64,000 nt of DNA. Origin: Asterionella formosa. Taxonomy: Eukaryota. Under the pieces are notes generated by a model, which saw nothing but the letters and a program-made list of their open reading frames with translations, searched no databases and was not told the origin of the DNA. A program made the translations under genes and the position numbers. The stretch covers positions 1 through 64,000 of the forward strand of contig NKIB01012926.1 of NCBI GenBank assembly GCA_002256025.1, read 5' to 3'. This document shows, one piece after another, positions 1-64,000 of the stretch (position 1 is its first letter; each line of letters begins with the position of its first letter).

Positions 1-424
1 CAGTCCAGCCGCTTGTACCTGTCGTCGCTCGCTTCTTGGAATGCAACAGCTCCAGGTCATATGACTCAATCCAGACTTCAAACACATTATCTTCCTCTCT
101 TGCATGAGTTATCACGCGGGTCTCAACAAACACTTGCTTCCCAAACTTTCCTGTCAGCGCTAGAGTAATCTTTTCTGCGATCTCCAGATCGGAATCGTCA
201 TCGGTACAAGCCATAACGACATGGCCACAAAACTGCTCTTCGAACTCCGGATCATGATCGTATTGATACTTAATTTCCTTGCCAAGCATCTCTCTGTCCT
301 CCCTTTCGTCTTCTGACAACTCATCGTCTTCTCCAATTCCATTTTCATGATCCATTTCCGTATTCCAGCGGCGAACATCCTCCAATGCATTTTGAATCAA
401 TGGTTTGTCTGGATGAAGCGGCAT
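1..424 (-). CDS. Acidic hypothetical protein, runs off the left edge of the window; 5' end possibly frameshifted or truncated
   Basis: Manual translation gives an uninterrupted frame from ATG 424: MPLHPDKPLIQNALEDVRRWNTEMDHENG...FGKQVFVETRVITHAREEDNVFEVWIESYDLELLHSKKR. It is not in the ORF track because it has no stop in the window. Coding-like sequence (EEQPWVDFDYNDIKDEDV) continues upstream in another frame. Confidence 0.55.
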   Translation of the reverse strand, partial: MPLHPDKPLIQNALEDVRRWNTEMDHENGIGEDDELSEDEREDREMLGKEIKYQYDHDPEFEEQFCGHVVMACTDDDSDLEIAEKITLALTGKFGKQVFVETRVITHAREEDNVFEVWIESYDLELLHSKKRATTGTSGWT

Positions 425-869
425 TTCAAAGCTATTTGAAAAGACACATCTTCATCTTTGATATCATTGTAGTCAAAGTCCACCCACGGCTGCTCTTCCG
501 ACAGAGAATCCGCGTTCTTCTCTAGGCATGTCGTTGATCATGCAATCAATGGGATCAAAGTTGTTGACAACAAGAGAGCAGCATCGCTCAAATTGCGGGA
601 AAAACTAACTAATTCCCAAATAGGAATGACAATATTTCATTTATAAAAGTAGTCTAATAGAAAAATTTTACTTTTTTTATAATGGTTTTGTCATCCTACG
701 TCACAGTAGATGGGTGGTTGACAGCATTTAGGATTTCCCAAAAACCGATAGCATCGTTTTTTCGTCAGTTGACCAAAACCAAAACCAATCCCAAAAAAGT
801 TTTTGGGTTTTGCTTTGGGTAAACGGTTATCGAAATAAAAAGGCCGTGCATATCGTATGATACATACAA

Positions 870-2334
870 TTTTAACAAATGATCACATGGAACCTTCGCC
901 ATATCTGTACTTATTTTGAAAAATCGGATATTGAAACACCCCTCGAGCACAACACTGTGAGATAGGGCAGCTCGCATGACACTTCCTGGCATTAACAGTC
1001 TGGGTTTAGAAAATTCTAACCCTCCTGATATCAACATATCATACGTATTGACTTCTGGCGCAGTCAAGCGGAGATGGTGGTTGTGGGAACACCTTGTCAA
1101 CCCTGAGTGCAGAATGGTGCTGTGTGGTACAGAAGTTGCTTGAGTGTGTCAATTCTTCACCTTGTCATATGACCTTTAAAGTGCAATCTTAGTTTGTGCT
1201 TTTAGTGGCAAAGGATTTGACCACATTAAAAAAATCTGGTATTCCACTGTGCCCGCTTTGCAGATGTTGGAGCTGGTCTCATTATGTTTGCTGTTTTCTT
1301 TCCTTTCTGGATAGAATTCAACTCTTGTCCTTTCTGTGGTAAGTTAATACCCTAACTCTGATTAATGCTTAATGTTGTGAGGTCTACTTGTGCGCCTTGT
1401 GACGCCTTGATGATCTCCTCCATGTCATCATCTATTGTTCCTGTATCTAATTTCTTTCCTCTTGTTGTCAACATGTTTGTTGTTGTTGATTGTGAAGTTG
1501 ATGGCAGGAGTCAAGAATCCAACTGTCAAATCCTGGAAAAATGGAGAATGACCCAAAATATTGAGATTGTTGTAAGCATCTGGCATTCCAAACCATGCAT
1601 GCCAGAACCAAAGTCTGCAATCAACAGCAGCTTCCAAAGCAACAGTAGCCACTCCATCTTTTCCTTAAAATGCTCCTCTTTGTGCCTTGGCACATTTCTT
1701 CCATTGCCACAACTGCATCAGCCATGTCCAATGAACCAAGAAGTCCTGGCCAGCACCAACCCTTTGCTTCATGGAGATGTATAGTATCCATATCCATGCT
1801 GTCTGTTGTAGGAGCTCGCAAATATTCTGTGCCATAATTGCTGATTATTAAATTACAAAACTTTTTTAGGTTGTGGAGTGTGGTAGCTAGATTTAGCCAT
1901 TCTAGAAGGGTCATCCAGCTGAAGTTCTGTAAGCCAATGACGTTAACTTTTGATGTGACGAAAACGCGACCAGACCCAAGGCATCCTTCCTCTGTTGAAA
2001 GAATGGATCAGTTTCAACCAAATCTTCAAGAATCATTTCAAAAAAGTTACGACGCATTTGGAAGCGCCGCCTGAAATGTGCAGGAGAGTAGATTGGATTG
2101 TCTACTGAAGCAAGTAGTCATCTTCAACGGCTTGTCATAATCTGCGCGAAAACGATTCTCATTAGTAGCCTTGCCAACCTTGGAACCTCCTCCCCTATGA
2201 CTTTGTCTTTTCTTTGCATTTTTCTCAATTTTCTGTTGACAATGTATCTTGCGGAACTGGTGAAGGCAATCATCATCTGATGAGTTGCTATTGTTGCTCA
2301 TTGTTTCATTTTTGTATGTATGGCTATGTAGCAC
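870..2334 (-). pseudogene. PIF/Harbinger-like (Plant_tran family) DDE transposase, fragmented
   Basis: Motifs spread over several frames: RGGGSKVGKATNENR, YSPAHFRRRFQMRRNFFEMIL, YGTEYLRAPT, WPGLLGSLD, LEAAVDCRLWFWHAWFGMPDAYNNLNILGHSPFF, SGIPDFFNVVKSF. Many frameshifts; element ends not resolved. Confidence 0.8.
1265..1473. mobile_element. Possible solo-LTR-like insertion inside the Harbinger transposase
   Basis: 209 bp bounded by TGTTG...CAACA. It interrupts the transposase between INFTINNNKH and the GIPDF motif. No matching TSD (gcaga vs tgttt). Confidence 0.35.
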
Positions 2335-3147
2335 CCATCGCTATTTCAACGATACACATATAAAGACAATGGAATTCTATTTCTATTTGCTAAAATTTTG
2401 GGTGCGAGATTTAACTATTTTAGGATTTGGTCGATGTGGCGAAAAATATGAACATCTCGACTATTGATAAAAAATTCTTGACCAAGTGACCTGTATTGAT
2501 ATTTTCAACTGCAATTGGCTTTGGTATTTGGTCGATGCGGTGGAGATGCTCTTACTAGTGAGGACGTGATTTGGCGCAAGATCAAGGCCTTGGCATTTGC
2601 TGAGAAGTTTGTTTTGATTGATCATCCAGAAAGTCCTTTTGTTGAAGCATTTGTGAAGGAATCACTAGTGTCATTTGAGAATCCACCTTCAACATAGTTG
2701 ATCTTTTTCTAGCTCATGTAGCTATGGGCAATATTTTACAGCATACTACACCTTAATATTATTTCCTTTGTGAGTGACAATCAGTGATGTTCACCCTTTA
2801 AATTATATAGTTTTATATTGTTCTCCACACAAAAAAGAGATTAAAATTTTCATATTCACAATTGCTATGCTAAAAGAGGGGTGTATCTAAAAACGAGAAA
2901 ATTGAGGTGATTACACAAATTAAGTAGTGGTTTGGTGCGGTGCCAGGACCATAGCTAGTTTGGCAAAAAAGTTGGGTTGTCAATAAATTCCGACATTTAC
3001 AGAAGTTAGGATTACCTTTTCAATTATGGAGCGTGAACTAGATGAAGTGTGGTATTTTAATACCATTCCGTGCACGAATCAAGAAGAAAAAATCCCAAAA
3101 CGTTTCCTTCAATAGAAAACCGAATACTTTCATGTTAATAATGGATT

Positions 3148-4020
3148 TCAAAATCCTCGTCTCATAGCTTTGGATGGCACACGTCGTTTCTTCTTCTTTC
3201 CTGCTTCACTTTTTTCTTGTTGCATTTTTTTAAATTTTCGTTTGGCATAATCTGCTGTAGTTGGGTCTGCCATAATTTCTGCCGTCAGCGTCGTGCGTCT
3301 GTCTTTCTTGGCCAATCGAGCGGAATAAAATTCAGCTGCACCTTCAATAACTGTACCAACTTGCAATACCTTTTGACCAACACGGTCACTCGATTTATAA
3401 AATCGTTTAGGATCCAAATAGGTACGATGACGAATCATAGCAAGATCCATTTTGATGGAATCTGTCATGAGTGTGGGTTGCATATGAAACCACCCAGCTC
3501 CAGCCGAAGTGGTGGTAGCCTGTTGAGTAGTGCCGTGTTTGAACGACCCAACTGGGGTTGTGACATCGGAATTTTGGTGATTGTTCCCATTCCTACTACG
3601 GACACCAATAACAAAATCTTTGGTAGACTTGTCGGTCCGTTCGGCTTGTTTTCTCAAAGCACTCAAGGAAGATATCATAGTTGACGGCTTGGGATAGTCA
3701 AGTTTCATTGGTGCGATATATCCTGGAATCAAAACAGTTAGAGAATTTCCAACTTGTTGTAAATGTCCCTGGTCGCCTTGAATTTTTTTGAAAACAACAT
3801 TTGGTTTCGCTTCTGTCGGCGGATCAGTATTAAATGATTCGTCGTCGCTGTCGATTTCGGTGTCGGGGACAGATTCGTCAATGCGTGATGATTCTATCGG
3901 TTGCAGGTTCTTCTGTTTCGTTGTTTTCTCGGTAGCAATCGCAACAGCGAGCGCTTCTTCTGTTTCAGACTCTGATTCCCGACATTGTCGTCTTGTAAGT
4001 ACCATAATGACGGTTGTCAC
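3148..4020 (-). CDS. FCF2: Fcf2 / DNTTIP2-like pre-rRNA processing protein
   Basis: 290-aa ORF with the C-terminal Fcf2 signature GWFHM..DLAMIRHRTYLDPKRFYK..LQVGTVIEGAAEFYSARLAKKDRRTTLTAEIMAD and a basic tail. Confidence 0.88.
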   Translation of the reverse strand: MTTVIMVLTRRQCRESESETEEALAVAIATEKTTKQKNLQPIESSRIDESVPDTEIDSDDESFNTDPPTEAKPNVVFKKIQGDQGHLQQVGNSLTVLIPGYIAPMKLDYPKPSTMISSLSALRKQAERTDKSTKDFVIGVRSRNGNNHQNSDVTTPVGSFKHGTTQQATTTSAGAGWFHMQPTLMTDSIKMDLAMIRHRTYLDPKRFYKSSDRVGQKVLQVGTVIEGAAEFYSARLAKKDRRTTLTAEIMADPTTADYAKRKFKKMQQEKSEAGKKKKRRVPSKAMRRGF

Positions 4021-4132
4021 TCAACACCAAAAAGTGAAATAACACCGACCAGAATCGGTCTGCATAAAAATGTGAATGAACATTTCTTCTGTGGACGTGG
4101 ACCAGCAGGTATCATGTGGACTTCATATTACG

Positions 4133-4778
4133 TATGTACCGGTATTCTCGAACAATTACCGTATGGCCGTACGTAAGTATAGGCAAGAAGGAATACCGGT
4201 ATGTATATACAATACTAAAACTTCAGCTATTTTTATCCTATATTAAATTGTTTATTTAAGCCAAATGACCGCAACTTGCAGGTACCTGGTGTACTATTTG
4301 CGAAGCCCCAACGTACCAGTCTTAGTGTGAACGAGAATTTGGGGGAATTATTTTGGGTGGTCAATATGATGTCCGCAGGATCCACTTATGGTGGACAGAC
4401 GTAGCCTTCTGTCATTCACACAGTACCTGGTACCAGGTACGAGGTAATGCTCTGGTCTGCTGGCCTTCTAGAAAAATCCAACCGACTAGCTCGACCGCAT
4501 GAGGCGCGGTGGTCGTGACGACTATGTAGCATTCTTTGCTGTTGTTTCGTGGCTGTGGCCTCGTGGTTCGACCAGGTCCCAGTTACAAGGTACTGTACCT
4601 GGTACCAGGTACCACAGGTACCGAGGAGTACTAATCATGCATACTATCTCCTCCTGTGTATCGTACCAGTACATAGCTACATACCATTTGACGTATGCTG
4701 ACCTCAATCACGTGAACAAAGTACCAGTACCTGGTACCTGGTAGTCAACCTGGTACCAGGTACGAGGTACCAGGTAGT
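4133..4778. repeat. Cluster of GTAC-centred palindromic repeats in the divergent Fcf2 / F-box gap
   Basis: Perfect 18-bp palindrome GTACCTGGTACCAGGTAC at 4423-4440 and 4595-4612, a chained GTACCAG/CTGGTAC run at 4721-4778, and TACCGGTA near 4137 and 4194. Confidence 0.9.
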
Positions 4779-5068
4779 ATGCATTTACGAGTGTTACTCA
4801 TTGCTCGTTGCTGTAGCTACACGCACTCGTAAATTATGATTGTATTTCTATGCATCACATGGAACAAGTGGTTTCTATCGGACGAACAAGACGATGAATT
4901 CCAATTGTTCTCACTTTTTTCCTTTCTTCCAAACATGCACGCAAGTTGAGCTTGCCCCGCCCCTTTTGACATTCCTCCACTCACACCAATACTCTTTACC
5001 CTTCCGCATTCGTCACTCCCGCAATCGAGAGCGGAAACCAAGCGCACGATACAACGAGGTTAATCATT

Positions 5069-6493
5069 ATGACTCGGCCATGGAAGCGACCACGCCGATC
5101 GCTGCGCATCGCGGCACTTCGAGCGTCACATGAAAACCCATCGCCGATTTCGACCCTCCCCACCGAGCTGCTGGCCAACATTCTCAGCTTCAATGCCCCA
5201 AAGTCGGAATCTTACTATCGCTGGACTTGGATGGATCGCATGTCCAAAGTTTGTCTGCACTGGAGCGCCGTGGCTGACTTGTTCTTCAAGCCGCAACATT
5301 TGTACTTAGATTTTATCTACTACCATGATCTAGAAAAAGAACACTTGTTGTACGAGTTCGCGACACATGAGCAGATAGATGAGTTGTCTATCGAAGACCG
5401 CGTTCCGTTTCTGGAATCATTTCTCACAGAGTCGTCCAAATCGGCCGGGGTGGAGTTCATCATGCTGAACAACGGTATGCCCTATGACATTGGGGCCGTG
5501 GAGAACGTGGCCGTACAAGCACTGGTACGTCGTATATTTTGCACACCTGGGGTGTTCAGTGACCTTTCCAAGCTAGCAATTCTATGCATTGATCATTTGT
5601 CTTCCGAAACTATTGCCTTTCCGTGGATTGACTCTGGAACCACGTTGAAACGAATCGCTATGGCACACCCAAAGTTAGACTACATCTATTTAGATGGATG
5701 CTTTCCATGGGCGCTCAAAATTAGTCCCATGCAATGGAAATTCGTATGTTCGCACTTGGACTTGGATACTTTGATACTTGGTGGGGCTACGTTTTTGACA
5801 GACGCTCATTTAGAGGCTTGTGCCGAGCACTTGGAGAAGCTGAACTTTTTGTGTTTGGATTCATGTGGGACCCGCAGACCTAATGGTAGATTCCATATTA
5901 CCGATTCGGGGCTCATATCGCTATCCAAGCATTGCACCAGTTTGAAGCATTTGGCATTGAAAACCATGCACAACATCACAGAAAATGGACTAGAAGCTTT
6001 GCTTCGTGCCAACCCAAACATAACAGGCCTTGATTTGGAGTCCAGTCACAGCATGAGCATTCAAGCAAGCACGATCATTCGAAAATATGCACAGAAATTA
6101 ACACACATCAAGGTCCTGCACAGCGATTGGTTTACAGATGAAGCCTTGAATGAATTGGTGGTGGGCGACATCCAACGACAAACGAAGTTGACAGGTACTA
6201 GCGATCTAGTTCTCTTAAACATTCGCGGAACTCAAGTATCACCATCTGGACTTCGGCAAGTATTGGCCTCTAATGTGCTCAAATCGATCGCTGCCATTGA
6301 TATAGGATACAGCAGTGAGGACTTGAGGGATGCTACCTTGATGAGACCCGGATTGAAATACGCTATCTTGGCACAATTGGTAGATGCCGAAGATTTGGAT
6401 GTCATCCGGTCGACCGTGGAGGCCCGCAAGGCTGAGTGGTTGTGTCTTTCACAAGATTACGGAATCGAATTTTCCACCAAGGCCGGACAGTAG
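5069..6493 (+). CDS. F-box / leucine-rich repeat protein
   Basis: F-box ISTLPTELLANILSF...VCLHWSAVA, followed by AMN1/RNI-type LRRs (ITDSGLISLSKHCTSLKHLALKTMHNITENGLEALLRANPNITGLDL). Confidence 0.85.
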   Translation: MTRPWKRPRRSLRIAALRASHENPSPISTLPTELLANILSFNAPKSESYYRWTWMDRMSKVCLHWSAVADLFFKPQHLYLDFIYYHDLEKEHLLYEFATHEQIDELSIEDRVPFLESFLTESSKSAGVEFIMLNNGMPYDIGAVENVAVQALVRRIFCTPGVFSDLSKLAILCIDHLSSETIAFPWIDSGTTLKRIAMAHPKLDYIYLDGCFPWALKISPMQWKFVCSHLDLDTLILGGATFLTDAHLEACAEHLEKLNFLCLDSCGTRRPNGRFHITDSGLISLSKHCTSLKHLALKTMHNITENGLEALLRANPNITGLDLESSHSMSIQASTIIRKYAQKLTHIKVLHSDWFTDEALNELVVGDIQRQTKLTGTSDLVLLNIRGTQVSPSGLRQVLASNVLKSIAAIDIGYSSEDLRDATLMRPGLKYAILAQLVDAEDLDVIRSTVEARKAEWLCLSQDYGIEFSTKAGQ

Positions 6494-7117
6494 TAGGTAC
6501 ATTATTGGGATTCTAACAAAGTGCAAACATTTGGGTGGTTGGATGACATTTTATTTGGGGAATATAGTCATCAAAGAGATGGCACTGATTCATTTATTGA
6601 AATTTCATAGTTCAACTCATTAAAAGAGATTAGCTAGACATCATTTGCTGGTTTCAATTCGTCCCAGGAATATCGAGGGAAGTTCCATTTGCTGAATTCG
6701 ATTGTTCTCGTGGACATTTATTCTAGCAATGGCAAGTTAGCCGAAGAAAATCTCACGAAGACTCACAAATAAAAAAACACTCTAGACTTCAATGAGATTT
6801 CACACGAAGAAATTATATCGGAATGGGGCCCAAAACCCAGTTTGGTTGTGAATGGATTGAAGACAAATTTTCTTCGTGTCCAATCAACTGGAAATATGGA
6901 CCATTCTTGATGAGTAAATTGGATTCCACGTATAATTAAAAATGTATTTTGTGCTTTGATGTGTACACAAGGAAATTTTTTATAAATCGTTATAATTTAC
7001 ATCCATATAGCAATTAAAGTACATGATTCAACGCAACTCAGAATGAGTTTCGCATGCTCACTTAATCTATTGTAAGAGAGAATTACTAACCAATAATTGA
7101 AGAAAAAGGAAAACCCA

Positions 7118-8653
7118 CTAATCATCTATAGGTCGTCCTGTCTTGAGCCAGGTGTCAAATTGTGATGAAAATTTTAGCCTTGTGCTAGATTCATCTTTGA
7201 CAGTTTGATATTCCTGAAGATCAAATTGCAAATGTTGACAAAAGTCATGGTCTGTAGCTCCTGCCAAGACGTGAAGAGGTGGCGGGGGTAGCGAGGAGGA
7301 CGACGATGAATTTTGAATGTAATAATGCCATCGAGGCAATAATCGTTGAAATAAGGATGCCGCAATGTATCGACCTCGAATCGCAGTTGCGCCCGGTTTT
7401 ATGTTCCAATCGGGCGTCAAGTTTGTATATAAAGTTGTGTTGAAAAAGTGTAACGTTGGTTGAATGTTTCCCTCCAACGAAAGTGTTAAAATTTCAGGAA
7501 ATTCGTATAAAAAGGACATTGTACGATTCGTTCCTCCCCATATTTTCTGGAAAAACTCCACCTTGGGACAGATATTTTCTCCTAAACTCAAGGAATATAC
7601 AACAGGACATTTGATTAAAATTCGCAAAGCCATGGACTCATCCATAATGGTAGTGAAGTAATCCACCTTTTGTTGTAAATTATTCATGGACAATCCCAGC
7701 AATGGAGCATGTGCCATTACTGTCTTCTTCAATACCTGGTTATCATTTTTTAATAGTTTCCTCAAGTAATCCAAGGTAGGTTTCAAATTTTCTTTTACAG
7801 AAAGTCCTAAAATAGCACCACTGCTCTTTTGTATCAATAACGCAACTTCAATATCATCAAGTTCACACTGTTGTTTCAAAAACTCAATACGTGGTTGTAG
7901 ATTGGATGGCACACTTAAATTGACCAAATGAGGATGCGCCACAACTATTTTTTTCAAATACTTGATTGGGTCCAAACCGCCCTGATGCAAGAGAAATGCC
8001 ACATACGCACAAAAGACTTGTACCTTCTGGACCGGCAGAGAAAACAAAAAGGGAGACGCACGCTGGAGAGTTGCTATTGAATAATGTGGAATCTTCCATT
8101 GGTCATGCAAATAATTTTCCAACTCATGAGATTCTCGATCCCATCCAATGCCAGAAGTCAACAAGAGGGATGGATTTCTTGCAATGGCATCTTGAAACAC
8201 AGTGGGTCCATATAATGTACGTAAGAAGGAGGCGATGGGTCGCAACTTGAAGGTAGGATGCTTTCGTAAGATGCGAGGCGATTCCTGAAGAATTCTTCGA
8301 GTGATTTCTTGGCAAAAATAGTCGTCGAGAAATTCCAACACTAATTGGACTTGACCTAGGGACAGAGATTTGGTTTGATAAAGGTAGTTGCGAGTTTTGG
8401 TCCAGTTGTCGTCGCCCTCTTGGTTGCCATATCGTGCCTCTATAAATTGAATGATATCCTTGGGGGAAGATTTGGGAGGCACCTCATGCGTTTGATATGC
8501 TAGAAGATCCTGACGTTCTTGGAATAGGGTGGAGAACCGATGAAAATGACGATGACTCCGAGCCACTGGAGCAAGAATGAATGTGTCCGAACTCCTGAGT
8601 GCTGTCGTCAAAAGGAGCAAGCAAGCATCGCGCTTGATACAAGTCGCCTTCAT
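7118..8653 (-). CDS. mTERF-family protein, probably plastid-targeted
   Basis: Repeated mTERF motifs (HPHLVNLSVPSNLQPRIEFL, ILGLSVKENLKPTLDYL, PVVYSLSLGENICPKVEFF, PEILTLSLEGNIQPTLHFF). The N-terminus is hydrophobic and ends SSDT-FIL, like a bipartite presequence. Confidence 0.85.
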   Translation of the reverse strand: MKATCIKRDACLLLLTTALRSSDTFILAPVARSHRHFHRFSTLFQERQDLLAYQTHEVPPKSSPKDIIQFIEARYGNQEGDDNWTKTRNYLYQTKSLSLGQVQLVLEFLDDYFCQEITRRILQESPRILRKHPTFKLRPIASFLRTLYGPTVFQDAIARNPSLLLTSGIGWDRESHELENYLHDQWKIPHYSIATLQRASPFLFSLPVQKVQVFCAYVAFLLHQGGLDPIKYLKKIVVAHPHLVNLSVPSNLQPRIEFLKQQCELDDIEVALLIQKSSGAILGLSVKENLKPTLDYLRKLLKNDNQVLKKTVMAHAPLLGLSMNNLQQKVDYFTTIMDESMALRILIKCPVVYSLSLGENICPKVEFFQKIWGGTNRTMSFLYEFPEILTLSLEGNIQPTLHFFNTTLYTNLTPDWNIKPGATAIRGRYIAASLFQRLLPRWHYYIQNSSSSSSLPPPPLHVLAGATDHDFCQHLQFDLQEYQTVKDESSTRLKFSSQFDTWLKTGRPIDD

Positions 8654-8767
8654 CTATAGCTAGAAGTGAAATTGTATGCTTCTTCTCTGCTGATACACTA
8701 CATCAATCGGTCGAAGAAATTCGTCGTGGCGTTGCCATAGAATTGTCGCTCTGTTATATTGGATACA

Positions 8768-8835
8768 ATACCTGGTACCTGGTAGGCTGCCAGCAGGAGA
8801 CTGGAAAGTACCGGTACCTGGTACCAGTACCAGGC
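8768..8835. repeat. GTAC-centred palindromic repeat cluster in the divergent mTERF / amine oxidase gap
   Basis: atacctggtacctggtagg and gtaccggtacctggtaccagtaccagg. Confidence 0.85.
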
Positions 8836-9096
8836 TACGATCGAGGATTATCATCTTGAAGTTCAGTTGGGCAACTACCGCTGCGGCATTTCTACATACT
8901 TACTATAGAGGTCCTCATTATACGGGTGTGCCCCCGCATATTAATAATTACTACAGGTAGGTCCCGGTTGTTATATTAACTACCGGTACGTTGTTTAGTA
9001 CTAAAAAGATGAACAGATATTCGTGTACGGTAGTAAGGAGTTGTTCCATACGAAGAAGAAATTAAATTTATAAGAACCCCAAATATTTTGTGTACC

Positions 9097-10551
9097 ATGA
9101 CGAAACTCACAAACACAAAAATTATCATCACCATGGTCGAACAACAACAACAACACATACCACCATTGGTGAATACCTATAATGTGGTGATTGTTGGCGG
9201 AGGTCTTTCTGGACTGCAGGCATGTCACGAAATCCTCCTCAACAGACCAAATTGTCGTGTTGCCGTAGTTGAAGCTAGAGATCGATTGGGTGGTCGGGTT
9301 GAAACATTGGATAATGGTTTGGATGTTGGAGCACAATGGATTGGTCCAAGTCATTTTGAGCTATTGAAATGGATCCATTCATCGTCATTACAGCTAATAG
9401 ACCAACTGTATCCACAACAACAGCAACAGCGTTTAACAGAATGCGTTGGATTTCAACAAATGTCATTGCACAGCAGAGATCAAGAGTTGGTACAAGAATA
9501 TATGACTCTGATGAAAAATTTATGTTCTGAAATTGATTTAGAAGCACCTTGGAATCATGCCAGTGCGGAATTATATGATACGATGAGTGCCAAGGATCAC
9601 GTCGTTTTGTCAATCCCATCGTCGACTGCGGCACAACAGGAGATTATGTTATTTTATCAGACGTTATTGGCTTGTCGAGTGGAAAACATTAGTTTTCTAT
9701 TCTTACTTTTTTATATTCAAAGTGGTGGAGGTATGGCATCCTTGGGAGATGGCGAAGATGGATTACAAAAATGGAAGTTGCGGGGCGGTATGATTCAAGT
9801 CGTACACTCTATAAAACAGGACTTGTTAACACGTGGAGCAACAATTCAGACCAACAGTCCTGTCGAAACAGTGCTAGACATGGGACAATACGGCATTGGA
9901 TTGGGCATTCGAGGAGGTGGTATGATTCGGTGTGATCGTGTAGTCTTTGCACTATCCCCCCAGCTTATTGCTAAGTTGACGTTCACTCCTGAGCTCCCAG
10001 AGGACAGACTCGACCTTGGTTGTGCCTTTATTCCTGGAAAGACAATCAAGATCATTATATCATTTGATCATCCCTTTTGGCTCTGTGATGACCAGAAGGA
10101 GGTCAGTGATCTGGCCATGGAAGCCTTTATAAATGGTCCTATACATAATCTATTTCATTCTAATGCAGGTGCTGACAGCAAACCCGCATTGGTAGGTCTC
10201 ATTACTGGTGCTGCAGCAGAAGCTTGTGAGAGTTTATCCGACCAAGAGCTTCAGGATAGTATCTTACAGCAATTGCAGGTCATGTATCAGTTGGCAGGCA
10301 GCAAGACTTTGTTGACACCTACCACGTTTGTGGCCAAACGGTGGGGACTAGAGCAGTTTTCTGGAGGTTGCTTTGCAGGAGTGTGTCCACCCAATGGATC
10401 TCTTGTTCGTTTGGGTCACCTCCTCCGGGCACCACAAGGAAGATTTCATTGGGCCTCCACCGAGACAGCAACCAAGTTTTATGGGTATATGGAAGGTGCC
10501 CTCTTGGCAGGGAAGCGTGCCGCCGACGAAGTGGTGGCATACTACCCTTAG
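9097..10551 (+). CDS. Flavin-containing amine oxidase (monoamine-oxidase-like)
   Basis: Rossmann motif VVIVGGGLSGL, EARDRLGGR, LDVGAQWIG, SGGCF and C-terminal HWASTETA..GYMEGALLAGKRAA. Start is ATG 9097 or 9133. Confidence 0.9.
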   Translation: MTKLTNTKIIITMVEQQQQHIPPLVNTYNVVIVGGGLSGLQACHEILLNRPNCRVAVVEARDRLGGRVETLDNGLDVGAQWIGPSHFELLKWIHSSSLQLIDQLYPQQQQQRLTECVGFQQMSLHSRDQELVQEYMTLMKNLCSEIDLEAPWNHASAELYDTMSAKDHVVLSIPSSTAAQQEIMLFYQTLLACRVENISFLFLLFYIQSGGGMASLGDGEDGLQKWKLRGGMIQVVHSIKQDLLTRGATIQTNSPVETVLDMGQYGIGLGIRGGGMIRCDRVVFALSPQLIAKLTFTPELPEDRLDLGCAFIPGKTIKIIISFDHPFWLCDDQKEVSDLAMEAFINGPIHNLFHSNAGADSKPALVGLITGAAAEACESLSDQELQDSILQQLQVMYQLAGSKTLLTPTTFVAKRWGLEQFSGGCFAGVCPPNGSLVRLGHLLRAPQGRFHWASTETATKFYGYMEGALLAGKRAADEVVAYYP

Positions 10552-10568
10552 TAGTAAAATGATTTATA

Positions 10569-10720
10569 ACCTGGTAGCGCTGCATGGTACCAGGTAGTAC
10601 CAGTACCATGTAGCAGAAAAAATATTTCATTATTCTACCGGTAGTCTAAAAGTCTGGTATAATTTTGTATTGTTGCACCAACTAACAATCGAGACTTCCG
10701 GTACGAGGTACCTGGTACGG
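10569..10720. repeat. GTAC-centred repeat cluster upstream of the PTEN-like gene
   Basis: ggtaccaggtagtaccagtacc, ctaccggtag, ccggtacgaggtacctggtacgg. Confidence 0.8.
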
Positions 10721-10829
10721 TATATAGACCATGATATTTACCTGCAAGAGGAACATCGTTAAGCGAATCTGTCAGTTTATTTTTATATGGAACGTACATT
10801 GATTCAGCAGCAAAAGTCTTTTGACCACC

Positions 10830-13094
10830 ATGTGGCAATCCCTACTAAACAGCGATGCTGGCAAGGGGCTAGTGGAGTCTTTGGAAAAGGCAGGCGACGC
10901 CATTACCAAAGGAGCTCAGCGCGCGACAGCAGTGCCAACAAAGACGTCTAGTCGTACAGAGATCCACACGGACAGCAGCGACCCTGGATTGCAAGTTTTC
11001 CTCGACGCCGCTGGTATCGTAAACGACGCATCAGCACCAAGGCAAGACCTTTTGATGACTAGCAAAATCAAATCAGGTTGGGGCAGTTTGGTAGAAACGA
11101 CGAAACAAACGCTCAAAAAGACCCAGGAGGCTGTTGAGAAGGAACAAGTTCGCCTTGTGTCCAGATTTCAAAACAGACCGTATCGACGCGATCCATCCTT
11201 GCCACTCGACGTCGACGCACTTCGTGATGCCGAGGTAGTGTATATTACCGATCGACTCCTGACCATGTCGCACCCGGCTATGCAATCGTCTGTCGATGGC
11301 GACATTACGCCCATTCGTAAGTTGGCCGCTGTAGGACAACTACTGCACAAGCGACATGATGGAAAGTTTATGGTGTGGAACATGAGTGAAGTGGATTACG
11401 ATATATCAGTGTTGGACGATCAGGTATTGACTTTTTCGTTTCCTGGATCGCCTAGTCCACCATTGGGGCTATGGTTGAAATTATTAATCAGTATGGAATC
11501 ATGGCTCAAGGCAGATCCGCAAAATGTGGCTGTCTTGCATTGCTTGACAGGAAAGGGGAGAACATCTACCGTCCTAGCAGCCTTTTTATGTTGGATTGGT
11601 GAAGCAAACTTTTCAAACATAACGACTGCCTTGGAATACATTGCCAAATGCAAACATGTGCCCTTGGACGAATTGATCATTCCCTCACAACGCCGCTATT
11701 CCTCCTACTTTGCAAACATGTTGGACGGAGTCAGACCATCACAACCACCTCTCCTGTTGAAACGAATACTTATGACGTGTGCTCCGTCCTTTGCTAAGGG
11801 ACCACCACGTGACGACATTATGGGTGACGACGATGAAGCAACGACCAAGCTCCTCAGTGGCTGTGCTCCTTATTTGCAAATATTTAAGGCGGGCCAGTTG
11901 GTATTCACCACAGCTGCTACCCTTCATGCCAATCAATCCAAGGATGAATTGCCATTTTGTGCGGTGGCAGATGGACCTATTTGTTTTCATGTTGAAACGG
12001 TCGTACAAGGCGACATTCTCATTCGATGCCGTCATTTGACCTTCACTGGTCAACGTGTCAGTATGTTTCGTGCTGCATTTCATACCGGATATGTACCACC
12101 CAATGTGTTGCGCCTTAGCAGGGCACAATTGGATGGCGCATGTAGTGACAAACGATTTCCAGACGAATTTCATGTTGATTTGATCTTTGAAGCATGTGAT
12201 GCTGAAATGGCAGCCAAACACTTGTCAGGCAAGGCAGATGCGCAGGAGGAGGAAAATGATACACCAGATTCCTCCCAAAATGAAGCCAAGGAGAGAAGAC
12301 AAAAGGGAATCGCTATTGAAACGTCGCCCGTACCGAACACGACGCAGCAACAAGGGCCCATTGTTACGGCAAGTGCCTATGATAGTATGTTGCATCGGGA
12401 TAGTCGATTTTGGGATGTCATCGCAGCACGCCGTCAAGCTCATGCTACGTGGACTCAAGAAGGAGATCCGCTGTGGGGACCTACGATTGGACGACGACGA
12501 GATTTTTCACAAAAATTGTCAACCCAAGGCGTCAGTTCTAGTACCCACGATACGAATGAAGCCAAGACTGGTGATACCAAGCTCAATTCTTTAGAATCCT
12601 TTTCCATTGGCGGTGACTCGTTTAATTTTGATAGCTTTGTTGTAACACCGATCAAGGCAGCAGCAGTGGTAGGACTCAATGAGGAGGAAGAGCCCAAGGA
12701 ACGAGATGAATTGATGGAGGCATTAATGGCGTTGGAGGATGATTCAGGGTCACCAGTTAAGGAAAAAGGAGCTCAGGAGAAAGTAGCAGCTGACTCTGAG
12801 ACAGGAGAAGATACTACTATCGACAAAGACTCGCTATTTAAGATAGAAGGAGCCTTAGAATCCAACACCCAAACGACCGAGGCGTCGACTTCAGTAGTAA
12901 ACGAAGCTGCGGGGCTTCTGGATGATGACACCAATGACTTGGACTTAGATTCGGACGTGGACGCTTTTCTCTCTGGAGGTGAACAACACGAAGAGGGAAC
13001 TGGAGAAGGTGACGACGCTCTCGCCTTGGATGATTTCGACTTTGATGATGACGATGATGATATTGAAGATCTTGAAAAGTTCTTGTCCAAGTGA
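10830..13094 (+). CDS. PTEN/tensin-type phosphatase domain plus PTEN-C2 domain protein with an acidic tail
   Basis: YITDRLLTMSHP, P-loop VAVLHCLTGKGRT, IPSQRRY, C2 motifs PYLQIFK and VQGDILIRCRH...MFRAAFHTGY, then a D/E-rich C-terminus. First ATG at 10830. Confidence 0.85.
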   Translation: MWQSLLNSDAGKGLVESLEKAGDAITKGAQRATAVPTKTSSRTEIHTDSSDPGLQVFLDAAGIVNDASAPRQDLLMTSKIKSGWGSLVETTKQTLKKTQEAVEKEQVRLVSRFQNRPYRRDPSLPLDVDALRDAEVVYITDRLLTMSHPAMQSSVDGDITPIRKLAAVGQLLHKRHDGKFMVWNMSEVDYDISVLDDQVLTFSFPGSPSPPLGLWLKLLISMESWLKADPQNVAVLHCLTGKGRTSTVLAAFLCWIGEANFSNITTALEYIAKCKHVPLDELIIPSQRRYSSYFANMLDGVRPSQPPLLLKRILMTCAPSFAKGPPRDDIMGDDDEATTKLLSGCAPYLQIFKAGQLVFTTAATLHANQSKDELPFCAVADGPICFHVETVVQGDILIRCRHLTFTGQRVSMFRAAFHTGYVPPNVLRLSRAQLDGACSDKRFPDEFHVDLIFEACDAEMAAKHLSGKADAQEEENDTPDSSQNEAKERRQKGIAIETSPVPNTTQQQGPIVTASAYDSMLHRDSRFWDVIAARRQAHATWTQEGDPLWGPTIGRRRDFSQKLSTQGVSSSTHDTNEAKTGDTKLNSLESFSIGGDSFNFDSFVVTPIKAAAVVGLNEEEEPKERDELMEALMALEDDSGSPVKEKGAQEKVAADSETGEDTTIDKDSLFKIEGALESNTQTTEASTSVVNEAAGLLDDDTNDLDLDSDVDAFLSGGEQHEEGTGEGDDALALDDFDFDDDDDDIEDLEKFLSK

Positions 13095-13795
13095 AGAGAA
13101 TATATACTACAGGAAGAATCTGTACTCACATTGTGTTTTTAGCGGCAAACGGCTTTTTTTAGATAAAAGCTAGATTGATATTGTCGCGAGTTCATCGTCA
13201 CTGCCTTTCCTCTCGGTATAGCCAATGTGACCAACAATTAATAGTTCCTTTGTTTGCTATGCTTAATGCCGAATTTTTGATTGGCTGCTTTTAGCCATAA
13301 AATGTCTCGATATAAATCGAAAGTGATGTTTGCGGCAACAAAGGGGAACATGTCGCGGGAACTCTGACGGAAGTATAGCCTTTGCAGTAGACCACCGACT
13401 TGCAAAAGGGAGAACACTCCTGTAAAGCAATCTTCACATAGGTCGATAAATTAAGCCTATCCTAGCTAATATTTGTGGTTAGGGGTGATCTGCAATTTTG
13501 GCCGTCGTCAAAGCAATGCACTGTATTGTTCCGTTAACAAGTATTTCTAGAATCGCACCTGGTTGAGCTACGAAATCTGTGGTTCATTCGAATTTTATCC
13601 AGATTCATGGCAATTAGTACACGTAGCCTCGTTTGATATGATTAGATTTTATGATACTCCAAGATTGACAACATTCCTTCAACCCGGCGTAGTTTTTCGA
13701 TAGTGCTCCACTCACGGCAATTTCAACAGTTTCTCCTTGGCAACTAATGGTTCCATCCCTAGTACACTCGTCCTTTCTCGTATGATTTGCATGAG

Positions 13796-14503
13796 TTATG
13801 ACTCTTTATGTTGTTGCTTCATATGATTCTTGGCATCATAACTGGCAACCGCATGACACGCGGACGTCAACTGAAATACATTTATAATTTGTTTCATCGC
13901 ACATCCAGGAGCACATGCGATTGCCAATCCACGAACAAATGCCAACAGTATGGTCGAATCTTTCTCCGTCAAGTTGGTCAAACTGTACAAACAAATCCAA
14001 AATACTTCCGCACCTACACAAAGGTATCCAAAGAACCAATAATACTTGTAGTACCATTGAACCAAAAAGTTCCGATCAGCATTTGATGTTTCTGACTTGT
14101 GATGTGAGTTGTACTGCAAAGCTGTTGTTGAGTATTGTTGACACCAGTGAGATGAAATGTCCAAAATGATGAGCATAAGAAAGGCGAGGCGATGCACCAA
14201 GGGGCCGTCATTGGTAGAAGTAGCCGTACCCAACACGTACAACAATCCCAACGTACTGCATCGGTCTGTAATCATGTCTAGTAGTCCTCCAAAGGAAGAT
14301 GTTTGCTGAAATTTCCGTGCTGCCATACCATCAAATAAATCTAAAATGAAGGAACTCAAGTACAGCAAAATTGCCAGCAACCATACCGAGGGAACGCAAA
14401 GCATCAGCGTCAGTGCTGTCAGCGTCAGAACGACTCGTACATAGCCGATGAGGTTGGGAATAAACAGCAATATATCTGCCGCCGTCGTCGCTGTTGCTGT
14501 CAT
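13796..14503 (-). CDS. PIS1: Phosphatidylinositol synthase (CDP-diacylglycerol--inositol 3-phosphatidyltransferase)
   Basis: FIPNLIGYVRV, CDP-alcohol phosphotransferase motif DLFDGMAARKFQQTSSFGGLLDMITDR, LDISSHW, HK motif, KQIINVFQL. Confidence 0.92.
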   Translation of the reverse strand: MTATATTAADILLFIPNLIGYVRVVLTLTALTLMLCVPSVWLLAILLYLSSFILDLFDGMAARKFQQTSSFGGLLDMITDRCSTLGLLYVLGTATSTNDGPLVHRLAFLMLIILDISSHWCQQYSTTALQYNSHHKSETSNADRNFLVQWYYKYYWFFGYLCVGAEVFWICLYSLTNLTEKDSTILLAFVRGLAIACAPGCAMKQIINVFQLTSACHAVASYDAKNHMKQQHKES

Positions 14504-14979
14504 GGGGCTGCTGGATTTTCTATTTTAGCTGTATATTATTGCTTGTGGTTTGGACAAGGGAAATGACGACTCGGCAGTCGCTCCTGGCTATATGGGGTGA
14601 ACAAAGCTGTGGACGGCTGATGACGATCATCAAACAATGGCGCTGCAAGATGATGGGGGTAAGAAGAAAAATTTGAAGGAAACAGGATATAATATGTACC
14701 GGTATGATATTCAAGAAATTCTATAGACGACCTACAGCAAGACAACAAAGCGGACAAGATGCGGTGTGTCCTACACATACCGCTCTCAAAAGCCATCGTT
14801 CCGCTGATGCACAGATGTGAAAAACGAATATACATATTCATATTCGTATAAATAGAAAAACAAAAATTGTACGCACATCATTCCATGTTACATTACGATC
14901 TGTTCTTTGACACACATCAAGCAAAAAGATATGGTTCGTTCTTTTCCACGTTGTTTTGACGCTATCATTCCTCGTTCAG

Positions 14980-15001
14980 CTCTCTCTCTCTCTCTCTCTC
15001 T
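14980..15001. repeat. (CT)11 microsatellite just 5' of the 15009 ATG
   Basis: Read directly from the sequence. Confidence 0.9.
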
Positions 15002-15008
15002 TCACACC

Positions 15009-15673
15009 ATGATTTTTGTCCTTTTCTCCTTTGTGGCATATTGTCATGCCTTTTCTCCCATGATGTTTGGTGTGGTACGTATTTATACATATATGTGTGT
15101 GTGTGTTGATTGATTGATTGATAGGTCTTGATTGCATCATTAGTAGTCAACGGCATGGTGCGTATTTACCATTTCTTACTTACCAATTGTACTTACATAT
15201 ACTATCAGACGACCACCACCACACGGCGCTTCTTGGCAAACAAGGAAGCTGCTGTTGCTTCTTCTATTGCTAATAAATATTTTCAATTGGAAGAATTGGA
15301 AGATAAAGATACTTGCACAACAGAAGTATTGTTGAATGATGACAGTACTATATCAGTGAGTGTTACTGATGGTCCAATTTTTAAAGCTGCGTCTGGAACA
15401 TGGACCATGATGGATGAGAATGAATTTGAAATGACGTTGTCACGAACCTATCAAGCTGGAAAAGAAAAGTCAGATATGGGAGACTTTGAGTATACAGTAG
15501 AACGGACGTTTCTGGGTCAAATTACACACATTGGCGCTTGTGTTGCCATGACAGGTTCGATTCATTCCATGGATTCTATCCTAGGCGATGAAAATGTTGG
15601 ATTCTTTACCATGATTGATACCACAGATGCACGTTTGATGAAGGACGATGACGAGTATGAGAACAAGGAGTAA
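15009..15673 (+). CDS. Two-exon, probably plastid-targeted protein of unknown function (exons 15009-15074 and 15209-15673)
   Basis: Exon 1 MIFVLFSFVAYCHA-FSPMMFGV is a signal peptide with an ASAF-like cleavage site. A 134-bp phase-0 intron (GTACGT...TATCAG) joins it in frame to TTTTTRRFLA...YFQLEELEDKDTCTTEVLL. Confidence 0.8.
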
Positions 15674-16268
15674 AAGGGACTCACTTTTTTGCTTTAAACC
15701 GCAAGTTGCACTAGGGTTGTCGAGTGAGCAGTTGCAAGTCCAGGACAGAAATTCCATGGAATAATGTTGCAGTCAAATACATATTTTCACTTTCATAAAT
15801 CTTTCTCTGTAGGTGATGAATAATGTTTGGTCCTTGTCCTCAGTACAACTATATGCTAGGAATCATTCAGACAATCTAACCATTGAAGGTTATATCAAGT
15901 ATACTGGTACCTGGTACTTTATGTTCTTGTACTAATTTTTGGAATGTTTTTCAGCTAGAACTTGTCCAAGATTTTTTTAGAGTCCACAGTCCTTGTGACT
16001 CGAGCTATGTTCTGGTATTCTTTACGTCACTGGTTTGCAATCTACCGGTACAATACTCGCTCCCTGAGTATGGGTAATACATGCCGACATACCAGCACCG
16101 GTACACTATTGGAAAAAAAATTGTGTTGATGGAAAGCGAGCGAATCTTCAACTTTATCTCGTTACTGTGAACAGGATCACAGTGAGAATCTAACATTGTC
16201 CCCAAGCATAAAGTTATTCCTGATAAATTTTTAATCCTTTTGAGTATTCTCCTGTTTGTATCATTGTC

Positions 16269-17756
16269 ATGAGCACTTCACACCAGCAGCTGGCAAGAAA
16301 AGTCCTCGATGCGCTTCGAGGAAGTGGCGCAACCAGCCGACCCTTTCGATGCTTCCCCCTCAAAGCACATCACATCACTCCCATCTCGTCCAGCAACCAT
16401 CCGCCATCTCCAAATGAGTTCCATTCGCACTTATTGCAGTTGATTCGAAATGCACAGCATCGAGTGCATCTAGCATCACTATACATAGGACCCGCAGCAT
16501 CAGCAGCAGCTACAGAAGAACACGAATTGCTTCATGCATTGACAGATTTGGCTGCATATCGTCCTCACGTTGAAGTCAAGCTGTTGATGGACGCCAATCG
16601 AGCATTGCGTCCTGTCATGACAACTAAGCATGACAAGCCTACGTCCTCAGCTGAAGCAGTATTCAAGTGCATTCAAGCGAGAACACCATCGTCGCAATTT
16701 TCTGGGAAGCCCTGTTTGCTCTATTTGTTCAATCCATCGCCCCGATTGCTTGTGTTACCATCGCCCCTCAACGAAGTCGATGGGGTCTTTCATATTAAAT
16801 GTTATATCATTGATGATAATCTCATTCTTTCTGGTGCTAATCTATCTCAAGAGTACTTCACTGATCGGCAAGACAGGTACACGTGGTTTACGAATGGTGG
16901 AGGTGGTTTGGTGGAGTTTTACGTTGAGTTGGTCAATGCTCTTTGCGACTACAGTCATGTCTATGATGGTGTAGTCAACTCGAAGAAAAAAAGAAGAGAT
17001 GAAAAGGACAGGAATGATTTGATTCAAAGAGTTTCGAATTTGATGAAGGGGGTATCGAATGACTGTGCTACCGTGTTTTCAACCATGGACAACAACAACG
17101 ACGATCCATCCGTCGTGGCATATGCCATTCCTACCTTTCAATCCCCGTCGTCCTTAATGTCATCCTCTAATGATGTAGTTTTGACTCAAAATTTGATTTC
17201 AAGTGCTGCCAAAGAACATTTGATTTTACAATTGGCAAGTGCCTACCTTAATCCAACTCGGACATTGTTACAAGAACTTGCTAAACTTCCAAACAGACAT
17301 GTCCAATTATTAACAGCGGGTCCAATTTCTCATGGATTTGCTCCCAAACATGGACTTGCGCGGAAAGGAGACTGGGTACCACAAGTGTTTTCAACAATTT
17401 CCAAAACGTTAATGCAACAACAACAGTATGATGTACTTTGGTATTCACGTCCAGGATGGACCTTTCATGCCAAGGGCATGTGGATCACATCGCCAAACAT
17501 CCAGCATTCCTTGGTGGCTGCCATGGTGGGCTCTGGAAACTATGGATATCGAAGTTGGCATCGTGATGTAGAATCCAATGTGATTATGGTGTTTCCTCAA
17601 ATGACATCCCACGTACAAAGCAGTCTTCAACAAGAATGGAAATCACTTTGTCATTTTGCTGATATCGCACACTTTGAACAGGCAGCGAAAAATGTCTTAA
17701 TCACTTCATCTAGCATGATCAAAGCTAGTTTGCCGTTGATTCAGCGATTCTTTTAA
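16269..17756 (+). CDS. PGS1: CDP-diacylglycerol--glycerol-3-phosphate 3-phosphatidyltransferase (PLD-superfamily PGP synthase), probably mitochondrial
   Basis: RVHLASLYIG, GVFHIKCYIIDDNLILSGANLSQEYFTDRQDRY, SAYLNPT, second HKD-like motif GWTFHAKGMW, VGSGNYGYRSWHRDVE. The N-terminus is basic and poor in acidic residues. Confidence 0.9.
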   Translation: MSTSHQQLARKVLDALRGSGATSRPFRCFPLKAHHITPISSSNHPPSPNEFHSHLLQLIRNAQHRVHLASLYIGPAASAAATEEHELLHALTDLAAYRPHVEVKLLMDANRALRPVMTTKHDKPTSSAEAVFKCIQARTPSSQFSGKPCLLYLFNPSPRLLVLPSPLNEVDGVFHIKCYIIDDNLILSGANLSQEYFTDRQDRYTWFTNGGGGLVEFYVELVNALCDYSHVYDGVVNSKKKRRDEKDRNDLIQRVSNLMKGVSNDCATVFSTMDNNNDDPSVVAYAIPTFQSPSSLMSSSNDVVLTQNLISSAAKEHLILQLASAYLNPTRTLLQELAKLPNRHVQLLTAGPISHGFAPKHGLARKGDWVPQVFSTISKTLMQQQQYDVLWYSRPGWTFHAKGMWITSPNIQHSLVAAMVGSGNYGYRSWHRDVESNVIMVFPQMTSHVQSSLQQEWKSLCHFADIAHFEQAAKNVLITSSSMIKASLPLIQRFF

Positions 17757-18052
17757 GTGGGTGAAAGGCTACAGCATGCTGAGCCCGATGGACAGGTCAG
17801 GACACCTATATAATAACATATTTCTATTTAGAAGTAATGATTTTGGATTTGACCTTTTAGAAATTACATGTGTATCTTGAAGGATGAACCCAGCGAAAGG
17901 CCGGATAGACCATCACCATTGCATGTACATTACTTGTGCAATCCCTCTACGCCTTTTCACATCAAAGCTTATATTTTCACTTACCTTTCTTTGCCATGAA
18001 ATCCTCTTACCCCGAAAGTATATCTAAATCTAAAACGCGGAACAAATATCCC

Positions 18053-19933
18053 TTACATCATCTGTTGTTCCTTTTGAAGCAACCAAGCCGGCTTTGATGA
18101 AACACCTCGCCCAGCACCCGTTGTGGTCTCAAAGTTAAATGCTGGTGCTGGTTGAAGAGTTCCAAATACAAATTGATCCCCTGACACCGTGGGCGCAACA
18201 TGGTCCATTTCTTCATCATTGTCAGAGAACAAATCATCAATCAAGTCTGCCGCAATATCGGCAGCCTCTGTGCCCCCTTGCCATGACACGCCAAACTGTG
18301 CAACCTGCGAGGCTCGATCGCAAATCCCTTCCAAGGCATCAACGCCCTGATATTCCGTAAACTCAATAAGGATACCAGTTGCATCGTTCAACCGTCGCAA
18401 CATAGCATTGGTAAGCTGCACAGCAACGACTGTAAGGTCCATGTCAACTGACGTTTCCAGTATATCTACCATGGTCCGGAGCATCTTAGGGGTCCGATAA
18501 ATTTGCAACAAAAAATCGTCTCTTGCACTTCGACTACTCCAGGCATCGCCCATCGATTCACCTGGGTACGCAGCACAGGCATTCCACAGTGCTGCCAAAG
18601 ATTCTCGTTTGACGTCTAACTTAACAACCTCCGATGTGACAGTCATACAAAGGTTGGGCAAAAGAACTGGGACAGCAATCTGTGTTGACAGATGATCTGG
18701 TCTACCGGCATCGCATAAAAGTGTTCCTATTGCCCATGCAGCTTCCGCTGCCACAACAGGAGCATCGTCCATCGTAACTAATTTGGCCAGAGATACAACG
18801 ATAGATCCCGAATGTGCTTCCAATAATCCCAGCAAATGCTTGCCACCACATGCTGTTGCGATATTTCCCACAGCACGGATACATGGGATAACATCCACCA
18901 ACGTTGCCAACCTGCATGCCAATGCTTCACATACAAGTCGGGGAGGTTGGGAGGAAAAGCTCACCCTATCTGCCGTGGTATCACAAATGTAATCAACTGC
19001 GTCTTCTTCTCGTGACGTCAAAAATGCCACAACCCATAACATTTCGTTTGCCACATTCGTCCACGTAATGGCAGTCTCCTGTGTGGACGCCTCCCCACCT
19101 CCAAGTCGCTCGGGAGACAACAAGAGTTGAGCAATCAACGATGGCGTTATTAAAGACTCTCCCAAAAATGGTTTCGCTGATGGTCCTCTGGCTATATTAG
19201 ACAAGGCCCAAGTAGCATTTCTACAGACAGTTACCTGTTGCATAGCTAAGGAGCGCTGCATGATTTGGACCAAAATTGGGACGACTGGCAAGCAGAAAGG
19301 TCGGCACGATTCATCGCCTGCCAAGTTTCCAATGCACCAACTACATTGCGACGACAATTCAACGGAATCTTGTTGAGAAATAGCTTCTCGAAGGACCGGA
19401 ATAACAAGTCCGGGAGTTTGGGCAATGAGTAACGACCAACTCAAGGTAGCACTTGCGTCATTTCCGTAGTAGTTCCCACCGTCGTCGTCGGTAGGGTTGT
19501 TGTTGCTAACTTCTGTAGCTGCAAGATTCGTCAAGATGCGTGCAGCAGCGAGTTGCGTGGGAGCGTATTGCTGATGCATGGCGACTAAGAGTGCGTTGAC
19601 CAAGGCCTGAGCCGACCGAATGTCCAGAGGGAGAAACAATTCGAAGTTCTTCTGATGGTGAAACGATATGGCTTTCTCGAAGTGCTGCAATCCTTCCTGA
19701 TCGGTGGGAGCATGAATCACGCTTCTTGCAATGTCTTCCAGTGATGCAGCAGGCGTGTTGGGATCAGCGCTATCAACGGCAGCAGTATTGTTATTCAACT
19801 TGCGCTTCAAGCTCACAGCATGCGATCGCCTTGACTTTCGTACCTTGTCGCTCAACAACATTCTCCGCTCCGTCATGGCTCGGCGTTGGGCTTCGGCATC
19901 TTTTTGTTTCGAAGAAAGTCTATTGGATTTCAT
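18053..19933 (-). CDS. Importin-alpha-like ARM-repeat protein (divergent)
   Basis: Basic IBB-like N-terminus (RRAMTERR..VRKSRR..LKRK) and ARM repeats with WxxxN motifs: AARILTNLAA, CSWCIGNLAGD, NATWALSNIARG, EAAWAIG. Confidence 0.8.
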   Translation of the reverse strand: MKSNRLSSKQKDAEAQRRAMTERRMLLSDKVRKSRRSHAVSLKRKLNNNTAAVDSADPNTPAASLEDIARSVIHAPTDQEGLQHFEKAISFHHQKNFELFLPLDIRSAQALVNALLVAMHQQYAPTQLAAARILTNLAATEVSNNNPTDDDGGNYYGNDASATLSWSLLIAQTPGLVIPVLREAISQQDSVELSSQCSWCIGNLAGDESCRPFCLPVVPILVQIMQRSLAMQQVTVCRNATWALSNIARGPSAKPFLGESLITPSLIAQLLLSPERLGGGEASTQETAITWTNVANEMLWVVAFLTSREEDAVDYICDTTADRVSFSSQPPRLVCEALACRLATLVDVIPCIRAVGNIATACGGKHLLGLLEAHSGSIVVSLAKLVTMDDAPVVAAEAAWAIGTLLCDAGRPDHLSTQIAVPVLLPNLCMTVTSEVVKLDVKRESLAALWNACAAYPGESMGDAWSSRSARDDFLLQIYRTPKMLRTMVDILETSVDMDLTVVAVQLTNAMLRRLNDATGILIEFTEYQGVDALEGICDRASQVAQFGVSWQGGTEAADIAADLIDDLFSDNDEEMDHVAPTVSGDQFVFGTLQPAPAFNFETTTGAGRGVSSKPAWLLQKEQQMM

Positions 19934-22322
19934 TTTTGATTAAGTTGCGAGTTTTTCGTGTCTGACTGACTACCAGCACCGAAAATTCTACCCGCTCAAC
20001 TAATACTTGTACTCCGTTTAGTCGACAGATTCTGATTGGTTGATTCCGATGCTGGTATCTTGTAAACTTCGACCCCACTCAACTCCCTTATCTATGATCG
20101 AATGACCGTCACTTCTATCTCGTATTGTTCTGTTATGATTGCTAACAAGAGAAGTACGGAAGCAGGTGTTTCCCCGCCGAGGGAAAATCACAATCTCTTG
20201 AGAGTTGCTTACTATCCGTCTCGAATTGATGGAACGACTGACTGGTAACAACTAAATTTATGAAGATCCTTGTTTGAAGGAACAGGTACTGAATGTCCAC
20301 GTACAGGTATGAAATATTTTATTTCTATTTTCATTGTAATTCTTATATTGTGATGGAAATTTACATCTTCGAATTTACATATTTCTGTCATTTTTAGTTT
20401 ATGCCTGTACTATCCCCTGGCAAAAATCAGATTTTTGACTCTTCGTATATACATGCAATATAGGATAGCAGACCATTCTCATGATCGATATACGTACATT
20501 TTATATATACTATGTATTATAATGATTGATCATACATGAGTATACATACGTACAACTATTATATGCCAATCATATATGCATATGATGGATATATGGGTCA
20601 TAGAAAGGTCAAGTATTTTCATACGGAGGTTTATATATGTCTTGTTGAATACTGGTATACCGGTATGGCGATTCATATCCACTGGAGAATGTGATACACT
20701 ATGGTCACACATTAGTAGAATAAAGCACCAAGTAAACGTTTTTCTCTGTGTCCAGTGACATATGGATTCATCGTGATTTGCATTACAGCTGTTCATATAC
20801 TGAATTCGTTATCCTTTACTAGTTTATCAGACCTTTCCGCTCCACCCTTGGACCCATTATACTTCGACGCAGATCTACTCTGGTTGAAGCGGCTGCATCT
20901 GCAAACAATCAGCCAACACGTTGATGCAGCATTGCACCTCCGGAGTTTGCCATTGAACGCATTTTCGGTTGTACCTGACTACTACCCCAACTTTCGGACA
21001 GAGGTCCCGACTGCTTGTGGCCCATACTACACACACCCTACTCTGTACCGAGTATAAACAGACACTCACGACGCCAACACGATTTCCTTTTGTTGGAAAT
21101 TTTTATCAACAAACCCATTCTCTCGATGATTGACATCCTTAACCCAGAGGTTTTCCCCCATAATCACAACCAGCTTGTACACCTACTTGTCCTTACATAC
21201 GAACGCTTACCAAACCAGAGCCTCGCCGGTTTTCCGCTATCAGAACTACCAACCCACTTTAATCCAGGTGCCTACCACATGGCTGGCATGCAGAGAACAC
21301 AAATGCACAATTCGCATGGCTATCATTGAGGCTACTACCATGCACATGTCTGTTAAAAAAATATCATGAAAATATGATCAAGGGTATCGTACGCTAAGTG
21401 GCACAGGACTTTCAAATATATGATAGTTTTTTGATCAAAAATATGATCAATGTATCACATAATTATGATCATGCAGTAAACTTTTACCGTGCTTAAAGTA
21501 TGATGATACTATCATAGTTATAATACCATTGCATCATATAATTAGTTAAACATGGTCATATGATGATGTGTATACTTTTGTCATACATCTATCTAAGCAT
21601 GATTGTAATTCTCATCGATATCACTGATAGGATTAAATTGATCGAAATTTAGAACTATATTTAAGAATTGTTTTATTTTTCTATATCTTGAGTGGCTACA
21701 GAATGTTCTACAATGCTCTCATCGCAATGATTGGTGCTTCAGCTTTCATTTCCACATTCCCCCCAATCCAATTCTGAAGGTTGTTGTACTGGTTGCCTTG
21801 CCGTTGTTCCCCTGCTTGCTTTGTTCCATTTAGTACTCCTGAGGGTTCTGAGTTTGCTTTCACGCACTATTGAATCCGTTTCGTTGTTCCAATCAGCCAT
21901 ACTAACAAAGAGAAGCAATTCATTGTTAGCTGTTCATGTTTTGCTTACACAACAACATGCATTTTGCTTCTATCTGCCCTCACTTAACACAAATTGAGGT
22001 GGTAACTGATGCATATTTCTGTAGAAGAATGTGTCAGTCGAAGATTGAATGAGAAGCAAAGTATTGATCAATAAATGGGCTCCAACACTGCTCTTTGGAA
22101 CTTACAAATACTGTTTGTCTACCATTATGATGAAAAAAGCAACACATATGTGTCAGTTTTTCTAACAGTTGTAGATTGATCCAAAGATGGCTGATAGGCA
22201 GCACTTACCGTTTCTTTTGTCCACATTGATGGTTGGCCAGCCACCAAATCGAAAAGGAGCTATTGAATCAATGAAAGGGGACGAGTCATTCCGTATTTGT
22301 AATCCCAGCAATTGATCACCTT

Positions 22323-22655
22323 GGCATTTGCTCTTGACAAACCGTGATGCTATGCAGACAGCTTGTTGATTCCGCCCTTCTCCATCATATTCACTCCTTC
22401 TTAGCCGCATGGTGTATCATCGTGCTGTATTGTCACTTCAGTTTTTCGCATCATGTGTTGCTTGAGATCCTTCATTTCAGGAAGTGGATGCAGCATGACA
22501 AGGAACATGAAAGGCATCTGCTCTTGACTTACCATCAATTGATTCCGCCCTTCTCTTCTAAGCCGCAAGTATCATTGTGCTGTATTATCACTTTCGTTTT
22601 CCGCGTCATCATCTGTGTTAATCCTTCATTTCAGGAGCAAAGTGTATGCATGAAA
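22323..22655. repeat. Diverged tandem duplication (two copies, period ~190 bp)
   Basis: The blocks ggcat(t/c)tgctcttgac, ttgattccgcccttctc, gtatcat(c/t)gtgctgtatt and atccttcatttcagga recur in order, starting at 22323 and 22513. Confidence 0.75.
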
Positions 22656-24399
22656 ACATGATTTCAAATGTTTCAGCCATGAATAAATATATATATAAAG
22701 ATTTTTAAGAAGGTTAAATGTATATATAGTTGTATATTTGCATAGTTTTAAACACGCTCATTATACAGCACATCCTGTGTGTACTAATATCAATTTTGAT
22801 TATACATAATTCAAATATTTACAATGCATGATGAGTTCATAGTTTTCCATGACCTGTTGAGTTTTTTCAATTTTTGTGTGTCAATTCTTGTACTCTACCT
22901 ACAAGTCAGTGGCTGATTTAATTAAGCCCCTTAATAAACGGGAGTCATCACCAATTTTTCAAATGGTCGAAATCATACATTTATGCATATAGACATATTG
23001 ACCAAAATTCATATGGCCTACCGGTACTAGTACTGTATAATTGCTGGTAATTACTTCCATCATGGAAACACCACAATAGTGCAGCGGAAAACTGAATATG
23101 CTCATGTGTTTAGGATCATTAGATCATATTTTTAAGATCAATTGATCCTGATTCTTGAAAATAAATGTTGATCGTTCATTTTCTCATCAACGACACCGTT
23201 CATCATATGATCAATATGTTATGATCAAAGGTATAGGATAAACGAATCAAAAATCATCGATTAAAGATCATAGTTTATTCCGGAGTAGTCGTTGCTCATG
23301 CATGCAACCCCTTCCTCCCCTGTATACAGTCCGGAAGTGATAACTCCCAAGCTACCAAATTTTTATGTCTTGTAAGAATTATCGCAGCATGCATGCATAC
23401 ATGGTGACTCCTAATGGTATATACAATGCAGGAGTGATGACCACCAGACTACCAATCCTATAGGTCCTGTAGAATTATCGCAACATGGCTGCATATCTAA
23501 TGAAAGGGCGGGAGGAGTCATCCATGCACCTGTATAGTATGAAATATGGAAATGATCAAATATAGCTAGTCTACACAACAAGGAGCAGTGCATCATATAT
23601 GCCCTGTTTTTTAATTCCTATGAAATCTCTTGATTTGTTCTGCGCTTTTTCGCCAGAATTGTTTTCATTGGCTGTTTCACTGGACAGCATTCGAATTGAT
23701 TGTGATTTGAACGAAGTAATGATCAAAGTCCACCCAATTGCAGAATGGTGAGTCTCACAACTAAGTATCAGCCAGTCGATTAAAATTGGACTGTCTTTTG
23801 TGCACCCTCATTGTGTTTGTACTTGACTTGGCAGCTGTCAGCCAAGAGCAGCCATGGCATGCCACCACCATCTATTTTCTATACAAGTTTCGAATGCGTT
23901 CAGCTATGATAACTTTTGCTCCCCCCTCCTAAACACTATCTCAACACCCTTGTTGACATAGATTTTTCTTTATCCTTTGGCTTCACAGGCTCAGGTTACT
24001 GAATGCCTTCATCTGCAAGGAGTTCAGCCAAGCAGGTCCACGTTGGCGTCAAGAAAACCTCAACCCCGATTTCCCTCACATGCTCCAACCATTGACTTCT
24101 TCATTGATGAAGTCGAGGTAGCTATATTGACGACATTAGGTGGCGCAGGCTTGTGTATAATTGATGATGCTGAAGGCAATACCAAAAAATCCATTGTAAG
24201 TGCGCCCAGTGTTATATATGTACTGATTGATTATTGCGAATTACTTACCTCCATTCAATTGGCCCAGTTTGCGAGATCTTGTAAACCCACACTGGCCACA
24301 CTGGATACACATGTAACATTTTTTGGGTGTTTGCTTGTACTGTATCCGCTAACATCTGCTTACCTGTGCTACTATAATGCACTTCGCCTTGAAAGAATG

Positions 24400-25500
24400 G
24401 GAAGAGTATAGTGCTTTTTCGCTGATGATCATTCCGACCGCAATATGAATTGTGCCTTGTAGACTGCATCATTGCTCCATCGCTTTTACTTTTTCTCCAG
24501 AAGGATTGTTGCAGTTTTGAAATTACCATTACACATCGTTTGTAGATTTCGTTCATGTGCATTGTGACTCCTTGTGTTTGTTGTTCAGCAACCGAAGCCA
24601 CCACTCTATATCGTAGGCTACCAGATCCTGCAAACACTTTGTTTTTTGGACATCGTCTTGAAACCACTGCATTCTTCATTGCTTCATTGATCTGTACATC
24701 GAAGGGATAATACAATGAAAGAATCTTTTCGCCTTCGACTTTGCAGCAACATTGACTATTAAAAATTCATACAATGAACTTTCCATTTTCATATAGTGAT
24801 ATTTTCCATTGCCAACATTTATTCCTGCTTTCACTGGACACCATGTCTCAGAAAAAACTCATCGCAGCCAAACAACAAGTAGTTGATTGGTGCTTTTGAT
24901 AATTCCGTAAATTCAATCAATAAGAGGTTCCAGTCGTTTTTCAATTCATGCTCCATAATATATTTTCAACCGGAGAAAATCTGCTTTTGATGGACACTTG
25001 AGCAAGACTGGGCAATTGGATTCCAAAAAGGTAGGGCAGGGAAATATGTGGACCCAGTGTGATGGATTAGAAAGGAATCGCGGTTCTGGGACATGAAGTG
25101 GAAAGCAAACTTGCTTTGGTTTTTTCTACTATTTAATGTTCTCAGCCATTCAAATGCAGGCTGTAGATTTAATAAATCCTTACAGGACCATTTGGAGATA
25201 GCTCAAATTGTAGAATCATCACAACAGATGATTGAAGATTAGATGACATTGTATGTAGTAATGGCATCAACCATCATTTCCACACCCGCATCTGGCTCCA
25301 TTGCCTTTGAGCTTCCAGTTACTTGATTCTTGGGGCAAACGTTTGTTGGCTTCTTGTACCATAAAGCCCTGTTGCACACATAACAGACCTTTGATTTTAC
25401 TCGATAGTCTAGTTAGTATCTTTCTCATGTAGCCACCAATACAGAATGATTCATATGATTTCTTCCGGTTTAATTGCCCTAATGTGCGCAATCACATGAG
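24400..25500 (-). pseudogene. Decayed DDE transposase of the 'Mutator-like' (PF20700) / Kolobok type
   Basis: Motifs across frames: VCPKNQVTGSSKAMEPDA, IICCDDSTI, and YPFDVQINEAMKNAVVSRRCPKNKVFAGSGSLRYRV. Multiple stops and frameshifts. Confidence 0.65.
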
Positions 25501-26272
25501 CTACAGATCTATATATACATATATTTATTTATTTGGTAAATTTATAATTGGCAACTACATATCGAAAAAACATTTTCGGGATCTTTTGATTTTCACTTAT
25601 GGCTATCTTGAGCAAAATGCAGATGCATGGTGAGTACTCTTTTTCTTCAAACCAACTATTCTCAACATGCATTCAAAGTAGGATATAACAGTAGAACAAC
25701 GGCAACTTGAGTTGAATTATGGAATTCGCAACCCCGAAAGTGACGATGGTGGGAAGGAAGATGATGAGGATGGGATTCTCGTTTTAGGGGGAAAAAATGT
25801 CCGTTAAATATCCAGCAGTACAGTCCATGTAAGCGCAACAACCATAGAAAGTATATCAAATGACAGTTATTCCATTCGAGTTTTCATAATGATGGTGGCT
25901 TGTTGTATTCGGTTTCCCGCATACTGCAGCTGTGGGAGGCCTGGAGGTAAGGAATTACTCAAGCTACCGGTACTTAGATCCGAATTCAAAAAGACCAACT
26001 ACGAGTCTAGAGATTCAACAAATCAAAGCCAACAAAAATCGAAAATGAAACAAAGAAACTTTTGCAGAAAAGGCAGTAATTGGGTCAAAGTAACTTCGAT
26101 GCTTAGCTACGATCGGTGAATGTAGAAACGAGAAATGTTTCTATGAATATACAAGGACATGAATACAAAGAAATGCTTTTATGGAAAACATACGTTCACC
26201 GAATGAATTCTTAATTAGAGAAAGATTAATTTTCATCTGAAATTAATTGATTTGGATTTCTAGGAGTGCCAT

Positions 26273-29200
26273 TTACGCCATTTTCGTTGGAATGGCATTT
26301 TCCCAGTAAGGAATCAATAATTTTGCACCATGAAATGACTCCTTGTTTTGAACCCTATGGAACTCCTTAGGTTTGGGGAGGTCCACTGGCCGAAGAACAA
26401 CGTCAGTACCTTCATCAGTGATATTGGGAACAGGAGCCCCTGGGATGTCCACCGGCTGGAGAGCAACGTTGGTCACTTCATCTGTGATGTTGGAAACAGG
26501 AGTCCCTCTCATGCCAGTAGGTTCCAATTGACGCCCAACATCAGTGATGTCACTAGCACAAGTGACCCCCCCCTCGCGCTTAGGAGTCTCTTGAAATCCT
26601 TCTTCTCGCGAAACAGCATTTACGAGGCCTTGCCAATCCCCTTTTTCCACCAATCGCTCAAGCTCGCGCAGGGTGTCGTTTTCCACTGACACCGACGATA
26701 ATGACGGATCAGGGGACGATGGTCGCGATTGCCGTGCCATCATGGCGGCGATTGAGAATTCATTGTCGCAATCGTCCGTTTCTGTCGGCTTAAGTACCAA
26801 TGTGCTGTGGCTCTTTTCACCTCCGGTCCTTGTTATACCAGTCCACTCAGCGGCGAAGTATTGAATATCAGAATCATGAGATGAACGGAGAGATGAGGTC
26901 ACAGCCACAGCTTGTCTTGGTGAACTCGTTGCTGGAGCTCGTCGAGGTGTTGATGGCAGTGACCCCCTTTCCTCTAACAAATAGACTCCAGCCAAAGCAG
27001 TGACAGTGCTCCATTTGCCATTTGCAACAACTTTCCCCATTTTTTTCACCTTGACTGAGTCGACTGTTGAACTTGATAACGACTTGTCATCAGCGACAGG
27101 AGGTGTACGAAAAGGAATATCCCAGTCGACAGCCTTGCGTGGCGTTGAAATTAAACTCCTTTCATCGTCAGACAGGATCATGTACTTCGAGGGGCTCAGA
27201 TGACTCATCGCCATTCTCTTCTCTGGGCTTGAAGACATAAGTTGGTTTGCTAATTTTTCGACAAGCGTCCAATCACCTCGATCAACAGCATGATCCAGTT
27301 CGCATCGCAAAGAAAAAATAGATGAACTAGACATAGAATCTGACCTCGTGATGACAACTGCTGACCTGCTCATGGCTCCCAATGGTTGATCAACAACGTC
27401 AGCGACGGAAGGCATTTTCTTTGGAGTGGGATCGGTAGCCTCAACTTCAGCCGATAAAGATTCAACGATAGCCCAATCGCCACGAAGGACGGCCCGATCC
27501 AAATCTGTTCGGAGGGAAACATAAGAAACATGTGACTCATCGAACGATGAATTTGCTCGTTGAAGTAGCGACGAATCGCTTCGATATGACTTGATTCCAA
27601 GAGGAGAATTTAATTCAGAGTCTTCGTCATCGTCGGGTATCTTGAATGCTGGCGATCGATCAGTTGGTTGGGAAGTCGATGTATTGTCCATGCTGACGGT
27701 AGTACGACGGAAAAGATCTCGCCACCGTCGTTTGCCCTTCTCCTCCTTCTGAACTTGAATATGCTCTGAAGACTGCGTTCGGGGCGGATCGTCAAACGAG
27801 TTTGACGCGGCCACAATGACCGCAGTCGTGGCTACTGCAGTGTTCACCATGTCAGCAACACCACTCCTCTGAGGCGACTCCGTACCAGGTGAAACAGTAC
27901 CAAGAGATATGATTGAGGCATTCGGTGCACTTCGAGGCGTCTTCAAACTCTTTTCAGGACTTGCACCGGAAGAATCAGAGGCGGTCGAAATAGTATTGTG
28001 GTGCTCACGTCCAAGCAAGGAAAGGAAAGCGTATTCGTTAAAATCGCCCTCCTCCCTTACTAAATTATCCAATGGAGCGGCACCAACACGGCCACTCGCA
28101 GATTCGTTATACGAGGAATCAACAGAAGAAGCCGAACTGATTGCAGCTTCTGCAGCAGCAGATGTTCGGCGTCCGGTGACAAATCCAATGAATGAACGCT
28201 TTTGAGGACTTGCTGATCCCATCGTGCCGTCTGCAGTTGCGAAACCTCCTGCAGTTCGGGCAACGCCAGCCCAATCTCTATGTTCCACCAAGTGATCCAA
28301 GGCAGCTGCACGAATTTCATTTTCGTCGTCCAAATGCAAATTGGTCTTTCTTGGACTGGAGTCAAAAAATATGGAATCGCTTCCTGATGTATGTGACTCG
28401 ATATCGTCTGGCATTGCCAATGCAGAAATACGTCCTGACATGGAGCTCAACTCTTCACTACCAGCGATAGAGCTCGCAATCTTGTAAACTCCATTCCAGT
28501 CAGCAGCTCGGATCGCAGAACCCAAATCATCAAGCTTGCGACGCATATAAGTTTCAGTGTCCACTCCGGGAGGGAGGTTCAAGGGAGAATCACCACGAGG
28601 AGTATAGAAGGATGAGCTCGACATCAACGAGTTATTTTCAACCTCACGCCGATACAGCGCGATGGCCGCAGCTGTTGATGGATCAAACTGGGACACACAC
28701 TTGGTGACTGCCAGCTGTTGATCGGCCTTCAATGCCTTCACTGAGGATGTATCAGACCCATGACTAGATCCCTTTATGCTGTTACCATCCATAAGGAGAT
28801 CTTTCCTAATTGCATAAGCCTCCATTTCACTTTCTACAGAAAAGGATTCATCTCCCAAAATATCATGGACGGGGCCCTTACTGCTGTGCCCGTCGGCTGA
28901 TGGTCGGCGTCGTGTAAAGACAAACCCTGCAATAACGACAACGGCTCCAGCGATGGCAATGCCGGCCCAGGCACCGCCAGACATGGTCTCTTTGGAAGAG
29001 GAAGCAACTGGTTGTAGGCTGCCACCAATTTCACTCACTAAAAAAGAAGAAGATGGAGTCGATGTTGTCGGTGCAGCGGTGGTTGGTGCTGCTGTCGTAG
29101 GAGCATGAATAATAGGTGATAGAGTATTAGTAGGTTTGGCCATAGCAGGTGCTGTTGTCGTAGGTGTAGGAACAGAAGAAATAGGCGCTGTTGTCGTAGG

Positions 29201-30077
29201 TGTAGGAACAGAAGAAATAGGCGCTGTTGTCGTAGGTGTAGGAACAGAAGAAATAGGCGCTGTTGTCGTAGGTGTAGGAACAGAAACAGTCGGCGCGGTT
29301 GTTGCAGGTTTGGCCATAGTAGGCGCTATTGTGGGAGGAGCAGATGAAATAGGCGCTGGTGTTCTAGGTTTGGCCATGACAGGTGCTGCTGTGATAGGCT
29401 TGTCAGTACCAGTCGCAAATGATGGTATGGACGAGGGAGTCAGTGTTTGGGGAGCTTCTGTGGAAGGTTTGGCTGTTATTGGAGCTGGTGTTGTTTGTGC
29501 TATTTGTGAAGGCTGCCCAGTCGTGGCAGAAGTTGGAGCTGCCAATACAAACGTGGTTAGAACGTGTCAGTGCAATCGATCAAACGTACGTACTGCATTG
29601 ACTAATGATGCTTTGAGATCCATCCAAACTCAAGTACAAGAGCCCTAATCCCTTACCTGGTGTTGTCACATCAATGCCGATATATTCGATAATACTCCAA
29701 CAAAGCTCCTCCAATTTAGCCCTGACCAAATTGGCGTTGGAGTTGGTGAAAGAATATCCCTGCGAAATTCCCGAATTTGCTTGTAGATTGGATATACAAG
29801 TAGCTCGCTTTTGAGTACTACTACTATCATCGCACAAGAGCCATACAAATCTCAGTTGAAGAGGAACTTCCAACGCTTGAAAATCATTTTCTGACCCTAT
29901 CACATCCGAAATAAAGGAGGCAAATTCAGATGTACTCAGAACGCCGTCGGCTTCTCCCTTGGCCAATAAGTATTCAACGCACTTGTTTGGAAAGGCAGTT
30001 GCCGTCAGTGCACTGGTCGTTGTCGCCAGTAAGAGGAGTAAATAGCACAAAAGGGAAGAAGGCAACATCATCGTCAT
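26273..30077 (-). CDS. Type I single-pass membrane protein of ~1228 aa (exons 30077-29657 and 29538-26273): signal peptide, Cys-containing domain, Pro/Thr mucin-like stalk, TM helix, long cytoplasmic tail with repeated LDxxxxxGDW motifs
   Basis: A 118-bp phase-1 intron (GTAAGG...CTAAC...TTGGCAG) joins the 168-aa and 1090-aa ORFs in frame. Signal peptide MTMMLPSSLLCYLLLLLATTTSA; TM helix GAWAGIAIAGAVVVIAGFVF followed by RRR. Confidence 0.85.
29151..29285. repeat. Coding minisatellite, 36-bp unit (PTPTTTAPISSV), about 3.7 identical copies
   Basis: gctgttgtcgtaggtgtaggaacagaagaaataggc repeated without mismatch. Confidence 0.92.
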
Positions 30078-30120
30078 GATTGACAATGGATCTGGGAATA
30101 TATGGATTGGGTCTAAAACT

Positions 30121-30196
30121 TAGATTTCAGTGATGGTTTCAGTATTTAGATCAATTTCAGTGATGGTTTCAGTATCAAATCAATTTCAGTGATGGA
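30121..30196. repeat. ~29-bp tandem repeat (x3) just 5' of the membrane-protein start codon
   Basis: atttcagtgatggtttcagtat twice, plus a third atttcagtgatgg. Confidence 0.85.
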
Positions 30197-32109
30197 ACCT
30201 AGTGTAAGCAAGACTAAAAACGCACTGAGTGATGGCAGAACGGCCGAACGGTACACTTTATGTGAAAATAGCTCCGCTGTAAATATTACCGATAGGCGAA
30301 AAACCGGCCTCGCACACGAGAAACTCCACGTCGCGCCTCTCCCGCGTGTCAGCGAATCCTCTATTTGATGTGGACGATGAAGACTACAACGAAACAAGAA
30401 TGAAAAGAAAGCAAAAATACAGCGCAATGGTGAGCATAGATCTCCGCTGGGATCAATATCTTGTAGTTGAGTTGGAGGGAGGTACAATACTGGTAGAGTC
30501 AATGAAATGATAAACACTCCATGCGATAAAAATTCTATGATTGGGATGTGTTTTTGCACAGCACAACGGTACTTGGTACAGGTATATTGTGGTAGAGTCC
30601 TACACATACAGTACATTTACCGGTGTATGGGTTCAACCAAAAATATGGCGCCAGTCATGCCGCGAATTGAAATATATATGCTCGATATTCAATGTGCAAT
30701 ATATTTGAAGTGTATCGAGTCACTCAATTGATTTCCTTCCAAGTTCGTTTGAATTTGAATTGATTTGCATGCGCAGGCAAGCGTGCCTGGCTCGCCTTAC
30801 AAAAATATATAACACTGCACACAAGTTCAGTTTTTACAGGATAGCCGTACATATGTACTTGATTACCCGGTAAACTATATTTATGCATGGTACTTTCTAT
30901 GTGAGTACATAGGTCCACGCAATCTATGTCGCACTACCTCGTACCAGTACATACTCAAGACAGACAGAAATGCAGTGTGTTGACATTTCCTCTTCGGTAC
31001 AGCTAACCACGATTCGAGGACCACAAACTAACCAGGTACACCTTCTGTAATTTGAACCAGTACTCCCTACCTGGTAGACTATTTATTACACAGTAGTCTA
31101 GCTATTTCGGTGGATGTGATGGGACTCCCACCTCAAGAAGTTGGACTTCCTGTTACATACACAGTCACCAGAACAGAATATCGTGCATCCTCTGTCATCA
31201 GTGTGGTGTACCAGTATACTTTATCAATATGTAATCATTTTAATATGTCAATAATAAACATACCGGTAGTAAAGTAAGCACATCACAACATTGCTCCCAA
31301 TTGGACGTCTCCAAACAATATGATCTTCATTTTCATTGAAAGGTGAGGTGATGATAAGAAAGAATGTGTTAAAGATCCAGGCTTTGAGCATTGCAGATTT
31401 TGGAAGCCATTGAGTGGGGCACAAAGCTCCAGCATGACAGAGGGATTCTGAGTCAAACACACGTTGTCATACCAGCCAGAAACTTGCCAGTGGAAGAGTC
31501 TAAGGAAGTATGTAGTGATGTCTCTCACCAAATCAATGCCCCAACCAATCCTCCAATTTATTGTGGCTCTTTTGACTCATGTTCCATTTGCCTACATTAG
31601 TGTAGTAAGAGGCAATTGCTTCATTCATTGTTGCTACTCTCTTCTGTGTTCTCAGTTTTTGGCTAATATTATATTATTAAAGTATGGGGTGTATGTTTAT
31701 TACAATAACATTGTGTAAGTGTGTTAAATGAATGTGAGTGCATATAATAAGAACAAATTGATCCTTGGATCCATGATCTACCTGGTGGACTTTGATTGGC
31801 AGGAGTGGTACTGGTACGTATTTACCTCGATTGCTTTCTTCTAGCTTGTATGTACATCTACGGTATACATGGAATTTTGTACCTACCGGTACACGTCTGC
31901 TACACAAGATATTTTGTTCAGTTCAAAAAATCCTGGTGGTGCATATCTAGCTGGTATGCAATACAGAAGTACTGCTTATTGTACATACAAACGAGAGTAT
32001 TTTCACAAGACTTCTTCCGTCGCAGGCATCGCACTGATCCGTTGTTAATGGGGTTGGCCCGAGCAAGGTATCGGCGCGATCTTGACCTACCAGCCATTTT
32101 CTTTTTGAA

Positions 32110-32242
32110 ATACCTTGGTACTGGGCGCGGTACCTGGTACCTGTAATCGTCGCATGCTGATATGAAATACGTATCACCTTGGCTTTACCAGCGTTACCGA
32201 AACTGGTACCTGGTACTTAGTACCAAGCAATACACTGGTACA
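32110..32242. repeat. GTAC-centred repeat cluster
   Basis: ggtacctggtacctg, ctggtacctggtacttagtacc, actggtaca. Further copies at 31807-31892. Confidence 0.75.
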
Positions 32243-33174
32243 TGATGCCAAAGCAAGATTTAAAAATGATGTACACATGGGTACAATAACAAAACAAGGG
32301 ACGACATTGAAAAAAGCGACGACAAGCAAATCCACATTCAACTGTCAAAAGCTACCCCGTAGTGCATGAATACATGTAACATGATGACACATGAGATCTT
32401 GTCGCATTATTAGCCTTCATGATTAACGAAATATCAAGAAAAACAGAAAAAGTCATTTTCATCATTGTTTCATACAGGTTCGTGTGTCCTATATCGGATG
32501 ACCTCGATTCTGCGTTAATGCTCAATGCTTTGAAATTCAACGATGTAGCAAACTTGGCTCAAATTCCAGTTTTACGGCTTCAAAATGTCGTGCCATACAA
32601 ACTCCGGAGAATGTGTATACATTTGAATGGATTCTTCGATCTGGATGCGCATCCAATTGGTGTTGCAAACTCCATGAATAAGTATCCCAACGATCGAAGT
32701 CGGTGAACTGATGGCATATGGGTTGGCCTGAAGACATTCTCTTAATGTTTTCCCATTCCGTTGTCATTCCGGGATGCGACAGATGCCACTCACTAAATTT
32801 CTGCATTTCGAGACGAGATTAAGAGAAATCACGAAAGGTCAAGTGAAAAGGAATGGTTGGCTATATCTTGCTGTGTATCATTGGGACAATCAACACAAAA
32901 TCAATTTTGGGGGAACAGCAGCGTGAATTTGCGTACATGGATGCAATCCACTGGACTCTCACCTGCATTGTCACGCTACCGGTATTCAGTCCATAGATTG
33001 ACTCGTAGGAACATCATGATCCCGTTCGAAGTGACATACCACTATGTATTTGCTAGTTGGGGTGAAACCAGTTTCATTATTTATGGCAGAAAGGAGCTGG
33101 TTTTCAAAATGATAATCTTTAGTATAGACTTCTATCACCATTTTGATTCCTGGAACCGTCGTGAGTCGTAAGTT

Positions 33175-34397
33175 CTAGGTAAGAAAAACTAGATATCCAT
33201 AGTTCTTCATGGCTGCATAATGTGAAGGAACATGTCCTTGGTTGTCCATGGTTACCAACGATGCCGGGAATTCCTCAACCAAGAATTCAACCACTTCTAA
33301 AGGTGCATCATTGATGCATGCAAAGTGAATGGGAAGATATCCATATCTTGTTTTGGATTTGACGGTTTTGGGATAGTTTTCTACCAGAAGTTGAACTGCC
33401 TCTAGTGGCGCTTTACGCAAACATGCGTAATGCAGAGGAAGACCACCATTGATGTCCTCAACATTGACTGAAGCAGGATATTTACTCAATATCAACTGAA
33501 CCACTTGCAGCGGTGCTTGGTTGAGGAGGGCGTGATGCAAAGGAAGTCTATTATTGATATCTTGGACCTCGACTGACTCCGGATAGGTCTCCAGAAGGAG
33601 CTGAACGACGTCTAATGTCACATCGTTAATGCATGCATAGTGTAAAGGAAGTTTACCATTGAAATCCATGACCTTAACTGATTCGGGATGCATTTCAAGC
33701 AAAAACTGAATCACCTCGAGCAGTTTGTTTGTACGGCAGGCATAGTGCAAAGGTAGCGATCCATCTTTGTCTATCGACTTCAAAGATTTGGGATATTTCA
33801 TAGCAAGAAACGTAACAACATCAAGTGGTGCCCTGGTCCAGCAAGTGTTGTGCAAAGGAAGCTTACTATCGTTGTCCATGGCCTCGACAGATTCAGGATA
33901 CATCTCAACCAAGAACTGAATAACCTTGAAATGAGCATTTCCACTGCATGCATTGTGCAAAGGAAGCCTTCCTTCGCTTGTCTTTTGTTTTACCGACTCT
34001 GGATATTGCTCTACTAAAAATTGTATTATTTCGAATGACGTACCTGTGGCACTGCATGCATAGTGTAAGGGTAGCCATGCCTCATGGTGGGTTTTGACTT
34101 TGATTGATTCAGGAAAAGTTTTCGCCAGGAACTGAATTACTTTTATTGGCGCTTGGGACAAGCAGGCAATATGCAAAGGAAGTCCTCCGTAGTTGTCCTG
34201 GACCCTTACTGATTCAGGGTATTTCTCTACAAGAAACTCAATCACGTTTGCTGGCGCTTTGTTTGCGCAGGCCGTGTGCAAAGGAGTATCACCAAGATTA
34301 TTCTTGAGCTTAAGAGATTCTGGGTCTGCTTCCACGAGACTGCGAATTTCTTCAAGTGAAAGAGTTCTGGCTTTGCAAGCTGCGCGTAACTTCGACA
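33175..34397 (-). CDS. Ankyrin-repeat protein (~11 repeats); 5' exon not resolved
   Basis: Regular ~35-aa repeats G.LPLHxAC...A.LEVIQFLVE.YPESV. The ORF has no ATG start and begins right after a TTTCTTCAG acceptor-like site at 34398. Confidence 0.85.
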
Positions 34398-34909
34398 CTG
34401 AAGAAATGTGAGTGAAACGTAGTCAAGGGAAAGTGGAGCAAACGATTCAATCTACCGGTAGGCACTCATGCAGGAATGTAGCAATAAATACGTACTTGTA
34501 ATTTCCACAGAGAAAATGAAGTGAAAAGAGGGCACTAAAGTGGTCTTCGTGGCCTGTGGAGGGAAATGTAATGAAATGCAAGTCAAGCCTGATTTGTAAT
34601 GAAAGTTATTAAGTGAGAAAGCCACACAGCAAGGAAATATTGCCGATTATTATATCGGTATTTGTTTATATCATACCGGTATTTTTTTCTGCTTATGAAA
34701 GAATTTGCCTGTTGTAGGAATGTCCAGTTATCCGAATGAAAGAATACTTCGAAGTTTTTCGTGTTCTTGTTGAAAATTGAAAAATGCGAACTGCGACGTC
34801 AACCTCAAAATAGGCGCGATCTGCAATCACACAGAAAATTGTGCTGATTGATTGATGTACCGGTATTATTTATACAGTACACATAACCATTGTCTGCTGC
34901 AACCAAACT

Positions 34910-35040
34910 CTAGCTAGATAGGTCACTGCTTCTCATGGAGAGCAAGCTCGGATAATTCTCCAGCTAACAGCCCCTTCTATTTAAAATATATTCCGAATTG
35001 AGTGGTGAGTATTAGATACATTCTAAGTATTCTAGAAATA
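34910..35040 (+). repeat. Dispersed ~130-bp repeat, inverted copy of 55365-55495 (MITE-like)
   Basis: 35021-35040 (TTCTAAGTATTCTAGAAATA) is the exact reverse complement of 55365-55384. Colinear blocks tattccgaattga, gctaa.agcc, caagctc.gata and cactgc continue the match. Confidence 0.75.
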
Positions 35041-37593
35041 AAATTATAATCTGTTTAATAGCCCAGCATGATTCATACTCCCCTTTCTCAAGGCAAGTAT
35101 TCTTTGTGCCTACTGCTGACTAGACATGCATGTGTTTTCCCTAGTTTTGTTAGCATAGGTGAGTCCCCAACCACCTTTCGTGAAAGGTGATAATCTTAGA
35201 CGCAGTGTTGGGGGAAACTCCGACCGCATAGGAAGGTGGCACAAGCTGCTTGAAGGGGAGGCGGGGGCAAAGAAGAACTCACTATTTCTTGCACACCAGC
35301 CAGGTAAGACCATGTGGGATGGTAAGGAGTGTTGGAGTCGAAACCAACAATTGCTTCTCAAAAAAATTGCTGGAATCGAACCACACAACTTCACATCAAA
35401 GGCAATGTACTCAAGCGACTAAGCCATTCCCTAAGTTTTCTAGAAATAGTCGAACTTGACTTCGGTTTTTTGTGCATTTTTCATAGAGTCATGCCATGGC
35501 TGATAGGAAGATTGCACCGGATCCCCCTTTTTACCCTTTTCTAACCAACAGACACAAGAATAAAGATTTGAAATGCATGGGAAGAGCTTTAATTCATTGC
35601 TGATTGTTCACTTCACAACCTCAAAAGGGACAATGATGGCAATGATGAAACTTATGGCCGGATCATAGTAAATCCAGGTGTTCACCTTATTTGACTAAAA
35701 AATTCAATTTCAGTAGAATTAAAAAAATTCGAATCTGGAAGTGCGCGCTCAAATCGTTCACAAATAGGGATAGTGAATCCTACCAGTCACTCTCCCAGAT
35801 TTAGTGAGGTGTTTATCTAAGCTTGTTTCTTGCATTTTTAGTCAGCCAGCTGATCTTGAATATCGCATACCAGTCCAGAATAAGGAAACTGCCATAAAAC
35901 ATTACGCTGGCTATAGAAATTGAAGTAGCATTAATAGCTCTAAACGAGCTACGTGTATCACGATTTAGCGTTACACTGACTTAACTATAGTAATGTAACT
36001 GGCTGATGCAGCCGTCCCAGCATTGTCTGACGTAGAAAATGCGTATTGCTTCTATACCGTCGGGTTCTTGCTTTGTTAAAGGACATGGAATTAGCCACTA
36101 GGTTGCTGAACGTGTTGCAACTGTAGATGAACAGAGGGTGTTGTGCATCACAACTTTATTGGTGATTTGATATATGTAATATTGTCATTTTTCCATGATA
36201 CACTAACTATTTTAGATCACTTAGTAGTATCTATTATTTGCAAAATATAAAATCGACTTTCAACGACAGTTGAAATTTTTATAGCAATGAAGACTGACAG
36301 ACACCAATCCTGCTATCAAACTTGTTTATCTCATTGTTGTGAAGTAGACTAAGTAAATTATAAAAGCGACTTTACCTTTGCAGCATCCAATTATTCTAAG
36401 AGCATGGATATACAGACGGTATTTCAAATCTTTTGATCCATGACAACTTTGGTACTACCAATGGTAATGGTTATCGTGCCCGGAAGTTTGGACTCCGAAA
36501 TTTCATAGAAGTAATGCCTGGCTTTTCATGAATGAGTAATTCAACAGATCCCAATCTAACCATCATCTACGCCGCGAAATACGCCACTTTTCGAAATTTT
36601 ATCAATGTAGGAGTGTTAATTCTGTGGTACTTCAAATTAGTTAACTCTACTCTTCACGTAAATAAGAAAAGTTACTTTTAAGGGTTTCATGTGAAGTTTT
36701 CACAATGAATTTTGAACACAAGACTGAATTTTGTCATGTTTCAAAATATTTCATTTCAAAGTTCAACTTTGATCCTGTTTTCATGTATAATTCATTTACT
36801 ACAAAACACCTTCATGAATTCCCTTGATTGAAAGTTTTTGCCTTTTCGGACACATCTATGCAAAAATTGTATTCTTTCAGATATGAAACGACCTGGGGAA
36901 GTCAAAAACTCTAAGTACCCATAGCGTCCTTCCCTTCTGGTACTTCATCCGCACAGCAACTTCAAGAAGCACCGTCCCCTCAAGAAATCAAATTCCTTGT
37001 GATGTTTGTCAGGAAAAAATGAATTGAAATTCAGGCAGTTCTATGAAAAGCATATCGAATCATTCACAAAGTTCGGCTAAAACACCCGCTACTTTGAACT
37101 AGTTGCAATTTAATTGAAAATTAACAATGGACAAGGATTTCATGTATTTTCAGCGCCAAGGAATGCCTATTCTGGTTATGGAAGCCATGACAAAATGACT
37201 GGAACATCATTACCTGAATGTTCCCAAATAGCATCAAGAAATATTAAAGGCGAACAAGGACTTTAAAGCATTCTACTTGATGACTCTAAATGTTCTCAAA
37301 AATGGTGATATTCCCAAATATAAGCAAATTGATTAAATTAAATTCAAGAAATATTTCATTGAGTATTATGCTGAGACATCGGGCAATTTTTCTGCTTTCA
37401 ACATAATGGAAAGAGCATGCAGCACCAATATGCTGCTGCATTTAAAGAAAACGGTCATTTCCCTCATGAACTCTAGTGTTCAGAGAAAAAATTTTTAGCA
37501 AAGTATCAAGGCAAGAAGAAAAAAGACTACACTAGTACTAAATCAGAGCAGCAAAGAATCTCCAGGTTCCTTTTTGGGAATTGAGAACATAGA

Positions 37594-40500
37594 TGTTAGA
37601 AAATGTGGAAAAGGACTCATCAGACTATAGTGAAGGTACTGAATGGATTCATGTGACTAAAAAGAAACATAACAAAGCCACGTCGTCGGCCAAGAAAGCG
37701 TCACCAACAAGGGTACCAAAATAGGTACCAGGTGCACTACCGGTATATAATATATGGGCTATGCTCTTTTTTATAGCTATCTGGTTTACATCGATAAAGC
37801 CTTCACTGTATGCTTGTATTCTGGACGTTGTTGTCTTTTCGACACAACTGAGCTCAAGTCACACTTGTGGATTCAACATAACTATAAAAGAAACCGCAAA
37901 AGAATGGGGTCCGGTGACACAGCTGCCGATGATGGCGGCGGGAACGGAACTCCAACTCAAAAGGAAAAGAAGGAAACACAAGGCAGCGGGAAAAAGTTAC
38001 CCTTCCGGTCTGCAAATCCAAACCACAAAACACTGTGCCAAGACACACGAAGTTCGAAGGGAAATGTGATGACATAAAGGGCCACATTTACGACTGCTCA
38101 GACTTCCTGACAGTCAGATCTGTTTGTGAAGACCACAAAGGAAGTTGCTGAATATGTTGGAAGGACATACAAATATGGTGGAGACATCTGGCTTGCTGTG
38201 GAGAATCTCGAGCTATCCATTATCAACAAACCATCAGACCCTCCAGCCGGAGCAACCAGAACCCAGGAACGTATCTGGGGGAAGCAAGTAGATGCATATG
38301 TCAAGCGGAGCAATTATCTTAATGAAAACATCAAGACCCTCTATTCATTGGTATGGGCGCAGTGTACTGATGTCATGCGGCAAAAAGTTGAGGCATTACC
38401 TGACTTTTATAGCTTAACTACCGGGCGAGTCCTCAACTGACATCACTGGACAGCGCTATCAATGCCTGCAGAGGTTATTGACCGGGTTCATGTACTTGCC
38501 CGTCGCACCGTTGGAGCGTGAGCTGCTGGACTAGCATTTACAGATCGAATTGGAAGCCCTTTCCTCAACCCAGACAATGACGACAGCTCGACTGATGAAA
38601 CATATACCCCTAACACCTCTGACATAGATGACGATGACACTGATAGTGAACAAGCTGACAACAATGATGACCATCCTACAGACATCTCCATTGCAGCAGG
38701 AGTGTATGACCATTCTACAGACAACCCCATTGCACGAATCTACAATGCAGATGAAAACAATAACCAACACGAAAATTTGTAAAATGCTGAAATGGCTAAT
38801 GAACATCCAGACAACAATGAAATTGAAAATGAACATAACAATCAGGAAATGGATAACATCATACTAGAGCATGAAAATTCGAAAGAATTACCTATGACAG
38901 CAGAGGAAGAGGAAATGGATGCAAAATATGGAAGTCGTACAAATGCAAACCAGCTCAGGCCCAGAAAGCCTTGGGACTATGGCCACCTCCATGCGACTCT
39001 TGAACATACTGAAATGACGCAATATAACATTAAAAAAGGCATAAAGATGTTTGGTGATGCAGGCATCAAGGCTGTACTAACAGAATTGCAGCAATTACAC
39101 AACAGGAAAGTCCTGGAACCAAAAAGCCCAAGTGAAATGTCAAGTGGAGATAAACATGCAGCATTACAATATCTCATGTTCTTAAAACAAAAGCGAAATG
39201 GTACAATCAAGGGCTGTGGATGTGCTTACAGTCGCAAACAAAGGACATACATGAGCAAAGAAGATGCAAGCTCACCAACTGTTGCCATAGAGTCTGTACT
39301 ACTGTCATGTGCTATTGATGAAATGGAAAATCGCAATGTGGCAACCATTGACATCGCAGGAGCATTTATGCCAGCAGACATGGATGATATACTAGTGCAC
39401 ATGAAATTAGAGGGCACCATGGCGGAGCTACTGGTTTGTATCAACCCAAAAATGTATTGTACTAAACATGTAGCTACAAGTCGAACAAGGAGGGAAACCA
39501 ATCCTGTATGTTGAACTGAAGAAGGCCCTATACAGAACATTTCAGGCTGCCCTGCTATTCTGGAAGAAACTATCATCTCAATTAGAAACATGGCTTCATC
39601 ATGAACCCATATGAATCATGTGTCATGAATAAGATGATCAATGGCAATCAGTACACCATACTCTGGCACGTAGATGATTTAAAGATATCTCATGTAGAAC
39701 ATGAGATTGTATCTGCAATTATCAAGCAACTGGAGGCAACATTTGGGCTAGAAGCCCCTCAAACAAAAACACGAGGAAAAGTACATGATTACTTGGGCAT
39801 GATAATCGACTTTAGCAAAAAAGGAAAAGTCAAAATATCTGTGAAGGATTACATGGTCAGGAGGTTGGTGAGTCTACCACCAGAAATGAATGGGGAAGCT
39901 GCTATACCAGCATCAAATCATTTGTTTGAAAGCAAGCTTGGCTCTATTAAGCTAAAGGCGGAAGAGGCAGTACTGTTCCATCATAATGTGGCCAAACTAC
40001 TATTTTTGTGCAAACAGGCTTGGCCTGACATTCAAACTGCCATTGCATTCCTATGCATGAGAGTGAAATGCCCAGATGAGGATGACTACAAAAAAACTGT
40101 GCTGTGTTATGAAATACTGATGAGGAACAATCAATATGCAGCTGACATTAGAAACAGACAACGTCAATATTGTAATATGGTGGGCTGATGCCTCATTTGC
40201 AGTGCACCCTGACATGATGAGTCACACTGGAGGAGCAATGACCCTAGGCAAGGGCATCATGTATGGCACATCAACCTGACAGAAAATGAATACAAAAAGC
40301 AAGTTCAACTGAGAGCAAGCTTGTAGGGGTGAATGATGTAATGCCTCAAGTTCTCTGGACTAGTAGGTACTTTTTGGAAGTTCAGGGATATCTGATCTCT
40401 GACTCAGTGATAAACCAGGATAATCAGAGTGCAATCCTATTGGAGAAGAATGGAAAAGCATCCAGCAGCAAGCGTACTCAACACATCAACAATCGATTTT

Positions 40501-40959
40501 TTTGTGAAGGATAGGATTGCCTCTCAAGAGGTCTCTGTCCAGTGCTGCCCTACTGAAAACATGATTGCAGTTTCTTTAAACAAGCCCCTTCAGGGTGCAG
40601 TTTTCAAGAAATTTAGGGACCAGGTTATGAACGTTGATCCTACAACCTCAAGCTTGCAGGATCACAGGAGTGTGTTAGAAAATGTGGAAAAGGAATCACC
40701 AGACTATAGTGAAGGTACTGAATGGATTCATATGACTAAAAAGAAACATAACAAGGCCACGCCGTTGGCCAAGAAAGAGTCACCAACAAGGGTACCAAAA
40801 TAGGTAATAGGTGCACTACCGGTATATAATATATGGGCTATTCTCATTCTTTTATAGCTATCTGGTTTACATCGATAAAACCTCCCCTGTATACTTGTAT
40901 TCTGGACTTTGTTGTCTTATTGACACAACTGAACTCAAGTCACACTTGTGGAATCAACA
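37594..40959 (+). mobile_element. Ty1/Copia LTR retrotransposon (diatom CoDi-like), internally deleted and degenerate (element A)
   Basis: LTRs at 37594-37878 and 40673-40959 (TGTTAG...TCAACA, roughly 92-93% identical by eye); TSD ataga/ataaa. Coding remnants: gag FVKTTKEVAEYVGRTY, RT motifs SSPTVAIES, DIAGAF and LWHVDDLKISH, RNase H motifs DASFAVH, QDNQSAILLE and DHRSVL running into the 3' LTR. Confidence 0.92.
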
Positions 40960-43299
40960 ATAAAGTTGTCATTACCTGGTACCATGGCAACAGAGCAAAC
41001 TCTAATATAGGGTTTTAAAAATACCACCAAGCAACAAACATCATCTGTGCAACAACACACCAATGCAAAGTTGGGGAATGGAAGTGAAGTTTTTCCAGCG
41101 AAACCAAGAAAGATACATGCAATTAATGCAAACACCTACAAGCGAGATGAAGCGAAAATCATTCTTGTGACAAGAATGGCATTGCTTGATGCGAAGCTTG
41201 CAAGATCCAAGGAAATCTCAATCAGCTATAAGAATCTTAAGGAAAAACAACAGATTTCAAAGAAAAAACTGAATTTGGATCAAATCTAACAAACAACGAC
41301 AACAAAAATGGTAATAAAATGGAATATTCAATAATGAATGCAAAAACTACAATGGCAACATGCAGTACTAAAGCAGACAACAAGGCTGGAAGCAACATAA
41401 CCGCCATGAGTTTAATGACATTCAATACCAGCACTAGCTATGTCACTCAAAGGAAGCAGGGCAATCGCTGGCAAGACTAGGAAAAATCCGCAAATCAAGA
41501 AACGCAACTATGATTGCAACGACATCAAGATGGCGCTGTATTCAAAACAGGGGATATATACAGCCAAACTGGATCAAGCAAAAGCTACACATGACACAAC
41601 AATATCAATAAAGCGACACCAAAGGAACAACCAATGACCGATCCAGCGTTTGACTCTTTGATTAAACCTTGAAATACGAAAAAATCAGCACTCCATAACT
41701 AAAATTACCGACGACAAAAATCGATGGCGGATTCTGGCTCCACCCCAGGTCTTGTGCCAAACTCAGGTTCATCCACTGCACAAATTCAGGATGACAAAGC
41801 GTTCGATTCTCAGCTAAAGCTCAATCACTACAACTAGTGGCAACAACATCGACAGCGGAATTTCTCTCCACTAGTATTGCGCCAAATTCAGGCCTTCCAT
41901 TCTCTCTCAGTCCAAATGGACTCAAGATTGCCTCTCAGCAAAGGAAGGTGAAGCAGACTAGCATCAAGAAATCATTCCCTGTGGAAGCACTACAAGAAAG
42001 AGCAGAATCAGGTCCTTCTAATGGTAATGTGGCCAAATTGGTTCAGCCAAAAATCTCTGTCAAAGACCTGCTTATAAGGTACCAACAATGCCGCCTCGGC
42101 ATCACATAGGCAGCCAAGCCACTGCAGTCTCCGGAGAAATTCAGCAATCAAGCAAGTAATAATATTCCAACAGCTATGAAATTTTTAGGACATAATATGG
42201 TACAATGGAAATTAAAATCAGGACCACAGTCAAGACAAGCAAAACCGTGGAGACTAGTAATGAGAAGGATTTCTACAGCAATGTAAAGGAAATTCTCAAC
42301 AAGATGCTGGGTTGCAATCCTGAGAAAAGACTATTTCCATTGGAGGAAGCAACAAATGATATCTCCATTCATTTGCTGGATAGCCTTTCTCACCATGAAA
42401 AATCAATAAAATGCATCCTTTAACGCTTTGCTCCAATGTTTCTGATCACATAATCCTCAGAGTTGGCCTAAACAATCCAGCAATCTATTCACAATTTTTA
42501 CATACTTCCCTCCACCACTGGGATTGACGAGAGAGTCTGTAGGAGCACCGGGCCCTGCTTGGACTCTGACAAATCAAACCAAGTTATCCACTTTCTTTTC
42601 TGGTCTGTAGACAAGAGAAAGACTGATAAATATTCAGCAACACCAGCACTTAATTTGACTCTCATTCGAGGGAGAGTATCCACCTTTTCCGCATTCTAGA
42701 GCCCTTAGTCACCATGTCTGTTGGGCTGATCATGGGTTGATTCTCACTTTGGAATCTAGGCTGGTGATGCCGGGAAGCGCCATGCAAGCTGCCCTATTCA
42801 TAGTTAGTTGTGTGAAGGAGAAATGGAAGAGATCTAACTGTAACAAATTTATCGTCTTTCATCTTCACACTATCAACTTAATACCTCAATTGTATTGCTG
42901 GGCATTGAGTACAACATATGCAGGAATGTACTATGGAGTTATGGGAACTTGATCAAGAAAGGAACACTTCCAACAAGTCACAGTGCACTTGCAGCATCAG
43001 CGTTAGGACCAGACAAAACATTTAGCAGGACCACGTCAGGGTTTTTAGGGTAGATTGTATGTTGTTGTGGTATAAAGAGATAATTAATTCCAAACCAGGA
43101 TTTTTCACATGTGCATCCATGGTCCATATTTCAGCAGACCCTTTGAGTGCAGGAGCATTCTGATGAAATTAGGAGTAAGTTTTATTGCTGCCTAATGCTG
43201 TGTTACTGTGTTCATACAACAGGTTGACCCAAATCATGAATAGAAAATGTGCATTGGCTTGTCATGCTGGCTGATCTTGTATTTCTACTGAACCAATCA

Positions 43300-43995
43300 A
43301 TGTAGAAAGTTTTGTTTTCATTAACAGTATTAAACAATTGAGCATTTTCAGCCACCATAGATTTAGGAGGCTTGAATGCATGTAGATTCATTCCGACTCT
43401 TTTGAATCGAACAGGTTTGTCAGGCATATGAACAATATATGCATCTTCCTTTTCTGAGTTAAAAGTGATCCTATACCTGTTTGCCCTTTTGGCATAACTA
43501 AAGATGTTAGTAATCACCTTGCCGTTAAACCAAACTTCGCCCCATTGTGGAAGATCAGCCTTCATATAGATGACCATGGATTCACCATCAGTGACAATGT
43601 GCATGCTTCCATTGGTAGAGACTCAAATATTCTTGACCATTTTTGGATGGCAAAAGACTGTGACACTTGATTGATTGTCTAAGAGTATCAAGTCACACAT
43701 CTCAGATGCTTGATATTGTTATTCGATATGAGCTCCCACCCACCCAACTTGATTGACATTTGTTTGTTGTGAAGCTTGTTATGGTATGGGGTTGGAAGTT
43801 ACAGAGGTTACCCTAATTGTATCTGATGTTGAATCCTGTGCTGGTGCATGGCTTTGTTGAGCTTTGTTGATTGCCCATTCCACTTTGGGTTAATACTTTT
43901 CACAACACAACGGTGATTTGCGTCCTGCTTTTCCACAGCAGTAACATTTTCCTTCTAGTTGTGCAAACAACAAGTTCATGTCTTCTTCCTTCCTT
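43300..43995 (-). mobile_element. Copia element C, gag C-terminus to protease fragment (continuation of 49134-50377)
   Basis: KEEDMNLLFAQLEGKCYCCGK zinc knuckle, PKVEWAINK, protease ILLDNQS, GEVWFN..ITNIFS, TVNENKTFY; truncated after that. Confidence 0.8.
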
Positions 43996-46900
43996 GAGAT
44001 GCTTGCGTAGCTGGCCAAGCTCTTTAACGTTGAAGTATTGTTTCAGTGCCAACTTGAACTTGTTGACGTCGGCTTGGGTGCCGGTTACTGCGAGGTCATC
44101 GACGTAGGTGCATAGCAGTAGTAGGGTAAGGATGCCTTCTCGTTTTTCGTAGAACATGCAGGGGTCGACACGGCTTTTCTTGAGTCCCATATCAAGTAGG
44201 CAGTCTCGGAGTTTCTTGAACCATTGCCGTGCAGCTTGTAACATGCCGTACATTGCCTTATCCAGTCGGATACAGTTGTCAGTCATAGTCGTTTCATTTT
44301 CGTAGTGGAAGTCAGCGATTCCATCTGGCCATTCTATGTAGATTTCTTCGTCGAGGTCGGCTTCGAGGAATGCCGCTTCGATGTCCACAATTTCACATAC
44401 AAAATCTTTCCTGTGTAGGGTAATTGTAAACACAATATGTAGGCCAGTATCCGTAACAACAGGTGCGAATGAATCTGTGAAGTCAACACCTGGTATCTGC
44501 ACGTAGCCTTTTACCACAAGACGGCCCTTGTAGCGCGTAGTGTTGTCATGCTCGTTCTTTTTTTTAAATACCCATTTTGCTCCAAGTAGCTTTCGTCCGT
44601 TTAGATTCTTACAAGGATGTAGTTTCCACACTTTGCGGGAGTAGAAGTTTTCAATCTCTGCTTTGATGGCCTTGGTCCATTCGTCTTTTTCGACCCTTAA
44701 TAGTGCCTGCTTGTAGCTCTTGGGTTCCAGTGGGTCAGAAGCTAGGCTCGTCGTTGAGTGTGCTTCCTCACTAGGTTGGTGCTCTTCGTTGGTATCTTTG
44801 ATGGTGTCATCATCCAATATTAGCGTGCGTGCTGCGGATGATTGCTGACGTGTGCCTGCACGAGTAGGAGTAGGTGAGGTCACAAAGCCTGTAGATAGCC
44901 TATTCATTTCTCGATCGAGCTTTGTAGATTTCGTAGCATTATTCGTACGAGGCTCGTTCGTATTCATACCACCTGCGACGGAATCTGCAAAGCTCACTCC
45001 CTTGGGAGTACTGGGATCGTCTTGTTTCGTTGGTAGTAGTGTAGTAGCACATTGCTCGTCAGGAGGCATTGCGTTGGTAGGTTTAGTAGGAATGTCGAAT
45101 TCCTCATCTATACCGGATCCGTCTGTGGTGAATTTGTCGATGTCCACTGTGGGTTTGGCATTTCCATGCCAGTCGGCCTATTTCAGGTCTCTTGTGTCTA
45201 AGACCTTTTTCGTTGTAACGTTGTACATGCGGTAGGTATCACCGGCATGGTCATGGCTGTATCTAAGCATGACACATTTGACACTTTTTGGGGTTAGTTT
45301 CTGCCTTGGCGTCCGAATCGTGGCCCACCCCACCCTGCCAAACTGAATCAGGTTAGGATAAATCTTAGGCTGAAAGCCGTAGAAAAGCCAATCGGGGCAT
45401 TTTCCCGTATTCGAGTTAGCGACAGAGTTCGTTAACTGCGTGTGCATGTGGACACTCTCGGCCCACAGTAGCCCCTGGTATTCGTCTGACAGTTTTGCAC
45501 TGAACATGGAGGCACATGCTCGGTCTCGTATCGTCACAAATTTTCGTTCCACGACTCCGTTCTGTTGAGGAGTATGGGGGGCAGTATACTCAATCTGAAT
45601 ACCCTGCGTGTTGCAGACGATACTTAGACTGGTCAGGTTTTCACTGGCGTTGTCGCAGCGTAGGAAGCGTATGACATAGCCCGCTGACTTGAGTGTAGTC
45701 AATAGGGCATCCGCGATGCTCGCCAAAAGACTTTTCTTGTTAACAAAATAACTCCATGCCTTGCCTGTGTACTGATCCACAAATAGAATCCAGTAGTTGC
45801 TTCCAATTAGAGATTTTTTGTAGGGACCTGAAATGTCCATGTATAATCGTTCAGCAGGAGTAGATGCCTTGAGGGTCGTGACTTTAGGTACCGCTTTGGC
45901 CTTTGCCTTAGCTAGTGCGTAGCCTTCACACGACTGAATCTTGCCCGTAGGTTCAATACAGAGGGACTTTAGCGTTGCGCGAAGGGATGCCTCGCTGATG
46001 TGGCCGTATTTGTCGTGGGCCTCGTTGATGTCAATTTGCGTTGGTTTCTTGGTAGTTTTTGCCGTAGGAAGTTGCGTCACTGTCTTGGTATTCGTTGGAG
46101 TAGGATCAGAGTCTCGGTATTATTCTGCGTCACGTCCATGGTACCGGGGATATCGTCCGTCGCCTCCATACCAGTAATCTCCTCGCACATTCCGACGTAC
46201 ATGCCGGTTTCTTTTTTCTTCTCGCCGCGTGGTGCGCGTTTTGGTTCTGGGCAGTCTCTTGCAATATGCCCGACATATTTATTGCAATTATAGCACTTTA
46301 TCTCATTTTTTTCGTTCGTACCGTTTGCATTCGTTCCGCTTGTGTTCGTTTTCGATAGGCACACGTCGCCCTTGTGCCCTTGTTTGCCGCAATTCTTGCA
46401 GATACCTCTGTATTTCTGCGTGAATAGGGCAATCTCCTTTGTGCTCTTCGTGCCCTTTAGCTTTCGTTTGTAGAATGCTCGGATCTTTCCTTTCAATTCG
46501 TTGAGGCTGATTGTTGTCATGCCCTCGACTACTGCAACAACCTCGCTGTACTCCACTGGAAGCTTGTCGATTACGTTCGCAATCACTTCCATTTCTTTCT
46601 TCTCAAATGACGGGTCGATCGCCATCATCTTGCTTTGTATTAGATCGAGCTCAATGAACCATTTGTCTGGATCAGAGGAGCTATCGTTCAGCTTGCATTT
46701 GTTGAAATCGCTTGCCAGCTGGATCAGGTCCGACACAGAATGGGGGGCATACCTCGCTTCGAGGTTCTTCCACGCCATATATGCATCGCCATCGATCAAC
46801 GTTTTCGTTTTGGCTTGGTTTACAAGTCCGAAGGAGATTCCGTTGCAGCTCATGATGAGCAACTGGTACGCCTTGTCGTTGGCCTCGTAGATTGCCCTGA

Positions 46901-47543
46901 CTCCTTTGTCTGTCTCGACTTCGTACTCTTCGTCAGAACACGGGTTATGGTTCTTGGAGTACATCGTTCGGAATCCTCTTGCCTTCGCCAGAGCAAGCGT
47001 TTTAACGCTCCACTGGTACCAGTTCGTTTCGTTGCCATCAAACTTGATGAGCCTCATGCTCTCTTCAGACATTTCTGTAGACATGTTAAACGCTTAAGTC
47101 TGTTTATAAACGTGTTAAAGTATTACCTTTTTGATAGATCTATATTGTTAGACAAAGAAGACTATAGATAGAGACGTTCGTTTCTCTTTCCGTTTCTATA
47201 TTCTTATTGTGAGTTTACTAATCTAGTTTAGGTTGTTCTGTTTGCTTGAACAAAACAAACGAACTATTCTCCAAATGCTGTTTGCATTTCTAGAAACATA
47301 CAATCATAGATAGACACATGTCTATCTCACACTTACTGATCATAGGTTTTTAAAAATGATCATTCATTTCAAACTATCGGTCTTCCGAAATAGCTTATAT
47401 TGTCCGGCTCATTATAGTCGGAGTAACAAGTTATAATGTGTGGTTGATGAGAGCTTGGTACATCAAAGTGGACTCATTCAAATCGTTTGACTCGTTTGAC
47501 TCCGAGTCCTAACTACGTACCGGTAGATGAGCTCACTTTGACA
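43996..47543 (-). mobile_element. Copia element B, 5' half: 5' LTR (47113-47543), gag (46077-47084), integrase (45178-46080), RT to 43996
   Basis: gag KFDGNETNWYQWS with two CCHC knuckles. Integrase YMDISGPY, LRCDNASEN, PQQNGVVERK. RT EPKSYKQAL, DIEAAFLE, YVDDL, ending abruptly at ELGQLRKHL. Confidence 0.92.
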
Positions 47544-47683
47544 TCGCTATACATGTGAATAACGCATCATGTACTTGAGTTTATGTCAAATATGTATCAT
47601 CTCTTCGCCCGAATTTCATACCGGTAATACGGAGTTCATTTCAGCGACGGGAGTATACTAGGGTACCTGCATTTATTAGCTCT

Positions 47684-48433
47684 ATGATTGCCGCGACAGT
47701 TGCGACGAGAAGAACGCTAGGATTCTCGTTTCTCATCTTGCTGATCCTCACAAGAGCAGCATTGGCGCTCGTCTCCTCTTTCCAAGACTTTCAATTCGCT
47801 CCCAATGGAGTGTGTCTGCAACCAAGCTTGTTCTTCGATGGCTCTCGTACATTTGCTATGCGCGATGTCCCTGGATCCGGCGATTGCATGTTTCTTGCCG
47901 TGGCCTTGGCTACTTCGGCATCGATGGGTCTTGGAGGTAATACTGCTTTCCTGCGAGCCATTAGCAAGGAAAGCCGTCAGGTCGTAGCACAAATACTTTC
48001 GTCACCAGTTGGAAATTTATACATTGAAGGCAATCGACTGGTGAAAACTAGAGATTTGCTTCTCTTGAGTAGTCGCCAAGAGGGACTAACCCCAGAGGAG
48101 TACTTGCAACAGCTTCGGTTGGAGGGAGTGGATGGTGGACTCCACGGTGGAGGGCCTGAATTGACGGTCTTATCGAATGTTTTGCGACGTCCTATTTCTA
48201 TTTATGAACTGGACGATGGTGATTCGAACAGAAAACAAGCGCAAAGGCAAGGGATCCATTGCTGTGGCGTTTTTGGTGCAGGAGTCTTTGATGATCCATG
48301 CAAAACTGTTCCCAACTCTTCGGTATTGTTGGTCCAACAGCCTGGAGCATTTTCGTGGCATCTTCATATTCTTGTAGTGGATGACGGACTTGAGAAACAT
48401 GCATGTGTTTTGCTCCCCCAAGAGGTATGGTAA
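47684..48433 (+). CDS. OTU-family cysteine protease (deubiquitinase-like) with an N-terminal signal peptide
   Basis: DVPGSGDCMFLAV (catalytic D..C), GGGPELTVLSNVLRRPISIYE, C-terminal His in KHACVL. Hydrophobic leader TLGFSFLILLILTRAALA. Confidence 0.8.
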   Translation: MIAATVATRRTLGFSFLILLILTRAALALVSSFQDFQFAPNGVCLQPSLFFDGSRTFAMRDVPGSGDCMFLAVALATSASMGLGGNTAFLRAISKESRQVVAQILSSPVGNLYIEGNRLVKTRDLLLLSSRQEGLTPEEYLQQLRLEGVDGGLHGGGPELTVLSNVLRRPISIYELDDGDSNRKQAQRQGIHCCGVFGAGVFDDPCKTVPNSSVLLVQQPGAFSWHLHILVVDDGLEKHACVLLPQEVW

Positions 48434-49133
48434 AAATTGATGGAGGCTGCAACCGTGAAAAACAAATTGGTCCTCATTGACATTTATGGAAATACAAGAC
48501 CAGTTTTTTTGGTAAACCGGTAATCTAATGATTATTGGGATGGATAGTCGACGCATTGCGTTCTCTGGGGCGGTATTGCTCGTATTCATCAATTGTTTGC
48601 AGTTGTGTACTCAAGACTTGAAAGCATTATGTCAAGTTGTTGTATCAACAAATGGGATAGAGCCCTATCAGAGTGGTGAAGTTTCCGGAAGAATATTTTG
48701 GTATTCATCTTTCCATTGGCAGCAACAATGGCAATCATGATGACGAAGTGACAGTAGTCTAGACTAGTACTGCCTACAGTCGGAAGTGGATCCATATTAA
48801 TCACATTATTTGAATTGCATATTTCAATGAATCAGCATATTGAGCAACTCAGAGCCATTCAAAATTATCTTATCTAATGTATCATATATATATATCTTAC
48901 ATCCATAATATGCCCCCTTCAGTTTCTGAGTATGCATCTTACTAAAGCTCCTTTTTCATCCAATCATTGGACAGTCGAAAGAATAGAGGGAATGAAGGCA
49001 CATCTAGAACAAGTTGAAGGCCAAAATGGGATGATTTTTTGTTGTTGATGAGTTTAACAGTCAGTCTAGAGCATTCCACAATATCGTGGACTCCAATGCT
49101 AACAGAGTTTCAACAGATTTTCGGGACCCTACC

Positions 49134-50377
49134 TGTTGAAGAAATTTTTTTAGGAAACCTCAAGGTATGAAATTTCCTACCAGTACACATTTACATGTTG
49201 AGTCAAATGAATCAAAAAGAATATCAAGATTTGAATTCGAAAGCAATCTGCACCACCAGTAAAACCCATAATTCTATTTAATCTTTTAGGAATGATTACA
49301 ATTGATCTCTGTCACATTGTTGTTCATATCTACAGCCTATTTGGTTCCTGACGTATCCTCAAGGGTTACAAGAAAGCAACAGGAGGCTTTGGGACGCAAT
49401 TTCAACAGATTTAATAGAATTATCCACCCAGGAAGAGCCGCAAGTCAAGAAACAACATCAGGCAAACCGTGGAGAGTCCAAAGACAAGATTTGAGTGTAT
49501 TAGACTGTTCAAAGTCTGAAGAAGTCGCAAAAGGCGCAAAATGAGTGGCAAAGGAAGGTTTAGCAAGAAGGTTCATGCCAAAGGCAAGGTCCAAGCCAAG
49601 GGAGAGAGCAATAATGCATCTCATACCAACAAGAAGTCTATATTAATGATGAAAACTACTATGTTGGATTGGCAAAGTAGGCATCTGACTATTAAACTAC
49701 TACAGAGTACCTGATCAACTATGTCAAGAAAGTGTTCGACTATGGCAATGACATAGGAACAGAGCTTGAGTTATTAGAACCAATCATTACATCAGCATGG
49801 AAGCCAAGAAAGCAGGTCAGCATTGCAACTACAGATTAGATTGTGCTGCAGAGAATCGCCAATATAAAATTGAATTCAAGGTTGATTATGATGGCTATAG
49901 CAAAAGGGTACAGACCTATTATCAGGAGAATTGATATTCAATGTTTATCATTCGAGATGTAATGAGAACGCTTTTCACTACAAAGCAGAGGGAAGGAGAA
50001 AGTCTACAAGATTATATGAAGAGGATTTTTGTGGCACAAGATGTGCTAAAGTCCCTTTATTGGGAGAACTATAATCCTAACCAAGTTTGTAAAAGCCATG
50101 GATGGGTATGATGAGACAGAGATCAAGTTGCAAGATAATTTTCGTGAACAGGTTTTCAGTCAATTCCTTGCTTACTTATACCTTGACAATGCAGACAAGG
50201 CCAAATAAGGATCAATTCTGACCAGGCTTAACACTCAACAGTCGCTCGGCAATGATCAATACCCAAAGAGAATCACAAAATCAAACAATTTATTTTCTCG
50301 GTCATCATCGATTCGATGTAACAACTAAGCCCAGCGTTCATAAGAAATCATATTAAAGATAGGGATCAAAAAGATGA
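49134..50377 (+). mobile_element. Copia element C, putative 5' LTR (~49134-49407) and degenerate gag
   Basis: TGTTGA...TCAACA segment (alternative start at 49196). gag fragments FKVDYDGYSKRVQTY, QREGESLQDY, FLAYLYLDNADKAK, SLGNDQYPK, HRFD. Confidence 0.7.
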
Positions 50378-51682
50378 GGAGTATGGTACGAATGGGGCAA
50401 AGACGAGAAAGGACGCTATCTACAGTCCGAAATGAAGGACTTTGTCAAAGATATGATTAATGAATACACGACTATGTTTGGAAAGGAACCAAAGAAAGCC
50501 TCAACGCCGGGATTCCTGGGAACGGTCCTAAGTAAGAACCAAGGAGAGACGATCAAGAAGAAGGAATATCGCTCTCTCGTTGGAAAAATACTTTACTTCG
50601 TGAAGAAAATATCGCGAGTATGCGCCAACACATGTCGTGAATTGTCATAGCACCTCGACAACCCAGGCGAAACGCACTGGCAAGCATTGGAACGCCTACT
50701 CGGGTATTTGTGTCTACATGGGGACATTGCATGCAGAATGAAACTACGTGCTCCCAACGAGCTATGTATTCAAGATGTCGTGGACAGCGCCTTCGCCTCT
50801 AATCCTGATACACGAAAAAGTGTCAGCGGTTATTTAGGCATGATCGGAGGGTGCGCCCTAATTCACTGGATATCAAAAGGACAGGATATCGTAACGCAAT
50901 CAAGCACCGAGTGTGAATATGTCGCACTCAGTACCTTGTAACGGCTCAAAGGAAACTGTCTTCGCAACCAATCTACTGGGCGAAATAACCACTATCGTGA
51001 TGCCTAGTCTAATGGGTGAGGACAATACCGGTGCGATTTATTTAACGAAAAATCATCAGGTTGGGGCACGTACAAAACACATCGACGTAAGATACCACTA
51101 TGTACGAGAACAAGTCGAAAACGGAACGATTAAGGTTGACTACATCAATACGGAAAAGAATCCTGCAGATGTCCTAACTAAAAATGTCATGGACAAGATT
51201 ATGAACATGCACGGATACGCGATCCAAAACGGGATGATGGATTGTTGGAACAAGGAGAGTGTTAAAGTGAGCTCATCTACGTAGTTAGGACTCGGAGTCA
51301 AACGAGTCAAACGATTTGAATGAGTCCACTTTGATGTACCAAGCTCTCATCAACCACACATTATACCTTGTTACTCCGACTATAATGAGCTGAACAATAT
51401 AAGCTATTTCAGAAGACCGATAGTTTGAAATGAATGATCATGGTTAAAAACCTATGATCAGTAAGTGTGAGATAGACATGGGTCCATCTATGATTGTATG
51501 TTTCTAGAAATGCGAACAGCATTTGGAGAATAGTTCGTTTGTTTTGTTCAAACAGAACAACCTAAACTAGATTAGTAAACCAACAATAAGAATATAGAAA
51601 CGGAAAGAGAAACGAACGTCTCTATCTATAGTCTTCTTTGTCTAACGATATAGATCTATATCAAAATGGTAATACTTTAACA
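50378..51682 (+). mobile_element. Copia element B, 3' half: end of RT, RNase H, PPT and 3' LTR (51260-51682)
   Basis: GVWYEWG...YRSLVGKILY, VDSAFA, TRKSVSGY, SSTECEYVA, EDNTGAI, RTKHIDVRYHYVRE, NPADVLTK. Purine tract aaggagag precedes the LTR. The LTR is the reverse complement of 47113-47543 with a few indels; TSD TAGCGA. Confidence 0.92.
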
Positions 51683-51921
51683 TAGCGATGACACCAGGCA
51701 TGAGCGATGGTGAAAGACCAGCCTGTGTGCCAGTTTCCGGAAGACTACCAGGTACTTCGTCTTGTTGTTGAGGGGAACCTTTTCGTGAATAGAGTTGAGC
51801 TACAGTGCAATATTATGTATGGCTACATGTATTCTATTGCTGTCACGATTGCATTGTTAGTACTGTAGCACTCACGCATGTACCTAATCTGGTCGTTACG
51901 CCAGTACGGTTCATACGGCCC

Positions 51922-52185
51922 ATGTCAAATCAAATGGACGTAAGTAATTCATGTTGACCAATCATATTGTATATGTGGAAGCGGGCACTTACAATGGAAT
52001 TTGTTGGACAGGAGATTTCAGTACTAAAAATTCCGGCACACGACTACTATTCCGATGATGACGTTTTGGCTCATAGTAATTCTGATTCCGATATTTTGGC
52101 GACCGTAGAAAAGGCCGATTTTGTCGAGTTTTTGGACGACGATAGCTCAACGTTGGCTGGGTCTGAAGACGATTTAGATACATAG
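51922..52185 (+). CDS. Small acidic two-exon protein (exons 51922-51939 and 52012-52185, 63 aa); its stop is created by the adjacent MITE
   Basis: ATG TCA AAT CAA ATG GAC, then a 72-bp phase-0 intron (GTAAGT...CTTAC...GACAG), then GAG ATT in frame: MSNQMDEISVLKIPAHDYYSDDD...EDDLDT*. Confidence 0.5.
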
Positions 52186-52373
52186 GTAACTTTCAAATAG
52201 CATCAGTATATAACTTCTGGCGAGAAACTGCAGAAAGGAACCGGTTTTTTTACTATGCCAAATAAACAGATTTCCCCCGAAATTTCGAGTCTTTTTAGCC
52301 TAGTTAAAAAACCGAAGTTCCTTTCTGCAGTTTCTTACCAGATCCTATATACTGACGATATATAGAGTGAACC
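52185..52373. mobile_element. Fold-back MITE (~189 bp) with TA target-site duplication (Tc1/mariner-type)
   Basis: Long imperfect inverted arms (cagtatata..ctgg..agaaactgcagaaaggaac..ggtttttt vs aaaaaacc..gttcctttctgcagtttct..ccag..tatatactg), flanked by TA at 52183-84 and 52374-75. Confidence 0.82.
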
Positions 52374-52566
52374 TACACCCCTACTTTGTCCGAAGACTGT
52401 ATTTAAGCATATGGAAAGGGTGTGTATTGGTGAAAGCTCCGTTGAGCGTTATACATATTTAAATTGTATGTGAAAAGTACGTGTTTGATTAGTCTGACTG
52501 AAAATTATTTTTTTAACCCTTCCTCGAGCTAGGGGTTCAAATGCAGCAACCTTAAGCTGAAACTTA

Positions 52567-53525
52567 CGGTGCCCGAAATACGAAGATCGAATATTGCGAA
52601 GCTATCGCAGCAAAATCTTCGATCTTCGTATTCGGGAAATTTTGTGGCCACCTTACGGTCCCGAAGAATAAATAGTATGTCAATCCATGCGTCAAATGAC
52701 CGATCTCGTGAATTGAAATTTATTCCTACATGAAAATTGGTAGTCTCGTCCATACGAATATTATAGTAATTAATTATAATGAAAATCGTCAACACTCAAT
52801 GCTCCATCGTTGTAGTTGCTGTTGTTGTAAGGTGATCGGCCTTCACATCGGCCTATCTCCTTTCTCCTCTCCCACCACCAGTATGTCCCTACCATCACAA
52901 TGACGACTCAGAGGTCTTTTCATTCTTTTTCGCTTAGCAGATGTTGTTGGATGGCGATAGCTGATTCCCTCGTTCAGATTGAACTTCCAAATGAAACTGA
53001 GAAACCAGCTCATTTCGCAACGCAGCTGGCAAGGCAGCTGGTAGTTGCCATGACAACCATTGTTGCTTCCATGGCTGTACACACTGTTGATAATGTGCCA
53101 GGAAGGTTGATGATAGAATTAGCGGAGTCGTCATGTTACAAATTATTTAATCATAAAGAAATTATTCAAAGTAAGGATAATTATATTTTATTATGTAATA
53201 ATAATGACAATAATGCTACAAAAGAAGTATCAAATACTATATCATCAGTATATGTGATGACAATTATATATTGTTTCCGCCATTCTGATGGGTGGAGACA
53301 ATCTTCGTTTGCCCGAATATTAATCTTCGGGAAACGAAGATTGTTCAAGAAAATACGAAGATTGGGTCAATATCGGGGATAAACCTCGAAATATTCGGGC
53401 GAACGAAGATTAATCTTCGAAATCAGGGGGATTTGCGAGTTATTTAGCCCGTAAGGGACGAAAATACGAAAATTAAACGCCCAACAGGTTATCCGGGCGA
53501 CTCAATCTTCGTAATTCAGGCACCG
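52567..53525. mobile_element. Non-autonomous TIR DNA transposon (~960 bp) with TA TSD and subterminal repeats
   Basis: TIRs CGGTGCCCGAAATACGAAGAT and ATCTTCGTAATTCAGGCACCG, each flanked by TA. Many (T)ACGAAGAT/ATCTTCG subterminal repeats at both ends. No transposase inside. Confidence 0.8.
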
Positions 53526-54199
53526 TAAGACGGGGCCTTAACACAACCATCAGTAGCACCAGCAAATTCAGGGAGAAAAGCGGCAGTAGAAAGGGGATGA
53601 CAGGGAGTAAAAGGGGCGTTGGCGGAAAAAGTAGCATCAACAGATGCCAAGCCAACATAATAGTTAGAAGTAGCAGGGAGGGAAGGAGGACAATGGAGAT
53701 TTTGGGGCGCATCAAAGTATAATCTGAAGCAGGATGATGCTGAAGGCAATACATGCGCAAGGCTGTCTCATGCCTGCAAGTAGTATGCAGGTGTTTGAAG
53801 CTCGGTGGCATGAGTAGGGTGACCTTCTTGTAGCACCAGTGCCATCCCAGCCAATACACATGTGTATGAGAAGGCGTGCATGTAGCCACCGAGAAAGATC
53901 CTGTTGAGACAATTCACAAACTAGCTATCATTGTGCCATTCGCTTACCTACTACTGCCCAATCATTGAATGTAAATGTCAATTTTAGCACACTATAGCTG
54001 ATCATATAAAATATATTTTGGATATTTCCTATCTTCAGATCAAATTTTGCAATTGGTCTGCTATTGCACATCATTAAAATATATTTTGTATATTTCCTAT
54101 GTTCGCATTTTGGCACTACAATTTACTCCAATTGCCACTCGGTTTTCTAGCCCTGGGATTGCCGAAATTGGCAAGGGGTCTACTGAAGGAAACATATTA

Positions 54200-54445
54200 T
54201 ACTGACCATTGATGATTTTGGCTGATAAGTTGTAGAGTGTTTGGACGTGAGAGGGAATCATCCATAGAGGGATGCGGACATATTGTAGTCACCATTGGGG
54301 GCACTGATAATACTGTTAAACAAACATTTAGCGGTAGTCAGATCAGCAGTCTGGGTGCTAACGTTGCCAGTGTAGATCACATGATTGCCCCCAGCAGTCC
54401 AGCAAACGTGTTGGGGAATGGTTTTTTCGGGGCAATCCGGCACAA
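54200..54445 (-). pseudogene. Copia reverse-transcriptase fragment (a different CoDi-like lineage)
   Basis: PEKTIPQHVCWTAGGNHVIYTGNVSTQTADLTTAKCLFNSIIS matches the RVRxTxGGD..YxGxVSTxTADLTTAK motif of diatom Copia RTs. Confidence 0.7.
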
Positions 54446-55356
54446 TTGGTGTGTGTGTATTTTGTGCTTATGAATGAAAAAACAGCAATTAGTTAATAAG
54501 ATAAAGGTTGCTTTCATCACTTCGGCTGGAAAAGGAGAATGAATTCGAGTTTGGAGAGAATAAAATCAAAGTAAGCATGACTGCCTTCCTTACTTTTGCT
54601 TACTGGTTATTGTCATTTGCTTTTTATGCCATTTGCTCATGTCTTCACATTTGGAAGAATAAAATTAGCATAAAACCTACGTCACTAAGTTGTGATACAG
54701 ACAATATTAATGAGTGCAGCATCTGTGAAAGTGTCAAATCTACTCATGACATGGTCATTTTCAAAATTGTGAAACTCTAAATTGCATGAAAAATGTGCCA
54801 TCAGCAACTTCATTTTCGTTGTGAAGATTAGAGTTAGAATAATTCTTTTTGTTTGTACTATTGTCTATGTATTAGTTGATGTATGTACGAAATAGGAAAG
54901 CGTCGTTCTCACTTTTCATTGAGAGAATCGCTACTTTTGTCAGGGTTAACAAGGTTAAGATGATATGCATGATGAAGGATTATCTAGCCACTCACCATGA
55001 CTACTGGTACACTCTAACATTTTCTACATACAAAAAATCGCGTTTTTCTAAGTTAAATGATTATTTAACAGCTTGTACAAGGACTACCGATACCTTGCAT
55101 GTCCTGATGATGAATTCAGCCATATGAAGTAGGCAAGCATACAGTGTTATTTCGCTTTCAGTCCTGTGTTTAGTACTGTTACCAGTAGTATCATTAGCTA
55201 TATTGTCTCAGCTGGGTGGATGTGAAGGCTCCTGGGTTGAATTGGTGATGTTATATGTACACATTAAGCAAAATTGTTACTTCAAGAAAACCAACGTTCA
55301 GCAAAACGACTGCCGTAGCAAACATTCCAATCATGGCACAAATGAAAATGAGGTCA

Positions 55357-55500
55357 GGTTCACCTATTTCTAGAATACTTAGAACATTTATTCCATACAG
55401 CATTCAATTCGGAATAAATTTTTAACAGTACTAGTGGCTATTAGCCGGAGAGCTATCAGAGCTTGTGTGTCACGAGAGGCAGTCACTATATATAGATAAA
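55357..55500 (-). repeat. Dispersed repeat, inverted partner of 34910-35040
   Basis: See 34910-35040. It begins GGTTCAC, like the terminus of the 52185-52373 MITE. Confidence 0.7.
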
Positions 55501-55511
55501 CGAGGGGACTG

Positions 55512-55782
55512 TGGTACCTGGGTACCAGGTACCAGGTAGCTTTCACATTATCATGCAAAGGATGGCGTCGCCTAAAGGTCCCTCCGTCAACGGTGATAGA
55601 GCTTATGTCCGTACAGCATAGTATGGTATCAGGTAACTGGTACCTGGTACCAGTACACCAGTACTATACACATAAGTACTCGGTGGAGTACCTGTTACCC
55701 GAGTACCTTGGTAACCTTGGAGTGCATTGACATCCAAGGCACTGGTGCCAGGTACCAGGTACCGGGTCCTGCTACCGGTAGT
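55512..55782. repeat. Dense GTAC-centred repeat cluster in the Lhcf promoter region
   Basis: ggtacctgggtaccaggtaccaggtag, ctggtacctggtaccagtacaccagtac, ccaggtaccaggtaccgg, ctaccggtag; one more copy at ~55985. Confidence 0.9.
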
Positions 55783-56073
55783 TGTTGTGGTTGTTATACT
55801 ATGTACGTTGCTCCGTGCATTGCTAGTTGAGCGAACAATTCTGAAGCGCATTTCTTACATGCAGCCATACGTATGAAGTCTACTGGCAGTCTAGCACCAA
55901 GTTTGAGGTTAGTTGAAGTCGAAGTGGAAAGATTTGGATTCACTACAGGTATTCCAATTATGAGTTAGATATCTTACTACAAGGAGGTACCTGGTGGTAA
56001 GTACTACATCTGCATGGTTGGACAGCCGTGGATCTTGGGCACTCTTTCGTTGCAAAAGGAATCGAATATCAAG

Positions 56074-56667
56074 ATGAAGACTGCTATTCTCGCTACCCTC
56101 GTCGCCGGCGCTGCCGCCTTCGCCCCTGCTGCCACCACCAAGCAGTCCACTGGCTTGAAGATGGCCTTCGAGAACGAGCTCGGAGCCCAAAAGCCCCTTG
56201 GATTTTTCGACCCTCTCGGCCTTGTCGCTGACGGCAACGAAGCCAACTTTGAGCGTCTTCGTTTCGTTGAGATTAAGCACGGACGTATCTCCATGCTTGC
56301 CGTTGTTGGATACCTTGTCACTGAGGCCGGAATCCGTCTCCCAGGAGACATTGCTTTGGATGGAACCAAGTTCACCGACATTCCTGGAGGTTTTGCTGCT
56401 ATTGGTGCTCTTCCTGGTGCTGGTTTGTTCCAGCTATTTGCTTTCATTGGTTTCCTTGAGACCTTTGTCATGAAGGACATTACTGGAGGTGAATTCATTG
56501 GTGATTTCCGTAACAATTTCATTGATTACGGCTGGGCTAAGTTGGACGCCGAAAAGCAATTCGAGAAGCGTGCCATTGAGCTCAACCAGGGACGTGCTGC
56601 CCAGATGGGAATCCTTGCCCTTATGGTGCACGAGAAGCTTGGTGTGTCTCTTATCCCTGGGCAATAA
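56074..56667 (+). CDS. Lhcf: Fucoxanthin-chlorophyll a/c binding protein (Lhcf family)
   Basis: Presequence MKTAILATLVAGAAA-FAP, AFENELGAQKPLGFFDPLGL, EIKHGRISMLA, GDFRN, ELNQGRAAQMG. Strongly biased C/T-ending codons. Confidence 0.97.
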   Translation: MKTAILATLVAGAAAFAPAATTKQSTGLKMAFENELGAQKPLGFFDPLGLVADGNEANFERLRFVEIKHGRISMLAVVGYLVTEAGIRLPGDIALDGTKFTDIPGGFAAIGALPGAGLFQLFAFIGFLETFVMKDITGGEFIGDFRNNFIDYGWAKLDAEKQFEKRAIELNQGRAAQMGILALMVHEKLGVSLIPGQ

Positions 56668-57629
56668 GTGCATAACGTTTCACGCAAAAATATGTTCGCA
56701 AGTTTTAACCCAAGCTATAAATCGGACGAACGCATAGTACGATTAAGATAGAGGTGGTAGTTTGATTCACATTTGGTAGCTAACTAAACTTATCTGATGA
56801 AGTATTGCATTTGAATGATTTGACTAGGGAGATGCAATATTGGCGAGGAGAGATGATGCTTAAGTTTTCCTTCGGCTCCTTCCTGGTATCGCTATGATTC
56901 CCAAGCACCATTCAAAATAATGGCACTCAACATACATTCAAGAACTTGCACTTGCTTGTGATGGTGGCGAGTTCCAGACCAATGAAAATAGTCCGGGTCA
57001 AGTCGGTTTGTGGTGTATATTTATATCATTGAGTTGCATTTCACTTTTACCAGACACTTTGACATTTATGTAGGTGAGATATGAACAGACTACATACAAT
57101 GAATTCGACACAAGATTGTACAGCAGGACAGAATACTTGATGTCAAAATAGGGCAACAAATTATTTTAAAATACACAAGAATGAATGTATGAAATTGTGC
57201 ATGAATTTGGATGGTTCACCCAGTATACATTCTCAATGCATCATGTGACTAGCATTTAGAGTTAGCTAGCAGTACCAATGTCATGCTATTTCAAAGTGGT
57301 GTTGGATATGATCTCACATCACGACAAGAACTAGCAATTCAGATCGAAAATTTTGGCCAGCTAAGATTTAACTGGTAACAAATACTCCTAAAAGTACAAA
57401 TTTACAGTTTTGATTTGCTAGGTAATTAGGTCATCGTGAAGAAAAACTTGTATGAACAAGGACCAGGATTGATATGTTTTGAGTTGTTAGAGAAAATCTA
57501 TGGTCACAATGAAGAAGAAGAATTCATCCAGTCTGGAAGGAAACAAGTGAAAACTAATCTGGGGTAGCTGACAGGTTATGTAAACAATCTATTCGACTTG
57601 AATTGAGCTTTGTTTGACAAAGTAACGTC

Positions 57630-57990
57630 CTGATGACGAAGAATTCATATGGAAAGAGAAATTCAATTTGGATCCAGTGACTATTCATTCAAAAATAAAC
57701 CGTTTGGTCAGGTTTGTGTCGTCTTGTTGGAAACTGCATATATACTGTTTGTTGTACAGGATAATCTATCATTATATGATAAAGACTAGTGATGAGTCAT
57801 ATGGAAAGCATGAGTCGATTTGGGTCTGCTGAGAGTTGAACCAAATAAAAAATTAGGTCTGTGTCTACTAGGTTGCAAACAGCTTTGTTGTGTTACGTAA
57901 TCAAGGATCATATCATGAAGGCTAGTAATTATTCATATTGAAAGTGATACTTGGTTTGGGTCTGCTGAGAGTTCAACTCAATGAAACAAT
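57630..57990. repeat. Diverged tandem repeat with a ~140-150 bp period (3 units, a fourth-like unit near 58305)
   Basis: tcatat(g/t)gaaag...tttgg(a/g)tc at ~57644, 57797 and 57933; gggtctgctgagagtt identical at 57821 and 57958. Confidence 0.6.
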
Positions 57991-59225
57991 TCCATTTTTT
58001 GTCAAATAATTCAAACTGCAAATATGTTGTTTTGAGCGCAATGAAAGACTTGCCTACAAATAGGGGAGTACAAATGCTGGGCCATAAAACAAACTATCCT
58101 TTTTGATTTTTAGAATAATTTCATCGTCATGACGAAGTTTATTAATTGATGAATTTGTAATTGAGATATGGTGTTGGTCCACTGACAGCAAGTTCAACTT
58201 GAGAAAAGTAATACAATTTGAGTTGCATCCACTTTTTAAAACGAAAACCAACATAGCTGGTATTGGGTTGTTGATTCTATAATCATAACAAAGGATATTA
58301 ACGCATGTGGAAAGTGAAAATGTATTCGGGTTCGCTGACAGATTCATCAAAATCAAATTCTAAATGAGTGGAGTTTTGTTCGAAGAAGGAAGGTTGGAAC
58401 GATAAGCTGTCAAACAATTAATATGGTTCTGCTGAGTATAGCCAAGTTCTGTGGGCATGATGGAAGGAAGGGAAAGATTTGTGACAAGAGGAAATAATAT
58501 AGTAGTGGCAAATCAAAAATAAATAAAAGAATAAACATTTATTTTAACATTATGAAACATGCATGCGTTACTACTTAACTTGCTTAGCTTGTGCATTTCA
58601 ACCTGCATCAACTATTCAATGACTTCCTGCAAGCACTGCAAGCAGGCCTACCAAGTGCAATAAGTATTTGCCAAGATAATGATTAATGCGGGCAGCCATC
58701 AAGTCTTGCAGTAATGAAATGATGGGACAATGGCGCCATGCTGTGTATTCTAAAAATGTTGGATCTACCCGAGGTGGATATGCCGCACATTTGGTCAGAA
58801 AATGAGGGAACTGCTCGTTTAGAAATGGCCGAGTCTACACGAACCCTGTTGACCAAATTTTATGAACCATACCAATAATGCTTGGAAATTTTCCTACTGG
58901 TCTTGCATAGTAGTACTATGGAGGGGTACATAGCTGAGGTTGTGCCTTGAAACAAGGACATTAAACGATGAGGCATGACATCCACTCAGAAAACAATGGC
59001 ATCATACTTAAACTTTCAGACCAACAGGAAACAAGAGCTTAAACATTAATTATCAAGTATACCCATATTTGTCAATAGACGAATATTACAACCGGATTCA
59101 GATATGTGAGAACATCCAATCTCTTTAAACTAGTACTTGCCAAGTCACTTTATTTATTTTTAATGTCTATCTCAGACCCCTTGAAACAGCAAATGCATAG
59201 CGAATTTCGTTTGAAAAAGTCTTCC

Positions 59226-61103
59226 TTAATCATCCAGAAATGCCTGTAGCGGGCGAAATCTGGACTGCCCTCCACTACCAGCTCGGCGTCGTGGTCGAAC
59301 AAAGGGCTGGATATCACACTTTTCTGGTGATTTATTGGACCACTCTTTCCAATAGCTATCATCGTCTTCGTCTTCTTTCCCTTCCCCATCCTCTAAATAG
59401 TATTCCATTTTCTTATGTCGCCCACTAAAACCTGCTAAATACCGTCGTACCATAGAAAAATTGAGCGCCATACACATTGCAACAGCAAGCAACAGTAAGG
59501 ACACAATGGACCATCCAGAACTATGTACACGATCCTTCAATTCAGCTAATCTCTTGCGGGTTGTTAGTCTGGAGATGACAACGACTCGAGGCGACTGTAG
59601 CGTATTAGGCCAATATTCACGTTTCAAGTGTTCATAAACGCGCTGCTTGTTCCAAGTAATATCATTGACGGCGTCACGAACTATGTCCTGGCTGAAAAGG
59701 AAAATTTTGTGATCGTCTGGATCAACTATTGTTCCCGATGCGTAGCATTTTGGGCACAGTGCCGATGGAGGCCACTGGACCTCTTCAGAGTCCAAGAGGG
59801 AATCGTAACCTTCTTTCGTTTGCCTTAGACGCTCGATGCGGTAGGATTGATGAGCTTGCCACAGCCATATAGCAAGATTTCGCCACGAAGGGTCAGTGGT
59901 AATTGGAATCTTCTTTCGAAATCTTGAAAGCAGTCCCTTCTTCTCCAAACCCATATCTTGTCGGCAGCTCTCGCTCTTTTGACATGCTGAATAGGAAGCC
60001 ACAACATTCTCTCCAGCTTTTCTATTATTGGCAAAACCAAATTCGTTGACGTAATCTTGGACAACTCCCATATTATGACCAACTACTATTCTATCCAAAT
60101 CACCCATGACAGCTCCATGTTGCTCCGCCACTCCAACTGACATAATGTGCAGGAGCTTCCAGAAGCCACAACCAAACCCGAGGTCTTCAGGATTGTTGGC
60201 CGCACAAGAGGTCGACCATTTTCGTGGATGCTTATAGTAGTCATGGGATTTGAGTATTCTTGTAACTTCCTCTATTGACCCTTCAATGACTTGAAAGTTA
60301 TTTCGAAAATCATTTATCACATTGTGAATTAACGCCATGTCTCGTGTAGGGAGTGTCCAATGCATGAGATCCAGCCACTCGCGGAATATTTGTAGCCGAT
60401 CAAAGGACCAAGGAACAACTTCGCCGTCACGACTCTGCTTGATGTTGGAATGGATAGAATGAAGGAAGGACTCCATCGCGTCGCTGCAGACGTCAGACAG
60501 CTCTGAATGTGGATGCAAAATCTCCCTCATGTGATCGATTTCTCCAATATGAAGCTTGTTGGGGTCATTCTTGTTGTTGAGTTGGTATTCTTTCATTTTG
60601 TTTCTTTCGTTTTCGTCTTGAAGTAGCTTTAGTGCCTCTTCGGCTTCATCGACTTCTTTCAGATTTACATTTAGCACATTAACAACTTCTTCAATCTCGA
60701 TATTATTATTCATGGTCCTCTGTATCAGTTTTCCTTCAATAGACCCCTGCGGAAAACCGAGCAAACGGGGAACCGCAATAATTCCCAAATCTTCACATGC
60801 GTCTCGATGTACTTCGCAATTGATTGCCCAAAACTCTACCGGTTCACGAATAGATCGTCGTCGAACTTCTCTGGCCACCGAGACGTATCTATCTCTCAGT
60901 TGCACACAAAGAGGAGAGGCGGAGTGGTAGAAGAGTGCTACTCGAGGCCATGTCACTTCCAAGACAAAGGAGGGAGTCTCGGAAGTGAGCTTTTCTGTCG
61001 CTGTCACCAAAAACTCTTCGACCGGATGATATCTCGCCTGGGTGTATTGATATTCAGGTTCCTTTTCCTTTTTCGCTTTGGGCTCTCGATGACCGTACGG
61101 CAT
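59226..61103 (-). CDS. QSOX-like protein (thioredoxin + ERV/ALR domains + C-terminal TM) with degenerate redox motifs; 5' end uncertain
   Basis: Trx-fold ALFYHSASPLC..WAINC..AC..LGIIAVPRL; ERV motifs GFGCGFWKLLHIMSVG, LAIWLWQAH, QWPPSALCPKC, WNKQRVYEHLKREYW; TM WSIVSLLLLAVAMCMAL. First ATG at 61103. Confidence 0.8.
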   Translation of the reverse strand: MPYGHREPKAKKEKEPEYQYTQARYHPVEEFLVTATEKLTSETPSFVLEVTWPRVALFYHSASPLCVQLRDRYVSVAREVRRRSIREPVEFWAINCEVHRDACEDLGIIAVPRLLGFPQGSIEGKLIQRTMNNNIEIEEVVNVLNVNLKEVDEAEEALKLLQDENERNKMKEYQLNNKNDPNKLHIGEIDHMREILHPHSELSDVCSDAMESFLHSIHSNIKQSRDGEVVPWSFDRLQIFREWLDLMHWTLPTRDMALIHNVINDFRNNFQVIEGSIEEVTRILKSHDYYKHPRKWSTSCAANNPEDLGFGCGFWKLLHIMSVGVAEQHGAVMGDLDRIVVGHNMGVVQDYVNEFGFANNRKAGENVVASYSACQKSESCRQDMGLEKKGLLSRFRKKIPITTDPSWRNLAIWLWQAHQSYRIERLRQTKEGYDSLLDSEEVQWPPSALCPKCYASGTIVDPDDHKIFLFSQDIVRDAVNDITWNKQRVYEHLKREYWPNTLQSPRVVVISRLTTRKRLAELKDRVHSSGWSIVSLLLLAVAMCMALNFSMVRRYLAGFSGRHKKMEYYLEDGEGKEDEDDDSYWKEWSNKSPEKCDIQPFVRPRRRAGSGGQSRFRPLQAFLDD

Positions 61104-61297
61104 TGGATTGAATGAGGTTTGCGTGAGTCTCAAATGTGATAGTATGCGATGCCGAGTATGGTATTCAACAAACGTATCAGTGTGACCGCAAATGGTGGAG
61201 CAACGCACTGGCAAATTGTCCGGTCAGTCAAAGTCGATCGCGACGAAGGTATATAAAGCCTTTGAAATGTATAATCCACAGTCATCAGTTGATAGTT

Positions 61298-61455
61298 CCT
61301 GGTACCAGGTACCTGGTACCCTGGTGCAATCAATTCATTTATTTCTAGCAGGGCAGTATCGGTATTGTGTATCGTAAGAGTCGAGTTATTCCTTCTCAAA
61401 GTGTAGGAAGCTGGCAGTCCACCAAGCTAGTACGTACCAGTAGAGTGCCTGGTAG
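61298..61455. repeat. GTAC-centred repeat cluster in the divergent QSOX-like / COG3899-like gap
   Basis: cctggtaccaggtacctggtaccctgg; gtacgtaccagtag; cctggtag. Confidence 0.85.
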
Positions 61456-61497
61456 CAAGTACTGCAATTCCGGCCAATTTGTAGCAGCTAGACTAGG

Positions 61498-63953
61498 ATG
61501 GATTTGACAACGATATTGATTGGTAATCTTGATGTTGAGTCAGTTCATGAATTGATTCTCGATCAACTGGAAATGACAGCTGCTGAAGAATCTATGGTAC
61601 TGAGCAAATGCATATGGAAGAAAACGTTGGGAAATCCTTTCTTTGTGCTTGAATTTCTGGATGAGTTACTTGGCAGAGGATTGATGGTTCAAACCGATTC
61701 ATCTTGGTTTATTGATAAAGAGAAAATTCAAAACGAGACCAATGTTTCGTTCAATGTTGTCAGTCTTATCTGTAAAAGGTTGAATCGGCTCCGTGTCATT
61801 GTGAGAGCTGTTCTGGTATATGCCGCCTATCTTGGTTTTCACTTTGGTATTGATGAATTGAAAGTCGTTGTGAATTCCGAGCACGAAGATGCTTGCCCAA
61901 TTTTGCCCAGATGTGATGTTGGAGATGATGGCATCACTTCCCGCATCGAAGCATAGCAACATCATGAGATGTGGATAGAATTCTGCATGCGGCAACTGCA
62001 GAGGGTGTTATCGAAAAGTGTGATGATGTTGGAATCAAGATGAAGTTTGTGCATGACTACCTTCAGACTGTCCTCTATGATTCCATTCCTGAAGGAGAGG
62101 AGCGAGCAATGATTCATTCGAGAATTGGTAAGCGAATTCGAGAAACCATGCTGCCGAAATCGAACGATTTTCTGTTTGCCGTTGTGCACCACCTCAATCA
62201 TGCCTCATCATGCTTGGAGGAGGTAGACGATCTGGTCAACTTATCACGACTCAAACTCTCCGCAGCAAAGCTTGCAATAAGCGAAAAATCTACATTTTTG
62301 AGTGCCTCAGATTATTTGCAATACGCCATCCGGCTTCTGGGCCCAGAGACCATGTGGAATATACACTATGATCTTTGCCTGGAGATGCATGGCCTTTTTG
62401 CAAAAACCTCATATTGCATTGGGGACTTTGAATGTTGTAATCTGATGGTCAAGAGCATACTGAAAAATGGCCGAACCATTGAAGATAAAGCATGTGCTTA
62501 CTATGCAGAAATCGATGCTCTCAATACTCAAGCGATGCAAATGCAATCAATCGAAAAGGGACTTTCCATTCTTCGAATGCTGGGAATGAAGGTTAAAAGA
62601 AAGCCATCAACGTTTACCCTTGTTTGTCAATTCCTAAAGATCAAGCAAATGCTTGATAGGAAATCAGACGAGTTCATCATTTCGATACCATTGCTTGCCA
62701 ACAATGCACAAGTTCTCATGATCACAACCATCCTCACCAAAATCATGGCAGCAGCCTTTCTTGTAGGAGAAATGAACCTAAGGGCGTTAGCTATCCTAAA
62801 ATTTTTTCAGCTGTCACTTCAGAAAGGTGTTTCATCTATGTCACCACCTGCAATTGCTGCTTATGGGGCAATAGAATCAAAGTTGGGAAATACAGAAAGC
62901 GCAAGTCGTTATGGCATGCTCGCTCTCAATTTAATGAACAAACTCTATGCTGCCAAAACAGCATGCCTAACCACGATAATTTCAGTTTCCTATGCAATGC
63001 ATTGGAAACTATCCCTACCTGACTCTGTCGAACACTTGAGTAAAGCATTCCGAATTGGAATAGCTCAAGGAGACATTGATTCTGCTACAAAAGCGGCAGT
63101 TTTGTATATCATTGCCTCACTTCACTGTGGAAAGAATTTGCAAACATTGGACCAAGAGTGCCAAATTCTATTTGAAAGCATGCAGACTTACAAGCAAGTG
63201 CAATCCCTCGATCTATTTCTACAATATTGGTGGGCAATCACATCACTTATGGGGTCTCCTGACCATGAGAAGCACCCACTTCTGTGGCAGTCTGATGCAA
63301 CAAACGAGGCAACCATAGCGGCAAGAGATAGGTCGCACCAAAATCTGGTTGTATTGATTTTTTCTTGGATCTCAAAACTTGTGACAGCATTTCATTGTGG
63401 TCATCTTGACGCTGCCGAAGACATGGTTGCAAAACTTGAAGTACATACAACTGTTTTCAAGGGTCACATCATTTGTGTCTGGATTCAGTTCTACTATGAA
63501 CTGACCTTCTATGGGTTGGCGTTGACTGCTATTAAAGGTTCTTGGAAACGCAATAATTATCAACGACGTGGTGATAAAGTCCGAAGGTATATTACAATGT
63601 TGAAAAATAAAGGATGTCCAACTGCATTGTTATTTCTAGCTGTCTTGGAAGCAGAGCGAATGGCTTTGACTTCGAATGACGCAAACAAGGTATTGCAAGC
63701 ATACAAAAATGCCGTTGCTTTGTCAGCTAGCAATGGGTTAGTCAACTACGAAGGTTTTGCTAATGAACGTGCGTGTTTTGTGCTGCATGAACTTGGTATC
63801 AATGCCCAACCATTTTTTGACCGTGCTGTTGAGTGCTACGTAGATTGGGGAGCATATCATAAAGTTCAAATCATAGAAAGGGACTTCGACTCATTAATAG
63901 CATCTGCCCTGAGTGAAGAAGAAAATATGTCAATCGTCAAAAAGTTTTTCTGA
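61498..63953 (+). pseudogene. 5'-truncated, disrupted COG3899-type (STAND ATPase / TPR-like helical) gene
   Basis: KKTLGNPFFVLEFL, NVVSLICKRLNRL..VLVYAAYLGFHF, KFVHDYLQTVLY, VVHHLN, C-terminal ANERA..Y.DWGAYHKV. No P-loop region. A TAG at 61954 and a frame change occur before 61971, with no convincing intron to explain them. Confidence 0.7.
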
Positions 63954-64000
63954 AAGTAAAACTTCACGGAGTACTGCAGTTTAATGTTTGACGAAATCAA

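What the first reader, a model, noticed from the sequence alone, without database searches (positions are those of the whole stretch)
4133..61455. Promoter-restricted GTAC palindrome code: CTGGTAC/GTACCAG heptamer chains mark gene 5' flanks
Seen: chains of CTGGTAC/GTACCAG, joined head-to-tail and switching orientation at the shared GTAC (giving the palindrome GTACCTGGTACCAGGTAC), plus a TACCGGTA variant. They occur at 4133-4778, 8768-8992, 10569-10720, ~14697, 15903-16105, 30566-31270, 31807-32242, 34453-34865, 47515-47670, ~51747, 55512-55995 and 61298-61455. Most sites are 5' flanks or divergent promoters, with the densest clusters in the Fcf2/F-box gap and upstream of Lhcf; 31807-32242 has no gene assigned by me. 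The three convergent 3' gaps (6500-7110, 13100-13790, 17760-18050) lack the heptamer chains, and CDSs nearly lack them. There are no TIRs, no fixed length and no shared flanks, so this is not a normal MITE or satellite. Inference: either a general promoter element for a dimeric DNA-binding factor (like telo-boxes), or the trace of a templated insertion process acting at open chromatin, such as telomerase-like or template-switch repair adding a 6-7 nt unit. I do not recognise it as a described diatom element, but I cannot check the literature.
Basis: partly seen in the sequence, partly recalled or inferred. Interest (0 to 1): 0.85.

Follow-up and report, generated by a model that had tools for sequence, protein, structure and literature searches.

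The report
Diatom promoter arrays of TACC(W)GGTA sites
A freshwater diatom carries islands of one short palindromic DNA word, alone or in overlapping chains, just upstream of many genes and never inside them, which most likely marks binding sites for an unknown general promoter protein.

Summary
TACCGGTA (21 hits, 0.26 expected) and TACCWGGTA (25 hits, 0.21 expected) are the most over-represented words in the window. None of 46 sites lies in 29.3 kb of ORFs. Islands are about five times denser within 500 bp upstream of confident genes than in other non-coding DNA or 3' flanks. Independent DNA runs hold the arrays, and long RNA contigs stop short of them. Similar islands occur in many diatom-like metagenome contigs, with a 5':3' density ratio of 2.4 (bootstrap 1.02-4.65). 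Against slippage, transposon, telomerase-like or cruciform origins: the central base is strictly A/T but random in orientation, spacing is irregular, 28 of 46 sites are solitary with unrelated flanks, and flanks are not shared. The best reading (about 0.5) is clustered sites for an unknown dimeric general promoter factor, reshaped by unit-sized indels. "Promoter-restricted" and "palindrome code" are overstated. I found no diatom description; TACCGGTA matches predicted Phytophthora promoter motif M94.

The parts
4137..4776 (.). Densest cluster, in the divergent Fcf2(-)/F-box(+) gap: solitary TACCGGTA at 4137 and 4194, and chains at 4280-4319, 4423-4446, 4571-4620, 4663-4669 and 4721-4776.
   Evidence: Long RNA contigs of Fcf2 end at 4019/4036 and the F-box contig starts at 4975, so the cluster lies between the two transcripts.
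8769..8988 (.). Chain at 8769-8833 and solitary TACCGGTA at 8981, in the divergent mTERF(-)/amine-oxidase(+) gap.
   Evidence: The mTERF RNA contigs reach 8700/8750, which puts the chain about 20-80 bp beyond.
10586..10722 (.). Three islands in the tandem amine-oxidase to PTEN-like gap: 10586-10612, 10636-10643 and 10700-10722.
   Evidence: RNA contig X8 of the amine-oxidase gene runs to 10681, so the first two islands lie in its 3' end. PTEN-like RNA contigs of two runs start at 10797/10798, about 75-95 bp after the third island.
14697..14704 (.). Solitary TACCGGTA upstream of the CDP-alcohol phosphatidyltransferase gene (-).
   Evidence: The RNA contig ends at 14555.
15904..16050 (.). Two-unit chain at 15904-15917 and TACCGGTA at 16043, upstream of the PLD-like gene (+).
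   Evidence: A contig of DNA run X7 lacks 15 nt here and keeps a single GTAC.
20658..25972 (.). Three solitary TACCGGTA (20658, 23019, 25965) in ORF-poor DNA.
30569..32984 (.). Loose islands at 30569-31268 and 31811-32241, and a site at 32977. They lie to the right of the minus-strand ORFs 26273-30616, so they are probably on those ORFs' 5' side, and downstream of the ankyrin gene.
   Evidence: No ORF of 100 aa or more, no Rfam family and no tRNA here.
34453..34865 (.). Three solitary TACCGGTA upstream of the ankyrin-repeat gene (-).
37712..37745 (+). LTR-borne copy: two GGTACC plus TACCGGTA, directly followed by TATATAATATA.
   Evidence: The LTR pair is 37594-37878 and 40673-40959, 92-93% identical.
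40791..40824 (+). The same LTR module in the second LTR; one GGTACC has decayed and TACCGGTA is intact.
47518..47670 (.). Two TACCGGTA (47518, 47619) and one GGTACC, 65-166 bp upstream of the OTU gene ATG (47684).
51746..51754 (.). Solitary TACCAGGTA.
55514..56005 (.). Islands at 55514-55537, 55636-55665, 55751-55780 and 55987-56005. All lie within 500 bp upstream of the Lhcf ATG (56014); the 2.1 kb of ORF-free DNA further upstream holds no 8/9-mer site.
61299..61455 (.). Chain at 61299-61319 and looser units up to 61455, in the divergent gap between ORF 59226-61103(-) and ORF 61498-61956(+).

Best explanation
The islands are homotypic clusters of one cis-element, the dyad TACC-(0 or 1 nt, W)-GGTA. 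Most likely it is bound by an unidentified dimeric sequence-specific protein that acts at many promoters regardless of gene function, for example by keeping the promoter open or helping to recruit the transcription machinery. In this it would resemble general regulatory factor sites in yeast, or GAGA and telo-box elements. Chains arise because neighbouring 9-mers can share their terminal TA (TACCWGG[TA]CCWGGTA, period 7; period 6 for TACCGGTA). Unit-sized indels make and remove copies quickly, and selection keeps the word itself. Shown: the sequence specificity, the distribution, presence in independent samples and in related genomes, and turnover. Inferred: protein binding, the dimer, and any effect on transcription or chromatin.
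For: 1. Specific dyad. In the window, TACC-N0-GGTA occurs 21 times and TACC-N1-GGTA 26 times, against 0-8 for spacings 2-15. The central base is W in 25 of 26 cases (binomial p=1.2e-5). 21 of 27 ACCGGT hexamers are flanked by T...A.
2. 28 of 46 sites are solitary with unrelated flanks, which local slippage cannot produce.
3. 0 of 46 sites lie in 29,265 bp of ORFs. In the window plus 42 loci, 2 of 160 islands lie in ORFs that make up 40.5% of the DNA.
4. Window island counts: upstream-only 13 in 4785 bp, upstream-and-downstream 4 in 683 bp, downstream-only 2 in 4799 bp, other non-ORF 14 in 24,468 bp. That is 17 of 33 islands in 15.7% of the non-ORF DNA, p=2e-6.
5. Window plus 42 loci: 52 islands per 27.0 kb upstream against 18 per 22.6 kb downstream, ratio 2.4. 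Controls: GATC 0.84, CATG 0.66, TAC/GTA triplet runs 1.25. The first 100 bp before the ATG is depleted.
6. The genes served are unrelated: Fcf2, F-box, mTERF, amine oxidase, PTEN-like, PLD, OTU and Lhcf.
7. Long RNA contigs stop short of the arrays in the Fcf2/F-box gap and at mTERF, and start after the one before the PTEN-like gene.
8. In the orthologous pair L020/L058 (74% nt identity), both keep many islands between about -300 and -1000, though that DNA no longer aligns, while the proximal 300 bp does align.
9. A retrotransposon LTR carries the module directly 5' of a TATA-like box.
10. Within chains the non-W positions stay intact while W is randomised, and CSG spacers are 6 of 351. This fits constraint on the word.
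11. TACCGGTA is predicted promoter motif M94 in Phytophthora infestans, another stramenopile (passages read).
Against: No binding protein, accessibility data or reporter data exist for this element.

Gene maps are ORF-based, with no intron models. The lower bootstrap bound of the 5':3' ratio is 1.02. A within-locus null gives only p of about 0.10.

One array lies in a transcribed 3' end, and 2 of 15 gaps in the loci are convergent. Convergent gaps in the window are almost wholly transcribed, so 'excluded from transcripts' and 'attracted to promoters' are only partly separable. The low density in the 24 kb of other non-ORF DNA argues for the second.

Head-to-tail overlapping sites 7 bp apart cannot all be occupied at once.

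In other species' loci the islands sit in (TAC)n/(GTA)n palindromic low-complexity DNA, which shows that a mutational process is also at work. A 15-nt strain indel makes or removes a two-unit array.

The metagenome loci were selected by the pattern itself, and their organisms are not known.
Confidence: 0.5

Rival explanations
1. A neutral mutational by-product. A self-propagating palindromic micro- or minisatellite grows by slippage and strand or template switching at GGTACC, and survives only where DNA is neither coding nor transcribed. It has no function.
For: A 15-nt indel at 15899 and a 16-nt duplication-like insertion at 4296 between strains. Chains of up to 9 GTAC cores. Relatives' loci are full of (TAC)n(GTA)n palindromic runs around the islands. 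Island positions are not conserved between the orthologues L020 and L058. Template switching at a palindrome could flip W.
Against: 28 of 46 sites are solitary with unrelated flanks. W is strict (25 of 26) and CSG spacers are almost absent, although transitions should create them. Adjacent units are not copies of each other (67 against 54). Density in 24.5 kb of other non-ORF DNA is about five times lower than upstream of genes. The TAC/GTA triplet runs themselves show no 5' bias (ratio 1.25) and do enter ORFs (9 of 95), unlike the family word.
Confidence: 0.25
2. A protein-independent structural element. The GGTACC-rich islands disfavour nucleosomes or extrude cruciforms, and so mark promoters by DNA mechanics alone.
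For: Promoter-proximal, orientation-free and general across genes. Exact 18-nt palindromes exist.
Against: Palindromic W combinations are not preferred over direct ones (54 against 67). Most sites are single 8/9-mers, too short for a cruciform. Inter-island spacing shows no nucleosome-scale periodicity. Strict 8/9-mer specificity is more than a compositional effect would need.
Confidence: 0.1
3. Transposon-related: fragments, target sites or excision footprints (chains of target-site duplications) of a DNA transposon or MITE family that inserts at promoters.
For: A small TIR-bearing MITE-like element of about 92 bp at about 4190-4283 abuts arrays. Its three other copies (L011, L041, L068) also sit beside arrays. 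The piece 4225-4286 is multi-copy in the DNA runs. LTR copies carry the word.
Against: Array flanks are not shared: loose-end consensus agreement is 0.41-0.64. blastn of 126 loci against the window finds only the MITE and one other piece. All-against-all blastn of the loci finds no common flank family. No TIR, target-site duplication or fixed length. Only 4 MITE copies were seen, and no consistent target-site duplication could be read.
Confidence: 0.07
4. Telomerase-like or other fixed-template addition of a 6-7 nt unit at breaks in open chromatin.
For: Period 7 dominates GTAC-GTAC spacing: 20 of the adjacent GTAC pairs in the window and 351 in the loci.
Against: Unit orientation (W) is random. 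Spacings of 5, 6 and 8 are mixed within one chain. Solitary sites dominate. Nothing ties the unit to a chromosome end.
Confidence: 0.03

Closest known systems
Phytophthora infestans predicted promoter motif M94, TACCGGTA (PMC3597505; passages read, supplement tables not read)
   Same: The identical 8-nt palindrome, over-represented in the promoters of another stramenopile and classed by its authors as a high-confidence putative transcription factor binding site.
   Different: It was reported as a single stage-associated motif (germinated cyst and hyphal sets), not as chains and not with the 9-nt W variant. Its sister motif M93, TACATGTA, is not enriched here (2 against 1.66 expected). No binding factor is named in the passages I read.
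Promoter microsatellite-like site arrays and general regulatory factor sites: (GA)n/GAGA elements, plant telo-boxes, yeast Reb1/Abf1/Rap1 sites (recalled, no call)
   Same: Short words found at many promoters regardless of gene function, often in multiple overlapping copies, upstream of the transcript start. They are thought to act through one abundant factor that keeps promoters open.
   Different: The word is different. This one is a strict dyad with spacing 0 or 1. The factor is unknown and no chromatin data exist. Membership of any of these families was not tested and the sequences do not match.
GTAC-core elements of SBP-domain factors: plant SPL sites and Chlamydomonas copper-response elements (recalled, no call)
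   Same: A GTAC core, often in several copies in one promoter.
   Different: Here the constrained unit is TACC-N0/1-GGTA, not GTAC itself; 28 of 46 sites are solitary 8/9-mers. As I recall, SBP domains belong to the green lineage. Whether this diatom has one could not be tested, because no genome is held.
Ordinary microsatellites, minisatellites and MITEs
   Same: Short units joined head to tail, length differences between strains, and many copies across the genome.
   Different: Units are not copies of their neighbours, spacing is irregular, most sites are single, flanks are not shared, and the distribution is biased to 5' flanks.

Membership tests
Cis-regulatory site cluster (general promoter element) | Over-representation of a defined word against a composition-matched background | tested here: met
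   21 against 0.26 and 25 against 0.21 expected; no shuffle reaches the observed counts.
Cis-regulatory site cluster (general promoter element) | Positional bias to the upstream side of genes and exclusion from coding sequence | tested here: met
   17 of 33 islands lie in the 15.7% of non-ORF DNA within 500 bp upstream of confident genes (p=2e-6), and 0 of 46 sites lie in ORFs; 5':3' ratio 2.4 (1.02-4.65). Not absolute.
Cis-regulatory site cluster (general promoter element) | Retention in orthologous promoters | tested here: inconclusive
   One pair only, L020/L058. Islands are present in both but at non-alignable positions, and both loci were selected for having an array.
Cis-regulatory site cluster (general promoter element) | Bound by a sequence-specific protein; changes transcription or accessibility | not testable with these tools
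   No binding, ATAC, MNase or reporter data were available.
Microsatellite or minisatellite made by slippage | Neighbouring units are copies of each other, with a regular period | tested here: not met
   67 direct against 54 inverted W pairs (p=0.28 against 50:50); spacings of 5-8 are mixed within chains.
Microsatellite or minisatellite made by slippage | Unit-number polymorphism between strains | tested here: inconclusive
   one 15-nt indel (8+7) at 15899 and one 16-nt insertion at 4296. Most arrays break the contigs, so they could not be compared.
MITE or transposon family | Terminal inverted repeats, target-site duplication, and shared internal or flanking sequence among copies | tested here: not met
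   loose-end agreement 0.41-0.64; no shared flanks among 126 loci and the window. The neighbouring MITE-like element is a separate element.
Telomerase-like templated repeat | One fixed unit in one orientation | tested here: not met
SBP/CuRE GTAC elements | An SBP-domain factor in the genome; GTAC as the sufficient core | not tested
   No genome is held. The constrained word is wider than GTAC.

The most novel reading that the evidence does not exclude
The islands record a previously unrecognised mutational process in some diatom lineages: site-specific nicking or hairpin-primed, strand-switching synthesis at GTAC/GGTACC in open promoter DNA. It would keep writing short self-complementary units (GTAC-CWG, GTAC-CG and, in relatives, (TAC)n(GTA)n) into promoters. 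Cells may then have co-opted the product as a general promoter mark.
Probability: 0.12. Interest if true: 0.85.

Novelty: new member of a known kind. Interest (0 to 1): 0.6.

Why it matters
Very little is known about diatom cis-regulation; JASPAR 2024 lists a single diatom matrix (Table 1 passage). A word that sits upstream of many unrelated genes would give three things. It would give a direct handle for fishing out a general promoter factor by oligonucleotide pull-down or DAP-seq. It would give a sequence-only way to locate promoters in diatom and metagenomic contigs. It would give a simple part for promoter engineering, such as the Lhcf promoter. Arrays that gain and lose units between strains would also be a ready source of expression variation in natural populations. 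If the element is instead a mutational product, it would point to an unusual palindrome-writing process acting at promoters.

Tried and rejected
- Whole-genome statistics: no genome is held for this window, and the metagenome records behind the loci cannot be searched by handle.
- Within-locus null for 5' bias: 28 of 38 arrays lie nearest a start against a null of 0.62, p of about 0.10. I judged this nearly circular, because each locus is dominated by the gap that holds the array, and replaced it with per-kb densities.
- TATA box next to TACCGGTA: 5 of 21 against 9.8% in TA-N4-TA controls, p=0.048. Two of the five are copies of one LTR, so I do not claim it.
- Start of transcription at GTAC: only the PTEN-like contig ends fall on a GTAC, and contigs cannot show starts.
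- Nucleosome-scale spacing of islands: none.
- Second strain pair L027/L038: identical except for one unrelated 54-nt indel, so uninformative.
- CATGCA/TGCATG enrichment: not specific to non-coding DNA.
- Rfam and tRNA scans of the window: nothing.
- Organism: the Lhcf protein points to diatoms. Amine-oxidase relatives reach only 60% identity and carry no diatom name. The Atlas look-up of an ORF from L049 gave only 'Eukaryota'.
- Viral collection: 2 stretches with one match each, not examined further.
- Earlier-findings look-ups: nothing for this genome. The one sequence look-alike is a bacterial RAYT/REP system and is unrelated.
- Literature: word searches for the 8/9-mers and chain words and topic searches gave no diatom description. 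The F. cylindrus preprint had no relevant passage.
- RNA depth over the arrays comes from other contigs that share array words, so I did not use it as evidence of transcription.

Full report
OBSERVATION

The heptamer CTGGTAC/GTACCAG occurs 47 times on both strands against 3.78 expected from dinucleotide-preserving shuffles. The 18-nt GTACCTGGTACCAGGTAC occurs exactly twice, with eight more matches at 2 or fewer mismatches, against none expected. An unbiased scan of all 6-, 7- and 8-mers puts this family first among the 7- and 8-mers: CTGGTACC, CCTGGTAC, ACCAGGTA, TACCGGTA and ACCTGGTA.

ANATOMY

The constrained unit is not the heptamer but a dyad.
- TACC-N0-GGTA occurs 21 times and TACC-N1-GGTA 26 times. 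Spacings 2-15 give 0-8.
- By tool shuffles, TACCGGTA is 21 against 0.26, TACCWGGTA 25 against 0.21 and TACCSGGTA 1 against 0.09. The middle base is therefore strictly A/T (25 of 26, p=1.2e-5).
- 21 of the 27 ACCGGT hexamers in the window carry the outer T...A.
- Chains arise when 9-mers overlap by their terminal TA. This gives the GTAC-to-GTAC spacing peak at 7 (20 in the window; spacers CTG 10, CAG 6) and a smaller peak at 6 (9).
- 28 of 46 sites are solitary, with unrelated flanks.
- Islands are short: median 11 nt, 90th percentile 35 nt, maximum 87 nt.

GENES AND DISTRIBUTION IN THE WINDOW

Pfam identifies Fcf2, F-box, mTERF, amine oxidase, PTEN-like, CDP-alcohol phosphatidyltransferase, PLD-like, armadillo, ankyrin, OTU, an Lhcf-type antenna protein, and copia-type retroelement pieces. 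The Lhcf protein falls in diatom clusters.

None of the 46 sites lies in the 29,265 bp of listed ORFs, and none lies in the five non-transposon convergent gaps (5.5 kb). Island counts within 500 bp of confident genes:

| Class | Islands | bp |
|---|---|---|
| Upstream only | 13 | 4785 |
| Upstream and downstream (tandem gaps) | 4 | 683 |
| Downstream only | 2 | 4799 |
| Other non-ORF DNA | 14 | 24,468 |
| ORFs | 0 | 29,265 |

So 17 of 33 islands lie in 15.7% of the non-ORF DNA (p=2e-6). In the 2.6-kb gap before Lhcf, all five 8/9-mer sites lie within about 500 bp of the ATG. The islands are therefore not simply tolerated in any non-coding DNA.

INDEPENDENT READS

The stretch is held by DNA and RNA runs from 13 studies, labelled as lake-water, freshwater and algae metagenomes. 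All of them are kept as assembled contigs. Laid on 3000-20000:
- Two DNA runs cover the locus. Summed depth is 475 and 417 in the bin 4134-4700, against 4-7 in the neighbouring single-copy bins.
- 10-15 contigs per border end at the array borders 4595 and 4614 and continue differently (loose-end agreement 0.41-0.43). The array words are thus highly multi-copy, with unshared flanks. Summed depth is not a copy number.
- Long RNA contigs of Fcf2 end at 4019/4036 and the F-box contig starts at 4975. mTERF contigs reach 8700/8750. PTEN-like contigs of two runs start at 10797/10798.
- The arrays lie outside these transcripts, except 10586-10612 and 10636-10643, which lie inside an amine-oxidase RNA contig that runs to 10681. 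Contigs cannot prove transcript ends.
- Between strains, a contig of one DNA run lacks 15 nt at 15899, which turns GTATACTGGTACCTGGTAC into a single GTAC. A contig of the same run (X7) has a 16-nt duplication-like insertion at 4296.

OTHER GENOMES

About 76 non-redundant loci have 38-50% G+C, and many carry further family sites. The high-G+C loci mostly carry little beyond the match itself. Their organisms are not known. One has an Lhc gene and one a copia gag 54% identical to the window's. Three share a small MITE-like element with the window.

With a crude ORF map (120 aa or more), 0 of 53 arrays lie in ORFs. The two-sided gaps are 8 divergent, 5 tandem and 2 convergent. One-sided neighbours put 16 loci on a 5' side and 5 on a 3' side, by my tally per locus.

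Per kb of non-ORF DNA within 500 bp, in the window plus 42 loci, there are 52 islands per 27.0 kb upstream of ATGs against 18 per 22.6 kb downstream of stops. The ratio is 2.4, with a bootstrap over loci of 1.02-4.65. For the loci alone it is 1.9. Controls give GATC 0.84, CATG 0.66 and TAC/GTA triplet runs 1.25. 2 of 160 islands lie in ORFs that make up 40.5% of the DNA. The first 100 bp before the ATG is depleted. A within-locus null was not significant (p of about 0.10), but it is nearly circular.

The viral collection gave only 2 stretches with one match each.

ORTHOLOGUES AND A TRANSPOSON

L020 and L058 encode the same gene at 74% nucleotide identity. The 300 bp before the ATG aligns. Further upstream nothing aligns, yet both carry many islands between about -300 and -1000. 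This is retention with turnover, with the caveat that both loci were selected for an array.

A short LTR element (LTRs at 37594-37878 and 40673-40959) carries GGTACC twice plus TACCGGTA directly before TATATAATATA, as if the element had borrowed a host promoter word. A general link between TACCGGTA and TATA-like boxes was weak.

AGAINST THE OTHER ORIGINS

- Slippage of one unit predicts that neighbouring units are copies. Instead the W of adjacent units is direct 67 times and inverted 54 times in the diatom-like loci (p=0.28 against 50:50). In the high-G+C loci it is 34 against 7.
- CSG spacers are 6 of 351 pairs at spacing 7, although transitions at W should make them. The middle position is therefore specified as W rather than drifting.
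- No flank family is shared, so this is not one MITE or satellite.
- A fixed-template (telomerase-like) addition does not fit random orientation, mixed spacings of 5-8 and solitary sites.

WHAT KEEPS THE MUTATIONAL VIEW ALIVE

The strain indels point that way. So does the finding that, in other species' loci, the islands are embedded in palindromic (TAC)n/(GTA)n low-complexity DNA: GTAGTA, CTACTA and TACTAGTA are strongly enriched in island flanks. The window is poor in these words (0.94 per kb). However, those triplet runs lack the 5' bias and do enter ORFs.

LITERATURE

Whole-word searches for the 8/9-mers and chain words found one relevant paper. In Phytophthora infestans, TACCGGTA is predicted promoter motif M94 (PMC3597505; passages read, supplement tables not read). 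Topic searches for diatom promoter motifs gave no description of such arrays. JASPAR 2024 lists one diatom matrix (Table 1 passage). Papers outside the held library, and motif logos shown only as figures, could not be checked.

VERDICT

The best reading (about 0.5) is clustered sites for an unknown dimeric factor that acts at many promoters, with copy number reshaped by unit-sized indels. The closest analogues in how it would work are (GA)n/GAGA elements, telo-boxes and yeast general regulatory factor sites (recalled, not tested). It is not a member of those families.

| Rival | Probability |
|---|---|
| Neutral palindromic micro-satellite | 0.25 |
| Protein-free structural element | 0.10 |
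| Transposon-related | 0.07 |
| Templated addition | 0.03 |

MAIN LIMITS

- Only one window was available.
- Gene maps are ORF-based.
- All read evidence comes from contigs.
- The loci were selected by the pattern itself and their organisms are unknown.
- No functional data exist.

Noticed in passing
window 4190-4283; L011 879-988; L068 1557-1667; L041 1811-1890: A small, largely self-complementary MITE-like element of about 92 bp, with terminal inverted repeats beginning CTGCAAGTTGCGGTAATTTTG. The window copy has a decayed left end. All four copies sit next to GTAC arrays. The piece 4225-4286 is multi-copy in both DNA runs (19 and 16 contigs at place 4224). No consistent target-site duplication could be read from four copies.
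   Followed up: partly
window 37594-40959: A short LTR element of about 3.4 kb. The LTRs at 37594-37878 and 40673-40959 are 92-93% identical and enclose only reverse-transcriptase fragments (38792-39514, 39601-40188). A separate copia-type element lies on the minus strand (gag 46077-47084, integrase 45178-45840, RT 43900-45069); no LTR pair was found for it.
   Followed up: partly
L013, L014, L032, L034, L048, L050, L051, L075, L085, L101 and others: In other species' contigs the islands are embedded in palindromic triplet low-complexity DNA such as ACTACTACTAGTAGTAGT. In these loci TACTAGTA occurs 96 times against 3.4 expected, TACCAGTA and TACTGGTA 68 times each, and TACCGGTA 40 times. The series CG, TG/CA, TA at the centre of the 8-mer would also fit CpG deamination, whereas the CpG-free 9-mer shows almost no such variants. 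The two readings were not separated.
   Followed up: partly
window 26376-26507 and 29147-29309: Tandem repeats of 66 nt (2 copies, 80% matches) and 36/72 nt (3.9 copies, 99% matches) in or next to the 1034-aa ORF 26273-29377, which has no Pfam family.
   Followed up: no
window 14980-15001: A perfect (CT)11 run about 155 bp before the ATG of ORF 15155-15673. The RNA contig of that gene has 84 leading letters that do not lie at this place, which may mean an upstream exon.
   Followed up: no
window 13021-13076: A TGA/GAT-rich coding microsatellite at the 3' end of the PTEN-like gene. Depth is raised and loose ends appear in the DNA runs there.
   Followed up: no
window 634-829 and L108 1260-1467: A 209-nt alignment at 89% identity between the window and one metagenome locus, outside any array. 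Its nature was not examined.
   Followed up: no
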